A stretch of DNA of 64,000 nucleotides from Myxococcota bacterium (lineage in GTDB: Bacteria > Myxococcota_A > UBA9160 > UBA4427). How positions within the stretch are numbered: position 1 is the stretch's first letter; the number at the start of each line of letters is the position of its first letter. Below are positions 1 through 64,000 of the stretch, in pieces. The notes under the pieces were generated by a model. It did not search any database and was not told the DNA's origin. It worked only from the letters and a program-made list of their open reading frames with translations. Both the position numbers and the translations under genes were made by a program. Where the stretch lies: contig JAQWRT010000010.1 in the NCBI GenBank assembly GCA_029243605.1, positions 64,175-128,174 of the forward strand, given 5' to 3'.

Positions 1-198
1 TTTGAGGACGAGGGCGATCGGAAACGGTGGCGAAGCCACAGCGAAGATCTCTCCATCGATAGCGTGCTCGATACCCTCTGCGCCGACCTACGCCATCGCG
101 GGCGCCTGGGCGATACCCGGCCCCCCAACCAGGAACTCGCCCAACTCCTGGTCGAGGAATACATCAAGTTCCCCGCCCCCCAAGCAGCCAGCCACTAA
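1..198 (+). CDS. 3' end of an unidentified protein-coding gene (partial, frame 1, stop TAA at 196-198)
   Basis: The frame-1 translation FEDEGDRKRWRSHSEDLSIDSVLDTLCADLRHRGRLGDTRPPNQELAQLLVEEYIKFPAPQAASH* has ordinary composition and GC3-rich codons like its neighbours. The track ORF 2..244 (frame 2) is Pro/Ser/Ala-rich low complexity and looks spurious. No family recognised. Confidence 0.35.
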   Translation, partial: FEDEGDRKRWRSHSEDLSIDSVLDTLCADLRHRGRLGDTRPPNQELAQLLVEEYIKFPAPQAASH

Positions 199-300
199 GG
201 CCTCTCAGCCTCGCCGGCTAACCCTTTCGGGCCGCATCATGTGAGCCGCCCGTACCCCTAATACGAGAGATACCTGCGCACGCCAGTTAAGGAGATCACC

Positions 301-1044
301 ATGGCCGTAGAGAACGAATACATCGATATCCCGACCCCCGATGGAAGCCAGATGAGGGGATATCTCGCGCGACCGGCGGGAGATGAAATCCTTCCCGGTG
401 TCGTGATCTTCATGGAAATCTTTGGCATCAACTCCCATATTCGTGACGTCACCGAACGAATCGCTGCCGAGGGCTTCGTTGCCCTGGCCCCGGACTACTT
501 CAACCGAACGGCGCCTGGCATGGAACTTGGCTATGACGACGACGGCATGAGCGAGGGAATGAAGCACCTAGGGCAACTCCAGGCCGATCAGATGATTTCC
601 GATGCCCAGGCCACCATCGCCCTACTCGAATCCCGCCCGGATGTCGGCGGAGCGGGCATTGGGGCCATGGGCTTCTGCATCGGCGGACATATGGCCTTTC
701 TGACCGCCTGCACCAGTCACGTTCGCGCCACGGCCTCTTATTATGGAGGCGGTATTGCCGCGCCCCAGGGGCCGGGAGGAAGTGAATCGACCCTGGGCCG
801 CACCGCTGGCATCGGCGGACGCATCCATTGCTATTTCGGCGGTCAGGACAGCATGATTCCCGCCGATCAAGTCGACGCCGTTCGGGCTGCGCTGACTGAG
901 GCCAAGGTCGATCACGAGGTTCAGGTCTATCCCGAGGCGGACCACGGCTTCCATTGCGACCAGCGCGGTACGTTCAACTCCGATGCCGCCGCCGACGCCT
1001 GGCAGCGAACAATTGCCCTCTTCAACCAGCAGCTTCGCGACTAG
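301..1044 (+). CDS. dienelactone hydrolase family protein
   Basis: 247 aa. The N-terminus (IDIPTPDGSQMRGYLARPAG...PGVVIFMEIFGIN) and GFCIGG nucleophile-elbow region are typical of DLH alpha/beta hydrolases. An AAGGAG Shine-Dalgarno lies 7 nt upstream of the ATG. Confidence 0.85.
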   Translation: MAVENEYIDIPTPDGSQMRGYLARPAGDEILPGVVIFMEIFGINSHIRDVTERIAAEGFVALAPDYFNRTAPGMELGYDDDGMSEGMKHLGQLQADQMISDAQATIALLESRPDVGGAGIGAMGFCIGGHMAFLTACTSHVRATASYYGGGIAAPQGPGGSESTLGRTAGIGGRIHCYFGGQDSMIPADQVDAVRAALTEAKVDHEVQVYPEADHGFHCDQRGTFNSDAAADAWQRTIALFNQQLRD

Positions 1045-1101
1045 GGCACCGGGGCTGACACCTCGCCCCCAAGAGCCCACCGGCTCCGGCGCTCTCGCTT
1101 C

Positions 1102-2175
1102 CTAGTTCGAAAGCGGGACCGATTTCCCCGAGAGCTGACTTTCCACGAGCATCCCGCAAGCGATCCACTTGTCCCGTGTTCTCTCGGTGATCAAGCCCAG
1201 GCGAATCAGGTTTGGGACGACAGTGTGCATATACAACTGGGAATTGAGCTCATTCCATTCGGGCATGGCGAGCATTCCCTCGGTGACCTGGTTCGCATCG
1301 ATTCCGTATTTCGGTCCGAGAGCGTGAAGCATCCCCAACTGCTGGGAAGCGTTGAGCGCTTCGAGGACCTTGAAGGCCCAATCTTCCATCTGATCACGCT
1401 GCTCAGGCTCAGCGCGCTCCACCACTCGACGCATGGTGAAAACCCCGAAGGCTGCGTGCCGCGCCTCGTCTTGTTCGGCTCGCTGGAGCAACTTCACCAG
1501 GAGAGGGTTGAAGGCCTGCTCGCGCATCATGCCCATAATTCCCACGGCCATTCCCTCGAAGAGGGTCTGCATCCCGAGGGTTTTCATATGGTAACCCTCC
1601 ACCACCAAGAGTTCGTCGAGGAGGAATTTTAAGGTCGGCATGATGGGATAGATCGTGCCCATCTTTTCTCCCGTCAGGCGAGCGAAAATCTCGATATGCC
1701 GAGCCTCATCGGCGACCTGGTTGGCTGCGTAGAGCTTTTCGTCCGTGGTCGGGCAGAGTGAGGTCAACTGGCCGCAGAGTTGAAGAGCCGCCTGCTCGCC
1801 GTGCAAAAGCTGGGAGCAGGTGTAGGCAACCTCGTCAAACATGGCTGCCTTCTGTTCGGCCTCGCTTTTCCCCATCATCTTCAACAGGTTGGCGAGCATC
1901 GACATGTCGAGTTCGCCCATCCACTCGTCCTTGCTCACCGGGGTTTCCCAATCCAGGTCCTTCGAAGCGTTCCACTGATTGGCTTTGCCCTTCTCGTAGA
2001 GCGACCTCAGTTCTTCAACTTCACTTCCGTATTCCCAATCGTTCCAGCGAATATGGGTTGGCGTGTCGACGGAAAGGGTTTCTCTCATAGAGGAAATCTC
2101 TTCCGAATCTGCAAAGTCAATCAGCTCAAAGCCCGCCACGGATCGCCGGGTGTGGTTCAGAAATTTGGAATCCAA
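1102..2175 (-). CDS. ferritin-like di-iron carboxylate oxygenase family protein (AurF-like four-helix-bundle type; substrate unknown)
   Basis: 357 aa with two E-x-x-H motifs (ADEARHIEIF and QDEARHAAFG), each preceded by an acidic helix (LHGEQAAL, LFEGMAVG). This is the spacing expected for a di-iron centre. Confidence 0.65.
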   Translation of the reverse strand: MDSKFLNHTRRSVAGFELIDFADSEEISSMRETLSVDTPTHIRWNDWEYGSEVEELRSLYEKGKANQWNASKDLDWETPVSKDEWMGELDMSMLANLLKMMGKSEAEQKAAMFDEVAYTCSQLLHGEQAALQLCGQLTSLCPTTDEKLYAANQVADEARHIEIFARLTGEKMGTIYPIMPTLKFLLDELLVVEGYHMKTLGMQTLFEGMAVGIMGMMREQAFNPLLVKLLQRAEQDEARHAAFGVFTMRRVVERAEPEQRDQMEDWAFKVLEALNASQQLGMLHALGPKYGIDANQVTEGMLAMPEWNELNSQLYMHTVVPNLIRLGLITERTRDKWIACGMLVESQLSGKSVPLSN

Positions 2176-2211
2176 TTTAGTTCTCCTTCAAATTCGACCA
2201 AGAGGGCGGCT

Positions 2212-3306
2212 TTAGCGGCCCAGAAGATCTTGCAATGCATGGGTCTGGGCGGTCTCGTCGTCACCGACATCCAGGTTGGTATTGCGCGACCCCCCGAAAT
2301 TATTCAACCCCAGACGCTCGCGGAATTCCCCCGAGCCCACCCGGGTTCCCTCATCCAAAGGGATCCCGATACTATCGGCCACTCGGACCAAGCCGTTAAA
2401 ACTTCCCACTGTCGCTGCCGCCTGCACCAAAGCTTCCTCGCCCGCAGCGGCGAGCAATTGTCCGCGCACCTCGGCGAGTTCCTCGCTTCCTCGGGTCGCG
2501 GCCTCGGCGAAGGCGATGAGAAGCCCTCCATGGGGAACCCCTCCATCGCCGTGGCCCACCGCTGCATCGAGTTCCGCTTCCTCGCCAATCGCCTCGCTGC
2601 TCGCACGGAGCAGCAATACATGCGAGGTCGTTCAGTAGAAACACTCGTTCACCGAGGACACCCTAGCCGCGACGAGTTCGACCTGGGGGCGCGAGAGGGC
2701 GCTTTCATCCCAGACCAATTCGGAGAAGCGCTTCAGCGCGTACATGCTGCCGACCAATCCGAAAAAGGCTGCATTGTCTAGGGGCACAAGACCCAGGGCT
2801 TTGGAGACGTTCGGCCCCGGAAGGCCCTTCGCCGTGGGAACAAAGGCTCCGGCTTCTGCCACACCCTCGGGCCGAACCCGATCGGGCTCTCCCGGCAAAG
2901 CCGCCGGCAAGGGCTCAAGATCAACGCCGAGAGCTTCGGCGAAGGCATCGATGACCGTCGTGCAAACCACGACGGCGCAAAGTTCGGCGTAGGCGGCATC
3001 GCCAAACTCCTCAACCCAGTCCGCGACCCACTCGGCGTTCAGGGCATGAACATCCACCGCGACCTTGAGCACGAGTTCCACCGCCCGGTCGGGGAGAATG
3101 TCCGGCTCGGAGAGAGGGGCCGTCCGCTGCCACGGGGGAAGACTCCGGCGGCTCCGAACGTCTCGAGCCAGACGGGCAGCCTCCACCCGCTGAGTTCCAG
3201 TCCACCAGGAGCCCGGCGAGGCGATCCGGTGCCAGGCCGAACGGTGAGCGTCCGCGATCTCTTCCGGTACCGCGTGGGGGGACGAGGCGTAAAGAAAGGA
3301 ATTCAC
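2212..3306 (-). CDS. AhpD/carboxymuconolactone-decarboxylase-like redox protein, candidate selenoprotein (in-frame UGA at 2632-2634)
   Basis: Track ORFs 2632..3306(-) and 2212..2616(-) are in the same frame, separated only by TGA plus 5 sense codons. The read-through junction is ...VNE-C-F-Y-[UGA]-T-T-S-H-VLLLRASSEA..., which equals the AhpD-family C-x-x-C-x-x-x-H active-site spacing with UGA in place of the second Cys. The downstream piece has only a TTG 'start' and no Shine-Dalgarno. GTG start at 3306. Confidence 0.6.
2594..2616 (-). promoter_or_regulatory. SECIS-like mRNA hairpin downstream of the in-frame UGA
   Basis: The mRNA reads UGA-ACGACCUCGCAUGUA-UU GCUGCUC CGUGC GAGCAGC GA. It forms a 7-bp perfect G/C-rich stem (2608-2614 with 2596-2602), extendable by U.G and U-A pairs. 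The 5-nt apical loop CGUGC contains GU. The stem starts 15 nt after the UGA and the loop starts 24 nt after it. Confidence 0.45.
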
Positions 3307-3333
3307 GCGTCAAATTCTAGCGTACTCGCCCCC

Positions 3334-4332
3334 TCAATCCCCTCTGCTCTCCCCGGCTCCTGTCCTCTCTGCTCCTGCACTCTCCGCTCCCCCACGACTT
3401 TCCAGGCGACGAAGCCGGTAGGAAACGTCTTCCAGCAGGCTGCGACTGCCGTTGATCAGGTCGGCCACAATACCGGTGAGGATCATCTGAAACCCGGCCA
3501 GCATCAGGATCGCTGCGAGGATCAGGGATTGCACATGAAGCGAGTGGTGGTCCGTAAAGAAGAAGAAGTAGACAAAGCGCAAGCCGAGCAGAACCCCAAG
3601 GGTCATGACGAGCCCCCCCAGCGCGGAGAAGACCTTCATGGCGCCATAAGACGAGTAGACCCGCAGCAAGATGCCCGCAGAGCGCCCGATAAACTCGCCC
3701 AGGCTCGAGAAGAGTCTCGACTCGCGTAGCGCTTCGTTGGTCCCGATGGGAACGCTGAGCGTCGGGATTCGACGCCTTCCCGCCTGAATGACGTGGTCGA
3801 CGGTATGGTCGAATTCGGCGAGGTTATTGATACGCGAAGCCGCCTCGCGTGAATACGCTTTGAAGCCACTCGCGACGTCGGGCACATCGAGCCGAGCCAA
3901 GCGGCTCACGGTTCGACTTCCCCATTTCTGAAGCCGCTTCTTGGTCGGGGAGAAGTGCTCGATTTCATCGGGCTGACGATCCCCGATCACCAGTTCGGCC
4001 CTGCCCTCGAGGATCGGACGAACCAGCTTGGCAATATCGGACCCGCAGTATTGGTTGTCCCCGTCCGTATTCACGATCAGGTCTGCGCCCTCGCCCAGGG
4101 CATAATCGATCCCCGCGGCAAAGGCATGGCCCAGCCCTCGATTGGCCGCGAACCGGACAAGGTGGTCGACCCCGTGCTCCAGGGCGATCTCCGACGTTCG
4201 ATCGCTACTTCCATCGTCGATGACCAGAATTTCGATGGAATCGATGCCTTCGATCTGGCTGGGAAGATCGCGGAGGGTCGCCGGAAGCGTGAGTTCCTCG
4301 TCGAGACACGGAATCTGGATGATGAGCTTCAA
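3334..4332 (-). CDS. family 2 glycosyltransferase, GtrB/ArnC/Dpm1-like polyprenyl-phosphate sugar synthase type with C-terminal TM helices
   Basis: The GT2 core reads KLIIQIPCLDEE...ILVIDDGSSDRT...NTDGDNQY, with two hydrophobic C-terminal segments (FSALGGLVMTLGVLLGLRFVYFFFF; LILAAILMLAGFQMILTGIVADL). The 490-aa track ORF is over-extended into the divergent intergenic region. I place the start at TTG 4332 (LKLIIQIP); the exact start is uncertain. Confidence 0.75.
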   Translation of the reverse strand: MKLIIQIPCLDEELTLPATLRDLPSQIEGIDSIEILVIDDGSSDRTSEIALEHGVDHLVRFAANRGLGHAFAAGIDYALGEGADLIVNTDGDNQYCGSDIAKLVRPILEGRAELVIGDRQPDEIEHFSPTKKRLQKWGSRTVSRLARLDVPDVASGFKAYSREAASRINNLAEFDHTVDHVIQAGRRRIPTLSVPIGTNEALRESRLFSSLGEFIGRSAGILLRVYSSYGAMKVFSALGGLVMTLGVLLGLRFVYFFFFTDHHSLHVQSLILAAILMLAGFQMILTGIVADLINGSRSLLEDVSYRLRRLESRGGAESAGAERTGAGESRGD

Positions 4333-4560
4333 GCGCTGCCCCCGATGACGTTGTCTGTACCGCTTGAGAATACGCGATTTGCCCAGGGAGCGACGGCCAT
4401 CGAAAAGATAAGGGGGCTCAAACCGATCCCTGGCCCAGTGCTTGACCCGGACGAAGGGGGGGCGGGGCGGCACTGGAAAAAGCACCCACCTCGGGAGGAA
4501 AAAGTGGCTGTCCAGCGCACACGCGCCCGGGTACGGGTATCCTCGGGCTCTGGGGTGGGG

Positions 4561-6108
4561 ATGGGATTCTCGAAGCAGCGGCGTTGCGCCTTCTGGCTGG
4601 GCCTGGTTCTGATTCTCGCCCTGGTCGGCCCGAATTCGGGGCGGAGCGAACCTCCGGGGGCCGAACCCGAGCCCCCCTCGGACCCCTCGGACCCCTGGGA
4701 CCCCTGGGAACTCGGCTTCGAAGCCCTCGAGCAGGGCGAATGGACTGCCGCGATCGAGTTCTTCTCCGGGCTGAGCCTCGAGCAGCCCGACAACGCCGCA
4801 CTTCACTACTACCTGGGAGTCGCCTGGGTGAGTTCTGGAGACGACCTCTCTGGGGTGGAGGCTTTCGCCGACGCCGCCGATCTCGACCCGACGCTCAGGT
4901 GGGTTCAGGCTGACCTGGGGATGAGCCTATACCGCCTGGGTGAACTCGATCTCGCCGAGGAACATCTCCTGGAGGCATTGCTCCAGGGTCCGGACGAAGC
5001 CGATGTTCTGCTCTACCTCGGACTCATCGACCTCACCCATGGGTACGCCGAACGGGGCAACCGGATGATCGAGGAGAGCGTGGCTCTCCATCCGGCGATC
5101 GCCGCCCCCGCCTTCTTTCAGGCCGCCGGAGTATCCCTCGACCGCAACGACCTCACCGCCGCGACGATCTACCTCGAGCGCGGCGCCCTGGCCAAGGGCC
5201 CCGAAGAGTGGCGCGCGGCCTCCGCCGAGTTGTTGGCCAGCCTGAGCGAAGCCAAGATGGGCTCACGTCGCATTCGCCTCATGGCCGCCGTCGGATTCGA
5301 AAACGATGACAACCTGACCGTGAGTGAACAGGACCTATCGACCGGTGTGGGTGATATCTCCGGAACCTTTGAAGTCGACATAGAAGTCGTCGTCGTCGAA
5401 AATGAAAATCTCGTGGTTGCCGTGGGATACGATTTCTTTCAGAGCGTTTACCAGGATCTGGAGGCATTTAATCTCCAAATCAACGAGCCCCATCTCCAGA
5501 TTTCCGGCTTCATGGATTTTTTGCAGCCCGTAATCACCTACGCGTACCGAAGCGAGAGCTACCGCGATCTCGACTACCTCGATTCAAATATCCTCGATCT
5601 CGATCTCGCCCTTTGTCACTGGGAACACACCTGCGTCCTACTTGGGACGGGCTACGAACGACGCGATTTCGCCGCGACTCCCTTTGCCCCGCAGAGGGTG
5701 GCCAATCGTTACTCGCTCTTCGTAGGCCAGCAGACTTTTTTCTTGGACGGAAAACTCGCATTCTCCTTGAGCTGGGAGCCTCAATGGCAAAATTCGGAGC
5801 AGGCTTTCCTCAGCTACGACGCACAGATCGCGAATATCGGTCTCACGGCGATGCTCGACCCCTTCTATAAGGGGCTACTCCTGGGCGCCTCGTATGAGTT
5901 CGAGTCCCGGGACTACTCAAAGGCCGACTACGCGAGAGAACTCAAGCGAGAGGACGATCGCCATATCGTATGGACGGGCATCCGATTTCCGCTCATCGGT
6001 CCGACCCAGATCTCCTTCGACTACATGCTGATCCTGTCTCGATCGAGCATCACAGCCCTTAACTACAACGAGAATATCGTCAGCCTCAAACTCTGGGCCT
6101 GGCATTGA
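4561..6108 (+). CDS. secreted TPR-repeat protein with C-terminal outer-membrane beta-barrel-like domain (DUF560/Slam-like or PgaA/BcsC-like architecture)
   Basis: ATG at 4561 is followed by a signal peptide (MGFSKQRRCAFWLGLVLILALVG). TPR-like repeats follow (AALHYYLGVAWVSSGD..., ADLGMSLYRLGELDLAEEHL...). The C-terminal ~270 aa have alternating amphipathic beta-strand patterning and an aromatic terminus (SLKLWAWH). The track ORF from 3955 is a false 5' extension antisense to the GT2 gene. Confidence 0.6.
   Translation: MGFSKQRRCAFWLGLVLILALVGPNSGRSEPPGAEPEPPSDPSDPWDPWELGFEALEQGEWTAAIEFFSGLSLEQPDNAALHYYLGVAWVSSGDDLSGVEAFADAADLDPTLRWVQADLGMSLYRLGELDLAEEHLLEALLQGPDEADVLLYLGLIDLTHGYAERGNRMIEESVALHPAIAAPAFFQAAGVSLDRNDLTAATIYLERGALAKGPEEWRAASAELLASLSEAKMGSRRIRLMAAVGFENDDNLTVSEQDLSTGVGDISGTFEVDIEVVVVENENLVVAVGYDFFQSVYQDLEAFNLQINEPHLQISGFMDFLQPVITYAYRSESYRDLDYLDSNILDLDLALCHWEHTCVLLGTGYERRDFAATPFAPQRVANRYSLFVGQQTFFLDGKLAFSLSWEPQWQNSEQAFLSYDAQIANIGLTAMLDPFYKGLLLGASYEFESRDYSKADYARELKREDDRHIVWTGIRFPLIGPTQISFDYMLILSRSSITALNYNENIVSLKLWAWH
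4672..4707 (+). repeat. imperfect 9-bp tandem repeat (gacccctcg/gacccctgg, about 4 units) inside the coding sequence
   Basis: The sequence read directly is cccccctcg gacccctcg gacccctgg gacccctgg. It encodes the P-S-D-P-S-D-P-W-D-P-W linker just after the signal peptide of the TPR/barrel protein. Confidence 0.8.
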
Positions 6109-6521
6109 TCGGGCTGGCCTTCGCCTTCAAAATTGCTCTTTGAAGGGTCGAAGATCGATTTCCTGGCTCCACGCCGACGGGTGCTGGGTATGCAGCATCC
6201 ACCTTGGCTAGCGCCAACGACCACGGCCACTTTCCCGGTGCGATCTACCTGCATTCTTCCCCTCCTGCTTATGCATCACGCGCTACCACCGTTCTAGACG
6301 GCCACCCCGTGAATCACCCGTGGACTCCGCACCCGATCCCACTCCAGCCAGAATTCGCCAATCGCTCTCGAGCGAACCAATGTGCAGCATCCAGCCAGCA
6401 ACAGGAAGGCAACTCGGGGTAATTCTTGCGAAATATTGGGAGCATTTACTCCAGAGGATCACCCTAGAAGACGATATGTCAGTATCGCAATCCACAATCC
6501 GTTAGAGAGGTCGCTGGAACC

Positions 6522-7070
6522 ATGATGAGGGTCAAAAAAAATTTCGGATTTACACTGATTGAACTGATGATCGTTGTTGCGATCATCGGGATTCTCGCCG
6601 CCACGGCTATACCCAGTTATCGCCGGTTTCAACTGCGAAGCAAGACCACCGAGGCCAAGATCAACCTCGCATCGATCAAGACCGCAGAGTTGGCCTACGC
6701 CGCCGAGTACGGTGGCTTCATCGCATCCGGACTCTCACCTTCGACCCTGGGCGGCGCACAAGCTCAACCCTTCATCGATACTGGAAACCCGGGACAAAAC
6801 TTCGCCAGCCTCGGCTGGGAACCCGAAGGCAAAGTCTATTTTCAATACCAGGTGGCCTCCACCGGCGATGCTTTCTCGGCGGCGGCTAGGGCCGATATTG
6901 ATGGCGACAGCACACCTCAAATATGGGGATATGTCCAACCCGCGACCAGTGGCGCGATTGCCGCAATCCCCTTCGGCTGTGCGGGAATCTACAATCCTAT
7001 TACTCAGACCTTCGACCTCGTTCAGTCGACGGGCCCCTGTCAGGCCTCTCACGGACAAAGCGTCTTCTAG
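6522..7070 (+). CDS. pilA: type IVa pilin (PilA-like major pilin)
   Basis: Class III signal/N-methylation motif MMRVKKNFG|FTLIELMIVVAIIGILAATAIPSY with Glu at +5. A C-terminal Cys pair (GCAGIYNPITQTFDLVQSTGPC) fits a D-region disulfide loop. Confidence 0.9.
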   Translation: MMRVKKNFGFTLIELMIVVAIIGILAATAIPSYRRFQLRSKTTEAKINLASIKTAELAYAAEYGGFIASGLSPSTLGGAQAQPFIDTGNPGQNFASLGWEPEGKVYFQYQVASTGDAFSAAARADIDGDSTPQIWGYVQPATSGAIAAIPFGCAGIYNPITQTFDLVQSTGPCQASHGQSVF

Positions 7071-7142
7071 GGCTTAGTCCCGAGCTTTCTACCGCACCTT
7101 TGGACGAAAGCCAGCGGGGCTCCACACCCAACGCCCCTCGGC

Positions 7143-8411
7143 TCAACGATCGACGAGATAGAGACTGAGGGCGGGCCAGTACGTGATCAGCAATACCGTC
7201 AAGAGCAAGATCACGAAAAAGGGAATCGTGGCGCGGTAGACCTCGAGTACGGGCCGATCGAAACGATAGCTGGCGATGAAGAGATTCATGCCCACCGGGG
7301 GCGTGATGTAGCCAATTTGCATATTGGCCAGGAAAATAATCCCCAGGTGAACCGGGTCGATCCCGTAACCGATGGCGATGGGCAGGATGATGGGAACTAT
7401 GATCACCAGCGCGGAGAAAATATCGAGCATCATCCCCAGCCCGAGCAAAAAGATATTGAGCAAGATAAGAAAAGTGAGCTTGCTATCGACATGGGCGCGC
7501 ACCGTGTCGAAGAGCTTGGTTGGAACCTCGGCATCGATCAAGTAGTTGGTCGAGGCCATCGAGACGCCAAGGATGATAAAAATCGCCCCGACGAGAACCA
7601 TGGACTCGCGCATGATCTCCGGCAGTTCACGCAGAGAGATTTCCCGGCGAATGAAAACCGTGATTACGAGCACGTAGAGCGCTGTCACCGCAGCGGCTTC
7701 CGAGAGCGCAAAATAGCCCCCGTAGATTCCGCCTAAGACCACCACTGGGAGGGGGATTTCCCATGCGGCTTCTCGAATCGCCGCGAAGGCCTCGGATCGC
7801 GAGAACCGGTGGTTGGTATCCACGATGCCCCGGGCTCGCCACATACTATAGAGGGCGAGTAACAGGACCATCAGGAGACCAGGAAGAAGGCCTGCGGCAA
7901 AAAGGTCGTCGATGCGAATCGCCTGATCGAGATTCATCTGCTGAGCGACGACGCCGTAAAGGATCAGGGGAAGGGCCGGAGCAAAGAGAAGTCCGAGACT
8001 TCCCGAGGTCGTAACCAAACCCAAGCTGAAGTTTTCCGGGTAGCGCGCCTCCTTCAGCGCTGGGTAGAGCAGCGCCCCCAGGGCAACGATGGTCACTCCC
8101 GAAGCCCCGGTAAACGCGGTGAAGAGCGCACAGGCCACCAGGGAAACAATGGCCAGGCCGCCGCTCAACCAACCGAGGACCGCGTGAGTCAAACGGACAA
8201 GGCGGGCTGGGGTGCCGCTCTCCCCGAGTAAGTAGCCGGCAAAGGTAAAAAGAGGGATCGCCAGCAGAACGGGCGTTTCGGCCAGGCGATAGATCTCGAT
8301 TCCCATGACCTGGAGATCAACGTCCTCGCCCGAAAAGCCCAGCATTGCGCTGGCGGCGATGACCGCGAAGAGGGGCGTGCCCACCAGGGCCAGTAAGCCG
8401 AAGAGGACCAT
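7143..8411 (-). CDS. dctM: TRAP transporter large permease subunit (DctM family)
   Basis: Polytopic protein of about 423 aa starting MVLFGLLALVGTPLFAVIAASAMLGF, with a typical DctM sequence throughout. The start is re-set to ATG 8411, 5 nt after the dctQ stop. The track ORF to 8636 overlaps dctQ and is over-extended. Confidence 0.9.
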   Translation of the reverse strand: MVLFGLLALVGTPLFAVIAASAMLGFSGEDVDLQVMGIEIYRLAETPVLLAIPLFTFAGYLLGESGTPARLVRLTHAVLGWLSGGLAIVSLVACALFTAFTGASGVTIVALGALLYPALKEARYPENFSLGLVTTSGSLGLLFAPALPLILYGVVAQQMNLDQAIRIDDLFAAGLLPGLLMVLLLALYSMWRARGIVDTNHRFSRSEAFAAIREAAWEIPLPVVVLGGIYGGYFALSEAAAVTALYVLVITVFIRREISLRELPEIMRESMVLVGAIFIILGVSMASTNYLIDAEVPTKLFDTVRAHVDSKLTFLILLNIFLLGLGMMLDIFSALVIIVPIILPIAIGYGIDPVHLGIIFLANMQIGYITPPVGMNLFIASYRFDRPVLEVYRATIPFFVILLLTVLLITYWPALSLYLVDR

Positions 8412-8416
8412 GGGGA

Positions 8417-8971
8417 TCACGACGCACTCCCCGAAGCGACGCCGCTTCCCCCGCTGCCCGCCCCGAGATCGCCGGTCAGCAACGACTTCACCTGACCCAG
8501 GGCACGAAGGCCATAACGCAGGGCGATCAGTCCGAACGCCACAGGAATCACGATCTCGAACATCCAGGCGGGAATATCTGAAAAAGCAGTGCTGCCGAAC
8601 TCCCGCTCGTCCGCGACGAAGCGCCCCGAATTCCACGAAACGATCCCGGCCACAGCCGCGGTGAACGAGCCCGTCAGGATTCCCAGCACCGCTGCCGCTC
8701 GGGGTGAAAGCAATTTTGAGGCAGCGTCAATGCGTATATGCCGATCCGATCGGCTGGCGGCCACCGCACCCATCAGGCCTACCCAGAGAACCAGCACCCT
8801 AAGCAGGGGGTCGATCCAAACGATTCCGGCATCGAAGAAATTGCGCAGGAAGATCTGCAGGGGGGCGAGGACCACCATGGCTCCCAGAAGCAGAGCCAAG
8901 AAAACATCCTCAAGCCTGTACAAGACTCGAAGGATGCCTCCCGCTTCCTTCTCCCCCGGGCCGGCGCTCAT
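8417..8971 (-). CDS. dctQ: TRAP transporter small permease subunit (DctQ family)
   Basis: 184 aa with four hydrophobic helices, sitting between DctP and DctM. An ATGA start/stop overlap with dctP (8968-8971) implies translational coupling. Confidence 0.8.
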   Translation of the reverse strand: MSAGPGEKEAGGILRVLYRLEDVFLALLLGAMVVLAPLQIFLRNFFDAGIVWIDPLLRVLVLWVGLMGAVAASRSDRHIRIDAASKLLSPRAAAVLGILTGSFTAAVAGIVSWNSGRFVADEREFGSTAFSDIPAWMFEIVIPVAFGLIALRYGLRALGQVKSLLTGDLGAGSGGSGVASGSAS

Positions 8972-9999
8972 TCCGGAACAGCCGCCCCGCTGCGGTGCTC
9001 CTGAAGGAGGGTGAGAATTTGATTAATGGTCTCTTCTGAGTAGCGCCCGGTTCCTCGCAACTGGGTGATGGCCTGGGCGCTGATGCTTCGCCAGCGCTGC
9101 ACTTCCTCTCGGGAAGAGGCCGAAACGAACTCGATCCCCTGGCTCTTCAGAGCCTCCCGGGCGTTACTTTCGTCGGCACGGTTCACTTCATCAAGCCTGC
9201 TCGCTGCCGCCGAAACCACCTCGCGCACAACTTTTTGATCCTTGGCGGAGATTTTCGAGAAAGCTCTCTGGTCGACAGCGAAAATTCCAACCAAATACAT
9301 GATGGGAACCTCGGTGAGATACTTGACTCGCGTATGCCATTGGAAGGCGATGGCCCCGATCGGCGGAGCCGCCACCGTGTCCACCAGCCCGGTCTGGAGC
9401 GCGGTATAAACGTCGGCGATCGGCAGGGGAACCGGAGCAACCCCAGCAATGCGAAGAGCCACATCGGTCATCGTGTCACCTTCGACCAACCAGACCCGCG
9501 TACCCTCCATGTCTTCAACTCTGCGGATGGGCTTCTGGGAGAGCACATAGGCAAAGCCTCCATCGGTAATGGCGAGAGCCTCGAAACCATTCTGAGCTAG
9601 GCCTTTCATGATCTTCTGATCAAGCTGGCTGCGGACGAAATCGACTTCTTCGTAATCCCTGAACAGGAGAGGAAGGCTGTAGAGTTCGGCGTCGGGGTAC
9701 ACCGCCGCCAGGGCTCCGCTGGTAAATGCCCCCCCCTGCAACTGTCCAGCTCGAACCTTGCGCATGACGGTCTTATCACCACCCATCACACCACCGGGGT
9801 AGAACTTGAGCTTGACTCGCCCCTGAGTCCTCTCCTTGATCTCGTCACCCGCTTTTCGCATTTCCGCCAACCAACTGCTTCCATCGGGAAGGATTGTGGC
9901 GATCTTCAGAGTTCGCGCGGAAGCTTCGGCTCCAGCCATCCCCAGCGACAGGCCGACGAGCGCGATGACAGCCCGGAACGAAACCAGTTTGCGACGCAT
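8968..9999 (-). CDS. dctP: TRAP transporter substrate-binding protein (DctP family)
   Basis: 343 aa with a signal peptide, then RTLKIATILPDGSSWLAEMRKAGDEIKERTQGRVKLKFYPGGVMGGD..., typical of DctP-type SBPs. Confidence 0.9.
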   Translation of the reverse strand: MRRKLVSFRAVIALVGLSLGMAGAEASARTLKIATILPDGSSWLAEMRKAGDEIKERTQGRVKLKFYPGGVMGGDKTVMRKVRAGQLQGGAFTSGALAAVYPDAELYSLPLLFRDYEEVDFVRSQLDQKIMKGLAQNGFEALAITDGGFAYVLSQKPIRRVEDMEGTRVWLVEGDTMTDVALRIAGVAPVPLPIADVYTALQTGLVDTVAAPPIGAIAFQWHTRVKYLTEVPIMYLVGIFAVDQRAFSKISAKDQKVVREVVSAAASRLDEVNRADESNAREALKSQGIEFVSASSREEVQRWRSISAQAITQLRGTGRYSEETINQILTLLQEHRSGAAVPE

Positions 10000-10070
10000 G
10001 ATCTTTCCTCTCTTCTTCCCCGATCCGTGGGTCGGGGCTGCGCAACCCGACTCGGTTCCAAGGAATTGAT

Positions 10071-10937
10071 CTAGAAATAGTCTTCCGCTTCGAGCAGAAG
10101 GACCGCAGCTCTTTCCTGGGCCAGGATATTGCTAAGCGTGTACCCAGGAGCCACCGGCTCAGCCTCCACTACTTCGACGAGAAGCTCATCGTGAAGGTTC
10201 CGGTCAAAGACGAGCTTTCCGTAACTTTCGGCGAAAAAGACCTTGGCCATCAGGTTCTGTCCGTTTGAGAGCTCGATGGCTCGCTCAAAATGGTCTCGAC
10301 CGATTTCGGGAAGACCGCCCATTTGAGCCGGTCGCAGGGTATAGATAACTCCGAGGTAAAGGTGCGCGCCGCCCTGGTCGTAGGACTCATCGAGTTCAAT
10401 GATTCGCTCGATGATCGCCTGAACCTTTGGAAGTTCCGCAATGGCGACCCAATCCGAGGAATTGGACTGAATCCAGCCCGCCCAGGCGCTGCCAAAACCG
10501 TAGAGGGCGGGGAGATCCGACTCATCGGTTTCCGCGAGCTGAGCTTCGAAGGCCTCAAAGGGCCCAACGATGGCCTCGCAAAGCTTTTCGTCCTCGAGAC
10601 AGAGGGCCCTTTGCCCGTAATCCCGAGCCTTGGCGTTGAGTTCGGAGCTCCGGAGGGGAGTGTCCACAAAAGCCGAAGCGTAGGCCGAATAGAGCTTGGC
10701 TCCCGCCAGTAGAAGTTGTTCATTATCCGGGCTTCCGGCGATCAACCCGTCGATGAGTATCAAGTAGGCAGGTGCCCCGTCCCGAACCAAGAGCGGGTCG
10801 GATTGATTGACCAGAGCGGCCGAAACGTCCTCTGCCAGCCCACTCGTTGCGTTGCTGACGAGGACCGTACAGCCGAGGTTGGGCACCGAGAGAGCAACCA
10901 TGCATAGGAGGCTTGCGATCTCTGTTCTCATGATCAC
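10071..10937 (-). CDS. TRAP-associated TPR protein, TatT-like (T-component of a TPAT-type TRAP system)
   Basis: 288 aa. An N-terminal hydrophobic leader ends ...SVPNLGC (possible lipoprotein). The all-helical TPR-like body (LLVRDGAPAYLILIDGLIAGSPDNEQLLLAGAKLYSAYASAFV...) resembles the TatT family. It sits directly upstream of dctPQM on the same strand. Confidence 0.65.
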   Translation of the reverse strand: MIMRTEIASLLCMVALSVPNLGCTVLVSNATSGLAEDVSAALVNQSDPLLVRDGAPAYLILIDGLIAGSPDNEQLLLAGAKLYSAYASAFVDTPLRSSELNAKARDYGQRALCLEDEKLCEAIVGPFEAFEAQLAETDESDLPALYGFGSAWAGWIQSNSSDWVAIAELPKVQAIIERIIELDESYDQGGAHLYLGVIYTLRPAQMGGLPEIGRDHFERAIELSNGQNLMAKVFFAESYGKLVFDRNLHDELLVEVVEAEPVAPGYTLSNILAQERAAVLLLEAEDYF

Positions 10938-11062
10938 GAATTATAGCAGGACTTCGGAGCGCGTCGGAGCGTCTTGGGAGCTCGGCAAAGGCCGCTACTC
11001 TCGGATTTAGTAAAAGTTTGCCGGCCCCTCAGTCAGGGACGGCAGGGAAAAGGCCCGCCGCT

Positions 11063-12310
11063 ATGCGTGAGAAGTCGACAACGATCGTAGAACCCGCGAC
11101 CGAGCCGAGGCCGCCGAACCCCCCGGAGAAGGGAGCCTATGGCATGGGCCGAATCGTTCTCGCCGCCCCTCCTCTGGCTCTGGCGACGGCCACTCTGACC
11201 GGCTTGGGCCTCGTCCACGGACTCCCCACCGGCCTCGCCCTGGCGGCGGGTGTCGGAATGAGTTTTTTGCCCGCGATCGGGCTTGGCACGCTCTTCTCGG
11301 GATCCGAAAAAACAATACGCGGGTGGAGCGCTTGGGTCTGGTGCGCCGCCGTGCTTCTCGCTCTCCCCCTCTATTTTCCCGGAGACCGAGAACTGGCCAC
11401 CCAGGAGGGGACTCGACACCTGGTCGGTTGGTTGGGCCCGGCCAATGCCGACAGCCTAGGTCGGGCAGCGGGCGCAGTCGTCGGACTCCTCGGCTCGGAT
11501 TCCCGCCCCCTAGCTCCCTCTATCGACGAAGCCCTCCAAGAGCGGAGCAAGAGCACACCGCCCTCCCCCTCGGCGAGCCAAGTGCCCCCGCCCGCCAAGC
11601 GAGAAGCGGCCGCGCCGGAGACAGTCCGTATTCCCTACCTCGGCGACAAGAGTTCTCTGCGCATCGAGGCCCACGTCGATGGACCCGAGAGCGGTGAACT
11701 GTTCACCCTTCTCTTTGATACCGGGGCGACCTTCACGACCCTGAACCGGGAAAGCCTCGACGCCCTCGGTCTCTCTATCCCCCCGGATGCGCCTCGGGTC
11801 ACCCTGCAGACCGCGAACGGCAGACTTGAAGCCGAGTTGGTTCTGGTCGATGCGATCTGGCTCGGGGATTCTCCCGTCGAGTGGGTAACCGTCGCGGTTT
11901 GTGAGAGCTGCGCGAGCAAGACCTCGGTTGGCCTACTCGGTCTCAACGTATCTCAACGCTTCCAGGTTGCTCTCGATCACGACCGGCGCGAGATTTCATT
12001 CGAGCGCCGTGGGAGTGGTGATGACCGCTCTCTCGATATTCGAAATTGGCTTCGAATTCGCTCCCAGGTCACCAAACATTGGGATGGGCGTATCGAAGTC
12101 GACCTCCAAGGTTTCAATGACGCGCGGCAGGAAATTCGTAGCGCGGTGGTCCGTTTGGAATGCTCGGGCCAGAGCTTCGCCATCCAACTCGACGCGATCC
12201 CCCCGCTTGGAGAGGCCTCGGTTCAGGTCGAATTGCCCCGGGAAGCGGACTGCAGCGAGCAAGAACTCGAACTCACTCGGGCCTATTGGGGTCTAGATAG
12301 ATTCGAGTAG
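11063..12310 (+). CDS. membrane-anchored retropepsin-like (clan AA) aspartic protease
   Basis: N-terminal TM helices and a Pro/Ser-rich linker precede a retropepsin domain with the catalytic motif LLFDTGATFTTL and downstream VGLLGLN. An extra ~110-aa C-terminal domain follows. ATG 11063 is chosen as start; TTG 11018 or ATG 11144 are possible. Confidence 0.7.
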   Translation: MREKSTTIVEPATEPRPPNPPEKGAYGMGRIVLAAPPLALATATLTGLGLVHGLPTGLALAAGVGMSFLPAIGLGTLFSGSEKTIRGWSAWVWCAAVLLALPLYFPGDRELATQEGTRHLVGWLGPANADSLGRAAGAVVGLLGSDSRPLAPSIDEALQERSKSTPPSPSASQVPPPAKREAAAPETVRIPYLGDKSSLRIEAHVDGPESGELFTLLFDTGATFTTLNRESLDALGLSIPPDAPRVTLQTANGRLEAELVLVDAIWLGDSPVEWVTVAVCESCASKTSVGLLGLNVSQRFQVALDHDRREISFERRGSGDDRSLDIRNWLRIRSQVTKHWDGRIEVDLQGFNDARQEIRSAVVRLECSGQSFAIQLDAIPPLGEASVQVELPREADCSEQELELTRAYWGLDRFE

Positions 12311-12320
12311 AGGGCGAATT

Positions 12321-13514
12321 CTACTTCTCGCGATCGACCACTCCCTGGGCGATGAACTCGGCGATTTCATCCTCGCTATAACCGTGCTCGCCAAGAATCG
12401 CCCGGGTCTCGGATCCCGGGGTCGGCGGAGGCATCCTCAGGCTCGTGGGCGTCTCGGAAAGAGTCACGGGATGGCGCAATAAATCGAGATCACCGTCTTC
12501 ATCATGCCGGACAGTCCGGGTCAAGCGAAGATGATCCGCTTGGGGATCGGCGAAGGTCTCGTCCACCGAAAGGACTGGCCCGCAGGCGATATCCGCCGCA
12601 CTCAACACCTCCAGCCACTCGGCGCTGGTCCGCTCCCTCAACTTGGGCTCGATAATGGCACGCAGCTCTTCCCTGTGCCGAACCCGCCCCTTGAGATTGG
12701 AAAAGCGTGGATCATTCGCGAGTTCCTCGTCACCGATGGCCGCCGGAAATCGATCCCAGCCTCCGAGCACGGCGATATTGATCGCTCCATCTCGGGTTTC
12801 AAAAAGACCCATCGGAAAGATCGTCGGATGATCGTTGCCTGCCTGGGGAGGAATTTCTCCGTCGACCAACCAGCGCGCGGCCTGGAAATCCATAAAATTC
12901 ACCAGAGCCTCGAAAAGCGACGTGTGGACCCATTGCCCCCGGCCCGTTCGCTCTCGGGCATAGAGCGCAGCCAAGACTCCCTGGGCAAGAAAAGTCCCCG
13001 CGGCGGTATCCGAGATCGCGACCCCTGCGCGCCAGGGGCCTGCCCCCGGCGGCCCGGTCACGCTCATCAAGCCACTCATACCCTGGATGATCTGGTCGAC
13101 CGCGGGCCGACGAGCATAGGGGCCGGTCTGCCCAAAGCCCGAAAGACTCGCGTAGATGAGTCGCGGGTTCAGCGCCGCGAGGGCGGGGTAGTCGATTCCC
13201 AGCCGAGTCTTCACATCCGAGCGAAAATTTTCTACGAACACGTCCGCCCGTTGAACCAGGCGCTCAAGAATCATCCGACCTGACTCCTGCTTGAGGTCGA
13301 CGACCAAGCCACGCTTGTTTCGGTGAAGATTCTGGGAGTCGGAGCCGCGAAGATCCTCGCGACCTGGGGCGGAGACACGGATGACCTCGGCACCGAGGTC
13401 GGCGAGTTGCCGAACGCAGGTGGGGCCGGCCCGGGCAATTGTAAGATCCACCACTCGAATCCCGTCAAGAGCGCCGGTCTCATCGTCCCTGGGGCGATAG
13501 ATATCTTCGGTCAT
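12321..13514 (-). CDS. family III CoA-transferase (CaiB/BaiF family)
   Basis: 397 aa. GALDGIRVVDLTIARAGPTCVRQLADLGAEVIRV... is the characteristic N-terminus of class III CoA transferases. Confidence 0.9.
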   Translation of the reverse strand: MTEDIYRPRDDETGALDGIRVVDLTIARAGPTCVRQLADLGAEVIRVSAPGREDLRGSDSQNLHRNKRGLVVDLKQESGRMILERLVQRADVFVENFRSDVKTRLGIDYPALAALNPRLIYASLSGFGQTGPYARRPAVDQIIQGMSGLMSVTGPPGAGPWRAGVAISDTAAGTFLAQGVLAALYARERTGRGQWVHTSLFEALVNFMDFQAARWLVDGEIPPQAGNDHPTIFPMGLFETRDGAINIAVLGGWDRFPAAIGDEELANDPRFSNLKGRVRHREELRAIIEPKLRERTSAEWLEVLSAADIACGPVLSVDETFADPQADHLRLTRTVRHDEDGDLDLLRHPVTLSETPTSLRMPPPTPGSETRAILGEHGYSEDEIAEFIAQGVVDREK

Positions 13515-13530
13515 AGGAAAGACCCCTGGC

Positions 13531-14313
13531 TTAACGGCCCTTGAAGACTGGGGGGCGCTTCTCCATGAAGGCCTTCACCCCTTCCGAAAAATCTTCGCTC
13601 GAGAAACAAGCCTGTAGCACCTCGGCGATGCGCTCGGAATCTCGGCGAGCCGGTTCACGCTGCAACTCCCTGGAGAGAACCTTCACGCTGCGAACGGTCA
13701 GCGGGGCATTCCCAGCAATCTCACCCGCTATTTTGTCGACGAGGGCGCGCAGCTCTTCTCGCGCCACGACTCGGTTCACCAGACCCATAGCGAGGGCCTC
13801 GGTCGCCGAATAGCGCCGGGCGGTATAAAGGATTTCACGTGAGTGGGAAGGACCTACAACCGCTGCCAACTTCTCGATGCCTTCCAAGCCATAACCCACC
13901 CCGAGCTTGGCTGCGGGAATCCCGAAGCTCGAATTCGTAGCCGCGTATCGGAGGTCGGCGCAAAGGGCCACCGCGAGGCCACCCCCAATACAGAAGCCGT
14001 CGATCATGGCGATCAGGGGCTTATCCAAGCGACTCAATCGCTCGAAGGCATTGCCACCTCCAGCGTCTAGGCGCTGGGAGGTCTGGGTCCCATCGACTCC
14101 AGCGAACTGGGAAATATCGGCGCCGGAAACAAAGGCCTCATCCCCCTCTCCCCGCATCACGACGACACGAACCGACTCATCGGCACCCAGGCGCCCAGCG
14201 GCTTCGGCAAGCTCGACCCACATGCTGGCCGAGATGGCATTGCGGCGCTCGGGGTGATCGAAAACGATCCACCCAACGGCTCCCTCGATATGGCTATGAA
14301 CGCGTCCGGGCAT
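13531..14313 (-). CDS. enoyl-CoA hydratase/isomerase (crotonase) family protein
   Basis: 260 aa. Crotonase-fold signatures are present: VVVMRGEGDEAFVSGADI, LIAMIDGFCIGGGLAVALCADLRYA. Confidence 0.9.
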   Translation of the reverse strand: MPGRVHSHIEGAVGWIVFDHPERRNAISASMWVELAEAAGRLGADESVRVVVMRGEGDEAFVSGADISQFAGVDGTQTSQRLDAGGGNAFERLSRLDKPLIAMIDGFCIGGGLAVALCADLRYAATNSSFGIPAAKLGVGYGLEGIEKLAAVVGPSHSREILYTARRYSATEALAMGLVNRVVAREELRALVDKIAGEIAGNAPLTVRSVKVLSRELQREPARRDSERIAEVLQACFSSEDFSEGVKAFMEKRPPVFKGR

Positions 14314-14357
14314 CTCGCGAGTCTACCCCAGAGCGCTGACAAAATGGACAGGGCTGA

Positions 14358-15740
14358 TCAGGCTCGGCGCGCGTCCAACTCTCGGCGAATTCTCGCGTGC
14401 TCAGCCTCGTCCAGGCCGAAGCGGGTGAGGAGAAAGGTCGCTATCAGGTAGCAACACAGAGGAAAGAGCGCGTAGAGGGCCTTCAGCGCGAAGAGCGCTT
14501 CCTCGCCCTGGGCCTTATTCGGCACGAAGCCCGAAGCTTCAAGAACAAAGCCCGTCAGCATTAAGGTCACGCCAACACCAAATTTGTAGACAAAATTCCA
14601 GGCGGCGAAGTAGGCGCCCTCCTTGCGGTCACCCGTCTCCAATTCGTCAAAATCGATGACATCGGCCTGGATCGAAGGCGCCACCACGGCACCGGCGCTG
14701 CCAAAGAAACCGAGCAAGACCGCCAGAACGCTGATCACGATGACATCACCCTCTTGCAAGAGGAACATCCCGCCGAAACCCAGCGCCGAAAAAAACGTCG
14801 AGGTCGTCCAGATATACTTTTTCCCCAGACGCCCTGAAACCCATACCCAAAAGGGAACGGCCGCCGCCGAAGGAATCATGTAGAGCAGGATATAGAGGGG
14901 AGCCAGGCGGGGAGTCCCAACGACGTATTCTGCGACGTAGACCGTCAGGGCATTGATGGTGGCGGCTCCGAGGCTCTCCACCAGGAAGACGGCGAGCAAG
15001 ATCCGCGCATGGCGATTTCGGAAAACATCTCGGTAGGCCCTGAAGGGATTAGAGGAGCCGCGTCCCTGATACTCGGGCCTTTCCTTCACTCTCGCGACCA
15101 TCCAAACCGTAAATACCGTGCTCACCAGAATGATGAAAATCGAGACCCGAGAGGCCATGAGCCGTGTTCCGTCGGACTCGATAATCAAGGACATGCCGGC
15201 CAGAGCTCCGAAGGAGCCGAGGATCCAGGCGACATGGCGTCCACCAAAGATCCGAGTTCGGTCGTGGGGGTCATCGCTAAGTTCGGCACCGAGGGATTGG
15301 TGCGGGACGACGACGACGGTCATTGATGTGTAGAAGAGAAAAACCCCAGCCGTCATCCACAAGGTCAGGTTCGTCCCCGACAGGTCAGGGGGCGGGTTCC
15401 AGAGCATGTAAAAGGCGGCGGCAAGGGGCAGAATCGAACCCAAGAGCCACGGACGACGACGGCCCACTCGAGTCTGAGTTCGATCGCTCCAGTAGCCCGC
15501 GACGGGGTCGGTGATCGCGTCCCAGATTCGCGAGAATCCAAAGATCATGCCGATCACGGCAGGGGCCATATGAAGTGTATCGGTGGCAAATTTCATCAAG
15601 TACATGTTCACAAGAAGGAACATGAACCCCACCGAAACCATGGGCAGGTTGTAATCGAAAATGGTCGCAAAGGACGTCTGCCGGGTTGGCCGGGAACCCT
15701 GGAGATGGTCCGTGTCCGCTCTTTGCTCGGGTGTGCTCAT
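14358..15740 (-). CDS. MFS transporter, glycoside-pentoside-hexuronide (GPH):cation symporter family
   Basis: 460 aa with 12 predicted TM segments and the GPH signature DAITDPVAGYWSDRTQTRVGRRRPWLL. Confidence 0.85.
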   Translation of the reverse strand: MSTPEQRADTDHLQGSRPTRQTSFATIFDYNLPMVSVGFMFLLVNMYLMKFATDTLHMAPAVIGMIFGFSRIWDAITDPVAGYWSDRTQTRVGRRRPWLLGSILPLAAAFYMLWNPPPDLSGTNLTLWMTAGVFLFYTSMTVVVVPHQSLGAELSDDPHDRTRIFGGRHVAWILGSFGALAGMSLIIESDGTRLMASRVSIFIILVSTVFTVWMVARVKERPEYQGRGSSNPFRAYRDVFRNRHARILLAVFLVESLGAATINALTVYVAEYVVGTPRLAPLYILLYMIPSAAAVPFWVWVSGRLGKKYIWTTSTFFSALGFGGMFLLQEGDVIVISVLAVLLGFFGSAGAVVAPSIQADVIDFDELETGDRKEGAYFAAWNFVYKFGVGVTLMLTGFVLEASGFVPNKAQGEEALFALKALYALFPLCCYLIATFLLTRFGLDEAEHARIRRELDARRA

Positions 15741-15832
15741 TTAGCCCTTCAAGAAAGTCGAGCCCAGGCTTCTGCGCACCCGTTCCCTCGAGACGGAGTG
15801 TCTCGGATAGCCGCCCCCGGAGCAAGCCAGAT

Positions 15833-15865
15833 CTCTGAGTTCGAACTCTTAGTTCGAACTCAGAG
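15833..15865 (-). promoter_or_regulatory. 33-bp inverted repeat built from two tandem 10-bp palindromes (AGTTCGAACT-ctt-AGTTCGAACT); candidate operator and/or terminator hairpin
   Basis: The sequence read directly is ctctgAGTTCGAACTcttAGTTCGAACTcagag. It can form a 14-bp perfect stem (15833-15846 with 15852-15865) with a 5-nt loop. It lies 10 nt downstream of the stop of the 15875..17125(-) gene and about 93 nt upstream of the MFS start at 15740. No U-tract follows it on the minus-strand RNA. Confidence 0.5.
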
Positions 15866-15874
15866 ACGACGACC

Positions 15875-17125
15875 TCAGCGCGCGTCGCTCCAGTGGGGAT
15901 AATCCGAACGCATTTTCTGCAAGCCGAACTGGGCCTCCAGCCATTCGATGATTTGCGGACTCAAACTCAGATCGCGAGCCTCGGCTGGATCCGAGAGATC
16001 GAAAACTCGGATTTCTCCCTCGGGTGCGCGCAGTTCCAACCGAGTGGGCAGGCCGAGAGCGACGAGATCTACAGCGTTCCCCGTATAGTGGTCCGAAGCC
16101 CGAGCGCCTGCCTCGGTGGCGAAGACGACCTCGTAGGTCTCCGCCATGGCCAAGGCCGCATCGCGTGTCGCCTGCCAGCCCTTGGGATCCAGCCAACGAA
16201 TCTGCACTTCGAGCCCCCACTCCTCGCGCGCACGCTCCAGGCGCTTCACCCCGGCCAGGAGTTCCTCTTCATTGGCGGCCCGGCTCAGGAGAAAGGCGCC
16301 CCACATGAGGTAGCCGCGCTCGGGGCTACGCACCGTAGAATTCAAGTAGACCTCGGCACCCTGGGCACGCAATTGGGCGATGAGCGAACGAACGCGCTGG
16401 GCCAGAGCGCTCTCGTCCCGGATCCGGGCCAGAGCGGCCAGCGCCTCGGGTTCCTTCACCGGGTTCGGATAACGCATCGCCCAAGCCGAACCCGGCGAGT
16501 CGCCGTCCCGGGCCGGAGCCAGATTCAGCTGGGGGCGCGGCGGGTCTATGACCACGGGCCCGTGGGATCCATAAAGCCGAGGCTTACCCTCGAAGATATC
16601 GTCCGGGTGAAGAAAAATTCCCGCCTTCCGGGCCCGGGACGACGTGATCCAGACGACTTCCCCCTCCAGGCCCTGTTCGCCTTCCCGGAGCAGGTCGTCG
16701 AGAAAGAGGAGAAAATCCTCCAGATCCACCGGTCGACCAAAATCTTCCCGCAGGGCGGCCTCGAGGGAAGCTGCTTTGGCCGACGTCGCCAGACGAATCA
16801 AGCGGGGCCCATCCACCTTGACCCCGGCCAGGTCGACCCTCCAGGTTCCCAGGGACTCACCCGCTCTTTGCAAAGCTTCGGCCGGGCCCCCGGACCAGGG
16901 CGGAGGAGGAAGCACGTCATAATTTCGGTCGGGCATCAAGACCCGAACCGGCCCGCTTCCCCAGGCCACCGAGAAGGGGATCGGCGCGCCCATCAGGGTC
17001 AGGAGCAGTCCAAAGACCGTCCATCGAGCGCTTGCCCCAAGATCCGCGCAACCGCCGAAGAGCGGGCGCCCGGTCCAAGCGCCGCTCCGGAGCGCGTTCC
17101 ACCCTGGTCTCCCCCGCCCGGGCAA
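15875..17125 (-). CDS. secreted/membrane-anchored protein with C-terminal M15-family (VanY / D-Ala-D-Ala carboxypeptidase-like, LAS) zinc peptidase domain
   Basis: C-terminal motifs match the M15 pattern: STVRSPERGYLMW (S-x-x-R-S...), ARASDHYTGNAVDL (S-x-H-x-x-G-x-A-x-D) and a terminal DYPHW histidine. An N-terminal hydrophobic anchor is present (WTVFGLLLTLMGAPI). The start (TTG 17125) is uncertain. Confidence 0.6.
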   Translation of the reverse strand: MPGRGRPGWNALRSGAWTGRPLFGGCADLGASARWTVFGLLLTLMGAPIPFSVAWGSGPVRVLMPDRNYDVLPPPPWSGGPAEALQRAGESLGTWRVDLAGVKVDGPRLIRLATSAKAASLEAALREDFGRPVDLEDFLLFLDDLLREGEQGLEGEVVWITSSRARKAGIFLHPDDIFEGKPRLYGSHGPVVIDPPRPQLNLAPARDGDSPGSAWAMRYPNPVKEPEALAALARIRDESALAQRVRSLIAQLRAQGAEVYLNSTVRSPERGYLMWGAFLLSRAANEEELLAGVKRLERAREEWGLEVQIRWLDPKGWQATRDAALAMAETYEVVFATEAGARASDHYTGNAVDLVALGLPTRLELRAPEGEIRVFDLSDPAEARDLSLSPQIIEWLEAQFGLQKMRSDYPHWSDAR

Positions 17126-17128
17126 CGG

Positions 17129-18232
17129 CTAGCCCAAAGCCGAAGAGCCAAAGAGGTGGCGAGCCCGCTCTTGCTGGGTTTCCCGGGCCTGATCATGCAG
17201 GCTGAGCTGGCCGAGAGCCCGGTACAAATTGTGCTCTCCACGAGTCGAAAAATTCTCGGGACTCCAGGCAAAATGGCTCTCAAAAAGGGCATCGGTGGCG
17301 AAGCGCGCGCTGAGTTCCAGGCTCACGTACTCGAGCGCCGGAATCATCGAGTCGCGCTCCTCTCCGAGCAACTCGAAATTCAACTTCGAGAAATACCCCT
17401 CGGCCGAGGCGGCAAAGATCTCGAGATCGAGACGAATATCCTCGGGCCCCTCGCCCCCCACGTTGCACCAGGACCGCCAGGCATCGCCCATATCGTAGAA
17501 GAGCGGCAAGCGTGAAATCGTATCGAGATCAATCAGCGATTGAGCGCGATCGCGTTCGGGCGGGTTTGCTCCTGCGAAGAGGATATTGCTGAGTTTCAGA
17601 TCGCCGTGCAGAACACGCCGGGGAAGCGACAAGCGCGACGGCCAGGTCGCGTGGATCGAGAAAATCTTTTCGGCCAGCTCACTTACCCTCGACCGCAGGG
17701 GGTGATCCCTGCACTCCTCGAGCGCTCGGCGAAGGTCCTCCAGATGCTGGTCCATCTCGTGGAATGGGAATCCGATGGGTTCGAGGGGTCCGTCCCAATC
17801 CGCCATGCTCCCGTGAAAGGCGGCGACGAGTTCGCCGGCACTGCGCGCCTGGGCCGGGCTCTGACATTTTCGGAAGGTGACGCCGGGAAGACGCTTCATC
17901 ACTCGCCAACGCCCACCCTCCCCGAGATCCGAGAAGAGCGCGCCCTCATCCGTCGTCAAGAGCTGGGCCACCGAGACGTCGCCATCGCCGAGGTGGCTGG
18001 AAACCGCCTGCATGTTGCGGTGGATGCCCGATGCAAAGTCTCCATGAACCCGTTGGGCCACGTACTCGGCGCCCGGGACCATGGCCCGCCAGCTCTGGTT
18101 GATGAGCCCGCCCTCCAGGGGTTCCACCCTCGCCCCGGAAAGAGCCGACCACGCCTTCAAGGCGCGTTCTACCGCTTCTCTTTCCACTCCTCCAGACCCG
18201 GCCATACCACAGGCTAGTCTCCCCCAACCCAC
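17129..18232 (-). CDS. aminoglycoside-phosphotransferase (APH)/choline-kinase-fold small-molecule kinase
   Basis: 367 aa with the Brenner motif VLHGDLKLSNILF and the metal-binding IDLDT motif. The stop lies 3 nt before the downstream gene's start. Confidence 0.8.
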   Translation of the reverse strand: MGWGRLACGMAGSGGVEREAVERALKAWSALSGARVEPLEGGLINQSWRAMVPGAEYVAQRVHGDFASGIHRNMQAVSSHLGDGDVSVAQLLTTDEGALFSDLGEGGRWRVMKRLPGVTFRKCQSPAQARSAGELVAAFHGSMADWDGPLEPIGFPFHEMDQHLEDLRRALEECRDHPLRSRVSELAEKIFSIHATWPSRLSLPRRVLHGDLKLSNILFAGANPPERDRAQSLIDLDTISRLPLFYDMGDAWRSWCNVGGEGPEDIRLDLEIFAASAEGYFSKLNFELLGEERDSMIPALEYVSLELSARFATDALFESHFAWSPENFSTRGEHNLYRALGQLSLHDQARETQQERARHLFGSSALG

Positions 18233-18337
18233 GTCGGCAAGCAGGACTGTTCGAACAAGATTCTCGGCGATCCGGGGTCATCTCCGGCGGCGAGATGGCG
18301 TAGACTGATTCGGCGCTTCAGCGAAGGAGACGGACCG

Positions 18338-19207
18338 GTGAAATTCGGCATCATGGCCCCCTACCAACAGGGGCCCCTCGAAGACGGTGACTACACGGGG
18401 AAATTCGGGCGATTGGCCGAAGAAATCGGCTTTGAGTCGATCTGGGCGGTAGACCACGCCGTGATGTGCCCCGACTACGAATCCCGGTACCCCTACGACG
18501 CCAGCGGACGGTCTCCTTTTCACGAGAACGTGATCCAACCCGATCCCCTGACCTGGCTCGGTTGGGTGGCCGCCCATACCCAGAAAATCAAGCTCGGAAC
18601 GGGCATCCTCATCCTCCCCCTTCGCAACCCGGTTGTCCTCGCCAAGACCGTGGCGAGCCTCGATCGTCTCTCGGGGGGCCGCCTCCTCCTGGGCGTGGGT
18701 GTGGGCTGGGTGCGCGAAGAAGCCGAGGCCGTGGGCACGGATTTTTCCACTCGGGGCAAGCGCTGCGACGAGTCGATCGAGGCTATGCGGGCGCTCTGGC
18801 GCGAACCCGTCTCGAGCTACAAGGGAAACCATGTGACGTTCGAGCGCGTGGTCAGCCAGCCGAAGCCCGCCCAGGAAGCGGGCGTTCCCATCCTCATCGG
18901 CGGCCACAGCGAGGCCGCCGCCCGCCGGGCTGGGCGCTTGGGCGACGGCTTCTACCCGCTCGGAGTTTTCGGCGAAGAACTCGATGCCCTGCTGGCCGTC
19001 ATGCACGAGGCGGCCCTGGAAGTCGGCCGAGACCCTACTGAAATCGAAGTGACCGCGATCGGAGCACCCCAGAAGGTCTTCGTCGAATCCCTCATCGCCC
19101 AGGGCGTGAAACGAATCCTGATTTCCCCCTCGAGCGGCGATCTCGACACCCTCCGAGGAGATCTCGAGCACTTCTGGAAGGAAATCGCCGAACCCCTCTC
19201 GGGGTGA
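18338..19207 (+). CDS. luciferase-like monooxygenase (LLM) class oxidoreductase, possibly F420-dependent
   Basis: 289 aa with a GTG start. MKFGIMAPY...FESIWAVDH...KLGTGILILPLRNPVVLAKTVASLDRLSGGRLLLGVGVGW is typical of LLM/TIM-barrel flavin or F420 enzymes. Confidence 0.8.
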   Translation: MKFGIMAPYQQGPLEDGDYTGKFGRLAEEIGFESIWAVDHAVMCPDYESRYPYDASGRSPFHENVIQPDPLTWLGWVAAHTQKIKLGTGILILPLRNPVVLAKTVASLDRLSGGRLLLGVGVGWVREEAEAVGTDFSTRGKRCDESIEAMRALWREPVSSYKGNHVTFERVVSQPKPAQEAGVPILIGGHSEAAARRAGRLGDGFYPLGVFGEELDALLAVMHEAALEVGRDPTEIEVTAIGAPQKVFVESLIAQGVKRILISPSSGDLDTLRGDLEHFWKEIAEPLSG

Positions 19208-19334
19208 TGGGAGGGGGTAAGACGCCTCCCCTCTGGCTCGCGCTGAAAACTTCCCTTCGACCCGGAGCGGGGCCTGCTATAAGTGGACTGCCGTATGCGG
19301 GGTCACCCGCAGGGAAAAGGAATTCGACGAACGC

Positions 19335-19979
19335 ATGTTGAGCATAGCCCTGATCGGATTCTTGATGGGAATCGCTGGCTCGATTCCCCTTGCAGGACCC
19401 ATCACGATGTTGGTCCTCGGCTATGGACTGGACGGACGAATCCGTCAAGCCGCTCTGGTCGCCCTGGGCTCAGCTCTTCCCGAATGCCTCTACGCCGGTC
19501 TCGCCTTGTGGGGGTTCGGCGCGTTGGTCGAAGAATTCGAGTGGGTCGGGCCCACCTCCCACGCCATCGCAGCGCTGGTGCTCATCGCCGTGGGGCTATT
19601 TCTCGTCTTGCGTCCGAGCCGCGAGACCGACCGCGCCGACCAAAACTCGGCGGACGATGTCGGTGGCTCCAAGCGCCATTTTCTCCTGGGTATGAGCATT
19701 ACCGCTCTGAACCCGGCGCTGATCCTCAACTGGGGAGCTGCTGTCACCATGGTCTATTCCCTGGGCTTGGTGGAGCCCAAGCCGCACTACGCGATTCCCT
19801 TTGGGCTCGGGGTAGGAGCGGGCATCCTGACATGGTTCATGGCAGCGCTCGCCTTCCTGCACCGGCATCACCGACGCATTTCGCCCACCGTGCGCAACCG
19901 GCTCATGAAAGGCATGGGGGCCCTACTCTTCGGGCTCGGCGTCCTTGCGGGCCTGCGCATGGTGCTCGATCTCTACTAG
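19335..19979 (+). CDS. LysE/RhtB-type small-molecule exporter family membrane protein
   Basis: 214 aa with about 6 TM helices and N-terminal GIAGSIPLAGPITMLVL resembling the LysE-family PGP region. Confidence 0.55.
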   Translation: MLSIALIGFLMGIAGSIPLAGPITMLVLGYGLDGRIRQAALVALGSALPECLYAGLALWGFGALVEEFEWVGPTSHAIAALVLIAVGLFLVLRPSRETDRADQNSADDVGGSKRHFLLGMSITALNPALILNWGAAVTMVYSLGLVEPKPHYAIPFGLGVGAGILTWFMAALAFLHRHHRRISPTVRNRLMKGMGALLFGLGVLAGLRMVLDLY

Positions 19980-19986
19980 ACCGGGC

Positions 19987-21060
19987 TCAATCCGCTTCAT
20001 CCCAGAGCCCGCCTTGACCGTGCCCTGGACCGTCCGAACGCCAGAGATAACAGCTGTCGGGCATGCCACCGACCTGGCTCGGCATCGGCGCCTCGGGATC
20101 GCTTCCCGCCGCCGACTCCAAGAGGCGCTGGGCATTCGCCGCGAGGCACTGAATCAATCCGGGGGCAATAAAGAGCAGGGCATCGCGCAAAGGACTGGCA
20201 GGGAAGCTCCCCCCGAAGAGTGCCAGGACCTCGGCGGCGAGCCCGCGCAACGCGGGCTTCCCCTCGAGGGCCACCAACTCCGGCGTGCGATCGAGCCAGC
20301 CATCGGCCACGAGATGGCCCGACTCGCGCTGGCGCTCCTGGCCCCAGAGAGAACTAAACCCCATGGACTCGAGGTCGATTCGCGTCAGCAATTGAACTTC
20401 GTGCTGGCGAAGAAAGCGGTCTGTTGGGTTCATCACCTGATCAGCGGGAAGGGTGTGGATATCGTTGGATTGCACCGCAATGTCCAGCGTCCGCCCTATG
20501 TCAATTTCGAGGCCATCCAGAAAGAGGCTGCGCTTGAAGAGGCGCTCTCCAATTTGACGCTTCCCCTCTCCAGTTCCCACGAGCTCCGCTTCCCATGCCA
20601 GGGCATGGGGGATCGACGAGCCGATGAATTGAGCCGCTGTCAAGAGATGCGAGCATCCACGCGGCCCGCCAAACATTTCCGAAAGTGCCCGGGCAAAACC
20701 TTCATCGAGTGTCTGGCCCACCAACCCCCTGAGAGCGCCCGCGACATCCCGGCAACTCTCCCCCGACGTCGCCGCCGACGCTTCGAAGGCCACAACGTCC
20801 TGATGGGGTTCGAATTTTTCGATCACTCGGCTCGTGCTGTCGATGGAAGCCCGTATCTCCATGTCGTGGATCACACCCGAAGTCTGCAGGTCGGACCCGG
20901 CGGGGATGAAACCCTGCTTGCGTAGATCCAGAATTCCGGCTCGAATATCCAGACGGCCGGGAGGGCCCTGACGCAACTCGATCTCGAGCATGCGGGTGTG
21001 CAGGGGGTGCCCTCGAGTATCTCTCAAACCGTGCGGACTCTTGTGGCTCGAATCGTTCAT
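19987..21060 (-). CDS. DUF2889 domain protein
   Basis: About 357 aa from ATG 21060 (MNDSSHKSP...). It contains the GGPRGCSHLLT segment resembling the DUF2889 G-C-[ST]-H-L signature. The track ORF to 21528 is over-extended across the divergent promoter region. Confidence 0.55.
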   Translation of the reverse strand: MNDSSHKSPHGLRDTRGHPLHTRMLEIELRQGPPGRLDIRAGILDLRKQGFIPAGSDLQTSGVIHDMEIRASIDSTSRVIEKFEPHQDVVAFEASAATSGESCRDVAGALRGLVGQTLDEGFARALSEMFGGPRGCSHLLTAAQFIGSSIPHALAWEAELVGTGEGKRQIGERLFKRSLFLDGLEIDIGRTLDIAVQSNDIHTLPADQVMNPTDRFLRQHEVQLLTRIDLESMGFSSLWGQERQRESGHLVADGWLDRTPELVALEGKPALRGLAAEVLALFGGSFPASPLRDALLFIAPGLIQCLAANAQRLLESAAGSDPEAPMPSQVGGMPDSCYLWRSDGPGHGQGGLWDEAD

Positions 21061-21187
21061 TCCATGACCATAGCCCTTCGCACCCGGGTAGGACCCGCTC
21101 GGAAGCCCTTCTCTTGAGGACCCGGCACGCTCGGCCGATTTGTTGCACCCTCCGAATCGATTACGCCGCGAGAGAAAGGGACCTGCC

Positions 21188-22723
21188 GTGACCAAAAAAG
21201 ATCGGGACAAGAGCGAGGCGGGGCACGACTGGGAACCCCTACTCGAAGACCTCGAGGAACGCCGCCAACGCGCTCGGGCCATGGGCGGGAACGAAAAGAT
21301 CGAGAAGTTGCGCGAACGTGGGCAGCTGAACGCTCGTGAACGCATCGAAGCCCTCCTCGACCCAGGCAGCTTCCAGGAACTCGGTAGCCTGGTCGGTGCC
21401 GTGAGCGAGGGGGTTGCCGCGGACGCCTTCCCATCGGGCATGGGAACCATCGAGGGAAGACCCGTCCTCGTGGGCGCCGAAGATTTCACCTCCATGGGCG
21501 GGTCCATTGGCCTCGGAGCTGCGGACAAGCGCTACCGCTTGACCCAACTCGCCCGACAAGAACGAGTCCCCCTGATTTTCATTCTCCACGGGGCCGGGCA
21601 CCGCATCACCAACGCGCTCAAGGGGCATGGGCGCTCGCCCAACGATCTCCAGGGCCTCGTCGATCTCGCTGGGGTCGTGCCCACGATCTGTGTGGTGGCT
21701 GGGCCGGCCGCGGGACACAGTGCTCTGGCGGCTCCTTTGATGGATTTCGCGATCATGACCCAGCAATCGGCACTCTTCGCCGCCGGACCACCCCTGGTCG
21801 AAGCGGCCACGGGTGAAAAGGTCAGTAAGGAAGATCTCGGTGGGCCGGATGTCCACGTGTCGGAGAGCGGTGTCGCGCACAACCAGGTCGAAGACGACGC
21901 CACCGCCCTCGCCCTGGCCCGCCGCTACCTCGGTTATTTTCCCAGCAATGCCTGGCAGCCGCCGCCCCAGGCCGATACGAACGATGTCGGCGAACGCGCG
22001 CTGGACGATATCCTCTCGGTGATCCCCGCCGACGACCGCAAACCCTATGCCATGAAAACGGTCGCCTCTCGCCTATGCGATGAGGGGAGCCTACTCGAGA
22101 TCCAACCCCGCTTTGGCCGTAGCCTGCTCACCGCCCTGGGCCGACTCGGAGGCCAAAGCGTCGCGCTGGTCGGGAACAACCCCAATGTCCGAGCGGGCAG
22201 CATCGATCGCGAAGCCGCCGAAAAGGGAACGCGCTTCTTGGAAATCGCGGGCAGCTTTCATCTCCCGGTCATCTTTCTGGCCGACAATCCAGGCGTCATG
22301 CCGGGAACCCTCTCCGAACGGAGTGGTGCTCTGCGCGCCGCCGCCCGGATGTTCGCGGCCCAGCGCAGGCTTCGGGGGCCGAAACTGCACGTCACCCTTC
22401 GCAAGGCTTTTGGCTTCGGGAGCAGCATCATGGGGATGAACCCCTTCGATGACCAAACCCTGTCCGTCGCCTTCCCCGGCGCCACCCTCGGCGCGATGCC
22501 CGCCCGAGGGGGCGGGGCGGCTTCCAAATCCAACCAGGATCAACAGGCCCTGCTCGATGCCGCTGAACTCGGCGGTCCCTATCGGGTCGCGGACTCCATG
22601 GGCTTCGACGAAATCATCGATCCCAGAGAACTCAGAAACGTCCTCCTTCGGGGTCTGACCCTGGCCAGCGCGCGTCCAGGTGACCGGGCCGAACCCGTGG
22701 CGCGATTGGGGCCGCTCCCCTGA
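21188..22723 (+). CDS. acyl-CoA carboxylase carboxyltransferase (beta) subunit (propionyl-/methylcrotonyl-CoA carboxylase-type)
   Basis: MGGNEKIEKLRERGQLNARERIEALLDPGSFQELG... and the two crotonase-like halves are typical of the carboxyl transferase family. The likely start is GTG 21188 (VTKKDRDK); the track start is 21140. Confidence 0.9.
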   Translation: MTKKDRDKSEAGHDWEPLLEDLEERRQRARAMGGNEKIEKLRERGQLNARERIEALLDPGSFQELGSLVGAVSEGVAADAFPSGMGTIEGRPVLVGAEDFTSMGGSIGLGAADKRYRLTQLARQERVPLIFILHGAGHRITNALKGHGRSPNDLQGLVDLAGVVPTICVVAGPAAGHSALAAPLMDFAIMTQQSALFAAGPPLVEAATGEKVSKEDLGGPDVHVSESGVAHNQVEDDATALALARRYLGYFPSNAWQPPPQADTNDVGERALDDILSVIPADDRKPYAMKTVASRLCDEGSLLEIQPRFGRSLLTALGRLGGQSVALVGNNPNVRAGSIDREAAEKGTRFLEIAGSFHLPVIFLADNPGVMPGTLSERSGALRAAARMFAAQRRLRGPKLHVTLRKAFGFGSSIMGMNPFDDQTLSVAFPGATLGAMPARGGGAASKSNQDQQALLDAAELGGPYRVADSMGFDEIIDPRELRNVLLRGLTLASARPGDRAEPVARLGPLP

Positions 22724-22733
22724 GCCCCGAAGC

Positions 22734-23093
22734 TCAGTTGGCCCGATGAAGCCTCGGGCGATAGCGCCCTTCCTCGGGTCCCTCGAAAATTTCATCCACC
22801 TGGGGGTGGCGGCAGGGCTCACCGGTCTCATCGGGTAGCAGGTTCTGCTCGGACACATAGGCGACGTAGGTCGTCTTTGAGTTCTCAGCCAGGAGGTGGT
22901 AGTAGGGCTGGTCCTTGCGCGGACGCATCTGCTCGGGGATGGAAAGCCACCACTCCTCGCTGTTGCTGAAAGTCGGGTCAACGTCGAAAATCACGCCCCG
23001 GAAGGGATGGACACGATGACGAACAATTTCGCCGATCCCGAAGCGTGCGCTCTGTATGTCCGTAATTGGCAAGGACAGCCCCCGTTTCAGCAT
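22734..23093 (-). CDS. hspQ: heat-shock protein HspQ / hemimethylated-DNA-binding (YccV) family
   Basis: 119 aa. ARFGIGEIVRHRVHPFRGVIFDVDPTFSNSEEWWLSIPEQMRPRKDQPYYHLLAEN closely follows the HspQ family pattern. Confidence 0.85.
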   Translation of the reverse strand: MLKRGLSLPITDIQSARFGIGEIVRHRVHPFRGVIFDVDPTFSNSEEWWLSIPEQMRPRKDQPYYHLLAENSKTTYVAYVSEQNLLPDETGEPCRHPQVDEIFEGPEEGRYRPRLHRAN

Positions 23094-23228
23094 CCATTCT
23101 AGCCCCCATTACCCCTTTCACGTAGACCTTTCCCGTCAAAACACGAAATCTTCCGGAGGAATGGTCGGCGACGAGTTCCCAAAGGTGTGCGACCCTGGGG
23201 ACTCGCCAACCAAAAGGGACGCAACCCA

Positions 23229-23834
23229 ATGAAGATTTTTCAGGCTCTCCTCTGCATCGTCGCCTTGGGCACCTCTCTGGCTTGCGCACCTCGCGCCATG
23301 CGTGGCGGCGACGGAACCGCCAACCCAGGCATGGACGCGCCCGCCATGTCCACCACCCTCGACCGCACAGACATCGACTATCTCGTCGCCCAAAATATCG
23401 AGGCTCTCTACAGCTCGCGCTTTTGGCTGGGCGAGGTCACCGGAGCTGCGCCTCAACCCATCTTTGCGATTTGGCCCATCGAAAACGCGACCTCAGAACA
23501 CCTCGAAGATCAAATGCTGACCCTGCTCTCATCCATTGAGACAAGCCTGGTCAACAGCGGCCAGGTTCAGGTTGTCGCGAAATCTCGGCAGGCGGCCCTC
23601 GCTCGTGAAATCGGTATCCAGCAGGGGGCCATCTACAACCCTGCCAAGGCCGCCCAATTGGGCGCCCAACTCGGTGCGGGCTATTTCGTCACGGGCAAGA
23701 TCACCGGAGTCGACGAGCGATTGCAGAAAACTCGGCGGATCCAGTACAGCCTCTTCATTCAAGTCCTCGAACTCGAGACCGGTCTCGTGAAATTTCAGCA
23801 CGAGGCCACCCGCAGCAAAGCGCTTAAACGCTAG
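23229..23834 (+). CDS. LpoB-like (COG3417-type) periplasmic lipoprotein
   Basis: MKIFQALLCIVALGTSLAC leader with a probable lipobox. The body (IFAIWPIENATSEHLEDQMLT...GAGYFVTGKITGVDE...YSLFIQVLELETGLVKF) resembles the LpoB/penicillin-binding-protein-activator fold family. ATG 23229 is chosen over the track start 23187. Confidence 0.6.
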   Translation: MKIFQALLCIVALGTSLACAPRAMRGGDGTANPGMDAPAMSTTLDRTDIDYLVAQNIEALYSSRFWLGEVTGAAPQPIFAIWPIENATSEHLEDQMLTLLSSIETSLVNSGQVQVVAKSRQAALAREIGIQQGAIYNPAKAAQLGAQLGAGYFVTGKITGVDERLQKTRRIQYSLFIQVLELETGLVKFQHEATRSKALKR

Positions 23835-23848
23835 CGAGGAAGGATCTC

Positions 23849-25237
23849 GTGGAGCGCAGAAAGTGCGGGTCCCGGCGCACCCGGAGTAACCCCGGCCTCC
23901 AGTTCACCCTGATTTGCCTGGCGACTCTGGCGCTCTCGGGCTGTGCGACCTACTCCGATCGTATGCTGGAGGCCCAGCATGACGTGGAAGCAGGCCGCTA
24001 TGAAGAGGGTATAGATCGGATCAACAGGGCGGCGGGCCTGCCCGATGACGGCTCCCTCCCCACGAGCCTGAATTCAGAATCAGCCCTCGGAGTCCTCAAC
24101 CGAGCCACCCTGGAACAGGCGCTCTTCCGCTTCGATCAGAGCAGCCAAGACTTTCAGTCCGCCGACGCCGAGCTCGAGTACCTCGATATCGCGAACGATT
24201 CGGCGGGGGAGATCGGGCGCTATTTCTACAGTGACTCGGCCACCCGCTACCGCTCGTCGCCAACCGAGAAATTGGCGCTCAACGCCTTCAATATGATGAA
24301 CTACCTGGCGCTGAACGATCTCCAGGGGGCTCGAGTAGAGAGCCGTCGCTTCACAGTCATGCAACGCTATCTCGACGAATATTCAAAGGGTCAGCCCCAC
24401 GCCGCATTCGGATCCTATCTCGCCGGATTCGTGCTTGAACGACTGGGCGAATACACGGGCGCCATGCGCTACTACGACGAAGCTCTCGCGGTCGGAGATT
24501 TTCCATCGCTCAAGCAACCGGTCGACCGTCTTTCGGAGTTGACACCCTACCGCGGTCGCGCGATCGAAAAAGTACTCGCTTTGCCGGACGCACCTGGTCG
24601 CCCCGGAAAAACGGGAGATGCCGAGTCCATGGCTGAACTCCTCGTCGTCGTCAGTATCGGGAGGGTTCCCTACAAAATTCCCAAGCGAATCCCCATCGGT
24701 GCGGCCATCGGCCTGGCTGGAAGCCGCATCAGCGGCGACCCCGCCGTGCTCGGCTATTCGGCCTTCAAATTTGTCGTCTACCCAGGGCTAACCCACCCCC
24801 CGAGCCTCTATTCCGGTGTCGGCCTTCGGGTGGATGGACGACTCGCACAGCCCGACCTCGCCACTCGACTGGGCGCGGAAATCACGAACGAATATAAGCG
24901 CATCGAACCTTCAATCATCGCCGCTGCCCTATCCCGGATGATCGTCCGGGCAGCCGCTTCCGAGGGAATGAGGGCAGCGGGCAAGGAATCGGGAAGCGGT
25001 CTTGGCTGGGCTCTGGCCCTGGCTACCGAGGCGACACTGGTGGGGCTCGACAAACCCGATACTCGGTCGTGGATATTCCTGCCCAACCGTGTCTACGTCT
25101 ACAGAACCCGCCTGCCTCCAGGCAAGCACACGGTGGAGGTTCGCCTCGAGGGCGCGGGTGCCGAGGCAACCCACGTAAGCGAAGTGGAAATCCCAGCAGG
25201 CGAATTCGCCGCGATTATTCTCACCGCGCCCCGCTGA
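23849..25237 (+). CDS. conserved lipoprotein with N-terminal TPR-like region (COG3014-like), function unknown
   Basis: 462 aa with a classical lipobox LALSGC|ATYS. Helical repeats lie at the N-terminus (EAGRYEEGIDRINRA...). It starts 15 nt after the LpoB-like gene, so the two are probably co-transcribed. Confidence 0.5.
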   Translation: MERRKCGSRRTRSNPGLQFTLICLATLALSGCATYSDRMLEAQHDVEAGRYEEGIDRINRAAGLPDDGSLPTSLNSESALGVLNRATLEQALFRFDQSSQDFQSADAELEYLDIANDSAGEIGRYFYSDSATRYRSSPTEKLALNAFNMMNYLALNDLQGARVESRRFTVMQRYLDEYSKGQPHAAFGSYLAGFVLERLGEYTGAMRYYDEALAVGDFPSLKQPVDRLSELTPYRGRAIEKVLALPDAPGRPGKTGDAESMAELLVVVSIGRVPYKIPKRIPIGAAIGLAGSRISGDPAVLGYSAFKFVVYPGLTHPPSLYSGVGLRVDGRLAQPDLATRLGAEITNEYKRIEPSIIAAALSRMIVRAAASEGMRAAGKESGSGLGWALALATEATLVGLDKPDTRSWIFLPNRVYVYRTRLPPGKHTVEVRLEGAGAEATHVSEVEIPAGEFAAIILTAPR

Positions 25238-25248
25238 CCGCCGCCCCT

Positions 25249-25617
25249 CTAACGGAATAGACCCCCGACCAGAGCAAAGGGCAGAGTCACCAGGTCGAGG
25301 GGGACCGTAAAGATCAGAGCCAAGGGTTTGACCGCGGGGGCAAGCGTCGACCGCATAACGCCCTTGGTCATCGCGAAGACGTACTCATCGCTATAACCGC
25401 CGTGAGCCTCCAGATCGAGGTTGTCCTGGGCCATGGCGAGGGGAACCGCCTGTTGGGCCGAGACCTGGGCCGAGCCGGCGGAATCCGATGTCGCGAGATT
25501 CGCCACCGCCGGATTCTGAAGCGACAGGCCCACAAATCCAATCAAACAGATCTGGGCTATTCGGCGAATCACCCGCCTCGTCTTGACGTTGGGCTTCGTC
25601 TCGAAAAAACAATCCAT
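25249..25617 (-). CDS. small hypothetical secreted/membrane protein
   Basis: 122 aa with an N-terminal hydrophobic segment (IAQICLIGFVGLSL) and a hydrophobic C-terminus (PLALIFTVPLDLVTLPFALVGGLF). No family recognised. Coding status rests on ORF length and codon bias only. Confidence 0.4.
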   Translation of the reverse strand: MDCFFETKPNVKTRRVIRRIAQICLIGFVGLSLQNPAVANLATSDSAGSAQVSAQQAVPLAMAQDNLDLEAHGGYSDEYVFAMTKGVMRSTLAPAVKPLALIFTVPLDLVTLPFALVGGLFR

Positions 25618-25651
25618 GGCGAACTCCTCTCTGATCGGCGGGCCGATTTGA

Positions 25652-28285
<2,634 letters not shown>

Positions 28286-28389
28286 TCAGGTCAACTCGGA
28301 CAGCCGAGGCCGCACGGGATCCTTTCACACCGCCGGCCCTCCGTGATACTCTCCCTGGGTCCGAATAAACCCGACAGAGAGGGAGATCT

Positions 28390-29526
28390 ATGGAAACCCA
28401 CGGCTTTTGCGATGCCCGTTTTCAGGGGGTTCAGCAAGCCTTCGAAGCCAATTTCGAAAAGGGTGCCGAACTCGGGGCCAGCGTCGCGGTCACCCTGGAC
28501 GGCAAACCCGTCGTGGATCTCTGGGCTGGGAATGCCGATCCCCAAGGCACCGCATGGGCGGAGGATACCCTGGTCAACGTCTACTCGACGACGAAAACCA
28601 TGGCGGCTTTCTGTGTTCTTCTCCTCGCTGACCGGGGCGAGGTCGATCTTCATGCCCCGGTGGCGAACTACTGGCCCGAATTCGCGGAGAACGGGAAAAC
28701 CGAGGTCACCGTCGCTCAGGTCATGAGCCACAGTTCCGGACTCTCGGGCTTTGAGCCGCCTCTCGCCGCGGTCGAGGAACTCTACGATTGGGACGCTATC
28801 TGCAGGCGACTCGCCGCCCAGAGCCCTTGGTGGGAACCGGGAACCCGCTCGGGTTACCACGCCATCACCCAAGGCTACCTCCAGGGCGAAATCGTACGAC
28901 GTGTTACCGGACGCTCCATCGGTCAATTTTTTCGCGAGGAGATCGCCGAACCCCTGGGTGCAGATTTCCATATCGGGCTGGACCCTGAGCATGACAGCCG
29001 AGTGGGGGAACTCGTTCCGCCCAGCATGGCTCTGGGCGGTGCGTCAGGCCACTTGGACCCGGACTCTCCGGCAGCCCGCACCTTCGCCGGCAAGGCTCTG
29101 GACGCCACCGAGCCCCAAACCTCCGCCTGGCGAAGGTCCGAGATTCCCGCTGCGGGGGGCTTCGGAAACGCGCGAGCCGTCGCCCGGGTCCACTCGGCGC
29201 TGGCCTGCGGGGGCAGCGTGGACGGTATCGACCTGATCTCGCAAGCCGGGGTCGAACGTATCCTCGAGGAACAGACCCGGGGAGAGGACATGGTGCTTGG
29301 AGTCCCCCTGGTCTTTGGCATGGGGTTTGGCCTCAACGACCCCTCCTTTCCTATCAGCCCGAACCCGCGCGCATTTTTCTGGGGGGGCTGGGGCGGGTCA
29401 CTCGCCCTCGTCGACTTGGACGCTCGCCTCTCCGTCGCCTACGTGATGAACCGCATGGAGTCTAACCTGATGGGCGACCTTCGCGGGGGCAGCCTTGCGG
29501 GAGCGGTCTACGCCTCTCTCGGCTAA
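28390..29526 (+). CDS. serine hydrolase, beta-lactamase/EstB (class C-like) family
   Basis: 378 aa with the S-x-x-K nucleophile motif (VYSTTKTMAA) and the family-typical YHAITQGYL region. Confidence 0.85.
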   Translation: METHGFCDARFQGVQQAFEANFEKGAELGASVAVTLDGKPVVDLWAGNADPQGTAWAEDTLVNVYSTTKTMAAFCVLLLADRGEVDLHAPVANYWPEFAENGKTEVTVAQVMSHSSGLSGFEPPLAAVEELYDWDAICRRLAAQSPWWEPGTRSGYHAITQGYLQGEIVRRVTGRSIGQFFREEIAEPLGADFHIGLDPEHDSRVGELVPPSMALGGASGHLDPDSPAARTFAGKALDATEPQTSAWRRSEIPAAGGFGNARAVARVHSALACGGSVDGIDLISQAGVERILEEQTRGEDMVLGVPLVFGMGFGLNDPSFPISPNPRAFFWGGWGGSLALVDLDARLSVAYVMNRMESNLMGDLRGGSLAGAVYASLG

Positions 29527-29590
29527 GTCAAAACTAGAGGCAAGCTCAGCACGGCAAACCCCCTGGAAATGAGACAGGAGTTCCACTGGA

Positions 29591-30520
29591 ATGCAAGCCA
29601 TCCAGCAACTGGGCATCGAGTTCATTCTCTTCATCCAGTCCTTCCACTCTCCGGCCCTCGACCAGTTTTTTCATGCGATCACTCAATTTGGGGGCGGCGC
29701 CTACCTCTTTCTGATTCCCCTGGTGATCTGGTGTTTCGCACCTCGTCTCGGCCTTCGGGCTACCCTTGCCATGTTGATCGCCCAATTCGTTGTCATGGTG
29801 ATGAAGGATTATTTTGGGCAGCCACGGCCCTTTCAAGTCGACCCCCGCATCCTGTCGGAAGGAGAATGGGGACTCAGCTTCCCCAGTGGTCATGCTCAGG
29901 GAGCCATGGTGTATTACGGACTGATCGCGGCCGTGGTGGCGCGGCGCTGGGTGACGATTGGCCTGGGCCTTCTCATCTTTCTAGTCGGCTTATCTCGCCC
30001 CTATCTCGGCGTTCACTATCCCCATGATGTAATTGCAGGCTGGATGATTGGCGCCGGGCTGCTCTATCTCTGGCTCAGCTTGGAGGATTCCACTGCCAGC
30101 TTCTTCCGTGGGCTCTCTGTAGAGAAACGCGCTCTTCTCGGTGTGATCCTCCCCCTCGGCCTCGCTGCGCTCCATAATTTCTTTTTCGACAACCCCAGTA
30201 CCTACGCCATCGCCGGGGCGGTGAGTGGGACCATCTTCTGTCTGGCCTCTCCCGCCGTCGATCAATGGTTCCACGGACGCGATCGCGTCTGGCGAAAGGT
30301 CGCCCGCTTCGCCCTGGGTATGCCCGCCCTCTTCCTCTTGATTCAGGGCATGCGTTACACATGGCCTGACGAGCCGAATTCGACCCTGGCTCTATTGACC
30401 TTCATCAACGGGGCCGTGATGATGCTCTTCATCGGGCTCGCGGCCCCGAGGCTTTTCGGCTGGCTGCGTCTGATCCCAAGTGCCCAAACCCGCCCCGAGC
30501 GGGGTTCGGCAGCGCATTGA
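29591..30520 (+). CDS. PAP2-family membrane phosphatase
   Basis: All three PAP2 motifs are present: KDYFGQPRP, FPSGH, SRPYLGVHYPHDV. Multiple TM helices. Confidence 0.9.
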   Translation: MQAIQQLGIEFILFIQSFHSPALDQFFHAITQFGGGAYLFLIPLVIWCFAPRLGLRATLAMLIAQFVVMVMKDYFGQPRPFQVDPRILSEGEWGLSFPSGHAQGAMVYYGLIAAVVARRWVTIGLGLLIFLVGLSRPYLGVHYPHDVIAGWMIGAGLLYLWLSLEDSTASFFRGLSVEKRALLGVILPLGLAALHNFFFDNPSTYAIAGAVSGTIFCLASPAVDQWFHGRDRVWRKVARFALGMPALFLLIQGMRYTWPDEPNSTLALLTFINGAVMMLFIGLAAPRLFGWLRLIPSAQTRPERGSAAH

Positions 30521-31671
30521 CTGCACCCACTTGGCTCGAACGCGGGGTCCTAATCGTCGGTGGAGGCATCGCGGGCCTCACCCTCGCGGGAGCCCTCCAA
30601 CGAATCGGTGTGAACTGCCAACTCGCGGAGCGATCCGATACCTGGGCCCCTGTCGGGGCGGGGATCATATTGGGCGTCAATGCCATGGCAGTGATGCGGC
30701 GCTTCGATCTCGCCCATGATCTCGAAGACCAAGCGTGGGCTCTCGAAGGAATGACCATCACCGACGCCAAGAACCGTCACCTGATACGAACCAATCTCGC
30801 CGAATTGCGACCGCGCTTCGGAATAAGCCTGGCCCTTCACCGGGCCGTTCTTCACGAAGCGCTACTCAGCGCAGCCAGCGACGTTCCTATTCGCATGGGG
30901 ACCACTGTCGACTCCCTCGAAGAAACAGGAGAATCCGTGCGAGCGCGCTTCAGCGATGGAAGCGAAGATTCCTTTGCACTCGTCGTCGGGGCAGATGGAC
31001 TCCACTCCCAGATCAGATCATTGATCTTCGGCGACGTTCCCCTCCGTTACTCCGGCTATACCTGCTGGCGAATGGTCGTTGAAAGCGACGAGATGGAGGC
31101 GAGCGCCCAGGAAATGTGGGGGCGCGGAAAGCGCTTCGGCGCCGTTCATATCGATGCTCAGCGCATCTACTGCTTCGCAGTGGTGAACGCCGAAGCCGGA
31201 CGGCCCGACCCTGCCCCGGGGCGCCTTCAAAGACTTCGTCAACAATTTTCTGAATTCGCTGGACCCGTCCCCTCGCTCTTGGCTTCCCTCAAAGAGCCGG
31301 ACCAGCTGATCCAAAACGATCTCTACGAAGTTCTGCATACTCCCTGGTATCGCGGAAGGGTGGTCCTCGTCGGGGATGCGGCCCATGGCATGACCCCCGA
31401 TATGGGCCAGGGCGCCGCCATGGCCCTCGAGGACATTGCGGTCCTCATCGAATCCCTCGAGACCACCGATAGCCCGGCGGATGCCCTGGGCGCCTGGGCG
31501 ACAAGGCGCACAGCCCGAGTCCGCTGGATTCAGAACCAATCGCGCCGCATCGGCCAGGTCGGTCAATGGGAAAGCCGGCTTGCCTGCGCCCTGCGCAATC
31601 AGGTGACCCGGGCCACACCCGCTTGGGCAGCAACCCGGGTTCTGAAAGCCCTGGCCAGCCAGCGCGTCTAA
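30517..31671 (+). CDS. FAD-dependent aromatic-ring monooxygenase (UbiH/salicylate hydroxylase-like)
   Basis: GVLIVGGGIAGLTLAGAL dinucleotide fold and GDAAHGMTPDMGQGAAMALEDIAVL motif. The TTG start overlaps the PAP2 stop (TTGA). Confidence 0.85.
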   Translation: MTAPTWLERGVLIVGGGIAGLTLAGALQRIGVNCQLAERSDTWAPVGAGIILGVNAMAVMRRFDLAHDLEDQAWALEGMTITDAKNRHLIRTNLAELRPRFGISLALHRAVLHEALLSAASDVPIRMGTTVDSLEETGESVRARFSDGSEDSFALVVGADGLHSQIRSLIFGDVPLRYSGYTCWRMVVESDEMEASAQEMWGRGKRFGAVHIDAQRIYCFAVVNAEAGRPDPAPGRLQRLRQQFSEFAGPVPSLLASLKEPDQLIQNDLYEVLHTPWYRGRVVLVGDAAHGMTPDMGQGAAMALEDIAVLIESLETTDSPADALGAWATRRTARVRWIQNQSRRIGQVGQWESRLACALRNQVTRATPAWAATRVLKALASQRV

Positions 31672-31782
31672 CATGCCGCACTGGGAGACGACTTCGTCTA
31701 CAATCGAAGGGGCCCGCCGGCCCGAGCCGCGAGTCCCGGCTGGAAATACTCGGCGCGAATCCTCCTGAAGCCAGGAGTTCGG

Positions 31783-32709
31783 ATGCGCAAACCCTTCGCT
31801 CAAAACGTGGAACGCCTGAAGCTCGTGGGAGTCGCCTCCTTGGCGACGCTGGTTTACGCCGGTTGTGCCGGACCGCCCCCGATTCACGAAGTCCCCCTCG
31901 CGCGCCTCAAGCACGAGATTGCTCGAGATATCCCAGGCGTTTCCGCCTCAGATCTCATCATCCCCCACGAAATTTCCGAGGAGAGTTTCCTCGCCATCCA
32001 CTCTCAGGTCCCTGAACTCGAGGATCGATCAGCGGGAGCGTATGCCCTGCTCAAGCTCCTCTACAGTGGGGACCATCTCGGCCTGGAGTACCGGTGGGGG
32101 GAGACCCGGAGTGCCGAAGCCACTCTCGCCCATGGCGGCGGCAACTGTCTTTCCCTAGCGGCGGTCTTGGTCGGCGCCGCCAGAAGGTACTCGGGAGCAG
32201 CACGCTATATCGAAATCCAGGATCGTCCATCTCGGCACGCGGAAGGCGATCTCGAGGTCTGGGCAAGCCATATTGCCGTCATTCTCCCCAGCGTCGACGG
32301 ACCCCTGATCGTCGACTTCCGGGGTGCTCAGGGCGATCTGGATTCCATGCGTTATAAGCAAATCGGTGACCGAACCCTCGTGGCCCACTACTACAATGAC
32401 AAGGGCTACGACCTGCTAAGAATTGCCCGGGAGCGCAACGAGCCGCCTCCCTGGTCCGAAGCTGGGCGTTTCTTCGAGACCGCCACCCGCATCGACCCCA
32501 GCCTCGGGAGGGCGTGGAATAATCTCGGGGTTGCCCAAGCTCGCCTGGGAGATCTCAGAGCGGCGGAACTCTCCTACCAGCGCGCAAACAAGAGCCCAGG
32601 GAATTACCTCAAGACGGCAACCGAAAAAAACAGGGTCAGCCTAGACTTTCGGCGGCAAACCCCGGGCCTCGAGGTCTCCGCCTGGGAAAAGGGCGAGAAG
32701 CCCTTCTAG
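31783..32709 (+). CDS. transglutaminase-like cysteine-protease-fold lipoprotein with C-terminal TPR
   Basis: Leader ...LATLVYAGC. Candidate Cys-His-Asp triad context: GGGNCLSLAAVLVGAAR, WASHIAVIL, LIVDF. The C-terminal TPR reads GRAWNNLGVAQARLGDLRAAELSYQRA. Confidence 0.6.
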   Translation: MRKPFAQNVERLKLVGVASLATLVYAGCAGPPPIHEVPLARLKHEIARDIPGVSASDLIIPHEISEESFLAIHSQVPELEDRSAGAYALLKLLYSGDHLGLEYRWGETRSAEATLAHGGGNCLSLAAVLVGAARRYSGAARYIEIQDRPSRHAEGDLEVWASHIAVILPSVDGPLIVDFRGAQGDLDSMRYKQIGDRTLVAHYYNDKGYDLLRIARERNEPPPWSEAGRFFETATRIDPSLGRAWNNLGVAQARLGDLRAAELSYQRANKSPGNYLKTATEKNRVSLDFRRQTPGLEVSAWEKGEKPF

Positions 32710-35678
32710 CGGGCCTGGGCGCGCAGAACCTGAAAGGTCTCGAAGGATCCCGGCAGCGACGGTAAGCCCCGGGCGATCTCAAGCGCCGCGATCGCCATCT
32801 CCGAGCGATTCGAATTCCTGAAATTCACGTTCGAGAGCCGATACAGAGACGCCCAGGCATAGTCCCCGCGGCCGGCGATCTTTGCCGCTTTTGCCCTAAT
32901 CAGGAGATCTTTCGGCGAGCGATCTCGAGCGAGCAATGGGTCGATGATGCCGACGGCCTCCCAAGCCCCTTCCGGACTCTTTGAAGCGACTCGCCACCGG
33001 GCTCGCAGACGGGCCGCCTCGGGATAGATGAGTTCACCCGCCTGAATCTGGGCGAGCGCCCCGTCCAATGCTGCAACCTCCTCCCAACGGCCCGACTTCA
33101 ACAACACACGCCCTTCGACAACAGCTCTCTCGGGCTCATCCAGACCTCCGAGGTCGAGCCCGGCGGGTTGCAGCAGAGCGAGGCCTAGCGTGGCCATCTT
33201 CGACGACGGATTTTTCTCGAGAATTTCCCTGAAGAGCCTCACCGCCCGCGCTAACCGACCGGCGGAAAGCGTTAGCCAAGCTTCGGCTTCCGGCCTGATC
33301 TCTTCTGGAAGTTGGGATATCACCAAAGATGCCCTCACTCCCGCTCGTCCAGCGACCAGGCGCCTGACTAGGAGGAGCGGTTCAGCGTGGGCATTCAGTT
33401 CGGGCAAACCATCGACAACCTGTAAAGCCTTACCCGCTCTGGGCCCAGTCGACTTGCCGCGACGCGCCCAAGCCAGGTGGTTATGATCATCGCTGATGAT
33501 CGGAGCACCCAGGGCATAATCTCTTGACGCCTGCTCCGAGAGCCGAACCTGGGCGATGACATCGGTGACGCTATGAACTCCGATGCGCGCGAAATCCTCC
33601 GGCGCTGCGGCAATCGCTCGAGGAGCTGTCTTCGCAAGGTCGATTTCCGTATTCGAGGCAACAAAGAGGACTGCCGCTCCGCCAGGGTGCAGCACGTTCA
33701 CGTGATCGAAGACCTCGCCAAGAGTTCCCACAAGGCCTCGCAGAAGGCGATCGTCGACAAAACCGAGCCCCATCCACTGGACGAAGACCCCATCGGGCAC
33801 CAGCCGCTCCTCTACGAGCTCGAAGAACTCTTGGGTGTAGAGATGCGAAGCGCCCGAAGTCCAGGGGTGGGAGGGTTGCGAAATGATGGCGTCATAATTT
33901 TTGCCCGTCAGCATTAGCGCACCACGCGCGTCACCAATTCGCAGGCTGAGTCGGGGATCATCGAGAGGATCTCTCAGACCTAGGCTCTCCACCGCCACAC
34001 GATTTGCGTGGACGACCTCAGGCTCGAGTTCGATGAGCTCGACTTCGCGCACGGGTGGGGGCACCGCCGCGAGAGTCCTGCCCCCGCCAAGGCCGATGAT
34101 CAGGAACCGCTCCGCCTCGGGTCGCGTCAGCAAGGGCAGAAGCGCCAGCCAACTCGCCTCCTGATAAAGGTCCGGAGAGTTGACCGCCGACTCGATGACC
34201 GATTCGGGAAGCCCGTTGGTGGAAACCTGGTGTCCATGAGGAATATCGATGAGGGTCACGGTGGCTGAGCGACCCACTCCCAAAAAGCTCATCTCTCCCG
34301 AAGTGGCTCCACCACTCAAAACGCCCATCTTCAACAGCGCGAAGGGCGGCGCCGGTCGCAGCACGAGAAGTGCCACCCCGGCCAGGGCAGCCGTAGCGAG
34401 AAGGGCGCGCATAGGGAGCCCCGTCGTGAAAAACCACGCGGCTCCCAGCGCCAGGAGGAGGTTGGCTCCTGCGCCGATGAGGAGAGTTCCCTCAAAGCCA
34501 AAGACCGGCAACAACCAGAAACCCGCCGAGATCGATCCAATAATTGAACCAAGGGTATTCCACGCGTAGACCCGAGCGCTGGCCGAAGCCGCATCGTCGG
34601 CATCGACCGCCATCAGCCTGACCGCAAAGGGAAAGCTAGCCCCAACGAAGACCGTCACCGGGAGGAGAATAAGAACGGACATCACCGCCCCGGGAAGGAG
34701 GTTTGACGATGATGCACTCACGCTCTGGGCAATCGAGGGAATCGAGTCTGCCAGGGAGAAGGTCAACCAGGCCATCAAGGCCGTACCGAGTTGCGCGAGG
34801 GCGAAACCAAGCCCCGCGCGAACAGAGTCCCGGGCAAAGCGCGAAGCCACGGCGCTTCCCAGCGAGATGCCGATGAGGAAGCTGGCCAGCATAGTGGCGA
34901 AGGCCGCAGTACTCGCTCCGAGGACAAAGCCCAGCATCCGGACCCAGAGCACTTCGTAAATGAAGGAAACCGAACCCGAAGTCGCGATGAAGAAAAGAAC
35001 GGGAGAAAAGCCCTTGGAGCGACGAGGTTGGATGCCCTGGACTGCCGGCGCGAATCGAGAAAGCAGAGCCGCCGCGACGAAGACCAGAGCGTTGGCGATG
35101 GCCCCGATATAGATTGTTTGCCTAAGGCCGAATTCGGGCAGAAGCACGAAAGCGGCTGTCAGGGCACCGCAGATCGCACCGGCGGTGTTGACCGCGTAGA
35201 GGTAGCCAATCCGAGGCCCTACCTGTTCGTCGTTCTGGACAGCATGCCGAGCCAGCAGGGGAAGAGTCGCTCCCATCAGGGCAGTACACGGAACCAAGAC
35301 CAGGAAGGCACCCACCAGATGAAAGAGGGCCGTCAAGAGCCCGACGCTCTCGGGCGGGGCGTCGAGTCCACCCAACCAATTGACGTAGATACCCATCAGC
35401 CCACGGATCGCAAAGGGAACGGCGAGTGCACCGAGCCCGATCCCGAGTTCGATGACGCCATAGGCCAAAACCGGCCGCCGGATCCGATGCGACCAGCGAC
35501 CAGCCACAGCCGCACCCAGCGCGAGCCCCGCCATGTAGGCGGCCAACACGGCGGTTACCGCCAACTCGGAGGTTCCGAAAACGAAGGCGAGTTCGCGGGT
35601 CCAAGCCGTTTCGTAGAGGAGCGCAGCGAAGCCCGAGATGAAAAAGCAAATTTGCAGGAGCGAAAAACGCAATCTCAT
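32706..35678 (-). CDS. fused polytopic membrane domain / spermidine-synthase-like (class I MTase fold) / TPR protein
   Basis: About 990 aa from ATG 35678. The N-terminal ~470 aa have more than 12 hydrophobic helices (FFISGFAALLYETAWTRELAFVFG...). The central aminopropyltransferase-like module reads FLIIGLGGGRTLA...ELIELEPEV...IGDARGAL...YDAIISQPSHPWTSGASHLYTQEFF. C-terminal helical repeats follow. Confidence 0.75.
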   Translation of the reverse strand: MRLRFSLLQICFFISGFAALLYETAWTRELAFVFGTSELAVTAVLAAYMAGLALGAAVAGRWSHRIRRPVLAYGVIELGIGLGALAVPFAIRGLMGIYVNWLGGLDAPPESVGLLTALFHLVGAFLVLVPCTALMGATLPLLARHAVQNDEQVGPRIGYLYAVNTAGAICGALTAAFVLLPEFGLRQTIYIGAIANALVFVAAALLSRFAPAVQGIQPRRSKGFSPVLFFIATSGSVSFIYEVLWVRMLGFVLGASTAAFATMLASFLIGISLGSAVASRFARDSVRAGLGFALAQLGTALMAWLTFSLADSIPSIAQSVSASSSNLLPGAVMSVLILLPVTVFVGASFPFAVRLMAVDADDAASASARVYAWNTLGSIIGSISAGFWLLPVFGFEGTLLIGAGANLLLALGAAWFFTTGLPMRALLATAALAGVALLVLRPAPPFALLKMGVLSGGATSGEMSFLGVGRSATVTLIDIPHGHQVSTNGLPESVIESAVNSPDLYQEASWLALLPLLTRPEAERFLIIGLGGGRTLAAVPPPVREVELIELEPEVVHANRVAVESLGLRDPLDDPRLSLRIGDARGALMLTGKNYDAIISQPSHPWTSGASHLYTQEFFELVEERLVPDGVFVQWMGLGFVDDRLLRGLVGTLGEVFDHVNVLHPGGAAVLFVASNTEIDLAKTAPRAIAAAPEDFARIGVHSVTDVIAQVRLSEQASRDYALGAPIISDDHNHLAWARRGKSTGPRAGKALQVVDGLPELNAHAEPLLLVRRLVAGRAGVRASLVISQLPEEIRPEAEAWLTLSAGRLARAVRLFREILEKNPSSKMATLGLALLQPAGLDLGGLDEPERAVVEGRVLLKSGRWEEVAALDGALAQIQAGELIYPEAARLRARWRVASKSPEGAWEAVGIIDPLLARDRSPKDLLIRAKAAKIAGRGDYAWASLYRLSNVNFRNSNRSEMAIAALEIARGLPSLPGSFETFQVLRAQAR

Positions 35679-35812
35679 CGAAGTTTCCGGTATTTCTCTA
35701 GGGGGTTCTCTAAGAGGGGAAGGGTGCGCCCGACGCACGGGAGACTAGCATTACACTTCGGTCCCATAATGCCTTGACTGTTGGAGAAAACTGGCTTTGC
35801 TAGGGTTTTTTC

Positions 35813-36703
35813 ATGCTTGAAAAAATTGCTTTCGGCGGGACCGGTCATTCCAGCACGCGAATCCTCTTTGGTGCCGCAGCTTTGGGCCGAATGGATCAGA
35901 GTCAATCAGACAAGGTTCTCAAGCTTCTGCTCGATTATGGGGTCAACCACATAGATACCGCCGCCGGCTACGGCGACTCGGAACTGCGGGTCGGCGAGTG
36001 GATGGCCGAACATCGAAAGCATTTCTTTCTGGCCACCAAAGCCCACAAGCGCGATGCGGCCGGTGTCCGAGAAAGCCTTCACCGATCTCTTGAACGCCTG
36101 CGTGTCGACTCTGTGGACCTCATCCAGCTCCACAACCTCGTGGACGAAGACTCATGGGAAAGGGCCCTCGGTCCGGGCGGAGCGCTCGAGGCCCTGATCG
36201 AAGCCCGAGAAGAAGGCCTCGTTCGCTTCATCGGCGTCACGGGGCATGGCATCGCTGCGCCGTCCATGCATCGCCGAAGCCTCGGACACTTCGACTTCGA
36301 TTCCGTTCTGCTGCACTGCAATTACTCGATGCTCGCACAACCCGAATATCGCGCGGATTTTGACGCCCTGGTCGCTGAGTGCCGGGAAAGAGGGACAGCC
36401 GTTCAAACCATCAAGTCCATCGCCCGGCGACGCTGGGCTGAAGAGGGTGAGCCTCGGTATAGCTGGTACGAGCCGCTTCGGGAGAAGGGATCTATCGAAC
36501 GGGCGGTACGCTTTGTCCTGGCCCGAGAGGGTCTTTTCCTGAACAGTTCCAGTGATGCAACCTTGCTGCCAGCGACCCTCGAGTCGGCGCGGCAGGCCGC
36601 CTTGGGCATGGACAACGAATCGCTAGAGAGTCATCTAAAGGCCGATGTCGAGAAGTACGCCGTGGAGCCGCTCTTCACTCCCGGTGGACCCCAGGGTATC
36701 TAG
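35813..36703 (+). CDS. aldo/keto reductase
   Basis: 296 aa. GVNHIDTAAGYGDSELRVGEW and VDLIQLHN are typical AKR motifs. Confidence 0.85.
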   Translation: MLEKIAFGGTGHSSTRILFGAAALGRMDQSQSDKVLKLLLDYGVNHIDTAAGYGDSELRVGEWMAEHRKHFFLATKAHKRDAAGVRESLHRSLERLRVDSVDLIQLHNLVDEDSWERALGPGGALEALIEAREEGLVRFIGVTGHGIAAPSMHRRSLGHFDFDSVLLHCNYSMLAQPEYRADFDALVAECRERGTAVQTIKSIARRRWAEEGEPRYSWYEPLREKGSIERAVRFVLAREGLFLNSSSDATLLPATLESARQAALGMDNESLESHLKADVEKYAVEPLFTPGGPQGI

Positions 36704-36710
36704 CCCGGCA

Positions 36711-38933
36711 CTAATCGCCCGCGAATATATTTTCGGGCGACAGGACCGTGACCTCCGGTGACCAACCCGCATCGTAGAGAGCTCCCGCGAGCCCGCTGGC
36801 CTCTTCGATAGTTGCAAAGCCTGTGAGATAGACGTCCCAGAGAGTCCCGCTTGTAGATTGCCAAGACGTCACTCGGCTCTCAAACCCATCCTCGTCGAAG
36901 GCGCTCGCTATCCGCTCAGCCCCCCCTGCGTAATCGAACGTTTCGAGAAGCAACGCATAGGGTTGCGCATCGACGGATTCCAGATCGGCCACCCGAGAAA
37001 TTGCCCGTTCCATCGCGATGCGCTGGCGAATCGAGTAGGCCGCGTCCTCGCTGGGGGTCCTGAGGATCTGAGCCTTGACCACGATCACCAGGTCATTATC
37101 CACCCGGGTCCGAGATTGGGAACTGAAAAAACTACCGAAGAAGGGGATATCCTTGAGGAAGGGGATGCCCACCACGGAAACCGACTCCCCACTGCCGTTG
37201 CTCGCGCCGATCACCGCGATATCGCCCTCGCCCAGCATCAAGGTCGACTCGATGGTTCGTTGGGTGAAGGTAGGGCCTACCTGATCCACCGGGCCGGCGA
37301 TCGAAGACTGTATTTCCGACAATTCGATCTTGAGATCGAGTTCCGCGACGCCAGCCTCACCCACCGTAGCCTTGATGATCAGATCGATTCCTACCTCCCG
37401 CCGCTCGATGGTCTGCTGGTTCGCCAGAGCACCGGCAGTGCCCACAAATTCGCCCTCTGGGACCGTAGTTCCTACGGGAACCGGGATCTCATTCCCGACG
37501 AAAACCCGGTGCTCTTCGCCGCTCATCGCCAGGATATGGGGACGCATCAGAATATTGGTCTCGGCGAGAGATTCTCCCGCTTCGAACGAAACTTCGTCGC
37601 GAGGGACGTTCACGGTGATGGGATCGGCCCCGCCACCAGGATCCAAGGTCAACTGCAGCGGAGAACGGGCGTAACGACCAAAAAGGAAATCTTGAACCGC
37701 TGGGCCGGTTGGAACGCCCGTACCCAGAAGATTCGACGACTTGGACAAGGAAGCACCGCCAGAGGAAATGAAAACCGCAGGATCCGTAGCACTCGAAGGC
37801 TCCAGAACGGGGAGGAAATAATTGATGCCGAGCTTGAACCCACTCGGACGAACCAGTTCAAACACCATGACATCCACCGCAACCCGGGGCGGAATTCGAT
37901 CCAATTCGTGAATCACCCTAGTCAGAAGCCCCAGGGTTTCCGAGTCCGAGCTCAGAAGAAGAGACCGCGTCGCCGTATCAACGGCCACGTTGAAGGCTCG
38001 ACTCTCGAGGCTCTCTCCGAGTTCCTCGACGATGGCTCTTCTCTCACCGGCCCTGGTATTTTTTCGCCCCTTCTTCATTCCGATCAGAATCGCTGAGATA
38101 TCCTCAGCCGGGCGGTTCAACACCCGCACGACCCTGACCAGACCTTCGCCCTCTTCCAAGCGATCGATCTTTTCGATGGTCTTGCGAATCGCCTCTAGCC
38201 GAACCGGCGAAGTCTGAACGAGTACCTGATTCGTCCGCTCATCGGCCCAGATACCAACGCGATCTCCTTGCCGACGCCCTTCATTGAAAGTGACCTCGAG
38301 GATCTCCGCGATCGTCGTTGCGGATCGATATCGCACAGTACGCACCAAGATATTCTCATCCGCAGCCTGATCCAGCATTCGCAGGATCGCGATGAGGCGA
38401 GCCACTTGAGCCTCTGGACCCGAGAGAATTACGCTGTTCGCGGGTTCGTAGGGAAGGGCTGCCCCGAATTCCGATACGTTGGGACCGAGGGCAGTCACCG
38501 CCTCGTTTGCATCGGCGTGGCGCAGTCGGATCATCGTGGTGATGACCCTGCCGCCTTCGGGATCGAGGGGGACCGCTGTGATCGGCGACCCCGACTGGCT
38601 TTCTGTCAGGGGAACGATCTTGGTGGTGTCCTCACCCACGGGCAATGCCGCAAAACCCTTGACGAAAAGAGCTGCGTCGAGGATGGCCAGCGCCTCCTGG
38701 GGGTTCACACGGTAGGGAACCGTCACCGTGACACGGCCTCGGAGGGTGTCATCGAAGATGAACCTTTGCCCCGTCGCCCGGGCAATCATCGAAACGATAT
38801 CCGCAATATCCCGCTGTTTGTAGTGAACCGGGATCGCACCCACGGCCGACTGCCCATCTTCTGCCCCCGAACTCGGCATCGGGAGGAAAAGAAGGACGAA
38901 AATCGCCAAAGGTCGAAGAAATATGCGGCTCAC
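36711..38933 (-). CDS. GspD-type secretin with SPOR-like C-terminal domain
   Basis: 740 aa. Signal peptide and N0 domain (YKQRDIADIVSMIARATGQRFIFDDTLRGRVTV...), then repeated N-domains and a secretin core ending GIPFLKDIPFFGSFFSSQSRTRVDNDLVIVVKAQIL. The extra ~90-aa tail (PYALLLETFDYAGGAERIASAFDEDGFESRVTSWQSTSGTLWDVYLTGFATIEEASGLAGALYDAGWSPEVTVL) has the beta-alpha-beta-beta repeat pattern of SPOR domains. Confidence 0.85.
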   Translation of the reverse strand: MSRIFLRPLAIFVLLFLPMPSSGAEDGQSAVGAIPVHYKQRDIADIVSMIARATGQRFIFDDTLRGRVTVTVPYRVNPQEALAILDAALFVKGFAALPVGEDTTKIVPLTESQSGSPITAVPLDPEGGRVITTMIRLRHADANEAVTALGPNVSEFGAALPYEPANSVILSGPEAQVARLIAILRMLDQAADENILVRTVRYRSATTIAEILEVTFNEGRRQGDRVGIWADERTNQVLVQTSPVRLEAIRKTIEKIDRLEEGEGLVRVVRVLNRPAEDISAILIGMKKGRKNTRAGERRAIVEELGESLESRAFNVAVDTATRSLLLSSDSETLGLLTRVIHELDRIPPRVAVDVMVFELVRPSGFKLGINYFLPVLEPSSATDPAVFISSGGASLSKSSNLLGTGVPTGPAVQDFLFGRYARSPLQLTLDPGGGADPITVNVPRDEVSFEAGESLAETNILMRPHILAMSGEEHRVFVGNEIPVPVGTTVPEGEFVGTAGALANQQTIERREVGIDLIIKATVGEAGVAELDLKIELSEIQSSIAGPVDQVGPTFTQRTIESTLMLGEGDIAVIGASNGSGESVSVVGIPFLKDIPFFGSFFSSQSRTRVDNDLVIVVKAQILRTPSEDAAYSIRQRIAMERAISRVADLESVDAQPYALLLETFDYAGGAERIASAFDEDGFESRVTSWQSTSGTLWDVYLTGFATIEEASGLAGALYDAGWSPEVTVLSPENIFAGD

Positions 38934-39145
38934 CGGGTGAGCCTATCCGAGGCGCCGGATGAGTGCTATTCGGCCCCGGCCGGCTTCCCGAGTACGCAAA
39001 TCCTCACCGAAAACTTCGTTTTTGGCTGAAATTTTCGAAAGGAGTACGTTCTTTCTGCTCTTGCCCGGCAGGTTGCCTTCCGATACCGAGGAGGAGCGCG
39101 GCATTGCCCGCGACCACTCGATCCGCCCACGTCCGAGGAGTGCAG

Positions 39146-39862
39146 ATGACCCGCGCCATCGTCGTTGTGCCCACCTACAACGAGGCCGAAAACATTCCCC
39201 TCCTGGTCCCCCAGATTCTGGCCCAGGACGAGAGCCTGGAAGTTCTCATTGTCGATGATGCCTCTCCCGACGGAACGGGCGAAATCGCCGATACCCTCGC
39301 CGCAAGCGAAAGCCGGGTTCACGTCCTTCACCGGCCAGGCAAACAGGGCCTTGGCCCCGCCTATCGGGCAGGCCTTGCCCAAGCCCTGGAACTCGGCGCG
39401 GATTTCGTAATCCAAATGGATGCAGATTTCTCCCATCCCCCCACGAGCCTCCCGCAATTTCTCGAGGAAATAGAAAACCACGACGTGGTCCTGGGGTCTC
39501 GCTACTTGAACGGCATCACCGTGGTCAACTGGCCGATCGAAAGAATACTCATCAGCTGGTTCGGAAACGTCTATGCGCGCAGGATCAGTGGGCTCCCAAT
39601 CAGCGACACCACGGGCGGGTTTCGCTGCATGCGCCGAAGCGTGCTCGAGAAAATTGACTTCGGGCGCGTCCGCTCCAATGGCTACGCATTCCAGATCGAG
39701 ATGAACTACCGATTTGTCAAGCAGGGAGCTCGACTGAAGGAAGTTCCCTTCTTCTTCGTCGACCGAACCCGAGGGACTTCCAAACTCAATTTCCGGATCG
39801 GTCTCGAAGCGCTCTGGATGGTTTGGTGGCTCCGCATTGCCGACGCGCTAGGCCGCCTCTAG
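39146..39862 (+). CDS. polyprenol-monophosphate hexose synthase (Dpm1/Ppm1-like GT2), copy 1
   Basis: 238 aa from ATG 39146, with a GAGGAG Shine-Dalgarno 6 nt upstream. IVVVPTYNEAENI...LIVDDASPDGTGEIA...HRPGKQGLGPAY...QMDADFSHPP is the Dpm1/Ppm1 catalytic-domain pattern. The track ORF from 38963 is over-extended. Confidence 0.85.
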   Translation: MTRAIVVVPTYNEAENIPLLVPQILAQDESLEVLIVDDASPDGTGEIADTLAASESRVHVLHRPGKQGLGPAYRAGLAQALELGADFVIQMDADFSHPPTSLPQFLEEIENHDVVLGSRYLNGITVVNWPIERILISWFGNVYARRISGLPISDTTGGFRCMRRSVLEKIDFGRVRSNGYAFQIEMNYRFVKQGARLKEVPFFFVDRTRGTSKLNFRIGLEALWMVWWLRIADALGRL

Positions 39863-39896
39863 GGGAACGAGATGCCTCAAAGAAGGTCTTATCACT

Positions 39897-41027
39897 TTGA
39901 ATAATCTCGCCGACCGGCCGTGCAGAGTATTGCTCCTGAACGAACGGGACCCTCTCCATCCCAAAACCGGTGGGGCCGAAACTCACGTCTACGAGATTTT
40001 TGAGCGCCTGACCCAGCGCGGATACTCGGTCACCCACTTCAGTTCATCTTTCCCCGGGTCCCCAGAAAAAGAGCGCCATCAGGGAATCGAAATTCGTAGG
40101 CTCGGGGGGCTCCCTGTTTACTATCCCCGAGTGCTTTGGGAGACCGCGCGTGAAACCCGGAAGGGCAACTTCGATCTCGTCGTGGAATGCCTGAACAAGG
40201 TTCCCTTTTACTCACCCGCCTACTCGTCTGTTCCCGTCCTCGCCCTATGCCATCACCTCTTCGGCGAAGTCGCTTTCCAGCAAGTGCCTTGGCCCATCGC
40301 GGCTACCGTATGGGCTTCTGAACGCTTGATCCCTCCGCTCTACCGCTCGAGGCCCTTTCTGGCAATTTCGGAAAGCACCCGGCGCGACCTGATCGGCCGA
40401 GGCCTCCCCCCTTCGCATATCCGCGTGAGCCAGCCGGGCATTGCGCCGCCCACCCTCGAAGTCGATCCCAGTCCAAACCAGGGCCAGGGCGTCATCTATG
40501 TCGGACGACTCGAGGTCTACAAGAAAATCGACGTTATGCTCAGGGCCATGGCGAAGCTCTCCGACACTTTCCCCCAAGCGCCCATCGTCATTGTGGGTCG
40601 TGGGCCCGCGCGGTCCGGTCTTGAATCTCTTGCCCAGGAGTTGGGGATCTCTGATCGCACCCGGTTTACGGGCTTCGTCGAGGACTCGGAACGCGACCGA
40701 CTCCTCTCCGAAGCGCGTGTCTGCGTCTGCCCCTCCGAAAAAGAGGGCTGGGGCCTGACCGTGATGGAATCGTGCGCGGTGGGCACGCCGGTGGTGGCCA
40801 CGAATGCCGATGGGTTGCGGGACTCGGTGCGCGATGGCGAAACCGGTTATCTGGTCGAGGAAGGTGATGTCGACGGCTTTGCAGCGCGCATCGGCCAACT
40901 CCTCGAGGACGATGCTCTCGCGGGCAGGATGGCTTCCCAGGCCATCGCCTGGGCAAAGCATTTTGATTGGGACCGCGCCGCGGATGATATGGCGGGCGCC
41001 ATTGAGGAAGCCCGAGGAAGGCCATGA
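39897..41027 (+). CDS. family 4 (GT-B) glycosyltransferase
   Basis: 376 aa. The C-terminal half has the GT4 E-x7-E region (PSEKEGWGLTVMESCAVGTPVVATNADGLRDSVRDGETGYLV). TTG start, uncertain. Confidence 0.85.
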   Translation: MNNLADRPCRVLLLNERDPLHPKTGGAETHVYEIFERLTQRGYSVTHFSSSFPGSPEKERHQGIEIRRLGGLPVYYPRVLWETARETRKGNFDLVVECLNKVPFYSPAYSSVPVLALCHHLFGEVAFQQVPWPIAATVWASERLIPPLYRSRPFLAISESTRRDLIGRGLPPSHIRVSQPGIAPPTLEVDPSPNQGQGVIYVGRLEVYKKIDVMLRAMAKLSDTFPQAPIVIVGRGPARSGLESLAQELGISDRTRFTGFVEDSERDRLLSEARVCVCPSEKEGWGLTVMESCAVGTPVVATNADGLRDSVRDGETGYLVEEGDVDGFAARIGQLLEDDALAGRMASQAIAWAKHFDWDRAADDMAGAIEEARGRP

Positions 41028-41109
41028 ACCGGAAACCCTACGATCTAGGGCATCCCGGGCCCGCCTTCTTCCCCGCACTCTTTTCCCATCGGATAGATCG
41101 GGCAAGCCG

Positions 41110-42036
41110 ATGAAATTCCTCCGATGGTCCATCCCTTTCCTGATCAGCGCACTCCTCCTCGCGTGGGTATTTCAGGGCATGGAATGGGGCGAACTTCGGG
41201 ACAAGCTGACTTTCGAAACGGTTCAAGTATTCGGACCGGCACTCATCGCATTTCTTGCGGTGAGTCTCCTGATCGAAGCCGTCTGCCTGGTGGATGTCGT
41301 ATCCCATAGCCATCACATGCCGAGTCTTCTGGTGGCAGCGCGTATCAAGGCCGCCAGTTACCCCTTGGGCATTCTCAACTATGCCCTGGGAATCGGTGCG
41401 GTCACCCTCCTGCTTCGCCGACGGGTGGGCATGTCCCTGCAAGAAGCGGCTGGAGCTGTAGGCGTCATCGGTCTCTTCGATCTCGGAAGCTTGATCGCGA
41501 TCATCGCCGTGGGCGCAGCCCTGATGGGCGCCGAAACTCCGGGGGTTCAGGCCGGTGTCCTGGCCGCAGTTGCGGCGGCCATCGGCATCGGTTTCGCCAC
41601 ACTGCGAGCTCCATTCTCCCTGGGCTGGATCGATCGCCTGCGCGATCTACCGATTTTGCATGCCGCGCGAACCCTGCCCCTCTCGGTTCTGGTCCGACTT
41701 GCCTGCCTGCGATTGATTTTCACCGGCAATTTCATCGCCCTGGGCTGGGCGGTTCTAGCGGGCTTCGGCGTCGATGGGATCCCCCTTCTCTCCCTGGCGG
41801 TCAATATTTCCGTTCTCCTAATCGTCGCCGCGCTGCCCATTGCCGCAGCTGGCCTGGGCACAGGTCAATGGGTATTCGTCGAGCTCTTCAAACCCTGGGC
41901 CGATCCCGCGACGCTTCTTGCCGCCAGCCTGACTCTCTCCCTCGGGCTGATCGTCACCCGGGCGGCCATCGGCCTGGTCTTCGCCCGAGAGTTCACCGCC
42001 GAAGCTCTAGCTGCCCAAAAAGAGGAGGAAGCGTGA
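41110..42036 (+). CDS. UPF0104 / LPG-synthase-TM-like 'flippase-like' polytopic membrane protein
   Basis: 308 aa from ATG 41110 (MKFLRWSIPFLISALLLAWVF...), with about 8 hydrophobic helices. Size and pattern fit the PF03706-type family often found beside GT2/GT4 genes. The track ORF from 40804 overlaps the GT4 gene. Confidence 0.5.
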   Translation: MKFLRWSIPFLISALLLAWVFQGMEWGELRDKLTFETVQVFGPALIAFLAVSLLIEAVCLVDVVSHSHHMPSLLVAARIKAASYPLGILNYALGIGAVTLLLRRRVGMSLQEAAGAVGVIGLFDLGSLIAIIAVGAALMGAETPGVQAGVLAAVAAAIGIGFATLRAPFSLGWIDRLRDLPILHAARTLPLSVLVRLACLRLIFTGNFIALGWAVLAGFGVDGIPLLSLAVNISVLLIVAALPIAAAGLGTGQWVFVELFKPWADPATLLAASLTLSLGLIVTRAAIGLVFAREFTAEALAAQKEEEA

Positions 42037-42827
42037 GCGATCTTCTCTTTACCGGCGAGCGTCTCCACAAGGAGAATCCGCTTTTTTCCATCGACCTGGT
42101 GCGCCATCGGGCCGCGTATAGCCGCGCCATCGAGTTGGCCCGCACCACGGGCGCAGAGCGCGTCTTGGACCTGGGCTGCGGCACCGGATATGGCACGGGC
42201 GAACTGGCCGCAGCGCTCCCCAGGACCTTCGCGGTCGATCGAATTTCCCCCGACCCCGGCGCCCGTCACCCGGCCGCCCATTTTATCCGCGCAGATGCGG
42301 CTCACCTTCCCCTGCGCACTCAAAGCTTCGACATGATCGTCAGCTTCCAAGTCATCGAACACCTCGAAGATCCGGCCCCCTATCTGAAAGCCATAGCCCG
42401 ACTTCTCAAACCGGGCGGGACGGCCTTGATCACGACACCCAACCTCCTTGAATCCGACCGGGAGAACCCTTTCCACGTTCACGAATACGAGGCCTCCGAA
42501 TTGACCGCCCTGCTCGGTGAACATTTTTCCCGCGTCGACATGCTGGGCGTCTCCGCCACTCCCGAACCCAAGGCCTACTACGATGCGCGCTTGAAGCGAA
42601 TTCGCTCCATCGTCCGCCTCGACCCCCTCGGCCTGCGCAGACGACTTCCCCGCTGGATCATCGACGGACTCTTTGCCCTCTTCGCCGTGCAGGTCCGAAG
42701 AGGGATCCAAAAAAGCGACGGGCTACCCCAGGTCGGCCTCGAGGATTTCCCGATCCTTGCTGCCCAACCCGACTGTCTCGATCTCTTCGCTGTCTGCCAA
42801 AAACCGCGTAGGGAAAGCGGGTCGTGA
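42033..42827 (+). CDS. class I SAM-dependent methyltransferase
   Basis: GTG 42033 overlaps the upstream stop (GTGA). Motif I reads RVLDLGCGTGYGTGELA, with a post-I acidic residue and FDMIVSFQVIEHLEDP...LLKPGGTALITTPN. Confidence 0.85.
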   Translation: MSDLLFTGERLHKENPLFSIDLVRHRAAYSRAIELARTTGAERVLDLGCGTGYGTGELAAALPRTFAVDRISPDPGARHPAAHFIRADAAHLPLRTQSFDMIVSFQVIEHLEDPAPYLKAIARLLKPGGTALITTPNLLESDRENPFHVHEYEASELTALLGEHFSRVDMLGVSATPEPKAYYDARLKRIRSIVRLDPLGLRRRLPRWIIDGLFALFAVQVRRGIQKSDGLPQVGLEDFPILAAQPDCLDLFAVCQKPRRESGS

Positions 42828-43513
42828 AGGAACGCGTTTTTCGCTTCCGTGCCATCGAGAAACGCATCGCGGCTTCCAAGCCCCGATTCCGAGTGCTGGA
42901 TATCGGCTGTGGCCGGGGGGATAACCTCCGGCGACTCGTCCGCTACGGGGGAGAGCCCTTGGGCATCGAGCCCTCTCTCGAACGGGCCCAGCAGGCTCGA
43001 GCGATTGCGCCGGTCGCCGTTGCGGTCGGCGAGCATATTCCGCTCCCAAACAACAGCTTTGACATGGTCTACATCTCCCATGTCCTCCACCACGCGCGCG
43101 ATCTCCCCCAAGTCCTCTCCGAGTCTCAGCGATTACTCACCCCAGGAGGGCTCCTCTTCGTCATCGAAACCATCGATGACAGCCCCCTGATGCGTTTGGC
43201 CAGGGCCCTCCAACCGAGTTGGGAAGACGATGAGGTCATGAACCGTTTTCGCTACGCGGATCTGGTAGAAAGCTTCGAGGGCGCGGGCTTCGAGGTCCTC
43301 ACCGGGGAGAAATTCAATAGCCTTTATTTTGCCTGGGAACTTCTACCCATGAAGGTCCGCGCCTTGGAGTTTTTCACGCCACTCTTCGTCGGCCTCGAAA
43401 TGATCCTCCACGCTCTGGTGGGCCGCCGTTGGGGGGGGCACTGCTACCTCGTCGCGCGCCGACCCGGTTCGCCCCGTTTCCCCGATGAGGGCATTTCGCC
43501 GCCCCGGGGCTGA
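42824..43513 (+). CDS. class I SAM-dependent methyltransferase
   Basis: GTGA overlap with the upstream methyltransferase. Motif I reads RVLDIGCGRGDNLRRL, followed by FDMVYISHVLHHARD...LLTPGGLLFVIE. Confidence 0.85.
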   Translation: MKERVFRFRAIEKRIAASKPRFRVLDIGCGRGDNLRRLVRYGGEPLGIEPSLERAQQARAIAPVAVAVGEHIPLPNNSFDMVYISHVLHHARDLPQVLSESQRLLTPGGLLFVIETIDDSPLMRLARALQPSWEDDEVMNRFRYADLVESFEGAGFEVLTGEKFNSLYFAWELLPMKVRALEFFTPLFVGLEMILHALVGRRWGGHCYLVARRPGSPRFPDEGISPPRG

Positions 43514-43520
43514 AGCCGGA

Positions 43521-44318
43521 TCAGGGATAGGGCGAGCGAACCTGGGCCTCCAGGCGCGTACCGAGGGGACCTCTCGGCACGAAGTAGCGCTGCTCGAGCC
43601 CACCACGCAGGATCCTGATCTCCGTGGCTGCCCCGGGTTCTCCAACCTGGGTGAGAAATTTGAGAGCGGACGCGGTAAAGACCCTCTGGCCGTCGTAACT
43701 GATGACCTCGTCCTCGGGCAAGAGGCCCGCTTCCGCCGCCGGGGACGTTTCGAGCAACTCGGTGAGAACCACCCGATTGGGCTCCCCTGAGGCAAAGCGC
43801 ATCGCCTCGTAGTCCTCGTCGCCCAGATCTCGCCGAGCATCGACCTCGCTCTGGAATTTCTTTTTTCCGTGCTTCTTCCAGCCCGGCGCCTTGCGCGCGC
43901 GCTGGTTCTCGATGTCGAGTCTTTCCATTTGCAGATGCTCCCAGCGACGCCGAATTCGCAAAACCTGGTCGGCTGTCCAACCCTCGGCCTCCAGGGCGGC
44001 ACTGTCGAACCAGGGTTTTTCGGTGGACGCCGAAGCAACCTTCTCTTGGGCGGGGGCCGTCGCTTCCGGCGACTCGGAGATCACCGGCGGGACCGGCGGC
44101 GAAATCTCCCGAGCGGCCAATTCGGCTTCCAAGGAGCGCACCCGATCTTTCTGAGCCTCGAGTTCTTCGCTCAGCCCTGACTTCTCGAATGCCGGCGCCG
44201 GGCGCTCGGGAGCCACCATCGCGTCGTGACCAGGGCGGTCGCGACCGCTCATCGCCAGCCAGGTCATGCTGCCGCCCAGAAAAATTCCCAGGAGCACCGC
44301 TGCGAGATTCCGACTCAC
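43521..44318 (-). CDS. membrane-anchored PDZ-domain protein with coiled-coil linker
   Basis: 265 aa. An N-terminal TM segment (AAVLLGIFLGGSMTWLAM) and a charged helical region precede a C-terminal PDZ-like segment (SPAAEAGLLPEDEVISYDGQRVFTASALKFL...ATEIRILRGG). Confidence 0.6.
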   Translation of the reverse strand: MSRNLAAVLLGIFLGGSMTWLAMSGRDRPGHDAMVAPERPAPAFEKSGLSEELEAQKDRVRSLEAELAAREISPPVPPVISESPEATAPAQEKVASASTEKPWFDSAALEAEGWTADQVLRIRRRWEHLQMERLDIENQRARKAPGWKKHGKKKFQSEVDARRDLGDEDYEAMRFASGEPNRVVLTELLETSPAAEAGLLPEDEVISYDGQRVFTASALKFLTQVGEPGAATEIRILRGGLEQRYFVPRGPLGTRLEAQVRSPYP

Positions 44319-44425
44319 GGGCGGGACCGCCGTCCGAGGCCTTGAGCGCGCTCCTTACCCTCTGAATAGCTTTCCGTCACTCGAACACGGTAGCACCCAC
44401 GAACATCGTCTATAAAGGGAGCAGC

Positions 44426-46105
44426 ATGGCGGAAACCTCCAGGTCTGAAAGCAGCGAAAAGCCCGACGACCCCTCCAGCGCCTGGGGCGGGATGACGCTC
44501 CTCGCCGGGCTGGCGATCCTTGCCCAACTCCCCCTCTATGACCGCAGCCTGGTCCCTATGGACGAGGGCCACCTGCTCGCCGCCAGCGATGCCCTGGCCG
44601 CGGGGAAACGTCTCTATGCAGACATCCACACGGGCATCTTTCCCGGAATCTACTGGGTCGCCGCCGCGCTCCTCGAATGGCTCGGGCGCGACGCTCTGGT
44701 TCTTCGAGGCGCCGCACTCGTGACCAATAGCGTCACAGCGCTTGCCCTCTACGCGATCGGGCGGCGCATGGTGGCGCCCTATTGGGCCTGGCTCCCGCCC
44801 CTTCTCTATCTGGCCCTCATCGTCGTTTCCTTCCCCGTACTCTCCATGTTCAATTATTCGACCCTCGCGGTGGCCCTGGGCCTGCTGGCGCTTCTCTTTC
44901 TGCTCCGATACCTCGAACGCGGACGCGCCTGGGAGGGCGTCGTTCTAGGACTCTTGATCGCCGCCGCCGCCCTGACGAAACAGAATTTCGGCGGTTTGAT
45001 TTTCGTCGCCCTGCTGATCGCCTTCGTCCTGGCTCGGCGAGACTCGGCCCTCGCCGGCAAGGGCCTTCTTTCGGGGCTTCTCCCCGTCGTCGCCGGAGGC
45101 CTAGGGTTGACCCTGGCTGCGTTTCTAGCGTTATGGATGCCAGGGGCGTTCCCCGCATTCCTCGATCGAACGATTTTCTCTCTCTTCGGATCGCAACTCC
45201 AGGACTTCAACAATCCGATTCCTCCCATTTTCGGCGCCCACCCGGCGGAGGACGGTCGCTTCGTCTTCCTCTACACGCCGCCGACTGTCTTCAACGCCCT
45301 GGTTCACGGCCAACCCTACGCGGGCTTCTCGCTAACCCCGCTCCTGCGCTCGCTTTCAATCCGGCTCAGCTACGGAATTCCTCTCGCGGCACTCATCCTG
45401 GCACCGGCCCTCTTCTTCTTTACGCGCCACTGGGGTGTAAAGGCCGCCCGCAACGCCGCACGCTCCGCTGTCATCTTCGCCGTCGTCTTTTCACCGGGAA
45501 TCTTCCCCTCGGCGATTTGGTCCCATCTGGCGTTCGTCTTGATCCCCATCCTGCTCCTCTTTGCTTTCCTCGGTGATCGCGTCGAAAAGATCTTGCAGCG
45601 GCGTCGGGTCGCGGCCGGTCTCTGGCGAATTCTTGCCGGGGTACTCACCGCAATCGCCCTCATCATCGCCACCAGAACCGCACTCTCGGTTATGGACTTC
45701 TACCCCGAGCCCCTCGGACTTGAACGCGCTTCCCTCCACGTCTCAGCCCGAGATGCCGACCTCCTGAGCGGAGCCGTACGATTTATCCAGGAATGCAGCG
45801 AGCCGGGTCAGCCCGTACTCATCCTGCCGGATATCCCCGCGCTTTATTTTCTCGCCGACCGGCCCAACCCCTCGCCCTTCGATCTGGCGATTCCCGGAAA
45901 CGTCGATGGCCCGCTGATCGCCCGGCAGGCCGAGGCGGCCCAAGTTCGATGCGCGGTGCTCAACCCTCGCATGTACCCAGAATTTCCTCCCTTTGAGCAG
46001 CTTTTCCCCCAGCTCTCAGCGCATCTCGAAAGCGAGTTCCGAATCGTCCGGGAAATCCGAGGCGGAAACTCCCTCTGGTTGGGGCTGGTCCGTAGATCCC
46101 GCTGA
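44426..46105 (+). CDS. GT-C-fold (PMT/ArnT-like) polytopic membrane glycosyltransferase candidate, paralog A
   Basis: 559 aa with a Shine-Dalgarno AAAGGGAG upstream. The first loop motif is LVPMDEGHLL, followed by G-x2-LY-x-D...PG and KQNFGG. There are more than 10 TM helices and a C-terminal periplasmic module shared with paralogs B and C. Confidence 0.6.
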   Translation: MAETSRSESSEKPDDPSSAWGGMTLLAGLAILAQLPLYDRSLVPMDEGHLLAASDALAAGKRLYADIHTGIFPGIYWVAAALLEWLGRDALVLRGAALVTNSVTALALYAIGRRMVAPYWAWLPPLLYLALIVVSFPVLSMFNYSTLAVALGLLALLFLLRYLERGRAWEGVVLGLLIAAAALTKQNFGGLIFVALLIAFVLARRDSALAGKGLLSGLLPVVAGGLGLTLAAFLALWMPGAFPAFLDRTIFSLFGSQLQDFNNPIPPIFGAHPAEDGRFVFLYTPPTVFNALVHGQPYAGFSLTPLLRSLSIRLSYGIPLAALILAPALFFFTRHWGVKAARNAARSAVIFAVVFSPGIFPSAIWSHLAFVLIPILLLFAFLGDRVEKILQRRRVAAGLWRILAGVLTAIALIIATRTALSVMDFYPEPLGLERASLHVSARDADLLSGAVRFIQECSEPGQPVLILPDIPALYFLADRPNPSPFDLAIPGNVDGPLIARQAEAAQVRCAVLNPRMYPEFPPFEQLFPQLSAHLESEFRIVREIRGGNSLWLGLVRRSR

Positions 46106-46162
46106 AAACCCGTATCTCCAGCGGATCTTGTAGCGCCGGGGAGTCGCTCATATACTCGGGCT

Positions 46163-48331
46163 GTGCGGGACCTTCTACGGCAACTGGGAATCTTGGAGCG
46201 ACCCGCCTGGCTCTATCTCGCCATTGCCGGATTGGCTCTGGCTTTTGGTTGGCCGCTCTGCCAGCGGGCGATCATCCTCTCCGATGAGGGCTACCTCCTT
46301 CAGCAAGCCCTCGACCTCCTCGAGGGCCGGGTGCTCTACCGCGACATGGATGCCTTCATCACCCCGGGCATCTGGTTCACTCTGGCCGGTGTCTTCGCTG
46401 TCTTTGGCCCGAGTGTTCTGGTCTCCCGAGTCGTAATCCTCATCGTCTATCTGGCCCTGGCTCTCACGGGCTACCGAATCGTCACTCCCATCGCCGGAAG
46501 GAAGTGGGGGCTGGCGAGCGTGGCCTGCCTCCTGCTCTTCTCCGTCTGGGCTTTTCCGGCCTGGACCTTCGCCTTCTATTCACCGGTGGCCGTGGTGCTC
46601 GCCCTCGCAGGAATCGAACGTCTGATGCGCTGGCAACGCCGCCGCGCCATCGGCGACCTCGCATGGATGGGTGCGCTCATCGGCTTGTCGATCTGCTTCA
46701 AGCAGAACTACGGGGTCTTCGCCGCCCTGGCGGCGATCCTGGGCTACGCGGCCACTCACCTCGAAGCAAAGGACTGGCGAGGGAGCGCGCGGGAGGTCGG
46801 CGTGGCTTCGCTTGCGGCCATCGCGGTGGGCTCTCCCTTCCTCCTCTACCTGATCACCCAGGGCGCCCTGGGCGATGCCTGGACGAGCCTTGTTGTTCAC
46901 CCCTTCGAATTCGGGGGACGGCACGATATTCCCTACCTGGGAATCTCGACTCTCTGGCAGGCGGATCCCTTTCAGACCGGAGCCGAGAAGCTCACCTACC
47001 TGTCTTTTCCCGCGCTCAATACCGCCCCGCTTCCGCTACCGGGTGGCCAGGGTCTGGTCATCTGGCTCCATGTGCTGGCCTACTGGATCGCCCCCCTGAT
47101 GATTTCCGGAGGCTTTCTCGTCGCCTTGGCCTCTGGGAGAGCGCGCGGTGGGCGCATTGATCCTGGGCTCTTCACCATCAACGCCGCCGCCGGACTCATC
47201 TTTCTCGGTGTTTTTCCCCGGGCGGATTTCAACCACCTCGTCAACGTTTACCAACCGATCCTCATCGCCGGCCCCCTGACCCTCCAGCGTCTTTTTGAAT
47301 TGCTCCGGGGGCGTGCTGACCGCTTGCGGCGTGTCCTCGCCACGGTCGCGGCCCTCACCGCGATTCTCTATGGAGCCATCGCACTCTTCTGGTATGTGGG
47401 CCTGATCCAGCGATTGAGCGTCCCCCTGGAACAACCCCGGGCCGGGGTTCTGGTCAGCCCACTCGAAGCCCTGGAGATCAATTACCAGGTGCGACTGATT
47501 CGCGACCACACGCCCGAGGGGGGAGCCCTGCTGACCCTGCCAGATCTCACCATGTTGAATTTTCTCGCCGAACGCGAAGTCCCCAGCGCCTGGTACAACC
47601 TCTACGAGCACCATATCGCGAACGATCGTGGCCGAGGCGTCGCTGAGGCCGCCGAAGAAAAGAACGTTCGCTACGCCGTGGCGCGCTTCAACAATTTCTT
47701 TTCCGACCGGGTTGGTCTGCTCGATTACGCCCCCGATCTTGCCGACTACTTGATCTCGAATTTCGAAAGGAGTTTCGTCGGCGGACGCGAAAACTATATC
47801 GTCTACACCCGACGCGATGAGCCCGAGGTGCAGCACCCCTATATCGATTTATTGGCGAGTTGCGATGTCGAAGACCCGGGAGAGGAAATCCGCAAACATC
47901 TGCTCTTCTCCGCCCTCTATCACAAGGGGCGGAAGGGTTCGCCCATGACCGAGGAAGGCCTAGTCACTCGCTGCCAGGTTCAGGTACCCGAAGGTGGAGG
48001 CGTACTCGCCCTGGAAGTCGGCTACCGGAAACCTTTCCGGTCGGATCGGGGTACACGACTCGATATTTCCATCGATCTCGTGGACGAAAAAAGTCGCCAG
48101 CCGATCCTCGAAGAACGACTTCCCGTCATCCCCTGGCAGGATTCTCCGCGACAGCAAGCCTTCAAGCGCTTCGAGATCGACCTCGAACCCTGGGCGGGAA
48201 GAACGGTCGACCTCGAGTTTGCAACCCACTTGCAAGGGACAATCCAGGATTCGGTCTTGGACCTCAAAGGCTTCGCAATGATCTACCGCGATCCACGACT
48301 TCAAACGAAGGCCGGCGGAGCGCGACCATGA
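46163..48331 (+). CDS. GT-C-fold (PMT/ArnT-like) polytopic membrane glycosyltransferase candidate, paralog B, with extra beta-rich C-terminal domain
   Basis: 722 aa with a GTG start. Motifs are IILSDEGYLL, GRVLYRDMDAFITPG and FKQNYGV. The C-terminal extension ends ...FEIDLEPWAGRTVDLEF..., similar to paralog C. Confidence 0.6.
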   Translation: MRDLLRQLGILERPAWLYLAIAGLALAFGWPLCQRAIILSDEGYLLQQALDLLEGRVLYRDMDAFITPGIWFTLAGVFAVFGPSVLVSRVVILIVYLALALTGYRIVTPIAGRKWGLASVACLLLFSVWAFPAWTFAFYSPVAVVLALAGIERLMRWQRRRAIGDLAWMGALIGLSICFKQNYGVFAALAAILGYAATHLEAKDWRGSAREVGVASLAAIAVGSPFLLYLITQGALGDAWTSLVVHPFEFGGRHDIPYLGISTLWQADPFQTGAEKLTYLSFPALNTAPLPLPGGQGLVIWLHVLAYWIAPLMISGGFLVALASGRARGGRIDPGLFTINAAAGLIFLGVFPRADFNHLVNVYQPILIAGPLTLQRLFELLRGRADRLRRVLATVAALTAILYGAIALFWYVGLIQRLSVPLEQPRAGVLVSPLEALEINYQVRLIRDHTPEGGALLTLPDLTMLNFLAEREVPSAWYNLYEHHIANDRGRGVAEAAEEKNVRYAVARFNNFFSDRVGLLDYAPDLADYLISNFERSFVGGRENYIVYTRRDEPEVQHPYIDLLASCDVEDPGEEIRKHLLFSALYHKGRKGSPMTEEGLVTRCQVQVPEGGGVLALEVGYRKPFRSDRGTRLDISIDLVDEKSRQPILEERLPVIPWQDSPRQQAFKRFEIDLEPWAGRTVDLEFATHLQGTIQDSVLDLKGFAMIYRDPRLQTKAGGARP

Positions 48332-49827
48332 GCGGCAAAGCCGAAGGAGGCTCTGCGGATTCGGACCCCAACACGGCCGAGTTTATCGGGTTCGAATACC
48401 ATTCCGACGAGCGCGTGAGCCCCGCTCGATATCGCTGGGAGGGCTCGTCCACCCGGGGTTGGCAGATCCAGCGCGAGGGTGCTCACCACCTCGACCTGGG
48501 TCCGGGCTTTCGGCCCCTGCGGTCCCACCGATGCGGGGTGTGCTCCACCGACCTCGATCGCCGTTTTCTCCCCTTCCCCCTCCCCCAAATCATCGGTCAC
48601 GAGGTCATCGCCCTCGACCAAGTATCCCGGCGCCATGTTGTCGAGATCAACGCCTCCCACGAGGCCCGAGGAATCGAACACGCCTGCCCGTTCTGCCTGG
48701 GAGGCCTGGCGACCCATTGCCCCGAGCGGCGGGTGCTAGGGATTCACGATCTTCCCGGCGGCTTTGGCCCCTGGGTACTGGCCCCGGAGGCCGCGATCAT
48801 TCCCCTCCCCGACTCGATTAGCGACGATGCCGCCGTACTCATCGAACCCTTCGCGGCGGCCCTTCATGCCGCCGAGTCTATCGCTCCCTCGGCCGGGGAA
48901 AGAGTCGCCGTCCTGGGGCCGCGACGCCTGGGGTTGCTCGTCATCGCAGCTCTCGCCGCGCTACGCAAACGCGACGGAACCGACTACAAAATTCTGGGTT
49001 TGGTGCGCCGCCCGAGTATGGCCGACTGGGCACTCCGTTTCGGCGCCGACGAAGTTCTCCAGGCGCCGGACCCCGGGTCCGCGGCCGAGCCCTGTGCGGA
49101 ATTCGTCATCGACACAACGGGAAATCCCCTAGGACTCGAAACCGCTCTGATGGCTTCCGGGCGCGAGGTTCACCTGAAATCGACCCACGGCCAACCCTCC
49201 GCGGGGCTTCGGCACACCACCGAGTTGGTGGTCGATGAGCTCACCCTCCAAGCCTGGCCCGAAGATCCCGACGAGGCCAAAGCCGTGGTGCGCGACTCGC
49301 CCTGCCGCCCAGACGATCGCCCCCGAGTGGCCTGGCTCGCCAGTACGCCGCCGCCGGCATGGCTGAGCGACCGGGCGGATGTGTGGGCGGGGAAGGATCC
49401 GAACGCATTATTGAAGGCCCTTGAAGACCAACCATCCGGGCTGCCCCGGGCCGACCTCGCGGTGGTGGACGACGAAGCCGGCATCGATGCCGTGGTGCGA
49501 CCCCGGGAAGACGAGGAAATTTCCCTGGTTCGCCCAAGGGGCCAGATTTGCACCCGAGCCGGTGGAGCGCGCACGGGGCCCCTCCTCCATGCCCTTCACC
49601 AGCGCAAGCTTCGACTGAGTACCTCGCGCTGCGGAGATTTTGAGAAAGCTCTGGCGCTGCTCGTCGCCGACGACGAGCTCGCTCAGCGCCTGCCCGCACT
49701 CATCACCCATCGCGTACCCGCCACTCGGCTACCCGAAGCGCTGGCTCTGGCGCGCACGCCGGAATGCATCAAAGTCGTGATCGAACACGCCGAGACGCAA
49801 TCGCTGCCCGGGACCCAGGCGGACTAA
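48328..49827 (+). CDS. zinc-type medium-chain dehydrogenase/reductase (MDR/ADH) family protein with N- and C-terminal extensions
   Basis: ATG 48328 overlaps the GT-C B stop (ATGA). Catalytic-zinc ligand context: HRCGVCSTD...GHEVIA. Structural-zinc Cys cluster: CPFCLGGLATHC. Rossmann segment: RVAVLGPRRLGLLVIAALAA. About 150 aa of unassigned C-terminal sequence follow. The track ORF from 47860 is over-extended. Confidence 0.7.
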   Translation: MSGKAEGGSADSDPNTAEFIGFEYHSDERVSPARYRWEGSSTRGWQIQREGAHHLDLGPGFRPLRSHRCGVCSTDLDRRFLPFPLPQIIGHEVIALDQVSRRHVVEINASHEARGIEHACPFCLGGLATHCPERRVLGIHDLPGGFGPWVLAPEAAIIPLPDSISDDAAVLIEPFAAALHAAESIAPSAGERVAVLGPRRLGLLVIAALAALRKRDGTDYKILGLVRRPSMADWALRFGADEVLQAPDPGSAAEPCAEFVIDTTGNPLGLETALMASGREVHLKSTHGQPSAGLRHTTELVVDELTLQAWPEDPDEAKAVVRDSPCRPDDRPRVAWLASTPPPAWLSDRADVWAGKDPNALLKALEDQPSGLPRADLAVVDDEAGIDAVVRPREDEEISLVRPRGQICTRAGGARTGPLLHALHQRKLRLSTSRCGDFEKALALLVADDELAQRLPALITHRVPATRLPEALALARTPECIKVVIEHAETQSLPGTQAD

Positions 49828-49846
49828 AGGGTCGGCTCTTCGAGCC

Positions 49847-50617
49847 CTAGTCCCCGCCTTCGGGCCCGCGCTCTTGGCCCAATCCGGGCAGCTTCGGCGG
49901 CCGAAAGGCTGTGAGCAGGACGTACCAGGCCGCCAGATAGATCTCTGCGCCTTCGATCTTCGAAACCCCTGCAACGCGCTGCTCGAAGATGATCGGGACC
50001 TCTCCGATCGAAAAACCATAGCGGGTGACTCGCCAGGCCATCTCCTCGAGGAACGAATAGCCCGAGGAACGAATCTCAAAAGGGTGCACCGTTTCGAGAA
50101 CTTTCCGCCGGTATCCGCGATAGCCCGCCGTGCAGTCGTGAACGTCGACCCTCAGCAGCGTCCGGGCATAAAAGTTGGCGAATTTCGAGAGCAAACGCCG
50201 ATGCCAGGGCCAATTCTCGATTCCGCCGCCGGGAACATAACGAGAGCCGACGACCATATCCCGATCATCGAGCAGGGCGATGAGCGCCGGCAGGTATTTC
50301 GGGTTGTGGCTGAAATCGCAATCCATGGTGAAGATGAAATGGAAACCTCGATCCAAACCGAACCGGAAGCCACTGAGGTAGGCCGTACCCAGACCCAGCT
50401 TGCCTGGTCGCCGGAGGAGGTGGAGCCGGGGCTCGGTCTCCTGGGCGCGTTCGACGAGATCACCAGTTCCATCCGGGCTGTTGTCATCGACGACGAGGAC
50501 TTCGATTCGAGGATCTTCTGCCAAAACCAGCCCGGAGAGTTCGACGACATTGCCAGCCTCGTTATAGGCAGGCAGGATCACCAGGATGCGCTCCTCGGAG
50601 GTGCTCTCGGAACTCAC
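49847..50617 (-). CDS. polyprenol-monophosphate hexose synthase (Dpm1/Ppm1-like GT2), copy 2
   Basis: 256 aa. ILVILPAYNEAGNV...LVVDDNSPDGTGDLV...RRPGKLGLGTAY...TMDCDFSHNP is collinear with copy 1 and clearly paralogous to it. Confidence 0.85.
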   Translation of the reverse strand: MSSESTSEERILVILPAYNEAGNVVELSGLVLAEDPRIEVLVVDDNSPDGTGDLVERAQETEPRLHLLRRPGKLGLGTAYLSGFRFGLDRGFHFIFTMDCDFSHNPKYLPALIALLDDRDMVVGSRYVPGGGIENWPWHRRLLSKFANFYARTLLRVDVHDCTAGYRGYRRKVLETVHPFEIRSSGYSFLEEMAWRVTRYGFSIGEVPIIFEQRVAGVSKIEGAEIYLAAWYVLLTAFRPPKLPGLGQERGPEGGD

Positions 50618-50732
50618 TGGCGATTCCCTCGGCTCATCGGACGACTCCCAGGCTCAGATCCCTCATTTTTCACTCTCCCAGGATACCCACTGGCGACCCT
50701 CGGCGACAAATTTCCAATCACCGCCAAGGGAG

Positions 50733-51620
50733 TCAAGCCGCTCGAGCGATGACGAAAAGGCGATTCTCTCGCCCGAGAAGTTTGCCCGCCAGGAACATGG
50801 ACTGAAGGCCAAGCCGCACCAGGGGGTGAAGGGTGAGCCTGCGCAAGTCCGTCGATTCCTGCTCGAGTTGGACGACCTCCAGGCCACCCAATGCGAGACA
50901 ATCTCGGAGGCTGTCGGGAGTGAAATAGAGGAAATGCTGCTCGATATAAAATTTCTCGAGGGGCGCGGTCAATCGGCCCCCGGACAAGCGATACATCGCC
51001 CCGCCCACTAGGTCCAGAATGCTTCGCTGGTTCGGCGTCGAGAAACTGACGAGGCCGCCCGGCGCCAGGCATTCTCGGGCCGCCCTCACCAGACTGGCCG
51101 GCGAGCGTGAGTGCTCGATGACGTCCCAGCCCGTGACGAGGTCGAAGCTCTCACCCATATCGGTCAGAGATTCGAACTCACCCACCCAGGGGTCGAGACC
51201 GAAATGTCGCCGAGCGTGGTCGGTGGCTTCGATGCTCTCATCGATTCCGTAGGGCTCCCAACCTCGCCGCCGAGCCACCGCCAGGAAGAGACCCGTTCCG
51301 CATCCCACGTCGAGCAAGCGACCCGGAGCCTTGACGCGCTCGATGATATCGAGCCAGGCCTCGAACTGTTCCACCAGGGGGTTTCCGGGTTCGTCTTCAA
51401 AGCAGAAGCCGTAATAATCTTTGAGCTCGGGGACCGACCCTTCGCCGCTGGTGTAGAGCGATTTGAAGAGTTCCTGGATCTCCTCCTCGCTGGGGAGCGG
51501 ATCCAGGAAGATCTGCCCACACGGTCCGCACTCGACAACGTCGAAACGCGTGATGCGATACCGCAGACCGATTTCCTCGGATCCGCAGATCAGGCACGAA
51601 GTTTTGGAGGGATCCGACAC
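50733..51620 (-). CDS. class I SAM-dependent methyltransferase with N-terminal Cys4 zinc-ribbon
   Basis: 295 aa. CLICGS...ECGPCGQIFLDPLP is followed by motif I LLDVGCGTGLFLAVA and DVIEHSRSP. Confidence 0.85.
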   Translation of the reverse strand: MSDPSKTSCLICGSEEIGLRYRITRFDVVECGPCGQIFLDPLPSEEEIQELFKSLYTSGEGSVPELKDYYGFCFEDEPGNPLVEQFEAWLDIIERVKAPGRLLDVGCGTGLFLAVARRRGWEPYGIDESIEATDHARRHFGLDPWVGEFESLTDMGESFDLVTGWDVIEHSRSPASLVRAARECLAPGGLVSFSTPNQRSILDLVGGAMYRLSGGRLTAPLEKFYIEQHFLYFTPDSLRDCLALGGLEVVQLEQESTDLRRLTLHPLVRLGLQSMFLAGKLLGRENRLFVIARAA

Positions 51621-51671
51621 GGAGTCGATACTGCCACAACGAGCCCGGGGAGGGAAATTCAGTCGGGCCCT

Positions 51672-53945
51672 TCAGGGCTGTTCGGAACCCGGGGACTCTG
51701 GAAATCCAGGAGGGACCAGGCGCGGCTCGGCCCATCCCCCCATGAGCAGGTCCTCGCCATCGGGGTTGTCCGCCCGGTTACTCAACTCCAGGGTGATCTC
51801 CTTGCCCGCCCAGGCCCCGAGATCGAGATCGAGATCGAACCAGCGCCGATCCTCGATGCGGTTCGTGGTGTTGAGCCGACGCTCGTAGAGAGTTTCGAGA
51901 CCTTCCGGGGTCCGTACCGAGAGCCGGAAGTCCACCCATGAAGCGGGCAATTTGAACCATCGCTGGGGATGGACCGCGACGGCCGTCACCAAGCGCCCAC
52001 CCTCCCGAGGTACTTTCAGTGGAAGCCCGAGAACGGTGCTGCGATTTCCCGAGGAGGGTCTCAAGGCAATCGCTGGACGGAAGGGCCAGAGCATCTCCCT
52101 CAGATAGAGACCGCGGGATTCCGGGGGAATCACCCTGGAGGGTCCGAAGGTCTCGTCGATTCGAAGAGGGGCCGCAGAGAGACCCGCCGGCGCGATGGGC
52201 CGGCCCGGGCTCTGTTCCTCGGGTGAGCGACGGCGAAGCGCCGCCGGCTTGTACCCCCAGGTGTCGTAACTGAAGATTCGGTCGATCTCGAAATTTTCGA
52301 CCAGGTAGGCGAAGAGCTCCGGAGCATGTTCCCAAAAGGGATCGAAAGTCTGGAACTGGGTAAAATTGTAGAGCACCACGTCGGTACCCGTTTCCTCCAT
52401 GGCCCTCGCTACCGCCGCGTCGCGATCGGGAATCTCGGGAAAGGGCCAGATAATATAAGCCGAGCGGTGAGGCCCTCGGCGCTCGGACAGGAAATTCGCA
52501 ATGGGGAAATACGGAATCCCCCCCAAAGAATCTTCCGGGTCGGTATTCGCCTCGACGTACTCGAGAACGCTCTCGAGCATGGCCACCTCCCCGGGCTTGC
52601 CATAGATCCCCGCCCGGGGATGATCGATCAGGACCGAGTGAGAATCCCTCAGCCGCATCACCAGATGCCCGGAATAGACCACCGCCAGGGATACGGGGAT
52701 CAGTGCCAAGGCCACGGCTGCACGACCTCGCCCGCGCCGACCTCCAACCCATCCCTCCAAGGCAAAAATCACCAAACCCAAGAGCGGCCAGTAGAGCACC
52801 GCCAGATGGATATAGTCCTGGGGTTTATTGAGCCACGCGAGCAGGACCAGGCTCGTCCCCAGAGCGAAGAAAAGGAACTCCACCAGATAACGAAGCCTGC
52901 CCGGATCGCCTGTCGGTGCAGCCAGCCTACGCCTCTGGCGCCAGAGTCGAAAAGCGAAACCGGCGAGGAGGGCTTGGGGGCCGTAGAAGAAAAGCTTGAG
53001 CATGATGTCGTAGAGCGGGGTGTCGGTGTAGAGCGGATGGATCCGCAACGCCGCCCAGTCGGCAGTCAGCATGATTCCCGGCATAGTTTCGGTGATGCCC
53101 AGTTGAGTACGCAGGGCAAGATCTTGGCTGAAGATCGGCCATAGGTCGGGGAAATCGGAATAAGGGTAGGCGCCTATCCCCTTAAAATGGTTGAACACGG
53201 TGAACTGAAGAACGTCATCGAGGACACCTACGCTCCAGTAGTAGAGGCCCGTCGCCGCACCCACCGCCGCTGCCGGAACGATAAAGGTCGCCAAGGTCGA
53301 GAAGCTCGAAGGCCGGCGATCACTCGGGCGGGAAGATTCGTAAAGCGCCAGGGAAGCCAGAAATGCGAGCAGCGCGGCGGCGCCGTAATCCTGTTTGCAA
53401 AAAACCCCAAGTCCAAAGAGCAGGCCTGAAAAAGCCAGAACCCGGCGATCCGAGCGCTCGAAATATACAACCAGAGCTGTGGCGCTAGCGAGGAGAACGA
53501 CCAGGGCCAGGGTCGAGTAGCTGTAGATCTGCCAGTGCGGGAAGCACCAGATTCGGTAGAGCCAGAAAGAACCGAGGGCCGCGAGGGCCCATGGAAGCGA
53601 AGTCACCTTGCGAAAAAGGAAAAAGAGAAGCGTCGCGAAAGCGGCGAACTCCACGATCACCACCCAACGGGACACCCGGATGGACGCGCCTAAGACGTCG
53701 AAGACCAGCGCAAGAAAATGGAAGGCGCCCGGAAGCGGATAGAATGTGGCGTCCCGGTAGAACTCCCCGCCCCTCAGTCGGAGGTCGGCGAATTGCAGGA
53801 CATGCCCCTCGTCCATGAGGCTGAACCACAGGTCGAAGAAGGGGACTTGAAAAAGAATTGTGACGCCGAAAACCAGCCCCAAGGCGAGGCTCGTGCGAGA
53901 CATCATCCCACCTACAGCCTGTGGTCCATCGGGTTGCACATCCAA
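51672..53945 (-). CDS. GT-C-fold (PMT/ArnT-like) polytopic membrane glycosyltransferase candidate, paralog C, with extra beta-rich C-terminal domain
   Basis: 757 aa. Motifs are FSLMDEGHVL, GGEFYRDATFYPLPG and CKQDYGA. The C-terminal extension ends ...FDLDLDLGAWAGKEITLEL... An alternative start about 13 codons downstream (MMSRTS) is possible. Confidence 0.6.
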   Translation of the reverse strand: MDVQPDGPQAVGGMMSRTSLALGLVFGVTILFQVPFFDLWFSLMDEGHVLQFADLRLRGGEFYRDATFYPLPGAFHFLALVFDVLGASIRVSRWVVIVEFAAFATLLFFLFRKVTSLPWALAALGSFWLYRIWCFPHWQIYSYSTLALVVLLASATALVVYFERSDRRVLAFSGLLFGLGVFCKQDYGAAALLAFLASLALYESSRPSDRRPSSFSTLATFIVPAAAVGAATGLYYWSVGVLDDVLQFTVFNHFKGIGAYPYSDFPDLWPIFSQDLALRTQLGITETMPGIMLTADWAALRIHPLYTDTPLYDIMLKLFFYGPQALLAGFAFRLWRQRRRLAAPTGDPGRLRYLVEFLFFALGTSLVLLAWLNKPQDYIHLAVLYWPLLGLVIFALEGWVGGRRGRGRAAVALALIPVSLAVVYSGHLVMRLRDSHSVLIDHPRAGIYGKPGEVAMLESVLEYVEANTDPEDSLGGIPYFPIANFLSERRGPHRSAYIIWPFPEIPDRDAAVARAMEETGTDVVLYNFTQFQTFDPFWEHAPELFAYLVENFEIDRIFSYDTWGYKPAALRRRSPEEQSPGRPIAPAGLSAAPLRIDETFGPSRVIPPESRGLYLREMLWPFRPAIALRPSSGNRSTVLGLPLKVPREGGRLVTAVAVHPQRWFKLPASWVDFRLSVRTPEGLETLYERRLNTTNRIEDRRWFDLDLDLGAWAGKEITLELSNRADNPDGEDLLMGGWAEPRLVPPGFPESPGSEQP

Positions 53946-54074
53946 TTGCGAAAAGCCTCTGGGGAAGTCGGAATCACGATTTAGAAATTGACGTAAGCCC
54001 CTGCTCTGTTTAAGATTATCGCATCAGCGGTCGGGCTTCGCCCCCGACCGGCAACCCGGACTCGAAAGGGCTCC

Positions 54075-54926
54075 ATGACCCGCCCGGCCCTTAGCCTTGA
54101 TTTGCGTACCCTGCTGCTCTTGGCTGCCCAGTGGACCCTCTTCCTCGGGAATTTCGTGCTCTTTGCGGCCGATACCCTACCCCTTTGGGCCCATATGCTC
54201 ATCACGCTCGTAGTCGTCCACCTCGCCTTTACGATCTGGCACGAAGCCGCCCACGGCACAATCTCGAATCGACGTGGGCTCAACAATGCGGCGGGGATCC
54301 TCGGGATGCTTCCCTACACCACGCCGTATTTCATGCAGCGGCACGTGCACCTTCAACACCATAAATACCTCAACGAGCCGGGTCTCGATCCGAACCTCAT
54401 CTATGCGGACGGACCTTTCTGGCAGCTCCTTTTCCGTTACCTGAAAGCCGTCTCCTACCTCAGGTCGGTGCTCAGGGACGACCCCCGTTCGCTGAGGATG
54501 CGAGCCTCTGACACTTTTTTCGTGGCCCTGGTCGCGGGGGCCTACCTCTTCGCGTTGTCACAGGGTTTCCTGCTGGATCTGATCCTGATCTGGTTCGTTC
54601 CCCTGGTGGGCGCGAAGATCATTATGGACTGGTATATCAACTATCTCCCGCATGTCGGCCTGCCCTCCGACCGCTTTCTGGGAACGCGGATCATCACCGC
54701 CCGATGGCTGACGCCTCTCGTACTGAGCCACAACTACCATGCAGTCCACCATCTCTGGCCCACGATTCCGTGGCACGGCTACATCGCGCGCTTCCGCGCA
54801 AAGCAGGACTACCTTGTGGCGAACGGCGTCCCCATCGAGAGTCGTCTTTTCGGCCCACGCCTTTTACCCGAAGGCGGAGCTACTTCCCAGCACGACCCGC
54901 CGAACGAAGTCACTTCGGGTGGTTAA
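54075..54926 (+). CDS. membrane fatty-acid-desaturase/hydroxylase superfamily protein (three His boxes)
   Basis: 283 aa with His boxes HEAAH, HLQHH and HAVHH in the canonical order and TM helices between them. Confidence 0.8.
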   Translation: MTRPALSLDLRTLLLLAAQWTLFLGNFVLFAADTLPLWAHMLITLVVVHLAFTIWHEAAHGTISNRRGLNNAAGILGMLPYTTPYFMQRHVHLQHHKYLNEPGLDPNLIYADGPFWQLLFRYLKAVSYLRSVLRDDPRSLRMRASDTFFVALVAGAYLFALSQGFLLDLILIWFVPLVGAKIIMDWYINYLPHVGLPSDRFLGTRIITARWLTPLVLSHNYHAVHHLWPTIPWHGYIARFRAKQDYLVANGVPIESRLFGPRLLPEGGATSQHDPPNEVTSGG

Positions 54927-55878
54927 GCCCGGCTCCCTCGAACTCGAGAGGGTCCGCTGTGCCCTCTGCGGATCCGAACGCTCGGAGACTTCGGCGACCG
55001 GGGAAGATTTCGAGTACGAAACCTCCGACGACACCTTTCATTTCGTGCGCTGCCTGGACTGCGATCACCAATACCTCGATCCGCGGCCAGCGACATCCGC
55101 CCTGGATACGATCTATCCCTCCGACTACTACTCGTTCGTGGGAACGACGAATCCCCTGGTGGCCCTTCTTCAGCGCTTCTGGGAAGGCGGAAAGGTTCGG
55201 CTCTACGGCGGATTCGTAGGTCAAGGCGAGCGAAACCTCCTCGATGTCGGCTGCGGCGACGGCCGATTCCTCTCACTTCTCGAGCGACAAGGGGATCCTC
55301 AGTGGAACCCCGTGGGCCTCGAATTCGACGAGGGGGCCGTAGCGAGTTGTCGAGCGAAGGGGTACGAGGCCCATTGCGAACGAATCGAAGACTTCGCCCA
55401 GCGCCCTGATCAGAAAAATCGCTTCGACGCCATCCTCATGCTCCAACTCCTCGAACACGTCGACGATCCCGCCCGGGTGTGTGAGCACGTTCATACACTT
55501 CTCAAGCCGGGGGGGGCCTTCATCGTCGAAACCCCAAACCTCGGCGGGCTCGACTACCGGCTATTCGCCGGGCGTTGGTGGGGCCACTACCATTTTCCCC
55601 GACACTGGAATCTGTTCCGGCTTGCCTCCCTTTCGCAACTCCTCGCATCGAAAGGCTTTGAGATCGACCGCGCCGAATATCTCATCAGCACCTCCTCCTG
55701 GATCATCTCTCATCGAAATTATTTCAAGGATCGAGGCTGGCCCCGCCCCTGGTGGCGCTTCTTTTCCTACCAGAACCCCCTGCTTCTTGGCCTGGCGGTA
55801 ATCGTCGATCAATTTCGCATTCGCTCAGGCCGGGAGACGAGCAACATGCGCGTCATCGCGCGCAAGCGCGCCCACTGA
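54919..55878 (+). CDS. class I SAM-dependent methyltransferase with N-terminal zinc-ribbon
   Basis: GTG 54919 overlaps the desaturase stop by 8 nt. CALCGS...CLDCDHQYLDPRP is followed by motif I LLDVGCGDGRFLSLL and QLLEHVDDP. It is paralogous to 50733..51620. The track ORF from 54739 is over-extended. Confidence 0.8.
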   Translation: MVKPGSLELERVRCALCGSERSETSATGEDFEYETSDDTFHFVRCLDCDHQYLDPRPATSALDTIYPSDYYSFVGTTNPLVALLQRFWEGGKVRLYGGFVGQGERNLLDVGCGDGRFLSLLERQGDPQWNPVGLEFDEGAVASCRAKGYEAHCERIEDFAQRPDQKNRFDAILMLQLLEHVDDPARVCEHVHTLLKPGGAFIVETPNLGGLDYRLFAGRWWGHYHFPRHWNLFRLASLSQLLASKGFEIDRAEYLISTSSWIISHRNYFKDRGWPRPWWRFFSYQNPLLLGLAVIVDQFRIRSGRETSNMRVIARKRAH

Positions 55879-55964
55879 ACCCCTAGCCCCTGGCCTACCC
55901 GCCTCCCATCCCCCTGGAGTGGGAATGATTCCCGGCTGGGCTAAGTGTAGGGCGTGGAGGCCAC

Positions 55965-57347
55965 ATGAAGCGCAGTTCATGGATCAGCATGACCAGACCC
56001 AAACGAGAAATCCGGAAGGAACCGGGGTGGCGAAAGCTGGCAATCGCCCTCGCCCTGCTTCCCCTGATCCTCGGAGCCCCGGGCTGCCAACCCGAGTCCG
56101 ACCCGCCCCGGATCTTGATCATCGGCATCGACGGTGCGAGCCCCGAGGTCGCGTTTCCCATGATGAAGGCCGGCCGGCTCCCGCATCTCGCAGAGATTGC
56201 CGCGACCGGGGTTCATGGTCCCCTACGGTCGGTACTCCCGCTCTATTCACCGCGTATCTGGAATACCATCGCGACCGGAGTCAAGCCGAACGTCCACGGA
56301 ATTCCCGCTTTCGTCAAGCCCGCGACCGGAGGGGGCAAGGCGCTCTACTTGAGCAGCGATCGTAAGGTCCCTGCGCTCTGGAATATCCTCTCGGACCGAG
56401 GACGTAGCGTCGGGGTCGTGAACTGGTGGACTACTTTTCCGCCCGAGAAGATCGAAGGCGTCATGGTTTCGGATCATTTTTTTCCCGAACAGATCGACAT
56501 GATCAAAAAAACCTTCGCCGCCGATCGAGCCTCCGAGGGGGCGCTTATCCACCCGCAGTCCTGGACGCCGCGCGCCGAGGAACAGCTCAAGAACCCGGCC
56601 TCCCTAACTGAATTTGAAAATTTCTTCGACGGCGCGGCCGAGTTGCCCCGCTGGGTCAATCGCTCGCTCCTCAGCCAGCAATTTGTCACCGACCAGGAAA
56701 TCACCCAGGTCGCCCTCGCCCTGGATGCGGATCACCACCTCGACGTGATGATGGTCTTCCTGCCCGGCATCGACCGGGTATCCCATTGGCTCTGGGGCAA
56801 TCTCGAAGCCGAGGATCTCTACCCTCCGACCCTGCAGCCCTCACCCGAGGAACGCGCTGGGGGCGCCGAAGCCCTGCGCGCCTACTACGCCTACACCGAT
56901 GCGCTAATCGGCCGTCTGGTCGCGGGCTATGGCCCCGATGACATGGTTTTGGTGATTTCGGACCACGGCTTCGAAGCCGGAGTCAGCTTGATGTTGTTGA
57001 CGGGCGCTCACGACTCCCCCTCGGCTCTTGACGGGGTTCTCTTTGCCCGCGGGCGCGGCATTCCCCGAGGCCAAGCCGCGGGCCCGGTCAATGTCTACGA
57101 GATCGCGCCCTCGGTGCTGACCTTCGCGGGCCTTCCCTCAGCCCTGGACATGCAAGCGGGGCCCGCGAAATTCCTGGCCGATCTCTCGCGACCCGACCCC
57201 GTCGCGAGCTACAACGCGATCGCCATCGAGCGGTACGCCCCCTCGGCCTCGGGCCATGAGGAGGAGATCATCGAGCACCTCCGAGCCCTGGGTTATCTCG
57301 AGGAAAAGGAAGCGCCCGCCCAGGATCAAGAGCAGGCCCCCCCTTGA
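55965..57347 (+). CDS. alkaline-phosphatase-superfamily phosphodiesterase / nucleotide pyrophosphatase-like protein (probable lipoprotein)
   Basis: 460 aa with leader ...LLPLILGAPGC. The metal/nucleophile region reads ILIIGIDGASPE...LPLYSPRIWNTIATG, with VISDHGFE near the C-terminus, as in PF01663-type enzymes. Confidence 0.8.
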   Translation: MKRSSWISMTRPKREIRKEPGWRKLAIALALLPLILGAPGCQPESDPPRILIIGIDGASPEVAFPMMKAGRLPHLAEIAATGVHGPLRSVLPLYSPRIWNTIATGVKPNVHGIPAFVKPATGGGKALYLSSDRKVPALWNILSDRGRSVGVVNWWTTFPPEKIEGVMVSDHFFPEQIDMIKKTFAADRASEGALIHPQSWTPRAEEQLKNPASLTEFENFFDGAAELPRWVNRSLLSQQFVTDQEITQVALALDADHHLDVMMVFLPGIDRVSHWLWGNLEAEDLYPPTLQPSPEERAGGAEALRAYYAYTDALIGRLVAGYGPDDMVLVISDHGFEAGVSLMLLTGAHDSPSALDGVLFARGRGIPRGQAAGPVNVYEIAPSVLTFAGLPSALDMQAGPAKFLADLSRPDPVASYNAIAIERYAPSASGHEEEIIEHLRALGYLEEKEAPAQDQEQAPP

Positions 57348-60004
57348 AAGAGTCCCTGGAGAAGAGACTCGCCCAGGGCGTCGCGGCATGGGTCGCGGGT
57401 GTCCAGCGGCGCTCGGGTTGGGTGATTGGCCTCTGTGCTGGGCTCACGGTCTTCGCCGGCCTTTACGCCGTAAGCGAACTCGGCGTCAATTCCGACAACG
57501 TTCAGATGGTCGCCGAAGACCTGCCCTCTCGGCGCAATCACGAAGCCTTTGCCCGGCTCTTTCCCAACCTCGAAAACGCCCTGCTCGTGGTCATCGACGC
57601 TCAGACCCCGGAACTCGCGCGCGAAGCCGCTCAAACCCTCGAGACCCGGCTGCTCTCGGATTCGGAATTCGTCGAGAAGGCCTATGTGCCCGGGGGTGGC
57701 GAATTTTTCGAAACCCACGGGCTCCTCTATCGAGACGTCGACGAACTCGACACCTTTGGCGATCAGATGGCGCGCATGCAGCCGATCCTCGCCGCCCTCG
57801 AGCAGGACCCCACCCTCGCCAACCTCGCGTCGCTCATCGAAGTCGGCCTCGAGGAGACGAACCAGACCGGCGCGGCGGCTCAAGTGGGCCCCGAGGGTTG
57901 GGCTGAAATCCTCGAGTCCGTGGGCAACGCGACGGTGGCGGTCTACAGCGAGTTCCCCTTGGCTCTGTCCTGGGAGCAACTCCTCCTCCAGGGCTCCGAG
58001 GTCGAGGTCGCCCGGCGCCGGGTGCTGGTGGTTCACCCCGTCCTCGACTTCGAGAGTTTTCTGACCGCGGGCACGGTTATGGAACGCATTCGGGAGCACG
58101 CCCGAGAACTCGGCTTTACCCCGGCTCGGGGCGTGGAGATTCGGATTACGGGCAACCCGGCGCTGAACTACGAGGAGGTACTGGGCCTGGCCTGGGATCT
58201 CGGCCTGGGCGGAGTGGTCTGCTTCTTCTTCGTCGCGGGGGTTCTGACTCGAGCGCTCCGCTCTCTCAAACTCGTCGCCGCTGCCCTCGCCACCCTGCTC
58301 GTCGGCTTGGTCTGGTCTGCTGCGACCGCAGCCGCGGTGGTGGGGCATCTGAATCTCGTCTCCGCCGCTTTCGGGGTGCTCTTCATCGGACTCGGAGTCG
58401 ACTTCTCCATCCATCTCGGCATGGCGTACGCCGGCCGGGTCCGCGAGGGACTCGGACACGACCGGGCGCTCTTTGAAGCGGGGGGCAGCGTGGGCGGTTC
58501 GCTTCTCATCTGTACCCTGACCACCGCTATCGGCTTTTTCGTTTTCGCTCCCACCGATTATCTCGGGGTCGCGGAACTCGGACTGATCGCCGGCTACGGC
58601 ATGTTCATCATTCTCTTCCTGACCCTCACGCTCTTCCCCGCCCTTCTGAGCCGCTGGCTCAGAATCGAGAGTCCCGATGAAGTCGCCGGAGAACTCCATT
58701 TTCGCTCCACCTGGTGGCGATTTTCCGAAACCCATCCGGGGCTGGTTCTCGCCAGTGCGCTCGTGCTCTTCGCAGCCAGCCTCGCTCTCCTTCCCCGGGC
58801 ACGCTTCGATCTGAATGTCATCGAGATGCGCGACGCCACCACGGAGTCGGTGCAAACATTCAACGATCTGCTCGCACAATCGGGCACCATGTCGCCCTGG
58901 TTCGTCAACTCGGTGGCTCCGGACCTTGAGAGTGCCCAGGTCCTCGCTCGCGAAATGAAAAAACTCGAGAGCGTCGCATCGACCCTCACCCTGAGCGATT
59001 ACGTACCCGAGGATCAGGACGAAAAGATCGAGATCCTCACGGATCTTGGCTACCTGATGGACACTCCCCCTCTGGCCCCGGGAGATCGGCCGGACAGCGA
59101 CCTCGCGAGTCAAATCGCCGCTCTCGAAAACCTCTACGCCTATCTCGGAGCCGATTGGGTCGATGGCGATTCACCCTCGGAATTGATCGCCAGCGTTCGC
59201 GTGCTGCGGGAAAAGCTCGCGATCTTCCTCGCCCGGGTCCAGACCGACGAGGATCCGGGCGCTGCCCTCGACAAACTCGATCAACTCCTGCTTTCGGGAC
59301 TCCCCGATCAGGTCGCCCGTTTGAAGACCGCCATTGGAACGGGAACCGTGGTGCGCGCGGACCTGCCCGATGATCTCGTTGCGCGCATGATCGCCGCGGA
59401 CGGTCAGGTCCGGATACAAACCTTTCCCAAGCACGATTTGGGGAACGAAGCCGCCTTTATCCGTTTTACCGAGGACGTTCAGTCCGTCGATCCCCTGGCC
59501 GCGGGCGTCGCCATCAATCTCGTAGGCTTCGGCCAAGCCACTCGCTCTTCCTTCCAAGAGGCACTCGCCTCCGCCATCACGATCATCACCCTGCTCCTGC
59601 TCGCTCTCTGGCGGCGCATTGGCCCGGTCCTGCTCGTGCTCTCCCCCCTGGCGTTGAGTTCTCTGATGACCGTCGCCGCCATGGTGCTCTTCGATATCCC
59701 GTTCAATTTCGGAAATATCATCGTGATCCCCCTGCTCCTCGGGATCGGCGTCGACAGCGGGATCCACTTGGTCCAGCGCGCCCAACAAACCGGCGGCAAC
59801 GCCGGGGACCTGATGGACAGCACCACCGCTCGGGCGGTCTTCTACAGCGCGCTCACCACCACAGTCAGCTTCGGCACCCTGGCCTTCTCCAGCCATCGCG
59901 GCATGGCCAGCCTCGGCGTGGTGCTCTCCATCGGCATGGTCGCCACGGTGATCGGCAACCTGATCGTGCTTCCGGCGCTGCTGACTCGCTTCGGCCGAAG
60001 CTAG
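57344..60004 (+). CDS. MMPL/RND-superfamily exporter, HpnN-like
   Basis: 886 aa with two 6-TM bundles, each preceded by a large periplasmic domain. The N-terminus (RRSGWVIGLCAGLTVFAGLYAVSELGVNSDNVQMVAEDLPSRRNHEAF...) resembles hopanoid-associated HpnN-type RNDs. The TTG start overlaps the upstream stop (TTGA). Confidence 0.75.
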   Translation: MKESLEKRLAQGVAAWVAGVQRRSGWVIGLCAGLTVFAGLYAVSELGVNSDNVQMVAEDLPSRRNHEAFARLFPNLENALLVVIDAQTPELAREAAQTLETRLLSDSEFVEKAYVPGGGEFFETHGLLYRDVDELDTFGDQMARMQPILAALEQDPTLANLASLIEVGLEETNQTGAAAQVGPEGWAEILESVGNATVAVYSEFPLALSWEQLLLQGSEVEVARRRVLVVHPVLDFESFLTAGTVMERIREHARELGFTPARGVEIRITGNPALNYEEVLGLAWDLGLGGVVCFFFVAGVLTRALRSLKLVAAALATLLVGLVWSAATAAAVVGHLNLVSAAFGVLFIGLGVDFSIHLGMAYAGRVREGLGHDRALFEAGGSVGGSLLICTLTTAIGFFVFAPTDYLGVAELGLIAGYGMFIILFLTLTLFPALLSRWLRIESPDEVAGELHFRSTWWRFSETHPGLVLASALVLFAASLALLPRARFDLNVIEMRDATTESVQTFNDLLAQSGTMSPWFVNSVAPDLESAQVLAREMKKLESVASTLTLSDYVPEDQDEKIEILTDLGYLMDTPPLAPGDRPDSDLASQIAALENLYAYLGADWVDGDSPSELIASVRVLREKLAIFLARVQTDEDPGAALDKLDQLLLSGLPDQVARLKTAIGTGTVVRADLPDDLVARMIAADGQVRIQTFPKHDLGNEAAFIRFTEDVQSVDPLAAGVAINLVGFGQATRSSFQEALASAITIITLLLLALWRRIGPVLLVLSPLALSSLMTVAAMVLFDIPFNFGNIIVIPLLLGIGVDSGIHLVQRAQQTGGNAGDLMDSTTARAVFYSALTTTVSFGTLAFSSHRGMASLGVVLSIGMVATVIGNLIVLPALLTRFGRS

Positions 60005-60032
60005 GCTTCGGAGACCGGAGCGGCCGGATACT

Positions 60033-61582
60033 TCAGAATTCGATGCGGTCGTCCATCAAGCGGCGCAAGCGGTCCTCCTCCCGGCGCAGACGGACCGAGC
60101 GGCCCCCGGTGACGTAGACGAGCCCCTTCTTGGCACCTCGGGGCTTCGAGACCTGTTTGATCGGGACGACGTGCACCTCGGCGTGGCCGGCATTCTTCTG
60201 CTTCGAAAAATGCACGGCCAACTCGCAAGCGTCGAGAACGGATTCCGGCGGCGGATCCTCCCGGCCTTCGGTGCGCAGAACGACGTGGCTGCCCGGCGCC
60301 CCGGCCAGGTGAAAGAAAAGATCCTTGCCCCGGGCAGGCGCGTCGTGAGATGATCGTTGCCCGCGTCGCTTCGGCCCACCCAGATCTCGAGGCCGTCCCG
60401 GCTCCGGTAACGCCGGGGGACGAGAGCCCGGTCGAGGCCTCGCAGCCGGGCCGGGAGCGTCGACTCCGGGGGCGGGGCGGCGCCGGGTGAGGCCTGGGCG
60501 GCTCGGCGGCGACCGAGCATTCGGGCGATCTCGGGATCCGCGGCAATCGCCTCGAGGCCGGCGGCGCGCTCGGCTTCCTCCTCGCCTTCCTCCCGGCCCC
60601 CCGCTTCGCCCTGCACCTCTTCGAGCCGCGCTTGCAGAGCGGTGAGCTTGTCTCGCCAGAGACGGGCTTCCTCGACCTGACCCCCGGCCTTGGTGAGCCG
60701 ACGCAGCAATTTCTGATAGCGCTTGAAGGTCGCCTCGAGGTTCTCCCGAGGGCCCAGGGTCGGGTCGAGGGCAATGGTGACCTCCTCGTCGGTGGCGTAA
60801 TCGCGCACACGAACCTCGCTCGCCCCTTTCCGGATCGAGCCGAGGGAGCCCTTGAGAAGTTCGCCGTGGCGCTGAAGTTCGCTGGCCTGATCGGCCTCGG
60901 CGAGTTCGGACTCGATCTTGCTCAGACGCCGCTCGGCGTTCTTGGTCTCGCGCTTCAAAACTTGTCGGATCTCCCGGGCGAGATCCACCGACTCGCGCTC
61001 GCCCTCGTCCGACGCGTAATGCGCTTCGGCGGCAGCGAGCCAATCGGGATCGGGCACCGAGGCAAAGCGATCCTCACCCGGGTTCGGCACGCCGCTCGAG
61101 GGCAAAGTGAACGCCGCACCGGGGACGAGTTCGGCCCGGGTCTCGGCGGGAGAGCGCAGGGCCAAGATCACCTGGCCGGGAGCGTCGACGAGATAGAGAT
61201 TGCTCCGCTTGCCGAGCAGGGAGAGCACCAACTCGACGCGCCCCTCGGCGGCCTCGAAGGCCAGTCCAAGAACGCGGTCGTCGCCCAGCATCCGGGCACC
61301 TTTGAACCGGGCACTCGGGAGGTGCGCACGAATCCAGCTGACGAAGGCCGGGGGGTTCGCCGGGGCCTTCGGGAGGCCCTCGACTTGGGAGACCCGACCC
61401 GACGCCGGGTGAACACAAAGCATGAGAAAACGCTTGCGCGCCTTTTCCTCACCCGGGGCCCGGCCGTAGAGGGTGAGCACGACCCGATCCCGAGAGGGCT
61501 GAACGCAGCGCTCGAGACGGTGGCCCGCAAAGCGCTCATCGATGATCCTGGCCGCCCGGCGCAATTCGTTGAGGTTCAGCAC
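60033..61582 (-). pseudogene. rqcH: NFACT-family protein (RqcH/FbpA-like ribosome-quality-control factor) interrupted by a single -1 frameshift
   Basis: The N-terminal NFACT-N, coiled coil and ...DGLEIWVGRSDAGNDHLTTRL lie in track ORF 60056..61582(-). The expected continuation ARGKDLFFHLAGAPGSHVVLRTEG... (NFACT-R/DUF814) lies in the -1 frame, in track ORF 60033..61043(-). The frames switch at the C/G run cttgccccgggcag (60324-60337). One missing base would restore CTG-GCC-CGG-GGC-AAG. Confidence 0.75.
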
Positions 61583-61603
61583 CTGAGTCCTCTCCCTGGC
61601 TCG

Positions 61604-62479
61604 CTAGCTCTGGCAGACCGGACAATAATGGGCACTGCGCTGGGCGACCACGCGGCGGGCGATAGTCGCGCCGCATTCCAGGCAGGGCTCGCCCTTCCGG
61701 GCGTAGACCCGCCGCTCATCCTGATAGCCGCCGTCGCTGCCGTCCGGGTTCACGTAATCGCTGATGCTCGAGCCGCCGGTCTCGATGGAGCGCTCGAGCA
61801 CCCTCACGATCTCACGCGCGAGAACCTCGGCCTCCTTCCGGGTCAAGCGCGCCGCCCGGCGACCGGGCCGCACCCCGGCGAGAAAGAGCGCCTCGTCGGC
61901 ATAGATATTCCCCACCCCGGCGAGCACCGATTGATCGAGAAGCAGCGCCTTGATGGGCGTCTTGCGTTTGCGGCTCGCGGCAAAGAGCCGGGGACCATCG
62001 ATTTCCAAGGCGTCCCCGCCCAGGCGATCCAACCGGGGGTGGCCCTCCCCGGGCCCGAGCCAGAGCAATTTCCCAAATTTTCGGACATCGCGAAAATAGA
62101 CGTCCGGCCCCTTCCCCTCGACCTCGAGGACCAGATGCGTGTGGGCATCGGGCTCGAATCCCGCCTGCTCTTCAGGAGCCAGGGAAGCCCGGGCGGTGGC
62201 CGAGAGAAGCCGGGGGCTGCGGGCCTCGCTGGAGAAGAGCTGCCCGGTCATGCCCAGGTGAATCATCAGGGTGGCCCCGTCATCCAGGCGTACCAGCAGG
62301 TATTTCCCCAGCCGGTCGACCCCCTCCACCCGGCGGCCCGGCAGGAGCCGGCCCAGGCGGCCAGGAGGGGTCACGAAAACGTAGCTCGGCGGAGTGGTGG
62401 CGACGGCCGCGATGCGGCGGCCCACCAGGAGCGGCGCGATGCGGCGGCGAGTGACTTCGACTTCGGGCAATTCAGGCAT
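61604..62479 (-). CDS. mutM: formamidopyrimidine-DNA glycosylase
   Basis: 291 aa with the MPELPEVE N-terminus, H2TH region and C-terminal zinf finger-type motif CLECG...YCPVCQ (zinc finger). Confidence 0.95.
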   Translation of the reverse strand: MPELPEVEVTRRRIAPLLVGRRIAAVATTPPSYVFVTPPGRLGRLLPGRRVEGVDRLGKYLLVRLDDGATLMIHLGMTGQLFSSEARSPRLLSATARASLAPEEQAGFEPDAHTHLVLEVEGKGPDVYFRDVRKFGKLLWLGPGEGHPRLDRLGGDALEIDGPRLFAASRKRKTPIKALLLDQSVLAGVGNIYADEALFLAGVRPGRRAARLTRKEAEVLAREIVRVLERSIETGGSSISDYVNPDGSDGGYQDERRVYARKGEPCLECGATIARRVVAQRSAHYCPVCQS

Positions 62480-62559
62480 GGACGAAAGCCAGTCTAGCCC
62501 GCATCCTTGGACAACCCCCCGCCCAAACCGGCAAACCCCCGGGCCCGGACGAGAACGCC

Positions 62560-63195
62560 ATGGACGAAGAACCCAGCGAGGCCCAGGGACCTGGGAGAAG
62601 GCGGCCTAAGCGACGAAAGCCCCCGCCTCGCATTTCAACCGATGATTTCGAGCGCGCCGCCCTTCGCCACCTTGAGCGCTATCCCAGCTCTTCGGCGGGC
62701 CTGCGCAGGGTTTTGGAGCGGCGCGCCGAGCGCAGCCGCACCCACCACGGCGAAGAGGAGGATCGGGAGGCGACCGCGGCCGGGATCGAGGCCGCCCTTG
62801 CCCGGATGGCGGAGCTCGGGTTTCTCGACGACCGCCGCTATGGCCAGGCCCTGGCTCGGCGGATTCGCGACCGGGGGGGCTCCTTGCGAAAGGTCGCCGC
62901 GGCGCTCCACGAAAAGGGTATCCCGGGCGCCCTGCGCGCCCAGCTTCTCGAGGAGGTCGGGGATGCCGAGGCCGAGTTCGAAGCCGCTCTCACCTACGCC
63001 CGGCGTAGGCGCCTGGGCGTCCACGGACGGGGCCACGCCCTCGATCCCCGGGAGCCGGAAGGCCCCGGGGATTTCGAGCACGAAGACTCGGAAAGAGCCG
63101 AGAGGCGGAGACTAAAACGAAAGAAGGAACTCGGCGCCCTGGCCCGGGCCGGCTTCAGCTTTGAGGTCGCAGCTCGGGCGCTGGATACCCCCTAG
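62560..63195 (+). CDS. recX: recombination regulator RecX
   Basis: 211 aa with RecX-type three-helix repeats (ALRHLERYPSSSAGLRRVLERR...; LGFLDDRRYGQALARRIRDRGGSLRKVAAALHEKGI...). Confidence 0.8.
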   Translation: MDEEPSEAQGPGRRRPKRRKPPPRISTDDFERAALRHLERYPSSSAGLRRVLERRAERSRTHHGEEEDREATAAGIEAALARMAELGFLDDRRYGQALARRIRDRGGSLRKVAAALHEKGIPGALRAQLLEEVGDAEAEFEAALTYARRRRLGVHGRGHALDPREPEGPGDFEHEDSERAERRRLKRKKELGALARAGFSFEVAARALDTP

Positions 63196-63288
63196 ACCTC
63201 GAACCCGGGGCACGGGGATGCTTGGCCCTGTGGTAATGTCACGCTCTCGAAAGACGAACCAGCCCCCGATGAGAGTCGAGAGACCACC

Positions 63289-64000
63289 GTGACCGAACGC
63301 ACGTCCGACCAGCCCTATCCCAAAGTCGACCCCCAGCCGAATTTCTCGGAGCTCGAGAACCGCGTCCTCGCGGGCTGGCGTGAGAACGACACCTTCCGGC
63401 GCTCAGTGGAGAGCCGGGAGACCGGCGAGCGGGGCGATAACGAGTATGTCTTCTACGATGGGCCGCCCTTCGCCAACGGCCTGCCCCATTACGGTCATCT
63501 GATCACCAGCTATATCAAGGACATCATCCCCCGCTACCAGACCCTGCGCGGACACCGGGTGGAGCGGCGTTTCGGCTGGGATTGCCACGGCTTGCCCGCC
63601 GAGATGGAGGCGGAAAAAGAGCTCGGAGTCTCGGGACGCACCGCCATCATGGAATTTGGCATCGACCGCTTCAACGCTCACTGTCGCTCCTCGGTGATGA
63701 AATACACCCAGGAATGGGAGCGCTACATCGACCGGGCCGCGCGCTGGGTCGATTTCGAGGACGACTACAAGACCCTGGACCTCCCCTATATGGAGAGCCT
63801 GATCTGGGCCGTCAAACAACTCCATGACAAGGGCCTGCTCTACGAGGACTACAAGGTCATGCCCTATTCATGGGCCGCCCAGACCCCGCTCTCCCTCCAC
63901 GAAACCCGCCTCGACGATGCCTACCGGGAGCGCCAGGACCCGGCGGTGACCGTGCGCTTCCGCCTGGCTCCCGCCGACGGCGACCCCGGCCCCCTGGACC
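63289..64000 (+). CDS. ileS: isoleucyl-tRNA synthetase, 5' part (runs off the window)
   Basis: Not in the ORF track because no stop is reached. The GTG 63289 frame gives [39 protein letters not shown]...[53 protein letters not shown], a class I HIGH (HYGH) region typical of IleRS. Confidence 0.9.

Follow-up and report, generated by a model that had tools for sequence, protein, structure and literature searches.

Two adjacent open reading frames on the minus strand of a 64-kb stretch of Myxococcota DNA (hereafter the window, meaning the whole stretch that was analysed), 2632..3306(-) and 2212..2616(-), are separated by little more than a TGA codon. They raise the question of whether this TGA ends a gene, disrupts one, or encodes selenocysteine (Sec) inside a longer one. 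The evidence points with high confidence to the last answer: 2212-3306(-) is very probably a single gene coding for a 364-residue selenoprotein of the NF041238 family, a branch of the AhpD/carboxymuconolactone-decarboxylase superfamily.

Layout and family of the read-through product

A preliminary description of this DNA had placed both ORFs in one frame, parted by the TGA and five sense codons, and translation reproduces this layout. From the GTG start, 224 sense codons lead to the TGA; the codons ACG ACC TCG CAT GTA follow, and then the TTG (2614-2616) that the ORF listing takes as 'start' for 2212..2616(-) (134 aa). The joined frame contains exactly one internal stop. The read-through product counts 364 residues (224 + Sec + 139), a figure that replaces the 359 aa given before. 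Its junction reads RPQVELVAARVSSVNE-C-F-Y-[TGA]-T-T-S-H-VLLLRASS and agrees with the motif C-F-Y-[UGA]-T-T-S-H as first described. The coordinates of the features are collected in Table 1.

Table 1. Features of the read-through gene and of its RNA hairpin; positions are those of the window.
Feature	Positions	Strand	Description	Evidence
Selenoprotein gene (very probable), complete	2212..3306	(-)	GTG start 3304-3306, TGA 2632-2634, TAA 2212-2214	Sequence and translation; NF041238 match
In-frame TGA, predicted Sec225	2632..2634	(-)		TGA in 84/85 homologous motifs and in four assemblies; Cys in full-length forms
Redox motif C222-F-Y-U225-T-T-S-H229 (CxxU...H)	2620..2643	(-)		C222 invariant; H at +4 in 85/85
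Glu210 codon	2677..2679	(-)	12 residues before Cys222	Invariant in 28 aligned sequences
Pfam CMD (PF02627) core	2599..2739	(-)	Residues 190-236, across the TGA	27 bits, read-through product
Post-Sec 139 residues	2215..2631	(-)		Open conserved frame; homologue fragments; PDB alignments up to residue 315
bSECIS-type hairpin	2594..2616	(-)	9-bp stem 2608-2616/2594-2602, apical loop CGUGC 2603-2607
Extended lower stem, predicted	2580..2627	(-)	2622-2627 with 2580-2585 in the MFE structure	Not conserved; differs between homologues

Profile searches were performed on the read-through product with Cys written at the TGA position. The NCBIfam search yields a match to NF041238 'AhpD_rel_CFYUT' at 312.3 bits (E = 4.7e-93, cut-off 175), in which protein residues 14-337 are aligned with model positions 2-355 of 357. 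This model is an equivalog described as 'alkylhydroperoxidase-related (seleno)protein', and its name spells the C-F-Y-U-T motif seen in the window gene. The only other NCBIfam matches are TIGR01926, TIGR00778 and TIGR04030. Since the score against TIGR01926 is 36.9 (E = 3e-9) for a cut-off of 81.8, the window protein is a relative, and not a member, of that subfamily. In Pfam, the joined protein passes the gathering threshold of 23 for the CMD family (PF02627) with 27.0 bits, while the 224-aa piece alone stays under it at 17.2 bits; neither the 134-residue downstream piece alone nor the N-terminal ~190 residues match any Pfam family.

Four proteins of known structure carrying a CxxC AhpD core (PDB IDs 2pfx, 6k40, 2oyo and 3c1l) align unbroken over residues 169-315, their CFYC/CVYC/CLYC..(S/A)H sitting over CFY[U]TTSH. 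Judging from these alignments and profiles, the C-terminal 139 residues complete the predicted AhpD/CMD fold. This part of the protein is marked by the conserved motifs LLRxSS, GVPHG, AFAEAA, TVAxFNG and VRxADGxGIPLD. In NF041238-type family alignments, the four residues of E210-x11-C222-x-x-U225-x-x-x-H229 are all invariant. The spacing of E210 to CxxC is presumably that of the proton-relay Glu of Mycobacterium tuberculosis AhpD (E-x11-CxxC).

The codon after CFY among homologues

In a collection of 5.8 billion proteins, 96 homologues were found, with identities of 32-100%. All of them are ~205-258 residues long and cover just the first ~62% of the query. The 27 homologues that were aligned end exactly at ...NECFY, and their last 18 residues form the best-conserved block. 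Such a uniform ending at CFY is a pattern typical of gene-caller truncation at a Sec codon. One of the database proteins, P0001, is identical to the N-terminal piece and bears the NCBI label 'MAG: hypothetical protein P8Q97_02165 [Myxococcota bacterium]' (224 aa). With the C-terminal 139 residues as query, 765 matches were found among 1.84 billion cluster representatives. The majority are orphan fragments, 100-150 residues in length, whose start lies just past the TGA position. Three of the 765 are full-length Cys proteins, matching at residues ~253-377, with Cys at the UGA column: P0168 (NGCFYCTTAH), P0218 (NECFYCCTSH) and P0228 (NECFYCTNAH).

To collect genomic loci, one genome of each GTDB species was scanned with patterns that left the codon after CFY unspecified, and the matches were confirmed by tblastn. 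Relatives are encoded at 535 loci in species genomes. For the best 80 of the 535, the tblastn matches are collinear over query residues ~1-345. These 80 loci belong to at least six phyla, under the labels Myxococcota, Acidimicrobiia/Actinomycetota, Dehalococcoidia/Chloroflexota, Acidobacteriota, Gammaproteobacteria, Verrucomicrobiota and Spirochaetota. They hold 85 instances of the motif, of which 84 have TGA, and none has TGC or TGT, right after CFY. The single other instance is a TTA located 30 nt from a contig end. In all 85 instances from these best 80 loci, this codon is followed by [T/A]-x-[S/A]-H. In 84 of 86 cases, a further 119-163 codons without a stop follow the TGA, conserved blocks included.

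Taken column by column, these alignments place the UGA where the second Cys of E-x11-C-x-x-C-x-x-x-H stands, a Cys for which Sec would substitute. They display, for the predicted Sec, the classical Sec/Cys pairing together with collinearity across the junction. The earlier proposal that the UGA lies at the second redox Cys position, with the His at the right distance, is thus borne out by TGA in 84/85, by H at +4 in 85/85, and by the aligned CxxC structures. The column is indeed occupied by a TGA or, in P0168, P0218 and P0228, by Cys. The same description had named, as an outcome that would speak against a single gene, homologues that end at the UGA or align as two independent proteins. The matches run through the junction instead, over residues 14-337 in NF041238, ~1-345 in tblastn and 169-315 in the PDB alignments.

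The simplest reading of the annotation would be two separate genes, a 224-aa protein ending at the TGA and a 134-aa protein starting from the TTG at 2616, since the ORF listing and the public gene callers both yield separate pieces. The callers behave as anticipated in the preliminary description: in the public calls, the 224-aa product is accompanied by a spurious antisense ORF that overlies the C-terminal half. Callers often place such an antisense ORF over the downstream part, and the orphan C-terminal fragments in the databases start at whatever start codon comes after the TGA. Moreover, the CMD/AhpD fold and the NF041238 model cross the junction unbroken, the N-terminal piece is most conserved at its very last 18 residues, and full-length Cys forms exist. 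Two genes are therefore scarcely conceivable here, and a single gene read through its TGA is preferred.

The hairpin past the TGA and the reading of the codon

A SECIS-type hairpin had been expected past the UGA, and one was found at 2594-2616. In a numbering that begins at the U of UGA, its stem joins positions 19-27 to 33-41. Between UGA and loop lie 24 nt, and the hairpin overlaps the codons L-L-L-R-A-S-S. The 60-nt stretch has a z of -2.84 relative to shuffles. The bSECIS consensus is given as a loop of 3-9 nt, an upper stem of 4-16 bp, a UGA-loop distance of 16-37 nt and an MFE of at most -7.5 kcal/mol, with a G among the first two nucleotides of the loop and G or U as the usual next base (PMC13188914). 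The window hairpin lies within all four limits, having a 5-nt loop with G at its position 2 and U next to it, a stem of 9 bp, a distance of 24 nt and, taken alone, an energy of -13.1 kcal/mol. Rfam holds no model matching it; a search of 2450-2750 at E <= 10 gave two chance-level matches only.

The hairpin was compared among 82 distinct homologous sequences in a gap-free alignment. Each of the five core pairs is present in 78-82 of the 82, and the loop is N-G-[U/G]-N-N in every one of these sequences. When a strictly contiguous stem is required, 57/82 pass all four bSECIS criteria, the rest having an interrupted stem. The SECIS sequence GCUGCUC-CGUGN-GAGCAGC is near-identical across phyla and doubles as the peptide LLRxSS. 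Covariation is thin (10 cells changed on both sides, a number that 29 of 500 shuffles also reach) because the helix sequence is almost invariant. As the helix hardly varies, synonymous-site entropy was used in place of covariation, computed at third positions among sequences sharing a codon box. It amounts to 0.40, 0.16, 0.72 and 0.00 bit for the codons +7 to +10 past the UGA (Leu CTN, Leu CTN, Arg CGN and Ala GCN, respectively), to be compared with 1.61 +/- 0.20 (minimum 1.03) for 116 comparable columns in the rest of the gene. The synonymous sites are thus frozen exactly at the hairpin, which indicates selection on the RNA.

These data bear on a reading in which the TGA is an accident: a TGC or TGT Cys codon turned into TGA, by mutation or by sequencing error, would have inactivated an AhpD-like gene. 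The change needs a single base, and the NCBI annotation knows a 224-aa hypothetical protein only. The same TGA is present, however, in contigs from four independent samples (ERZ27251043, SRR27277817, ERZ27237644 and SRR31183202), and hence is not a sequencing error. Three of these contigs are 100% identical to the window across the gene. The fourth, L083, has an internal deletion in the C-terminal half and carries the same TGA. A TGC or TGT in place of the TGA, named beforehand as an observation that would overturn the selenoprotein reading, was accordingly found in none of the four assemblies. Together with the predominance of TGA across phyla in the best 80 of the 535 loci (84/85, TGC/TGT none), the downstream frame open and conserved in 84/86 cases, and the synonymous constraint on the SECIS hairpin, this leaves the pseudogene or sequencing-error reading effectively refuted, its probability being close to nil.

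A genuine UGA codon might also be decoded as something other than Sec, by reassignment or suppression to Trp, Gly or Cys, or as Cys through a mis-acylated tRNA-Sec. UGA reassignment does exist in some bacterial lineages. Of the 51 other ORFs that a crude gene call picks out in the window, TGA terminates 24; as it ends about half of them, it is an ordinary stop in this DNA, with no global reassignment. The conserved hairpin fits the SelB-dependent SECIS model, the family spans many phyla using the standard code, and a tRNA-Sec gene adjoins one of the homologues. This homologue, L004, belongs to the Myxococcota MAG XB_MAG17 and is 54% identical to the window protein; ARAGORN places the tRNA-Sec gene 116 bp upstream of it, and Rfam RF01852 scores it at 75.6 bits versus a gathering threshold of 47. 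The flanks of this tRNA-Sec comprise uvrA and other genes, and no sel genes. Decoding of the UGA as a residue other than Sec is accordingly very improbable, and Sec stays the preferred assignment. Further genes with an in-frame TGA were sought across the window, and no other candidate with a redox motif was found; most of the other in-frame-TGA candidates are probably antisense shadows, one of them having been checked.

The Sec machinery itself was searched for within the window. An NCBIfam scan of 60 ORF translations across the 64 kb (practically every ORF of at least ~200 aa in the crude gene call, and some alternatives on the opposite strand) found no selA, selB or selD. ARAGORN detected no tRNA, hence no tRNA-Sec, within the 64 kb, and Rfam at gathering thresholds returned nothing in the whole window. 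These absences could be taken to mean that the gene is a selenoprotein gene by descent, kept by a host that lost its Sec machinery and makes only the 224-residue product. In most genomes, the sel genes are unlinked to selenoprotein genes, so that their absence from 64 kb says little. Besides, a relic would be expected to decay, whereas the gene is intact and its hairpin preserved. Its product shares 91% protein identity with that of the homologue L001, and three of the four sample contigs are identical to it. Loss of the machinery is thus highly unlikely, though of the readings set against a functional selenoprotein it is the least improbable; the host presumably has the ability to insert Sec.

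Relation to known AhpD-like proteins and presumed function

The window gene is an ordinary member of an already catalogued family, and its kind is already known. It shares with NF041238 the C-F-Y-U-T signature, the length (364 residues versus a 357-position model) and the two-part architecture, no difference being detected. In kind, it also matches the 'AhpD-like' CxxU selenoproteins described in the literature. These were first reported in 2005 from the Sargasso Sea, as 27 sequences of COG2128 (PMC1088965). In GOS, 'AhpD-like 1', for which 299 Sec and 902 Cys sequences were counted, ranked fourth in abundance among the prokaryotic selenoprotein families (PMC2398784). These two surveys bear out the remark made at the outset that AhpD-like selenoproteins are known from marine data, and the family has a BSepDB page (PMC13326102). 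The proteins of Zhang and Gladyshev (2005; GOS 2008) resemble the window gene in their CxxU motif, in a bSECIS right past the UGA, in the existence of Cys homologues, and in coming from marine uncultured bacteria; their family is more broadly defined, by COG or Pfam. Of their two subfamilies, 'AhpD-like 1' and 'AhpD-like 2', the window gene would seem to be equivalent to the former.

The PDB proteins 2pfx, 6k40 ('AhpD'), 2oyo and 3c1l, of the peroxidase-related TIGR01926 subfamily, possess a C-x-Y-C-x-x-(S/A)-H motif collinear with that of the window. Conversely, these AhpD-core proteins are ~190 residues long, use Cys and not Sec, and are devoid of the ~170-190-residue N-terminal domain of the window protein. 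The AhpD of M. tuberculosis, a partner of AhpC, has what we take to be the same E-x11-C-x-x-C-x-x-x-H layout, the window protein having Sec for the second Cys. Canonical AhpD differs in its domain architecture; its equivalog is absent from the NCBIfam matches of the window protein, and no ahpC is found among the neighbouring genes. As the tests for a canonical AhpC-coupled AhpD failed, with neither an equivalog match nor linkage to ahpC, 'AhpD-related' is the proper name and not 'AhpD'.

The gene lies between a GT2 glycosyltransferase gene upstream (3334-4806(-)) and, 36 nt downstream on the same strand, a gene for an AurF-like or ferritin-like diiron protein (1102-2175(-)). When four neighbours were searched by tblastn, neighbours, including the AurF-like diiron gene, were kept only in the closest relative, L001. 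All-against-all clustering of the flanking ORFs at 81 loci revealed no conserved partner gene beyond the selenoprotein gene itself, which looks like a stand-alone gene.

A plausible mechanism can be proposed from what is known about Sec insertion in bacteria and about AhpD. [quoted passage not shown] The resulting protein may then reduce a peroxide or disulfide substrate, alternating as it does so between a selenol/thiol form and a form with a Cys222-Sec225 selenenylsulfide, and Glu210 and His229 would constitute a proton relay, as in AhpD. By homology, the catalytic chemistry would be that of a peroxidase-type or thiol-disulfide-type oxidoreductase.

The prevalence of TGA (84/85 in the best 80 of the 535 loci) and the rarity of Cys forms suggest another view of the family, in which CFYUT proteins would be almost obligately Sec-dependent enzymes with a substrate or an activity new to the AhpD superfamily. 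This idea is tentative and, on balance, unlikely; membership in the known family as described above is the preferred reading. To note, CFYUT proteins possess an N-terminal domain of ~190 residues and are spread in marine Myxococcota, Acidimicrobiia, Dehalococcoidia and others, with no conserved partner gene at 81 loci.

The value of the finding lies first in annotation. A truncated 'hypothetical protein' of 224 residues is what the public record of the MAG lists, as do metagenome gene calls in the hundreds; many of them also fill the C-terminal half with an orphan fragment or with a spurious antisense ORF. The gene opens no new question; it provides one more Myxococcota member for an abundant marine selenoprotein family. 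Once the two pieces are joined, a whole redox enzyme is obtained, and its host is presumably a user of selenium.

Tandem copies and variants of the family

In Dehalococcoidia/Chloroflexota genomes the gene of the AhpD-related CFYUT family is duplicated in tandem, the paralogues lying ~1.1 kb apart, and the in-frame TGA is present separately in each of them. The second copy at L044:2267, 30 nt from a contig end, carries TTA (Leu) at the TGA codon position. Another variant is found in L083 (ERZ27237644), one of four independent assemblies with the same TGA as the window: an in-frame deletion lies in the C-terminal half of the gene, at about residues 237-293, between two GEEA-encoding repeats. 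It reflects either natural variation or a collapse during assembly. Distant family members, Cys forms included, possess a second CxxC inserted in the N-terminal domain at about residue 53-60 (database homologues P0078, P0085, P0168, P0218 and P0228; examples are CPHCAARK and CALCKKRK). The window selenoprotein is devoid of this second motif.

Neighbouring genes and antisense calls

The window selenoprotein gene is followed, 36 nt downstream and on the same strand, by a diiron protein gene with which it may be co-transcribed; this linkage is retained only in the closest relative, L001. In L004, a Myxococcota MAG, the homologue of the selenoprotein gene has a tRNA-Sec gene 116 bp upstream of it; this tRNA gene is flanked by uvrA and other genes, and sel genes were not found there. 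At two loci (L081, L082) the C-terminal half of the selenoprotein gene is overlapped in public gene calls by an antisense ORF of 180 aa, probably a spurious call resulting from truncation at the TGA.

Other features of the window

Another pair of long same-frame ORFs separated by a TGA probably does not represent a second selenoprotein. No family matches were found for either ORF, and the pair is probably an antisense shadow, since the opposite-strand ORF has a weak homoserine-kinase-like match. Elsewhere, the clustered glycosyltransferase and methyltransferase genes, together with HpnN and a carotene-hydroxylase-like gene, point to a region for modifying lipids or the envelope.

Coordinates of the features discussed
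Feature	Location	Details
Tandem CFYUT pair	~10680 and ~11800	in each of L043, L046, L049, L057, L060, L062, L065, L067
Antisense ORF	L081:3112-3654(-); L082:1302-1844(-)	corresponds to window ~2239-2781(+)
tRNA-Sec	L004:9786-9884(-)	ARAGORN and Rfam RF01852, 75.6 bits
Diiron protein, AurF-like or ferritin-like	window 1102-2175(-)	two E..EARH motifs, TTG start
Same-frame ORF pair	window 15893-17515(+), 17540-18217(+)	TGA at 17513-17515
Opposite-strand ORF	window 17129-18232(-)	
Several GT2/GT4 glycosyltransferases and class-I SAM methyltransferases	window 38963-43513, 49847-51620, 54739-55878	methyltransferases DVU_1556-like
Carotene-hydroxylase-like gene	window 54075-54926	
HpnN	window 57344-60004	hopanoid-type RND transporter

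Follow-up and report, generated by a model that had tools for sequence, protein, structure and literature searches.

A predicted SECIS hairpin downstream of an in-frame UGA in an AhpD-related selenoprotein gene of a Myxococcota bacterium

The 64,000 nt stretch of Myxococcota DNA analysed here (the window) carries on its minus strand an open reading frame, 3306..2212, whose translation has a single interruption, a TGA at 2634..2632, and a hairpin follows this codon. Is the UGA read as selenocysteine (Sec), and is the hairpin the SECIS element that directs it? From sequence comparison we consider it highly probable that the hairpin at 2616..2594 is a functional bacterial SECIS of an AhpD-related selenoprotein gene. 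Conservation within the family, loss from Cys forms and fit to the bacterial SECIS model (bSECIS) all support this proposal, which was made in a first-pass annotation of the window.

The AhpD-related selenoprotein gene (2212..3306, minus strand) starts with GTG at 3306, stops with TAA at 2214..2212 and encodes 364 residues, with the UGA (2632..2634) as codon 225. With the Sec residue entered as Cys, a profile search of the 364-residue protein gave a match to NCBIfam NF041238 of 312.3 bits (E=4.7e-93, cut-off 175 bits), covering residues 14-337 of the protein and positions 2-355 of the 357 in the profile. The full name of NF041238 is 'AhpD_rel_CFYUT alkylhydroperoxidase-related (seleno)protein', and the motif found here is the one in the name. 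The CMD domain, PF02627, was the sole Pfam match. Around the TGA the translation reads ...VSSVNECFY-*-TTSHVLLLRASSEA..., which places the codon in the predicted redox motif C222-F-Y-U225-T-T-S-H229 (2620..2643, minus strand). This CxxUxxxH motif is the AhpD-type CxxCxxxH with Sec at the second Cys position. The coding sequence 3' of the UGA (2212..2631, minus strand) comprises 139 residues, produced only if the UGA is read through. In GenBank the gene is annotated as its first 224 aa only, and a 100% identical entry, P0001, is a 'hypothetical protein' from a Myxococcota metagenome-assembled genome (MAG). The protein is also 100% identical to GenBank protein P8Q97_02165 and about 92% identical to its homolog on contig JAPKBZ010000025.1. 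In the databases the C-terminal part forms a gene call of its own, with an internal start just 3' of the UGA in most of the best 150 representatives.

The AhpD-like 1 selenoproteins (COG2128 / TIGR01926) also have a CMD/AhpD-type domain with CxxU. They are abundant in marine metagenomes, and marine habitats are common to both families. The protein described here scores 36.9 bits against TIGR01926, below the cut-off of 81.8, and has an additional N-terminal domain of approximately 190 residues; the two are separate families. A search of viral contigs found no relatives of the protein. Within its own family a subgroup (P0078, P0081, P0085, P0094, P0168, P0218 and P0228) carries an extra CxxC...(K/R)K insertion in the N-terminal domain, e.g. 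CPLCIERKAALSP. It includes Gammaproteobacteria-type members and all three full-length Cys forms (P0168, P0218 and P0228). The insertion may be a second redox or metal site, and the window protein does not have it.

The interrupting codon is shared by the relatives. A word-indexed search returned 96 clusters, all of about 224 aa and from gene calls stopping at the same codon, and 40 of 40 aligned database homologs end at ...CFY. In related genomes, tblastn homology crosses the UGA (query residues 1-364). A one-genome-per-species scan gave 173 relatives, and the best 80 loci of these 173 were compared together with the window. The 80 loci come from Myxococcota, Acidobacteriota (Multivorans and others), Actinomycetota (Acidimicrobiia), Chloroflexota (Dehalococcoidia) and Gammaproteobacteria. 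In these 81 sequences from at least five phyla the homologous codon is TGA in 90 of 91 sites; the sole exception, a TTA in the second copy of L040, lies 30 nt from a contig end. The 90 TGA sites in the 81 sequences (window plus 80 loci) constitute the Sec-form set used below, in which the C, F, Y and H of the redox motif are invariant. An exhaustive search with the C-terminal 139 residues matched 765 database proteins at E<=0.001, and the best 150 of these were nearly all orphan fragments starting just 3' of the UGA. The UGA is not reassigned and is an ordinary stop codon in the organism, since four family-confirmed genes in the window, GT2, DctM, DctP and GPH, all end in TGA.

The context of the UGA is biased (window 2635-2637 and 2629-2631, minus strand; alignment A2, columns 10-18). 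The base 3' of the UGA is A in 87 of 90 sites, and the following codon is ACG in 63 of 90, compared with a gene-wide ACG share of 0.30 of the Thr codons. The preceding Tyr codon is TAT in 59 of 90 sites and TAT is rare elsewhere (0.16); this bias may be phylogenetic, as the split between TAT and TAC largely follows lineage. In Dehalococcoidia the gene occurs as two tandem paralogs, the second approximately 1.1 kb downstream of the first, and a TGA and a hairpin are present in each. Tandem second copies were seen in L030, L034, L045, L046, L064, L065, L068, L073 and L076, and the second copy has a different loop (GGUCG or CGUCG) and more G-U pairs.

Turning to the hairpin itself, the first-pass annotation had described it as UU-GCUGCUC-[CGUGC]-GAGCAGC-GA, located 15 nt after the UGA, with seven perfect pairs extended by a U.G and a U-A pair. 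All of this is present in the window sequence at 2594..2616 (minus strand), where the 9 bp stem consists of a 5' arm at 2616..2608 and a 3' arm at 2602..2594 and has an energy of -13.1 kcal/mol. The spacer between the UGA and the hairpin (2617..2631, minus strand) is 15 nt long and codes for TTSHV. The described 5-nt loop with G-U was likewise found, 24 nt (2631..2608) after the UGA; this apical loop, CGUGC, occupies 2603..2607 (minus strand), and G2606-U2605 is the presumed SelB contact. Translation places the hairpin inside coding sequence, VLLLRASSEA, as had been noted. When the RNA from the UGA to 2594 is folded, the hairpin, -13.1 kcal/mol by itself, is the structure of minimum energy.

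It should be noted that the single-sequence evidence for the hairpin is only moderate. Shuffled controls, an earlier suggested check, gave a mixed answer: the 81-nt fold contains the hairpin and has z = -0.72 against shuffles, so that the single sequence is not distinguished, and the element stands out within its gene and across the family. A 45-nt fold reached z = -2.4, but its minimum-energy structure is a competing fold. In the window, with 62% G+C, 21 of 1638 TGA triplets (approximately 1%) have a comparable hairpin by chance, meaning a perfect one of at least 7 bp with G in the first two loop positions and at SECIS distance. The decisive evidence that the hairpin exceeds chance is comparative.

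Searched against Rfam, the whole window gave no match at gathering scores, and the region 2400-2800 at E<=10 gave only chance-level matches (E >=2) to unrelated lncRNA and sRNA models. A search of the window with the core motif returned the element itself as the sole match.

Two larger folds were considered and set aside. In the first (2590-2634, minus strand) the GAGGCG after the SECIS hairpin pairs with ACGACCUCGC just 3' of the UGA. This competing imperfect hairpin of 15 bp has -18.5 kcal/mol and would disrupt the SECIS; it can form in the window sequence and L001 and is not conserved in other homologs. Among the 90 homologs 56.6% of cells pair in the competing 45-nt fold, which starts 4 nt 3' of the UGA, and we regard it as local. 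The second, a lower-stem extension of the 81-nt fold (columns 20-25 with 62-67), was rejected with 49.4% of cells pairing.

Across the family, the alignment around the UGA spans 78 nt and is gapless in 90 sequences, which means that UGA and hairpin stand at a fixed distance. RNAalifold picks exactly five pairs, columns 35-39 with 45-49 (2612..2608 with 2602..2598), which together with the loop give a family-conserved core, UGCUC-CGUGC-GAGCA, at 2598..2612 (minus strand). The first-pass annotation had made its reading depend on a conserved structure in UGA orthologs, and such a structure was found: the five core pairs form in 90, 89, 89, 90 and 90 of the 90 sequences. The loop follows the pattern N-G-[U/G]-N-N, in which G2606 is invariant (90/90) and the next base, U2605 here, is a U in 76 sequences and a G in the other 14. 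An optional N1-N2 cross-loop pair is possible in 12 of 90 and not in the window sequence (C...C). When paired in register, 80% of cells form pairs, compared with 23-59% when the 3' arm is slid. A contiguous stem of 5-9 bp is present in 88 of 90 family members, and the energies average -11.0 kcal/mol, with 86 of 90 at or below -7.5. Ranked against all 23-nt segments of the gene that carries it, the hairpin lies in the top 1.4% (median). These data establish the structure, the fixed spacing and the conservation in the family.

Conservation fades towards the base of the stem. The outer pairs 2613/2597, 2614/2596 and 2615/2595 hold in 69, 67 and 60 of 90 sequences, and the U-A extension 2616/2594, which does pair in the window sequence, pairs in only 7 of 90 homologs and is hence local. 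Compensatory substitutions in orthologs, a check suggested earlier, were found in part: double changes are limited to two pairs of the outer stem, 33-51 with 4 sequences and 32-52 with 11. In the five core pairs no double change was seen in the 90 sequences, and there the evidence is invariance plus wobble-compatible single changes, U-A to U-G and G-C to G-U only. Judged from the alignment, only the upper 5-8 bp is family-conserved. As the competing fold and the lower stem are unconserved (57% and 49%, respectively), the conserved element is a minimal upper stem-loop of 5-8 bp.

The SECIS elements of Escherichia coli fdhF and fdnG are coding-sequence hairpins that follow directly on the UGA, show a G-U in the apical loop and are recognised by SelB. 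In fdhF the hairpin has about 40 nt, begins right after the UGA and carries a bulged U in the upper stem. The element described here is also a hairpin in coding sequence 3' of a UGA with a loop G-U, and would by analogy act in the same mode in outline. There is no sequence similarity between them, however, and the present element has neither the bulged U in the upper stem nor a conserved lower stem reaching to the UGA, the candidates for which pair in 49-57% of cells. What is conserved here corresponds to a minimal upper stem-loop only, and the element is outside the E. coli fdhF sequence and structure class.

The broader bacterial SECIS model is that of bSECISearch (Zhang and Gladyshev 2005), restated in Fig. 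2 of PMC13188914. In brief, it describes a loop of 3-9 nt, a stem of 4-16 bp, a distance of 16-37 nt from UGA to loop and an energy of -7.5 kcal/mol or lower; one of the first two bases of the loop is G, in most cases with G or U next (PMC13188914). The 16-37 nt spacing is likewise given in PMC10778597. The hairpin agrees with all criteria of this consensus model, having a 5 nt loop, a 7-9 bp stem, a distance of 24 nt and -13.1 kcal/mol. Loop position 2 is G and is followed by U, as in the N-G-[G|U]-N-N pattern of the model, and the stem-loop lies directly 3' of an in-frame UGA, within the ORF 3306..2212.

The closest published relative known to us comes from the Sargasso Sea selenoproteome (Zhang, Fomenko and Gladyshev 2005), whose published description includes a 'hypothetical protein 1' family with a conserved CXXU motif and, in Fig. 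3, a predicted SECIS whose small apical loop has a conserved G (PMC1088965). 'Hypothetical protein 1' is listed under NF041238 in PMC13188914. Both elements belong to the NF041238 family and share CxxU, a stem-loop just 3' of the UGA and the loop G, a likeness at the level of the published description rather than of a nucleotide comparison. The copy described here stems from a Myxococcota MAG and is annotated there as a hypothetical protein of 224 aa.

By analogy to known systems, recoding could proceed as follows. With the ribosome at the UGA (2634..2632), the hairpin would lie just outside the mRNA entry channel. SelB, carrying GTP and Sec-tRNA(Sec), would bind the G2606-U2605 loop and the upper stem via its C-terminal domain. 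Sec-tRNA(Sec) would thereby be locally concentrated around the A site and outcompete release factor 2, Sec would be inserted as residue 225 of the CxxU motif, and translation would continue for 139 codons. Binding of SelB to the loop and competition with RF2 are parts that we infer from the E. coli and Moorella systems.

Family members with Cys in place of Sec are rare and provide a natural control. None was found among the 96 close-homolog clusters (0/96). The best 150 C-terminal matches contained three full-length proteins in which Cys replaces Sec (CFYCTT, CFYCCT and CFYCTN), which with 410-427 bits are true NF041238 members, and a metagenome pattern scan for Cys forms returned 97 stretches, only one of which, L091, is in the family. 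The DNA of the three Cys proteins and L091 gave five Cys sites. It had been argued that the same hairpin in orthologs with Cys codons would make it unrelated to recoding; none of the five Cys sites has it. Their hairpin columns have -2.7, -1.8, -0.9, -1.0 and -8.1 kcal/mol, compared with the Sec-form mean of -11.0 (n=90). The helix is interrupted in the Cys sites, since just 4-5 of the 7 stem pairs are possible, and L081 also loses the loop-closing pair. Loss of the hairpin in the Cys forms is thereby established, and the element is, in line with the bSECIS model, present with UGA and dispensable in Cys homologs.

The best matched pair consists of the Cys form L081, in which MMLRSSS is encoded by ATG ATG CTT CGC AGC AGT AGC, and the Sec form L077, in which MMLRASS is encoded by ATG ATG CTC CGT GCG AGC AGT. 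Here the hairpin is gone despite a near-identical peptide. Given this pair and the lack of the hairpin in the Cys forms, the hairpin is linked to the UGA and dictates part of the peptide. At the Cys-form locus L082 there are two tandem paralogs, both with Cys.

A hairpin tied to the UGA might still be a functional RNA that does not recruit SelB, such as a pause site, a stability element or a site for another factor, with the UGA decoded in some other way. Such a role would be compatible with the lack of the bulged U of the E. coli fdhF SECIS. We know of no alternative UGA-decoding system with such a hairpin in these phyla. The element is present only with a UGA codon and absent with Cys, its distance is fixed within the 16-37 nt SECIS range, and G-[U/G] at loop positions 2-3 is the published bacterial SECIS signature (PMC13188914), all of which makes a function other than SelB recruitment highly improbable.

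The annotated gene models suggest a simpler account, in which the UGA is a true stop in a split gene or pseudogene and the hairpin is a chance G+C-rich palindrome or an intrinsic terminator. Gene callers and GenBank do annotate a 224-aa protein, and about 1% of window positions carry a comparable hairpin by chance. Nor was Sec machinery seen within the window: a tRNA search of the 64 kb found no tRNA gene and hence no tRNA-Sec, and selA, selB and selD were not among the 10 large ORFs scanned, although Sec genes need not lie near a selenoprotein gene. However, the stop falls inside the AhpD CxxC-type active-site motif, the same codon occurs in 90 sites in at least five phyla with in-frame homology continuing for approximately 120-139 residues, and full-length Cys forms exist. 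The hairpin is not an intrinsic terminator because no U-tract follows it; the next bases are GAGGCGAUUGG. We regard a true stop as extremely improbable here, and a recoded UGA followed by its SECIS as the better reading of the gene.

Other TGA-interrupted frames in the window were also considered as selenoprotein candidates, and none was convincing. At 23518 there is a CUPC-like case; its frame has many Ser, Arg and Pro residues and does not resemble coding sequence.

Codon usage in the Sec forms bears on whether the constraint acts on the RNA or on the protein. Third-position entropy in the six hairpin codons is 0-0.9 bit, and conserved codons further upstream reach 1.2-1.8 bit; for the invariant Arg, Ala and Pro codons located 6-19 codons upstream in these sequences the value is 1.6-1.8 bit. 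At +8 Leu uses CTC in 90 of 90 sequences, compared with a gene-wide share of 0.41. For Arg +9 only CGT and CGG occur, and the preferred CGC (background 0.44) is never used; Ser +11 and +12 are AGY only, never TCN (AGY background 0.36). Codon +10 encodes A, E, V, R or S and has G as its third base in 90 of 90, the base that forms the loop-closing pair with the C of CTC. The 17-nt core, CUGCUC-NG[U/G]NN-GAGYRG, is conserved near letter for letter across at least five phyla, and synonymous sites elsewhere in the gene are saturated. This codon pattern cannot come from selection on the peptide; the RNA is under selection. That the nucleotides are conserved for a peptide, LLRxSS, needed by the enzyme, with the hairpin incidental and without a role in recoding, is an idea to which the coding nature of the region, the highly conserved L, L and S in the Sec forms and the lack of double compensatory changes in the core pairs lend something, but it is largely refuted and extremely unlikely, as codon +10 switches amino acid yet keeps its third base, Leu is always CTC and Ser always AGY, and the protein does not require the peptide, given that Cys-form family members keep neither the Ser-Ser dipeptide nor its codons.

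The element is a correct recognition of an already known kind and an ordinary case. Nothing about it is new in kind, because the family and its SECIS were both predicted in 2005. What the present analysis adds is family-wide structural support, the limits of the conserved part, the evidence from synonymous sites, the Cys-form control and the finding that the gene is mis-annotated as two fragments. The last point matters for annotation, as nearly all relatives are called as a 224-residue 'hypothetical protein' and an orphan C-terminal fragment, and the real product is predicted to be a selenoprotein of 364 residues whose redox centre is CxxU. The family is furthermore a clean natural example, with matched Cys controls, of an RNA signal that overrides a codon, and even the choice of amino acid, within coding sequence. 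More tentatively, and with considerable doubt, we speculate that gene and SECIS form a travelling, self-contained recoding cassette served by divergent SelBs, that the family is near-obligately Sec-dependent and that the RNA dictates the Ser-Ser.

Several other genes were noted in the window. No NCBIfam match was obtained for the large ORFs 44426-46105, 46163-48331, 55965-57347, 60632-62497 and 23849-25237. Further features are a hopanoid-associated RND transporter, HpnN (57344-60004, plus strand; 831 bits), the DctM and DctP subunits of a TRAP transporter (7143-9999, minus strand) and a type IV pilin-like protein with an N-terminal methylation motif (6522-7070, plus strand). An AurF-like di-iron oxygenase gene (1102-2175, minus strand; PF11583, E=3e-12) starts 36 nt after the stop codon of the selenoprotein gene. 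It was considered as a conserved operon partner and rejected, the adjacency being common only to the near-identical locus L001. A dienelactone hydrolase gene (301-1044, plus strand) is also adjacent in L003 and L004.

Follow-up and report, generated by a model that had tools for sequence, protein, structure and literature searches.

A 21-kb gene cluster (positions 39146-60004) of an uncultured marine myxobacterium encodes, with a probability of roughly 0.5, a two-layer envelope glycolipid or lipoglycan pathway that resembles PIM/lipomannan synthesis in a Gram-negative phylum, for which we infer the acceptor, the sugars and the product. The cluster itself is real, conserved and uncharacterised.

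Gene content of the 21-kb locus

The cluster was analysed within a 64-kb stretch of DNA, referred to here as the window. All 16 open reading frames (ORFs) were found at the coordinates given below, and their products agreed with those called independently by JGI on the same contig (559, 722, 499, 256, 295, 744, 283, 319, 460 and 886 aa). Together with Pfam and NCBIfam profile searches, from which the domain calls were made, this bore out the 16 genes and domains of the preliminary description. Six overlapping gene junctions had been claimed; the five listed sites were confirmed (GTGA at 42033 and 42824, ATGA at 48328, 8 nt at 54919 and TTGA at 57344), the sixth was not, and the total is five. 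The genes form five transcription units on both strands, and promoter and terminator scans of the cluster revealed no signal above chance. The Pfam/NCBIfam searches identified no Wzx, Wzy, Wzz, ABC, PGT or sugar-nucleotide domains within the cluster, in agreement with the earlier view that this is not a standard O-antigen or capsule locus. Genes for backbone synthesis (lpx, waa, lpt, O-antigen or other) were absent from the cluster and from the 64-kb window, and the window likewise lacked PI synthase and inositol genes. The gene combination had been described as uncharacterised, and a literature search found no characterised cluster or paper matching the 16-gene locus. The genes are as follows.

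G1, 39146..39862 (+): soluble, TM-less Dpm1/Ppm1-like GT2a, predicted polyprenyl-phosphate hexose synthase; basal module
G2, 39897..41027 (+): cytoplasmic GT4 (GT-B; PF00534/PF13439), proposed primer of the lipid acceptor; basal module
G3, 41110..42036 (+): polytopic UPF0104/MprF-flippase-like protein (PplT, AglD2/YbhN), proposed lipid or lipid-linked-sugar flippase; basal module
G4, 42033..42827 (+): class I SAM methyltransferase (Methyltransf_11/23), start overlapping the G3 stop (GTGA); basal module
G5, 42824..43513 (+): second class I SAM methyltransferase, start overlapping the G4 stop (GTGA)
G6, 43521..44318 (-): membrane protein with one TM pass, a coiled-coil-like stretch and a C-terminal PDZ, predicted periplasmic
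G7, 44426..46105 (+): GT-C paralogue a, 559 aa, lacking the C-terminal beta-sandwich
G8, 46163..48331 (+): GT-C paralogue b, 722 aa, GT-C_A TM core, periplasmic alpha/beta domain and CBM/MAM-like beta-sandwich
G9, 48328..49827 (+): divergent Zn-type MDR dehydrogenase-like protein, start overlapping the G8 stop (ATGA)
G10, 49847..50617 (-): Dpm1/PpgS-like GT2b, second predicted polyprenyl-phosphate sugar synthase
G11, 50733..51620 (-): class I SAM methyltransferase with an N-terminal CxxC...CxxC motif, operon G12-G11-G10
G12, 51672..53945 (-): GT-C paralogue c, 757 aa (744 aa in the JGI call), architecture as G8
G13, 54075..54926 (+): membrane His-box di-iron oxygenase (desaturase or hydroxylase)
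G14, 54919..55878 (+): class I SAM methyltransferase, Zn-ribbon-like N-terminus, 8-nt overlap with G13
G15, 55965..57347 (+): NPP-type alkaline-phosphatase-superfamily phosphodiesterase, probable periplasmic lipoprotein
G16, 57344..60004 (+): HpnN-family (HAE3) RND lipid transporter, TTGA overlap with G15, proposed product exporter; basal module

G1 matched PF00535 (Glycos_transf_2) at 116 bits, and its top PDB match, spanning the whole catalytic domain, was the Pyrococcus furiosus dolichol-P-mannose synthase (5mlz, E 7.8e-31). It scored below every NCBIfam equivalog cutoff, with an archaeal Dol-P-hexose transferase and AglJ as top matches, and shared 76% identity with its counterpart in the related locus L056 and 43% with G10, which is also a Glycos_transf_2 protein (PF00535, 109 bits; top NCBIfam match PpgS, 58 bits, under cutoff). 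The top NCBIfam match of G2 was MshA (123 bits, under cutoff) and its top PDB matches were PimA (2gej/4n9w, 83 bits) followed by MshA; these alignments lay mostly in the donor-binding C-terminal domain and fell far under equivalog cutoffs. G3 contains approximately 8-10 hydrophobic segments and matched LPG_synthase_TM/UPF0104 (PF03706) at 27.8 bits, under the gathering score of 33.4; its orthologues gave clear PF03706 matches. G16 passed the HpnN model TIGR03480 (830.9 bits vs cutoff 751.85), scored under the stricter equivalog NF052374 (576.6 bits vs cutoff 1100), and aligned end to end with the B. multivorans HpnN structure 5khn (367 bits).

G7 is paralogous to both G8 and G12, matched PMT_2 (29.6 bits) and, at threshold, GT87 (25.3 bits), and carries a DEGH motif in the first loop at residue 46. 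The G8 sequence also matched PMT_2 in Pfam, and its AF2 model (pLDDT 92, pTM 0.90) returned STT3, AglB, PglB, EmbA/B/C, ArnT, DPY19, AftA and Pmt4 as Foldseek matches, with CBM6/16/29 matching the C-terminal tail. Residues D41-E42 are invariant. G12 is a full-length paralogue of G8 (26% identity over 764 aa) with DEGH at residue 45; Pfam gave nothing above threshold for G12 itself (PMT_2 E 0.01), and its orthologues matched PMT_2. The WWDxG motif was absent from G7, G8 and G12 and was found in 1 of 64 G8-family members. Many relatives contain a further PMT_2-like gene of 445-464 aa between the GT4 and UPF0104 genes that is missing in this locus; the three paralogues previously described as a GT-C triad are the remnant of an ancestral set of at least four GT-C genes.

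Among the remaining genes, G6 matched PDZ_6/PDZ_2 and has one N-terminal TM helix; a T2SS-C domain was looked for in G6 and not found. G9 gave a weak ADH_N match (27.9 bits) in the polyol-dehydrogenase branch, with threonine, butanediol, galactitol-1-P and idonate dehydrogenases as PDB matches (E 1e-11), and G11 matched Methyltransf_23 at 94 bits. G13 contains three His boxes (HEAAH, HLQHH and HAVHH) and matched PF00487 (FA_desaturase) at 107.6 bits; its top NCBIfam match was CrtR, a beta-carotene hydroxylase (104.6 bits vs cutoff 475). G15 matched PF01663 (88 bits), and the closest folds to its AF2 model (pLDDT 89) were Xanthomonas NPP, ENPP1/3, autotaxin and PhnA. Its metal and nucleophile residues are invariant, and it has a hydrophobic leader and an invariant Cys41 within a non-canonical lipobox (APGC).

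Conservation and modular architecture

Gene order was conserved in approximately 15 species-level Myxococcota MAGs, all uncultured, and in at least 13 species-representative genomes carrying a G8 orthologue of at least 48% identity, with a smaller core still present down to approximately 35% G8 identity. The flanks are also syntenic (NFACT, Fpg and IleRS downstream; secretin and AKR upstream), and part of the synteny is general genome collinearity of the clade, since the housekeeping genes downstream are equally syntenic. The core genes, however, are still grouped in loci of 35-45% identity whose flanks are different. Synteny in related genomes had been proposed as the test of the grouping, and the conserved gene order shows that it is not a chance aggregation.

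The locus is a composite in which a variable GT-C elaboration module (G5-G15) lies within a basal GT2-GT4-UPF0104-MT-RND glycolipid operon. L056 contains only GT2a-GT4-UPF0104-MT-HpnN-like RND, the counterparts of G1-G4 and G16, in a tight co-directional block, and so G5-G15 form a variable periplasmic elaboration module between them. G2 neighbours G1 and G3 in relatives as well, L056 included, the G3-G4 pairing is retained even in distant loci and L056, and the G16-type gene lies immediately 3' of the G4-like methyltransferase in L056 and is kept in L054, L055, L041, L009 and L013. L041 represents an intermediate form, and L001 and L051 have 4-6 GT-C genes. Within the module, the G7-G8 pairing is conserved in most loci, and G6 keeps its place ahead of the GT-C pair in relatives; G5 is present in 8 of 13 close loci, the G9 slot is filled in other relatives by an SGNH-like protein plus MBOAT, and G13 and G14 are either both present or both absent. 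The G8-to-RND interval differs between relatives and contains MBOAT with SGNH/AlgX-like genes, Acyl_transf_3, YfhO-like GT-C, sulfatases, a carbamoyltransferase and a Dlt-like set, which are typical extracytoplasmic glycan-decorating genes. P0075, P0082 and P0095 carry a G8-like GT-C and a G15-like domain as one fused protein; in P0075 the G15-type mature domain is joined to the GT-C C-terminus (44% identity). This fusion, the modular architecture, conservation, paralogy, gene overlaps, and domain identities and folds are direct observations.

A proposed two-layer pathway and its known counterparts

From these observations we infer all substrates and sugars, the sequence in which the steps run and the final location of the product in the following scheme, in which G1-G4 and G16 would form the first layer and G5-G15 the second. 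In the first layer, G2 would add a sugar to a membrane lipid, possibly an inositol phospholipid, on the cytoplasmic side in the manner of PimA, and G1 would place a sugar on polyprenyl phosphate. G4 would methylate the lipid-linked intermediate on the cytoplasmic side, before flipping because SAM is available in the cytoplasm; G3 would then flip the lipid-linked species and G16 would carry the finished lipid, its presumed cargo being the product of the locus, towards the outer membrane. In the second layer, G7, G8 and G12 would lengthen the glycan at the periplasmic face of the inner membrane using the two polyprenyl-P-sugars from G1 and G10 as donors, with the CBM-like domain of G8 and G12 gripping the growing glycan as in EmbC. 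The cytoplasmic G5, G11 and G9 may tailor the lipid-linked donors ahead of flipping, the lipid part may be modified by G13 and G14, and G15, beside the GT-C enzymes, may trim, remodel or transfer a phosphodiester of the product. Predicted topologies (soluble vs membrane) are consistent with these compartments, and the logic of cytoplasmic polyprenyl-P-sugar synthesis, flipping and periplasmic GT-C transfer proposed in the preliminary description survived the tool-based checks.

Although the acceptor was previously held to be unpredictable, the candidates can be narrowed in favour of a lipid, perhaps one containing inositol. This idea stems from the top matches of G2, the inositol-directed GT4s PimA and MshA, and from an inositol-phosphate-type CDP-alcohol transferase that adjoins G1 in L001, L017 and L056. 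The top scores of this transferase were to the synthases of archaetidylinositol-phosphate and PIP (53-66 bits over the full length), compared with only approximately 20-33 bits to PgsA, PssA and Cls. Inositol lipids have been reported in Myxococcus xanthus, according to work cited in PMC9246714. Against this detail, the transferase is missing from the window and adjoins the cluster in these three loci only, and the low-scoring PimA and MshA alignments of G2 concern mostly the donor-binding domain.

The closest reference is the mycobacterial/corynebacterial PIM/lipomannan/lipoarabinomannan system (PgsA1, the GT4s PimA/PimB, Ppm1, the GT-C enzymes PimE, MptA-C and EmbC, and MmpL-type RND exporters). 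Both have a cytoplasmic GT4 (here with PimA as best match), a Dpm1/Ppm1-like synthase and an RND lipid transporter, and neither has a Wzx/Wzy/ABC route. Both also use several GT-C enzymes on the periplasmic side, of which two in this locus end in a CBM-type domain like that of EmbC, and some relatives have the adjacent CDP-alcohol transferase as well. The locus differs in its Gram-negative Myxococcota host, in its UPF0104 candidate flippase, in an RND of HpnN rather than MmpL type and in the window's lack of PI synthase or inositol genes. Its GT-C proteins make up a small family of their own, for which the PDB gave no sequence match and Pfam gave PMT_2 or, at threshold, GT87 alone. The locus further adds a PDZ protein, a His-box oxygenase, four SAM methyltransferases and an NPP-type phosphodiesterase, the last fused to GT-C in some relatives. 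Eukaryotic GPI-anchor assembly (PIG-A GT4, DPM1, GT-C PIG-M/V/B, and the PF01663-type EtN-P transferases PIG-N/O/G) uses similar enzyme classes, namely an inositol-lipid GT4, a Dol-P-Man synthase, three GT-C and an AP-superfamily PF01663 enzyme, and relatives of the locus also have acyltransferases. However, the GT-C proteins here are not GT50, GT76 or GT22, G15 has no membrane domain, and there is no PIG-L-like deacetylase or transamidase; as an analogy, the resemblance is one of logic only.

Three-component extracytoplasmic glycosylation (GtrA/B/C, ArnC/ArnEF/ArnT, CsbB/GtcA/YfhO and Citrobacter polyprenyl-P-ribose; PMC11127046) likewise relies on a GT2 that makes the polyprenyl-P-sugar, a flippase and a transferase of the GT-C type, and its tailoring of lipid-linked donors by DprE1/E2 and ArnD parallels the roles proposed for the methyltransferases and G9. 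There, individual side-chain sugars are attached to a glycan from a Wzx/Wzy, ABC or lipid A pathway, and the flippases are GtrA, SMR or MATE proteins, whereas this locus type encodes no backbone pathway, uses UPF0104, and has 3-6 GT-C genes and two donor synthases. Glycolipid operons pairing a GT with UPF0104 have precedents in GpgSDF of P. aeruginosa and HexSDF of C. difficile, although there is no biochemical proof of UPF0104 flippase activity for any glycolipid (PMC12713373). As in gpgS/gpgF, the GT4 and UPF0104 genes lie side by side in the same orientation, and the grouping of GT2, UPF0104 and PMT/STT3-like GT-C recalls the archaeal AglD-type neighbourhood described by Makarova et al. (PMC5898192). 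Unlike GpgSDF and HexSDF, the locus lacks a deacetylase; G2 reached only 56 bits against the GpgS model (cutoff 480), and the periplasmic elaboration and export modules are much larger than in any of these neighbourhoods. G16 is a full-length homologue of the hopanoid transporter HpnN (B. multivorans, R. palustris); it differs from that system in falling under the equivalog model and in having no hopanoid biosynthesis genes nearby.

Several observations count against the two-layer reading. One UPF0104 protein would have to handle several lipid-linked species, L056 has a Dpm1-like GT2 without a nearby GT-C, and the CBM-like domain is also compatible with protein or LPS acceptors. The HpnN adjacency may be inherited collinearity, as the downstream NFACT-Fpg-IleRS genes are equally syntenic.

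Alternative explanations

The locus might instead act after polymerisation on a glycan made elsewhere, decorating the lipid A, core or O-chain of LPS or some other polysaccharide in the style of ArnC/ArnT, RgtE/RgtA-D or GtrABC. Each GT-C paralogue would then attach a single, possibly methylated sugar from a polyprenyl-P carrier to a glycan already in place. The ArnT and Rgt enzymes make up the PMT_2 family, ArnT gave the best-fitting structural superposition on G8 (TMt 0.56-0.58), the host is diderm, and several GT-C paralogues with Dpm1/ArnC-like GT2s resemble rgt loci. The variable decoration genes look like surface-antigen diversification, and the three-component concept has been described (PMC11127046). 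We nevertheless consider this explanation rather doubtful, given the lack of LPS or backbone genes in the cluster and window and the conserved GT4-UPF0104-MT-RND operon, alone in L056, that a decoration-only role leaves unexplained. That operon, with its RND lipid exporter, is equally unexplained by protein glycosylation, in which UPF0104 would flip a polyprenyl-P-linked methylated oligo- or monosaccharide and GT-C would pass it on to secreted or envelope proteins, as in PMT O-mannosylation or archaeal Agl pathways. Agl logic comprises a GT2, soluble GTs, the methyltransferase AglP, UPF0104 in AglD and the GT-C AglS, which fits the gene list. The presence of UPF0104 in AglD is documented (PMC5898192), and the archaeal matches of G1, the PMT-like D-E motif in the first loop, the PDZ protein and the best G8 Foldseek matches (STT3, AglB and PglB oligosaccharyltransferases, E 1e-9) point the same way. 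This ranking is non-discriminating, however, because TM-scores were approximately 0.45 for all GT-C_A families; the near-absence of WWDxG and the polysaccharide-typical MBOAT/AlgX-like, sulfatase and acyltransferase partners in relatives further make a protein acceptor unlikely.

Modification and export of a hopanoid or terpenoid lipid, with G13 hydroxylating, the GTs glycosylating and HpnN exporting a glycosylated or methylated polycyclic or carotenoid-like lipid, would account for the TIGR03480 score and full-length HpnN structure matches of G16, for CrtR as the closest named relative of G13, and for weak HpnB and CruG matches of G1 and G10. It is very improbable: shc, hpn, crt and squalene genes were absent from the window and at least 50 related loci, G16 fell below the HpnN equivalog cutoff and G13 below that of CrtR (104 bits vs 475), and we know of no GT-C enzymes that act on hopanoids. 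The syntenic flanks, the five transcription units on both strands and the chance-level promoter and terminator scans would also suit unrelated envelope operons lying side by side only through collinearity of the clade. This last explanation has the slimmest chance, as the core genes hold together where flanks differ, the G8-G15 fusion joins two transcription units, and all 16 products are functionally coherent. In addition, the gammaproteobacterium Oceanicoccus (L053) has a homologous MT/His-box/UPF0104 operon, which ties G3 to G13 and G14.

Gene content and surroundings of the cluster

The interval 39146-60004 was tiled by 16 open reading frames (G1-G16) with intergenic gaps of -8 to 129 nt, and the identical contig in its public version, with genes called independently, yielded the same products. 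Scans with Pfam and NCBIfam bore out the domains that a preliminary description had given for these genes. They comprised two Dpm1-like GT2 glycosyltransferases with a mutual identity of 43% (G1 and G10), one GT4 glycosyltransferase (G2), four class I SAM methyltransferases (G4, G5, G11 and G14), a transmembrane protein with a PDZ domain (G6), a His-box desaturase/hydroxylase of the FA_desaturase family (G13) and an AP-superfamily phosphodiesterase (PF01663; G15). The zinc-type MDR dehydrogenase (G9) was recognized by a weak match, and UPF0104/LPG_synthase_TM was sub-threshold in G3 itself and clear in its orthologues. G7, G8 and G12 were the three GT-C paralogues described; G12 had no significant Pfam match, yet was a full-length paralogue of G8. 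The HpnN-like RND protein G16 passed TIGR03480 (830.9 versus a cutoff of 751.85) and matched HpnN (5khn) over its full length. The absence of Wzx, Wzy, Wzz, ABC, PGT and sugar-nucleotide domains from the 16 genes also held, but we counted five overlapping junctions rather than the six described previously. Hydropathy analysis identified G1, G2, G4, G9, G10, G11 and G14 as soluble, G3, G7, G8, G12, G13 and G16 as polytopic, and a single N-terminal hydrophobic segment in each of G6 and G15. A promoter and terminator scan gave no signal above chance.

The genes flanking the cluster were unrelated to it. NFACT, Fpg and IleRS lay downstream; upstream, an aldo-keto reductase was accompanied by two further genes.

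Upstream features in the window
36711-38933, minus strand: stand-alone GspD-type secretin with N0, three Secretin_N and Secretin domains and a weak SPOR-like C-terminus; divergent from G1
32706-35738, minus strand: fusion of an MFS transporter-like N-terminus to a spermidine/spermine synthase (1010 aa); kept upstream in the related locus L002

Apart from the secretin, no T2SS or T4P gene was found within approximately 30 kb of it, and its synteny with the cluster was limited to close relatives and one other locus, L056. A role for G6 as the GspC partner of this neighbor was set aside as a working hypothesis in view of that limited synteny and the lack of a T2SS-C domain in G6. A pilin-like N_methyl protein was encoded at 6522-7070, far from the secretin. 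The remainder of the 64-kb window was housekeeping, and no hopanoid, LPS or inositol genes were found there. At 3334-6108, a high-GC region with ambiguous gene calls, a further GT2 gene (490 aa, minus strand) overlapped or abutted the open reading frame of a TPR protein (717 aa, plus strand).

Conservation and modular architecture

The 16 proteins were placed on related loci from other genomes by tblastn and the collection's own gene calls; these loci span at most 10 kb on either side or run to the contig end, and all synteny counts are lower bounds. G8 had approximately 220 detectable relatives, nearly all from MAGs of uncultured Myxococcota or 'Deltaproteobacteria', and with each GTDB species represented by a single genome, a scan revealed 44 loci, every one in a MAG. 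The order from G1 to G15/G16 was intact in at least 13 species-level genomes, with G8 identities of 48-90%. At G8 identities of 34-45% only a core was left, in the order G1-type GT2, GT4, (extra PMT_2-like GT-C), UPF0104, methyltransferase, (methyltransferase), PDZ protein, G7-type GT-C and G8-type GT-C, often together with the phosphodiesterase. Several GTDB representative MAGs titled 'uncultured Spirochaetaceae' or 'Spirochaetales' (L010, L014, L017, L023, L030 and L046) carried the Myxococcota-type cluster at 40-61% identity and in full synteny; these titles are probably wrong.

The gene content of the relatives differed at two places. In many of them an extra PMT_2-like membrane protein of 445-464 aa, a fourth GT-C, was encoded between the GT4 and UPF0104 genes; it was cleanly missing from the window lineage, which has an 82-nt gap between 41027 and 41110. 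The right-hand part of the locus also varied, with MBOAT plus SGNH/AlgX-like proteins, Acyl_transf_3, a YfhO-like GT-C, sulfatases and a carbamoyltransferase among its products. Enzymes of these kinds, and of the Dlt-like set found in the distant relative L005, are the usual decorators of extracytoplasmic glycans. The Dlt-like set hints that a diderm modifies a glycopolymer in the manner of D-alanylation.

Features of related loci
L001:4004-5377, L050:3122-4516 and L051:3344-4681: extra PMT_2-like GT-C between GT4 and UPF0104
L005:15651-18817: Dlt-like set (AMP-binding ligase, 79-aa carrier-like protein, MBOAT), adjoining a GT2 and a YfhO-like GT-C
Proteins P0075, P0082 and P0095; loci L003:10001-13384, L004, L019 and L024: G8-G15 fusion
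L053:8053-10987 (FQLF01000001.1): overlapping operon of a G14-like methyltransferase, a His-box FA_desaturase-family protein and a UPF0104 protein (50% to G3) in the gammaproteobacterium Oceanicoccus sp. KOV_DT_Chl

A minimal locus without GT-C genes was identified in L056 (L056:4179-14611; contig ERZ25072999 ctg321645, 1.5 Mb). On its left side a secretin, an OMP beta-barrel and a CDP-alcohol phosphatidyltransferase, all on the minus strand, were divergent from an operon of five core genes packed tightly in one direction, namely GT2 (76% identical to G1), GT4 (51%), UPF0104 (47%), methyltransferase (55% to G4) and HpnN-like RND (53% to G16), followed by NFACT and Fpg on the minus strand. This GT-C-free block argues that G1-G4 and G16 constitute a self-contained basal operon, whose putative roles are the synthesis, flipping and export of a glycolipid. 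In the window, G5-G15 are placed between the basal methyltransferase and the RND gene, which implies that they are an inserted elaboration module or, alternatively, that they were lost from L056. The number of GT-C genes was graded across loci: none in L056, one to two in L041, three in the window and four to six in L001, L050 and L051.

Predicted structures of the GT-C proteins and the phosphodiesterase

About 60 orthologue-level clusters were all that an exhaustive profile search with the G8 family recovered, and 248 proteins reached E ≤ 1e-30. The same profile had no match among PDB sequences, and the fold was therefore obtained by prediction. Three parts were distinguished in the AF2 model of G8 (pLDDT 92, pTM 0.90): a membrane core of the GT-C_A type, an alpha/beta domain in the periplasm and, at the C-terminus, a beta-sandwich. 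Foldseek matched the core to STT3, AglB, PglB, EmbA/B/C, ArnT, DPY19, AftA, Pmt4 and ALG9 (GT-C_A structures, E 1e-9 to 1e-4), with similar TM-scores of about 0.4-0.45 across GT-C_A families and the best superposition on ArnT. The beta-sandwich (residues ~556-722) resembled CBM6, CBM16, CBM29 and MAM domains (E 4e-4 to 1e-2), and the model shares with EmbC a lectin-like C-terminal domain on a GT-C protein. An acidic pair in the first loop, D41-E42, was invariant in the G8 family and read DEGY or DEGH in G7, G8 and G12. G7 scored 25.3 bits for GT87 (cutoff 25); G8 and G12 had no GT87 match. For the predicted donor synthases, the best PDB match of G1 was the Pyrococcus Dol-P-Man synthase 5mlz (E 7.8e-31), with ArnC structures next, and G10 was a PpgS-like PF00535 protein.

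The AF2 model of G15 (pLDDT 89) displayed an NPP-type AP-superfamily fold, with Xanthomonas NPP, ENPP1/3, autotaxin and PhnA as best matches. Its metal-binding and nucleophile residues were conserved, as was the Cys after the leader. Natural fusions of 1127-1138 aa joined a full G8-type GT-C, including the beta-sandwich, to a mature G15-type NPP domain; in P0075 the fused domain was 44% identical to G15 over 407 residues. In a complete genome (OZ252299.1; loci L001, L015 and L054), the RND gene was preceded by a tandem pair of G15 paralogues with lengths of 445 and 493 aa (L054:6671-9482).

Proposed pathway and alternative readings

From the observed folds, topology, paralogy, fusion, modularity and conservation, we infer that G1-G16 form a pathway for glycolipid priming, flipping, GT-C extension and export, a reading to which we assign a probability of about 0.5. 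In the cytoplasm, G2 would prime a membrane lipid that may be an inositol lipid, and G1 and G10 would make two polyprenyl-P-sugar donors. The cytoplasmic methyltransferases G4, G5 and G11, together with the dehydrogenase G9, would tailor lipid-linked intermediates; this is placed ahead of flipping because SAM and NAD(P) are unavailable in the periplasm, and AglP, DprE1/E2 and ArnD are analogues of such tailoring. G3 would flip the lipid-linked species, and G7, G8 and G12 would extend the glycan in the periplasm, with the CBM-like domains gripping the chain as in EmbC. A phosphodiester in the product would be the target of G15, working beside G8. G13 and G14 would modify the lipid moiety, in the simplest case as a desaturase/hydroxylase followed by a methyltransferase, and G16 would move the product in the direction of the outer membrane. 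The hydropathy results agree with the compartments proposed.

The nature of the acceptor was approached through G2, G3 and neighboring genes. G2 matched PimA best in the PDB (83 bits) and MshA best in NCBIfam (123 bits), with curated cutoffs unmet and the signal mostly in the donor-binding C-terminal half; PimA and MshA are the two inositol-directed GT4s. A CDP-alcohol transferase adjoining the G1 gene in L001, L017 and L056 gave its best, full-length scores with archaetidylinositol-phosphate synthase (66 bits) and, at 38-53 bits, with PIP synthase, against cutoffs of 170-180, compared with only ~20-33 bits for PgsA, PssA and Cls. The 64-kb window itself encoded no PIP synthase, MIPS or CDP-alcohol transferase of this type. 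Inositol lipids are rare in bacteria, yet have been reported for Myxococcus xanthus (cited in PMC9246714). Glycolipid operons combining a glycosyltransferase with UPF0104 have precedents in GpgSDF and HexSDF (PMC12713373), and in an archaeal grouping of GT2, UPF0104 and GT-C the UPF0104 protein would flip polyprenyl-P-sugar (PMC5898192). The cargo of G3 may be either a primed glycolipid or a polyprenyl-P-sugar donor. A far more specific proposal can be put forward tentatively, as a possibility: that in these uncultured marine Myxococcota an inositol-phospholipid or inositol-phosphoceramide anchors a lipoglycan other than LPS, whose methylated glycan is polymerized wholly in the periplasm by a private CBM-bearing GT-C family physically associated with an NPP-type phosphodiesterase, and which is carried to the outer membrane by an HpnN-type RND protein instead of Lpt. 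The locus series (0, 1, 3 and 4-6 GT-C genes) would then preserve the steps by which a simple glycolipid evolved into a lipoglycan.

Other readings were weighed against this pathway. Three-component periplasmic glycosylation has traits in common with the cluster, since the GT-C fold with its acidic first-periplasmic-loop motif is present and the Dpm1/GtrB/ArnC-type GT2 appears to be represented by G1 and G10. However, those systems have a dedicated GtrA, SMR or MATE flippase, whereas none occurs among the 16 genes and G3 is the sole flippase candidate; they also act on a backbone made by Wzx/Wzy, ABC or lipid A pathways, none of which is encoded in the cluster or the 64-kb window. Decoration of LPS or a polysaccharide is on balance rather doubtful. 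Glycosylation of protein would suit the structural likeness of G8 to STT3, AglB and PglB, but is unlikely: WWDxG, the hallmark motif of oligosaccharyltransferases (OST), is missing from G7, G8 and G12 and occurs in one of 64 G8-family members, and OST membership was rejected on this ground. Despite the HpnN likeness of G16, modification of a hopanoid or terpenoid lipid is very improbable and was discarded as the principal account, since neither shc nor hpn genes turned up in the window or in related loci; G16 also fell short of the NF052374 equivalog (576.6 versus a cutoff of 1100). That the operons merely lie side by side, with no single system, seems the least plausible reading. Part of the conservation in the close clade is plain collinearity, because downstream housekeeping genes are equally syntenic; nevertheless, three independent observations, namely the G8-G15 fusion, the Oceanicoccus trio and the persistence of the core where flanks change, argue for a functional cluster beyond chance.

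The closest known workings are those of the PIM/LM/LAM pathway and of three-component periplasmic glycosylation. GpgSDF and HexSDF consist of a glycosyltransferase, a deacetylase and UPF0104, whereas here GT4 adjoins UPF0104 without a deacetylase, and G2 scored 56.3 bits with the GpgS model NF053787 (cutoff 480). Membership in the GPI-anchor pathway was rejected, as Pfam revealed no PIG-L deacetylase, GT50/GT76/GT22, membrane-embedded EtN-P transferase or transamidase; G15 does carry PF01663, though with an N-terminal leader only. Because GtrA/SMR/MATE flippases, a backbone pathway, the OST motif, GPI-specific enzymes and hpn genes are all lacking, the cluster belongs to no characterized cluster, and our literature search found no description of a characterized equivalent. 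We regard it as a candidate Gram-negative lipoglycan pathway that is coherent, conserved and accessible to experiment and whose enzyme set is unusual; we infer its entire chemistry.

To our knowledge, the extracytoplasmic assembly of lipid-anchored glycans from polyprenyl-phosphate sugars has been described in detail only for Actinobacteria (PIM, LM and LAM), archaea and, in eukaryotes, the ER (GPI, N- and O-glycans). A lipoglycan on an inositol-phospholipid or inositol-phosphoceramide anchor, if real, would be the Gram-negative analogue of mycobacterial PIM/LM and eukaryotic GPI/GIPC. More generally, a conserved, modular pathway of this kind in a Gram-negative phylum would open a second major outer-membrane glycolipid route alongside LPS. 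HpnN-type RND proteins would gain a non-hopanoid cargo, the GT-C proteins would define a new family whose NPP phosphodiesterase is either fused or a partner, and the related loci would offer a natural series for the growth of simple glycolipid operons into lipoglycan pathways. Were the product an ordinary LPS or EPS decoration, the locus would merely be another example of three-component glycosylation. All full-cluster carriers are uncultured; Oceanicoccus sp. KOV_DT_Chl, apparently a named isolate, may provide a culturable handle on the trio, which there adjoins GtrA, UbiA(+HAD), FAD_binding_4 and adh_short genes, a putative donor pathway of the decaprenyl-P-arabinose type.

Follow-up and report, generated by a model that had tools for sequence, protein, structure and literature searches.

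Three old GT-C-class paralogues, with probable lipid-linked sugar donors, in an envelope-glycan gene cluster of uncultured Myxococcota

Why should one bacterial locus encode three related membrane glycosyltransferases, from which donors would they draw their sugars, and onto which acceptor would these be transferred? The questions arise from an original prediction, made on a window of 64,000 nucleotides (the whole stretch of DNA analyzed here), that three ORFs are GT-C-like paralogues sharing a series of short motifs. All three ORFs were present where they had been placed, and the motifs quoted for them were all found verbatim:

44426..46105, + strand: paralogue A, 559 aa, predicted GT-C membrane glycosyltransferase with a small alpha/beta periplasmic module and without a beta-sandwich
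46163..48331, + strand: paralogue B, 722 aa, predicted GT-C core (residues 1-417), alpha/beta periplasmic module (~420-555) and CBM-like beta-sandwich (~556-722)
51672..53945, - strand: paralogue C, 757 aa, architecture as B, beta-sandwich at ~51711-52208

Paralogy was upheld by BLASTP (A-B, 2e-15; A-C, 3e-17; B-C, 2e-33, the last match spanning the full length), and by sequence comparison the similarity of the three proteins is far above chance. An HMM built from the three families matched exactly A, B, and C in the window and no fourth ORF. The motifs follow the order LVPMDEGHLL, GKRLYADIHTGIFPG, LTKQNFGG in A; IILSDEGYLL, GRVLYRDMDAFITPG, CFKQNYGV in B; and FSLMDEGHVL, GGEFYRDATFYPLPG, FCKQDYGA in C. 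Conservation was scored on 115 aligned orthologues, with at least 85% within each of the three groups as the criterion, and the motifs proved to be family-wide: D-E-G, G-x3-Y-x-D, P-G, K-Q-[ND]-[FY]-G, and FL-x2-R each reached at least 85% in all three groups, as did two motifs absent from the original prediction, F-P...Y-S in loop 2 and H-L in loop 5. The phylogeny that had been proposed for dating the duplications resolved A, B, and C into three clean, old orthologous groups, each protein in its own group (support 50/50 bootstraps; identity ~50% within and ~23% between groups), and the duplications are thus old. All relatives of A, B, and C come from uncultured MAGs.

The GT-C fold, the absence of which had been named as refuting, was recovered in AlphaFold2 models of A (pLDDT 91.4, pTM 0.92) and B (pLDDT 91.8, pTM 0.90), whose leading structural matches were exclusively GT-C enzymes. 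In PDB fold searches with Foldseek, the top 44 matches of model A were all GT-C, as were the top 34 of model B, which were followed by CBM6, CBM16, and an alginate-binding CBM. The GT-C enzymes matched were ArnT, STT3/PglB/AglB, Emb, AftA, DPY19, ALG9/12, and Pmt4, with modest TM-scores of 0.4-0.57 against the solved enzymes. The best match of A was ArnT 5f15 (E 5e-9, TM 0.55-0.57, whole-length alignment), and ArnT was also best for B by target-normalized TM-score (0.57). Profile searches against several families had been proposed as a check, and their outcome was divided: PMT_2 was matched, as was GT87 (by A only), and PMT (PF02366), DUF2723, and YfhO were unmatched. A scored 29.6 bits on Pfam PMT_2 (PF13231, clan GT-C CL0111), above the cut-off of 26.1, and 25.3 bits on GT87 (cut-off 25); on PMT_2, B fell just under the cut-off with 24.0 bits and C reached 16.5 bits. 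Precomputed PF13231 matches were found on most A and most C orthologues, and public annotation of relatives already reads "GT39/ArnT family". Searches of the PDB by sequence and by profile returned no matches for the paralogues, and an hhalign comparison with E. coli ArnT was not significant (probability <1%, identity 13-17%). On the strength of the models, of fold matches at the top to GT-C enzymes only, and of A passing both the PMT_2 and GT87 cut-offs, A, B, and C are almost certainly members of this known class of glycosyltransferases, which use lipid-linked sugars.

Both models contain 11 TM helices. When the TM helices of the model delimit the loops, the share of K+R in all three families is 18-22% in those predicted to be cytoplasmic versus 5.5-7% in those predicted to be periplasmic. 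By the positive-inside rule, this skew places the N-terminus inside and DEG in extracytoplasmic loop 1, roughly 8 residues past TM1; a cytoplasmic DE pair had been the other outcome named as refuting. The conserved positions are predicted to lie in loop 1 (DEG), loop 3 (KQ[ND][FY]G), and loop 5 (His):

44561..44569, + strand: A D46-E47-G48, loop 1, invariant in 72 A orthologues
46283..46291, + strand: B D41-E42-G43, loop 1, invariant in 83 B orthologues
53805..53813, - strand: C D45-E46-G47, loop 1
44978..44992, + strand: A K185-Q-N-F-G189, loop 3, periplasmic TM5/TM6 turn
46700..46714, + strand: B K180-Q-N-Y-G184, loop 3, invariant, between helices 163-179 and 181-202
53382..53396, - strand: C K184-Q-D-Y-G188, loop 3
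47216..47236, + strand: B P352-R-A-D-F-N-H358, loop 5 (TM9-TM10); P352, R353, A354, D355, and H358 invariant

In the AlphaFold2 model of B, DEG opens the first loop-1 helix (H41-53), 8 residues past TM1 (15-33). In A, K185, Q186, N187, and G189 are invariant among orthologues. B H358 has counterparts in A H367 and C H380, and the H-L pair is kept in all three families. The PMT/TMTC clan carries DD in EL1, KET(Q)xxT in EL3, whose Lys is a ligand of the Dol-P-Man phosphate, and ERxxY in EL5 (PMC7801869), and in solved GT-C structures the catalytic Asp comes after TM1 (PMC11127046). DEG, KQ[ND][FY]G, and the loop-5 His occupy the catalytic and phosphate-binding motif positions of the PMT/ArnT/TMTC clan: KQNFG of A corresponds to the TMTC KET(Q)xxT/ArnT K203 motif (PMC7801869), and the loop-5 His of B stands at the position of the phosphate-binding ERxxY. 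DEG of A is a putative catalytic base or metal ligand, and K185 may bind the phosphate or the sugar of the donor. The long loop 4 is conserved inside each family and not across families.

Beyond the membrane core, a periplasmic module with two motifs had been attributed to all three proteins. FL-x2-R is indeed common to A, B, and C, whereas YL[IV].NFE is confined to B and C; A reads HLESEFR at this site, in a weakly conserved column. The additional beta-rich domain ascribed to B and C was recognized as a CBM-like beta-sandwich at their ends (in B at 47828..48328, + strand, all beta in the model). Its W-A-G-[RK]-x-[VI]-x-L motif is present in both, although only moderately conserved (W ~0.6, A 0.8-0.9, G 0.9-1.0, L 0.9). 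The Foldseek matches of the B sandwich to CBM6, CBM16, and the alginate-binding CBM are weak (E 4e-3 to 2e-2), with a TM-score to target of 0.58-0.61 for CBM6 2cdp. The sandwich carries an invariant Cys pair, C567/C604, and the C-terminal module of A also has one, which fits an oxidizing periplasm. A CBM that binds the glycan acceptor of a GT-C enzyme has a precedent in EmbC (PMC3044687), and GT136 ORF12 is another GT-C precedent with an acceptor-binding CBM.

A, B, and C belong to an envelope-glycan gene cluster that is conserved in uncultured Myxococcota. Besides the three GT-C and two GT2 genes, its ~21 kb contain one GT4, four methyltransferases, one AP-superfamily enzyme, and one RND transporter. 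The genes relevant here are as follows:

38963..39862, + strand: GT2a, polyprenyl-phosphate glycosyltransferase-like (Pfam Glycos_transf_2)
39897..41027, + strand: GT4 cytoplasmic glycosyltransferase (Pfam Glycos_transf_1, Glyco_transf_4), candidate for the primer-forming step
41110..42036, + strand: LPG_synthase_TM-like membrane protein, candidate flippase for a lipid-linked donor or intermediate
48325..49827, + strand: ADH/MDR-like oxidoreductase (ADH_N; weak Tdh and IolM-type NCBIfam matches)
49847..50617, - strand: GT2b, dolichol-phosphate-mannose-synthase-like, downstream of C on the same strand (order C, MT3, GT2b)
50733..51620, - strand: MT3, class I SAM-dependent methyltransferase with an N-terminal Cys4 ribbon (Methyltransf_23, 1e-26)
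55965..57347, + strand: secreted alkaline-phosphatase-superfamily enzyme (PF01663, Phosphodiest; Pfam 1.1e-24)
57344..60004, + strand: HpnN-like RND (HAE3) lipid transporter at the cluster edge (TIGR03480, 830.9 bits against a cut-off of 751.85)

The span 44426-53945 also holds three unrelated genes, encoding the ADH-like protein (48325-49827), a GT2 (49847-50617), and a methyltransferase (50733-51620). For GT2a, the true start may be further downstream than 38963.

Among solved homologues, both GT2 enzymes match the P. furiosus dolichol-phosphate-mannose synthase 5mlz best (GT2a, 4.6e-31; GT2b, 1.2e-30), followed by ArnC and, for GT2a, GtrB. All NCBIfam matches of the two were far under the cut-offs, including the top match of GT2b, PpgS. 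The best PDB matches of GT4, PimA and MshA, are limited to the generic C-terminal half. PF03706 scored 26.5 bits on the LPG_synthase_TM-like protein, under the cut-off of 33.4; its orthologues in two related loci (L001 and L002) have a recorded PF03706 match, and the gene is syntenic in 17 loci. A canonical GtrA, SMR, or MATE flippase was not found in the cluster. The start of the ADH/MDR-like gene overlaps the B stop by 7 nt, so that it probably belongs to one operon with A and B; it follows B in 14 related loci and is missing from L001. MT3, between C and GT2b, is syntenic in 15 loci. The AP-superfamily enzyme is 44% identical to the C-terminal fusion domain of three B orthologues (P0075, P0082, and P0095) and adjoins B in several loci; these relationships link it functionally to B. 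The HpnN-like transporter is syntenic in L005, as are the housekeeping genes beyond it, and its membership in the pathway is uncertain. In 31/45 loci of relatives, A directly precedes B on the same strand, with a 4-nt overlap in L001, and in 17/23 loci with complete flanks B has a GT2 of the Dol-P-Man-synthase-like type no more than 10 kb away. The smallest arrangement, GT2-A-B, occurs in distant MAGs of Binatia and Thermodesulfobacteriota, and glycan-acylation genes (MBOAT, SGNH/AlgX-like, Acyl_transf_3) accompany related loci.

These data suggest, as the likely overall explanation, an ancient inner-membrane trio of PMT/ArnT-like GT-C enzymes with GT2-made donors and a probable envelope-glycan acceptor. 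The lipid-linked donors are very likely made by the neighboring GT2 enzymes: GT2a and GT2b, acting at the cytoplasmic face, would charge polyprenyl phosphate with sugars taken from nucleotide sugars, and the lipid-linked sugar would be flipped to the periplasm, with the LPG_synthase_TM-like protein as candidate flippase. Each paralogue would then pass the sugar to a periplasmic acceptor in an inverting reaction. Asp/Glu of loop 1 would serve as base or metal ligand, the donor phosphate would be held by the Lys of loop 3 and the His of loop 5 (in B also by Arg), and the sandwich of B and C would hold the glycan acceptor. Conservation of loop 4 within and not between families suggests that the paralogues may differ in acceptor position or linkage, and sequential or linkage-specific transfers, as originally proposed, are a reasonable inference from the three copies. 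We lean slightly toward a glycan acceptor, as opposed to protein or lipid A; it would most likely be a lipid- or polyprenol-anchored envelope glycan that, in addition, undergoes methylation and is a substrate for processing by the secreted AP-superfamily enzyme.

The acceptor is where other readings enter. Protein O-mannosyltransferases of the GT39/PMT type, which would mannosylate secreted or membrane proteins from polyprenyl-phosphate-mannose, are suggested by the title of PMT_2, the sole Pfam match common to A, B, and C ('Dolichyl-phosphate-mannose-protein mannosyltransferase'; A passes GT87 too), and by the NCBI name 'glycosyltransferase family 39 protein' on several orthologues. DEG[HY] also resembles the PMT loop-1 DE-x-H motif, which we take to be D77/E78 in Pmt1, the 11 TM helices are PMT-like, Pmt4 is among the fold matches, and two dolichol-phosphate-mannose-synthase-like GT2 enzymes are close by. 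This is nevertheless unlikely: no PF02366 PMT, PMT_4TMC, or MIR match appeared even at E<=1, and Pmt1/2/4 come low in the fold list, with partial alignments at E 3e-4 to 4e-2 and with ArnT, STT3, and Emb ahead of them; the CBM-like domain and the acylation genes of related loci suggest a carbohydrate acceptor. It is quite improbable that the trio acts like ArnT (GT83), decorating lipid A/LPS core with sugar from an undecaprenyl-phosphate donor, even though ArnT leads the structural comparisons of A and, by target-normalized TM-score, of B, ArnC is second among the solved homologues of both GT2 enzymes, and some orthologues bear the 'ArnT family' name. The hhalign alignment pairs VPMDEGHL with ArnT WQPDETRY and LTK with MTK, but at the non-significant probability given above; the cluster has no arnA, arnB, arnD, arnE, or arnF-like genes, the models have 11 long TM helices versus 13, and three paralogues, two of them bearing a CBM-like domain, fit one lipid A modification poorly.

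The close pairing of the A and B genes would also suit an A-B heterocomplex in which one or more paralogues are non-catalytic, such as a scaffold or acceptor-binding subunit, and the GT-C pairs Pmt1-Pmt2 and EmbA-EmbB act as heterodimers according to PDB titles. However, DEG, KQ[ND], and His are at least 85% conserved in all three families, which speaks for an active site under purifying selection in every paralogue and makes a non-catalytic member very improbable.

The reading of three catalytic, glycan-directed GT-C enzymes can be set against known systems. ArnT (C. metallidurans 5ezm/5f15) resembles A in fold, with a polytopic core and a small alpha/beta periplasmic domain, and all the paralogues in its acidic residue soon after TM1 and Lys at the periplasmic TM5/TM6 turn; it, too, has a partner GT2 polyprenyl-phosphate glycosyltransferase. 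Apart from the low identity, non-significant profile comparison, and helix count mentioned above, ArnT differs in having YFEKP where the paralogues have G-x3-Y-x-D...PG, in lacking the beta-sandwich added in B and C, and in its arn operon. PMT and TMTC1-4 share with the paralogues eleven TM helices, EL1 D-[DE], a Lys-containing EL3 motif, a long EL4 linking TM7 to TM8, and an EL5 motif of basic or aromatic character (PMC7801869), whereas the paralogues have no PF02366, MIR, or TPR match, their C-terminal modules differ, and in fold they are closer to ArnT or STT3 than to Pmt1/2/4. Mycobacterial EmbA/B/C and AftD and GT136 ORF12 of Citrobacter youngae combine a GT-C core with an extracytoplasmic acceptor-binding CBM-type domain, CBM-like here, and several paralogues work on one polymer. 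However, Emb proteins have ~1,050-1,090 residues, TM-scores are only 0.26-0.38, and the cluster is without decaprenyl-phospho-arabinose/phosphoribose genes (UbiA-type synthase, DprE1/E2), its donors probably coming from dolichol-phosphate-mannose-synthase-like enzymes.

Assembly of PIM/LM/LAM in mycobacteria and of GPI in eukaryotes offers an analogy of gene content only. No inositol-pathway genes were identified in this comparison, a CDP-alcohol phosphatidyltransferase adjoins in only 2/55 loci, and the GT4-PimA match covers just the generic half noted above; the enzyme classes coincide, however: a cytoplasmic GT4 (PimA/PIG-A type) and a polyprenyl-phosphate-mannose synthase of the GT2 family, together with more than one GT-C transferase and enzymes of the PF01663 type. 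A transporter of the MMPL/RND kind and, in related loci, acyltransferases complete the overlap. GPI ethanolamine-phosphate transferases carry a PF01663 domain. The three-component GtrA/GtrB/Gtr* systems of periplasmic glycosylation differ from this locus, which has three GT-C and two GT2 enzymes and no GtrA/SMR or MATE flippase, and which is not an O-antigen seroconversion cassette; nonetheless, GtrB is one solved homologue of GT2a, and the logic is the same, with GT2 synthase, flippase, and GT-C enzyme encoded together (PMC11127046).

Three open reading frames (ORFs) encode A, B, and C, the paralogous membrane proteins considered here as candidates for GT-C glycosyltransferases, the lipid-sugar-dependent class:

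44426-46105, + strand: A, 559 aa
46163-48331, + strand: B, 722 aa
51672-53945, - strand: C, 757 aa

The motifs quoted in the original prediction were each found verbatim in these ORFs, and the proposed paralogy was borne out by BLASTP similarity well past chance (2e-15 to 2e-33). A and B align in an N-terminal (2e-15) and a C-terminal block (7e-13), A and C over 574 columns (3e-17), and B and C over their full length (2e-33), with the extra beta-sandwich domain common to B and C, as had been claimed. A hidden Markov model of the three families, run against the 221 six-frame ORFs of the window, recovered exactly A, B, and C, and no fourth copy.

More than 200 relatives (identity 40-91%) were found for each paralogue, all derived from metagenome-assembled genomes (MAGs) labelled Myxococcota, Myxococcales, or 'Deltaproteobacteria', and, where the source gives a name, called 'glycosyltransferase family 39 protein', 'ArnT family glycosyltransferase', or 'hypothetical protein'. 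Among GTDB species representatives, B orthologues occupy 55 loci, exclusively in MAGs, with a few labelled Candidatus Binatia or Thermodesulfobacteriota; the nearest, from the Myxococcota bacterium ANT-51 MAG, is 90% identical, and no database record was identical to B itself. The syntenic cluster of the Myxococcota MAGs also occurs in several representative MAGs titled 'uncultured Spirochaetaceae/Spirochaetales' (L011, L015, L018, L019, L026, L034, and L059), titles that probably misstate the taxonomy. In a joint alignment of 115 sequences, mean identity was ~50% inside each family and ~23% across families, and the phylogeny proposed for dating the duplications, built by neighbour-joining, resolved A, B, and C as clean splits of an unrooted tree, each with 50/50 bootstraps. 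These splits, together with the difference in identity, indicate that the duplications took place before the sampled lineages radiated. A fourth, more divergent paralogue (L003, 2292-3956; 554 aa, 26% identical to B) lies in a locus that also carries Acyl_transf_3 and SGNH genes, and the superfamily has therefore expanded further in some genomes.

Family assignment by sequence was judged by curated Pfam gathering thresholds. A exceeded those of PMT_2 (PF13231; 29.6 bits, cut-off 26.1) and GT87 (PF09594; 25.3 bits, cut-off 25), both of clan CL0111, whereas B (24.0 bits) fell slightly, and C (16.5 bits) further, under the PMT_2 cut-off; precomputed PF13231 matches are held by many B orthologues and by most A and C orthologues. 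PMT (PF02366), PMT_4TMC, MIR, DUF2723, and YfhO gave no Pfam match to A, B, or C at E<=1. Of the families that the original prediction had named, GT87 was matched above cut-off by A, and DUF2723 and YfhO by none of the three. NCBIfam yielded nothing significant for the three proteins, and PDB sequences yielded nothing relevant, with either the single A, B, and C sequences or the A and B family profiles.

AlphaFold2 models built with family alignments reached pLDDT 91.4 and pTM 0.92 for A, and pLDDT 91.8 and pTM 0.90 for B. In Foldseek searches of the PDB, the best 44 matches of A and the best 34 of B were exclusively GT-C enzymes, with probability 1.00 and E as low as 2.7e-9, and the models therefore adopt the fold that had been predicted. 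A was matched best by ArnT (5f15; 5e-9, TM 0.55/0.57, whole protein aligned), and B by STT3 (2.7e-9), followed by EmbA/B, AglB, ArnT (TM to target 0.57), DPY19, PglB, AftA, ALG9/12, and Pmt4; after ArnT, A matched the same set as B plus AftB, AftD, PimE, and PIG-U. We infer a GT-C fold for C because of its full-length homology to B. The C-terminal beta-sandwich of B, ranking after the GT-C matches, resembled carbohydrate-binding modules (CBMs), namely CBM6 (2cdp; TM to target 0.58-0.61), CBM16, and an alginate-binding CBM, at E 4e-3 to 2e-2.

Both models consist of TM1, a first extracytoplasmic loop (EL1) of ~50 residues with two short helices, ten more long TM helices, with a long loop separating TM7 from TM8, and a C-terminal soluble module. 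When the model helices were transferred to the 115-sequence alignment, K+R made up 18-22% of residues in predicted cytoplasmic loops vs 5.5-7.1% in predicted periplasmic loops in each of the three families, which supports a predicted N-in, C-out topology with 11 TM helices. The C-terminal modules of A and B each hold an invariant Cys pair (C457/C509 and C567/C604, respectively), which fits a periplasmic location. D-E-G lies 8-12 residues past TM1 in the A and B models; it is invariant in these two families, and its conservation in C is at least 85%. By the positive-inside rule, EL1 is periplasmic in all three families; this charge bias and the motif positions therefore put the DEG motif on the extracytoplasmic side, as proposed, and not in the cytoplasm.

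Columns at least 85% conserved in all three families occur only in periplasmic loops or the periplasmic module:

Motifs common to the A, B, and C families (conservation of at least 85%)
EL1: D-E-G, G-x3-Y-x-D, P-G
EL2: F-P...Y-S
EL3, TM5/TM6 turn: K-Q-[ND]-[FY]-G
EL5, TM9-TM10: H-L..P
Periplasmic module: FL-x2-R

In B, EL5 additionally contains an invariant R353-A-D. The published GT-C/PMT clan map has a DD of strict conservation in EL1, a KET(Q)xxT motif in EL3 with a Lys that binds the phosphate of Dol-P-Man, an ERxxY in EL5 that binds phosphate, and a long catalytic EL4 between TM7 and TM8 (PMC7801869), and in GT-C enzymes of solved structure the Asp proposed to be catalytic comes after TM1 (PMC11127046); the A/B/C motif positions are those of the map and agree with the structures. 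EL4 is conserved inside each family and not across families, a pattern that fits differing acceptor or linkage specificities of the three proteins; the sequential or linkage-specific transfers suggested in the original prediction would be of this kind.

The genes belong to a locus spanning ~38963 to ~60004, in the following order:

+ strand: GT2a, GT4, LPG_synthase_TM-like membrane protein, two methyltransferases
(-) strand: PDZ protein
+ strand: A, B, ADH-like oxidoreductase (start overlapping the B stop by 7 nt)
(-) strand: C, methyltransferase MT3, GT2b
+ strand: fatty-acid-desaturase/CrtR-like protein, methyltransferase, secreted PF01663 'Phosphodiest' enzyme (PDE), HpnN-like RND transporter

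The best solved homologue of both GT2a (5e-31) and GT2b (1e-30) is the Pyrococcus dolichol-phosphate-mannose synthase, with ArnC and GtrB next, all of which make polyprenyl-phosphate sugars for GT-C transferases. Among the locus neighbours, no match to a GtrA or MATE flippase was found, and the sole flippase candidate is the LPG_synthase_TM-like protein (26.5 bits vs a cut-off of 33.4), which is syntenic in 17 loci. The desaturase/CrtR-like gene (54075-54926, + strand) encodes a membrane di-iron desaturase/hydroxylase with CrtR-like as its best NCBIfam match, under that model's cut-off, and overlaps a CMAS/MetW-like methyltransferase gene (54739-55878, + strand); the pair is kept in L001 and L005 and could be a lipid-tail modification unit. 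The RND/MMPL protein (57344-60004, + strand) scores above the TIGR03480 HpnN cut-off (830.9 vs 751.85) and under the stricter HpnN equivalog model, and no hopanoid-biosynthesis family scored above cut-off among the neighbouring genes scanned; its substrate may be another envelope lipid. It may also be only a syntenic neighbour of the cluster, since synteny extends past it into housekeeping genes. A secretin of the GspD type, with a weak match to a SPOR domain at its C-terminus, lies directly upstream of the cluster (36711-38933, - strand), and 32706-35738 (- strand) encodes a 1010-aa protein with an MFS_1-like membrane region and a spermine/spermidine-synthase domain.

A 6.25-Mb Myxococcota MAG chromosome is syntenic with the entire arrangement, its proteins being only 44-48% identical. 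Of the 55 GTDB loci, 45 have sufficient sequence upstream, and 31 of these have A immediately upstream of B and on its strand; a dolichol-phosphate-mannose-synthase-like GT2 gene is found within 10 kb of B in 17/23 fully flanked loci. The conserved unit is reduced to GT2-A-B in the most distant lineages (L049-L052, L041, L026, L058, and L059, including MAGs labelled Candidatus Binatia and Thermodesulfobacteriota); A and B share a strand in these loci, with GT2 on that strand in L049-L052, L058, and L059 and on the opposite one in L026 and L041. The ADH-like gene, which seemed specific to the window from L001 alone, follows B in 14 loci.

We found that B is fused, directly past its beta-sandwich, to a PF01663-type domain in three orthologues (P0075, P0082, and P0095); this domain is 44% identical to the stand-alone enzyme of the window and lacks its signal peptide. 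B and PDE are adjacent in several other loci (fusion or adjacency: L021, L022, L027, L028, L030, L031, L047, and L056). As a Rosetta-stone link, this points to a coupled step in the periplasm, either phospho-modification or trimming. Related loci often contain further GT-C paralogues, and also extra genes of kinds typical for glycan O-acylation (MBOAT, SGNH/AlgX-like, and Acyl_transf_3). In L002 (15651-22019), the genes beside a B orthologue encode an AMP-binding enzyme, a protein of 79 aa, an MBOAT, a GT2, and a YfhO-like GT-C, a set that resembles a Dlt-type system for acylation together with a glycosylation pair of the CsbB/YfhO type.

The two GT2 genes of the locus and the conserved GT2-A-B linkage point to a polyprenyl-phosphate-linked sugar as the probable donor for A, B, and C. 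GT2a and GT2b would attach one sugar, or two different ones, to polyprenyl phosphate. The lipid-linked sugar would be flipped into the periplasm, possibly by the LPG_synthase_TM-like protein (under the Pfam cut-off here), and A, B, and C would each transfer it to a different position on a periplasmic acceptor. In EL1, the Asp/Glu would be a putative base or metal ligand, and the EL3 Lys and EL5 His, plus the Arg in B, putative holders of phosphate. Because of the CBM-like domains of B and C, the acceptor is most likely a glycan; a CBM binds acceptor polymer in GT136 ORF12 (PMC11127046) and is reported to do so in EmbC (PMC3044687).

A bolder and improbable reading, by analogy, takes the ~21-kb cluster (38963-60004) as an assembly line by which uncultured marine Myxococcota would build a lipid-anchored glycan of the envelope that is as yet undescribed, with the logic of mycobacterial PIM/lipomannan or eukaryotic GPI assembly, to which its gene content runs parallel. 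The cytoplasmic GT4 would make a primer, the two polyprenyl-phosphate-sugar synthases would supply donors, and the three periplasmic GT-C enzymes would lengthen the glycan, with A and B as a heterocomplex. The PF01663 enzyme, a phosphotransferase or phosphodiesterase coupled to B (fused in some lineages), would add or trim a phospho-substituent, and the HpnN-like RND pump would export the product. The CDP-alcohol phosphatidyltransferase (PI-synthase-like) beside the cluster in L001 was rejected as a conserved member, being adjacent in 2/55 loci and absent from the window, so a phosphatidylinositol anchor is unsupported. Only the generic donor-binding half of GT4 aligns with PimA or MshA, and no specific likeness to either was drawn from it.

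GT-C enzymes build or decorate major envelope glycoconjugates, including LPS modifications, lipoarabinomannan, arabinogalactan, and protein glycans, and several are drug or resistance determinants. The finding stands, and the GT-C interpretation is supported: A, B, and C are new, uncharacterised subfamilies inside a well-known enzyme class, which automatic annotation already labels generically, and knowledge of how GT-C enzymes work is unchanged. Their value lies in tying three such subfamilies to two donor synthases, with a GT2-A-B module reaching MAGs labelled Binatia and Thermodesulfobacteriota and one subfamily (B) repeatedly fused or adjacent to an alkaline-phosphatase-superfamily enzyme, and hence in concrete, testable hypotheses on envelope glycan synthesis in a lineage without cultured members. 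The motif set DEG (EL1), KQ[ND] (EL3), and His (EL5) annotates the families more precisely than 'GT39 family protein'. The more unusual aspects, namely the conserved A-B pairing, the B-phosphodiesterase-type fusion or adjacency, and the PIM/lipomannan- or GPI-like gene content, are not established.

Among known systems, A, B, and C share with the GT-C superfamily the fold and an acidic EL1 motif just past TM1, and they are members of that superfamily resembling the PMT/ArnT clan. DEG[HY] is a loop-1 DE motif as in GT39 PMT enzymes, but it is common to other clan members and not diagnostic, and a strict GT39 identity is ruled out by the absence of PF02366, MIR, and PMT_4TMC matches. Orthology to ArnT, the best fold match of A, is not demonstrable: ArnT is absent from the matches of the profile searches of PDB sequences, and hhalign of the A and B family profiles with E. 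coli ArnT gave non-significant probabilities of 0.24% and 0.35%, the alignment for A placing VPMDEGHL opposite WQPDETRY and LTK185 opposite MTK. The models have 11 vs 13 TM helices, and there is no arn operon, since ArnA, ArnB, ArnD, ArnE, and ArnF families were not found among the neighbours, only ArnC-like GT2 enzymes. Emb-type (GT53) arabinosyltransferases match the fold of B significantly, with TM-scores of just 0.26-0.38; no Arabinose_trans (PF04602) match was obtained, and the decaprenyl-phospho-arabinose pathway is missing, with no UbiA-type synthase or DprE genes in the cluster. STT3 as the best fold match of B might suggest an OST/PglB-type function, which is unlikely, as the locus encodes monophosphate-sugar synthases and no WWDYG-type motif was seen on reading the sequences.

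In organization, the locus resembles Gtr-like three-component systems, in which a polyprenyl-phosphate sugar synthase is encoded next to a GT-C enzyme, as are GT2a and GT2b here, with C, MT3, and GT2b on one strand. The locus follows the logic of three-component periplasmic glycosylation with a candidate flippase, enlarged to two synthases and three transferases.
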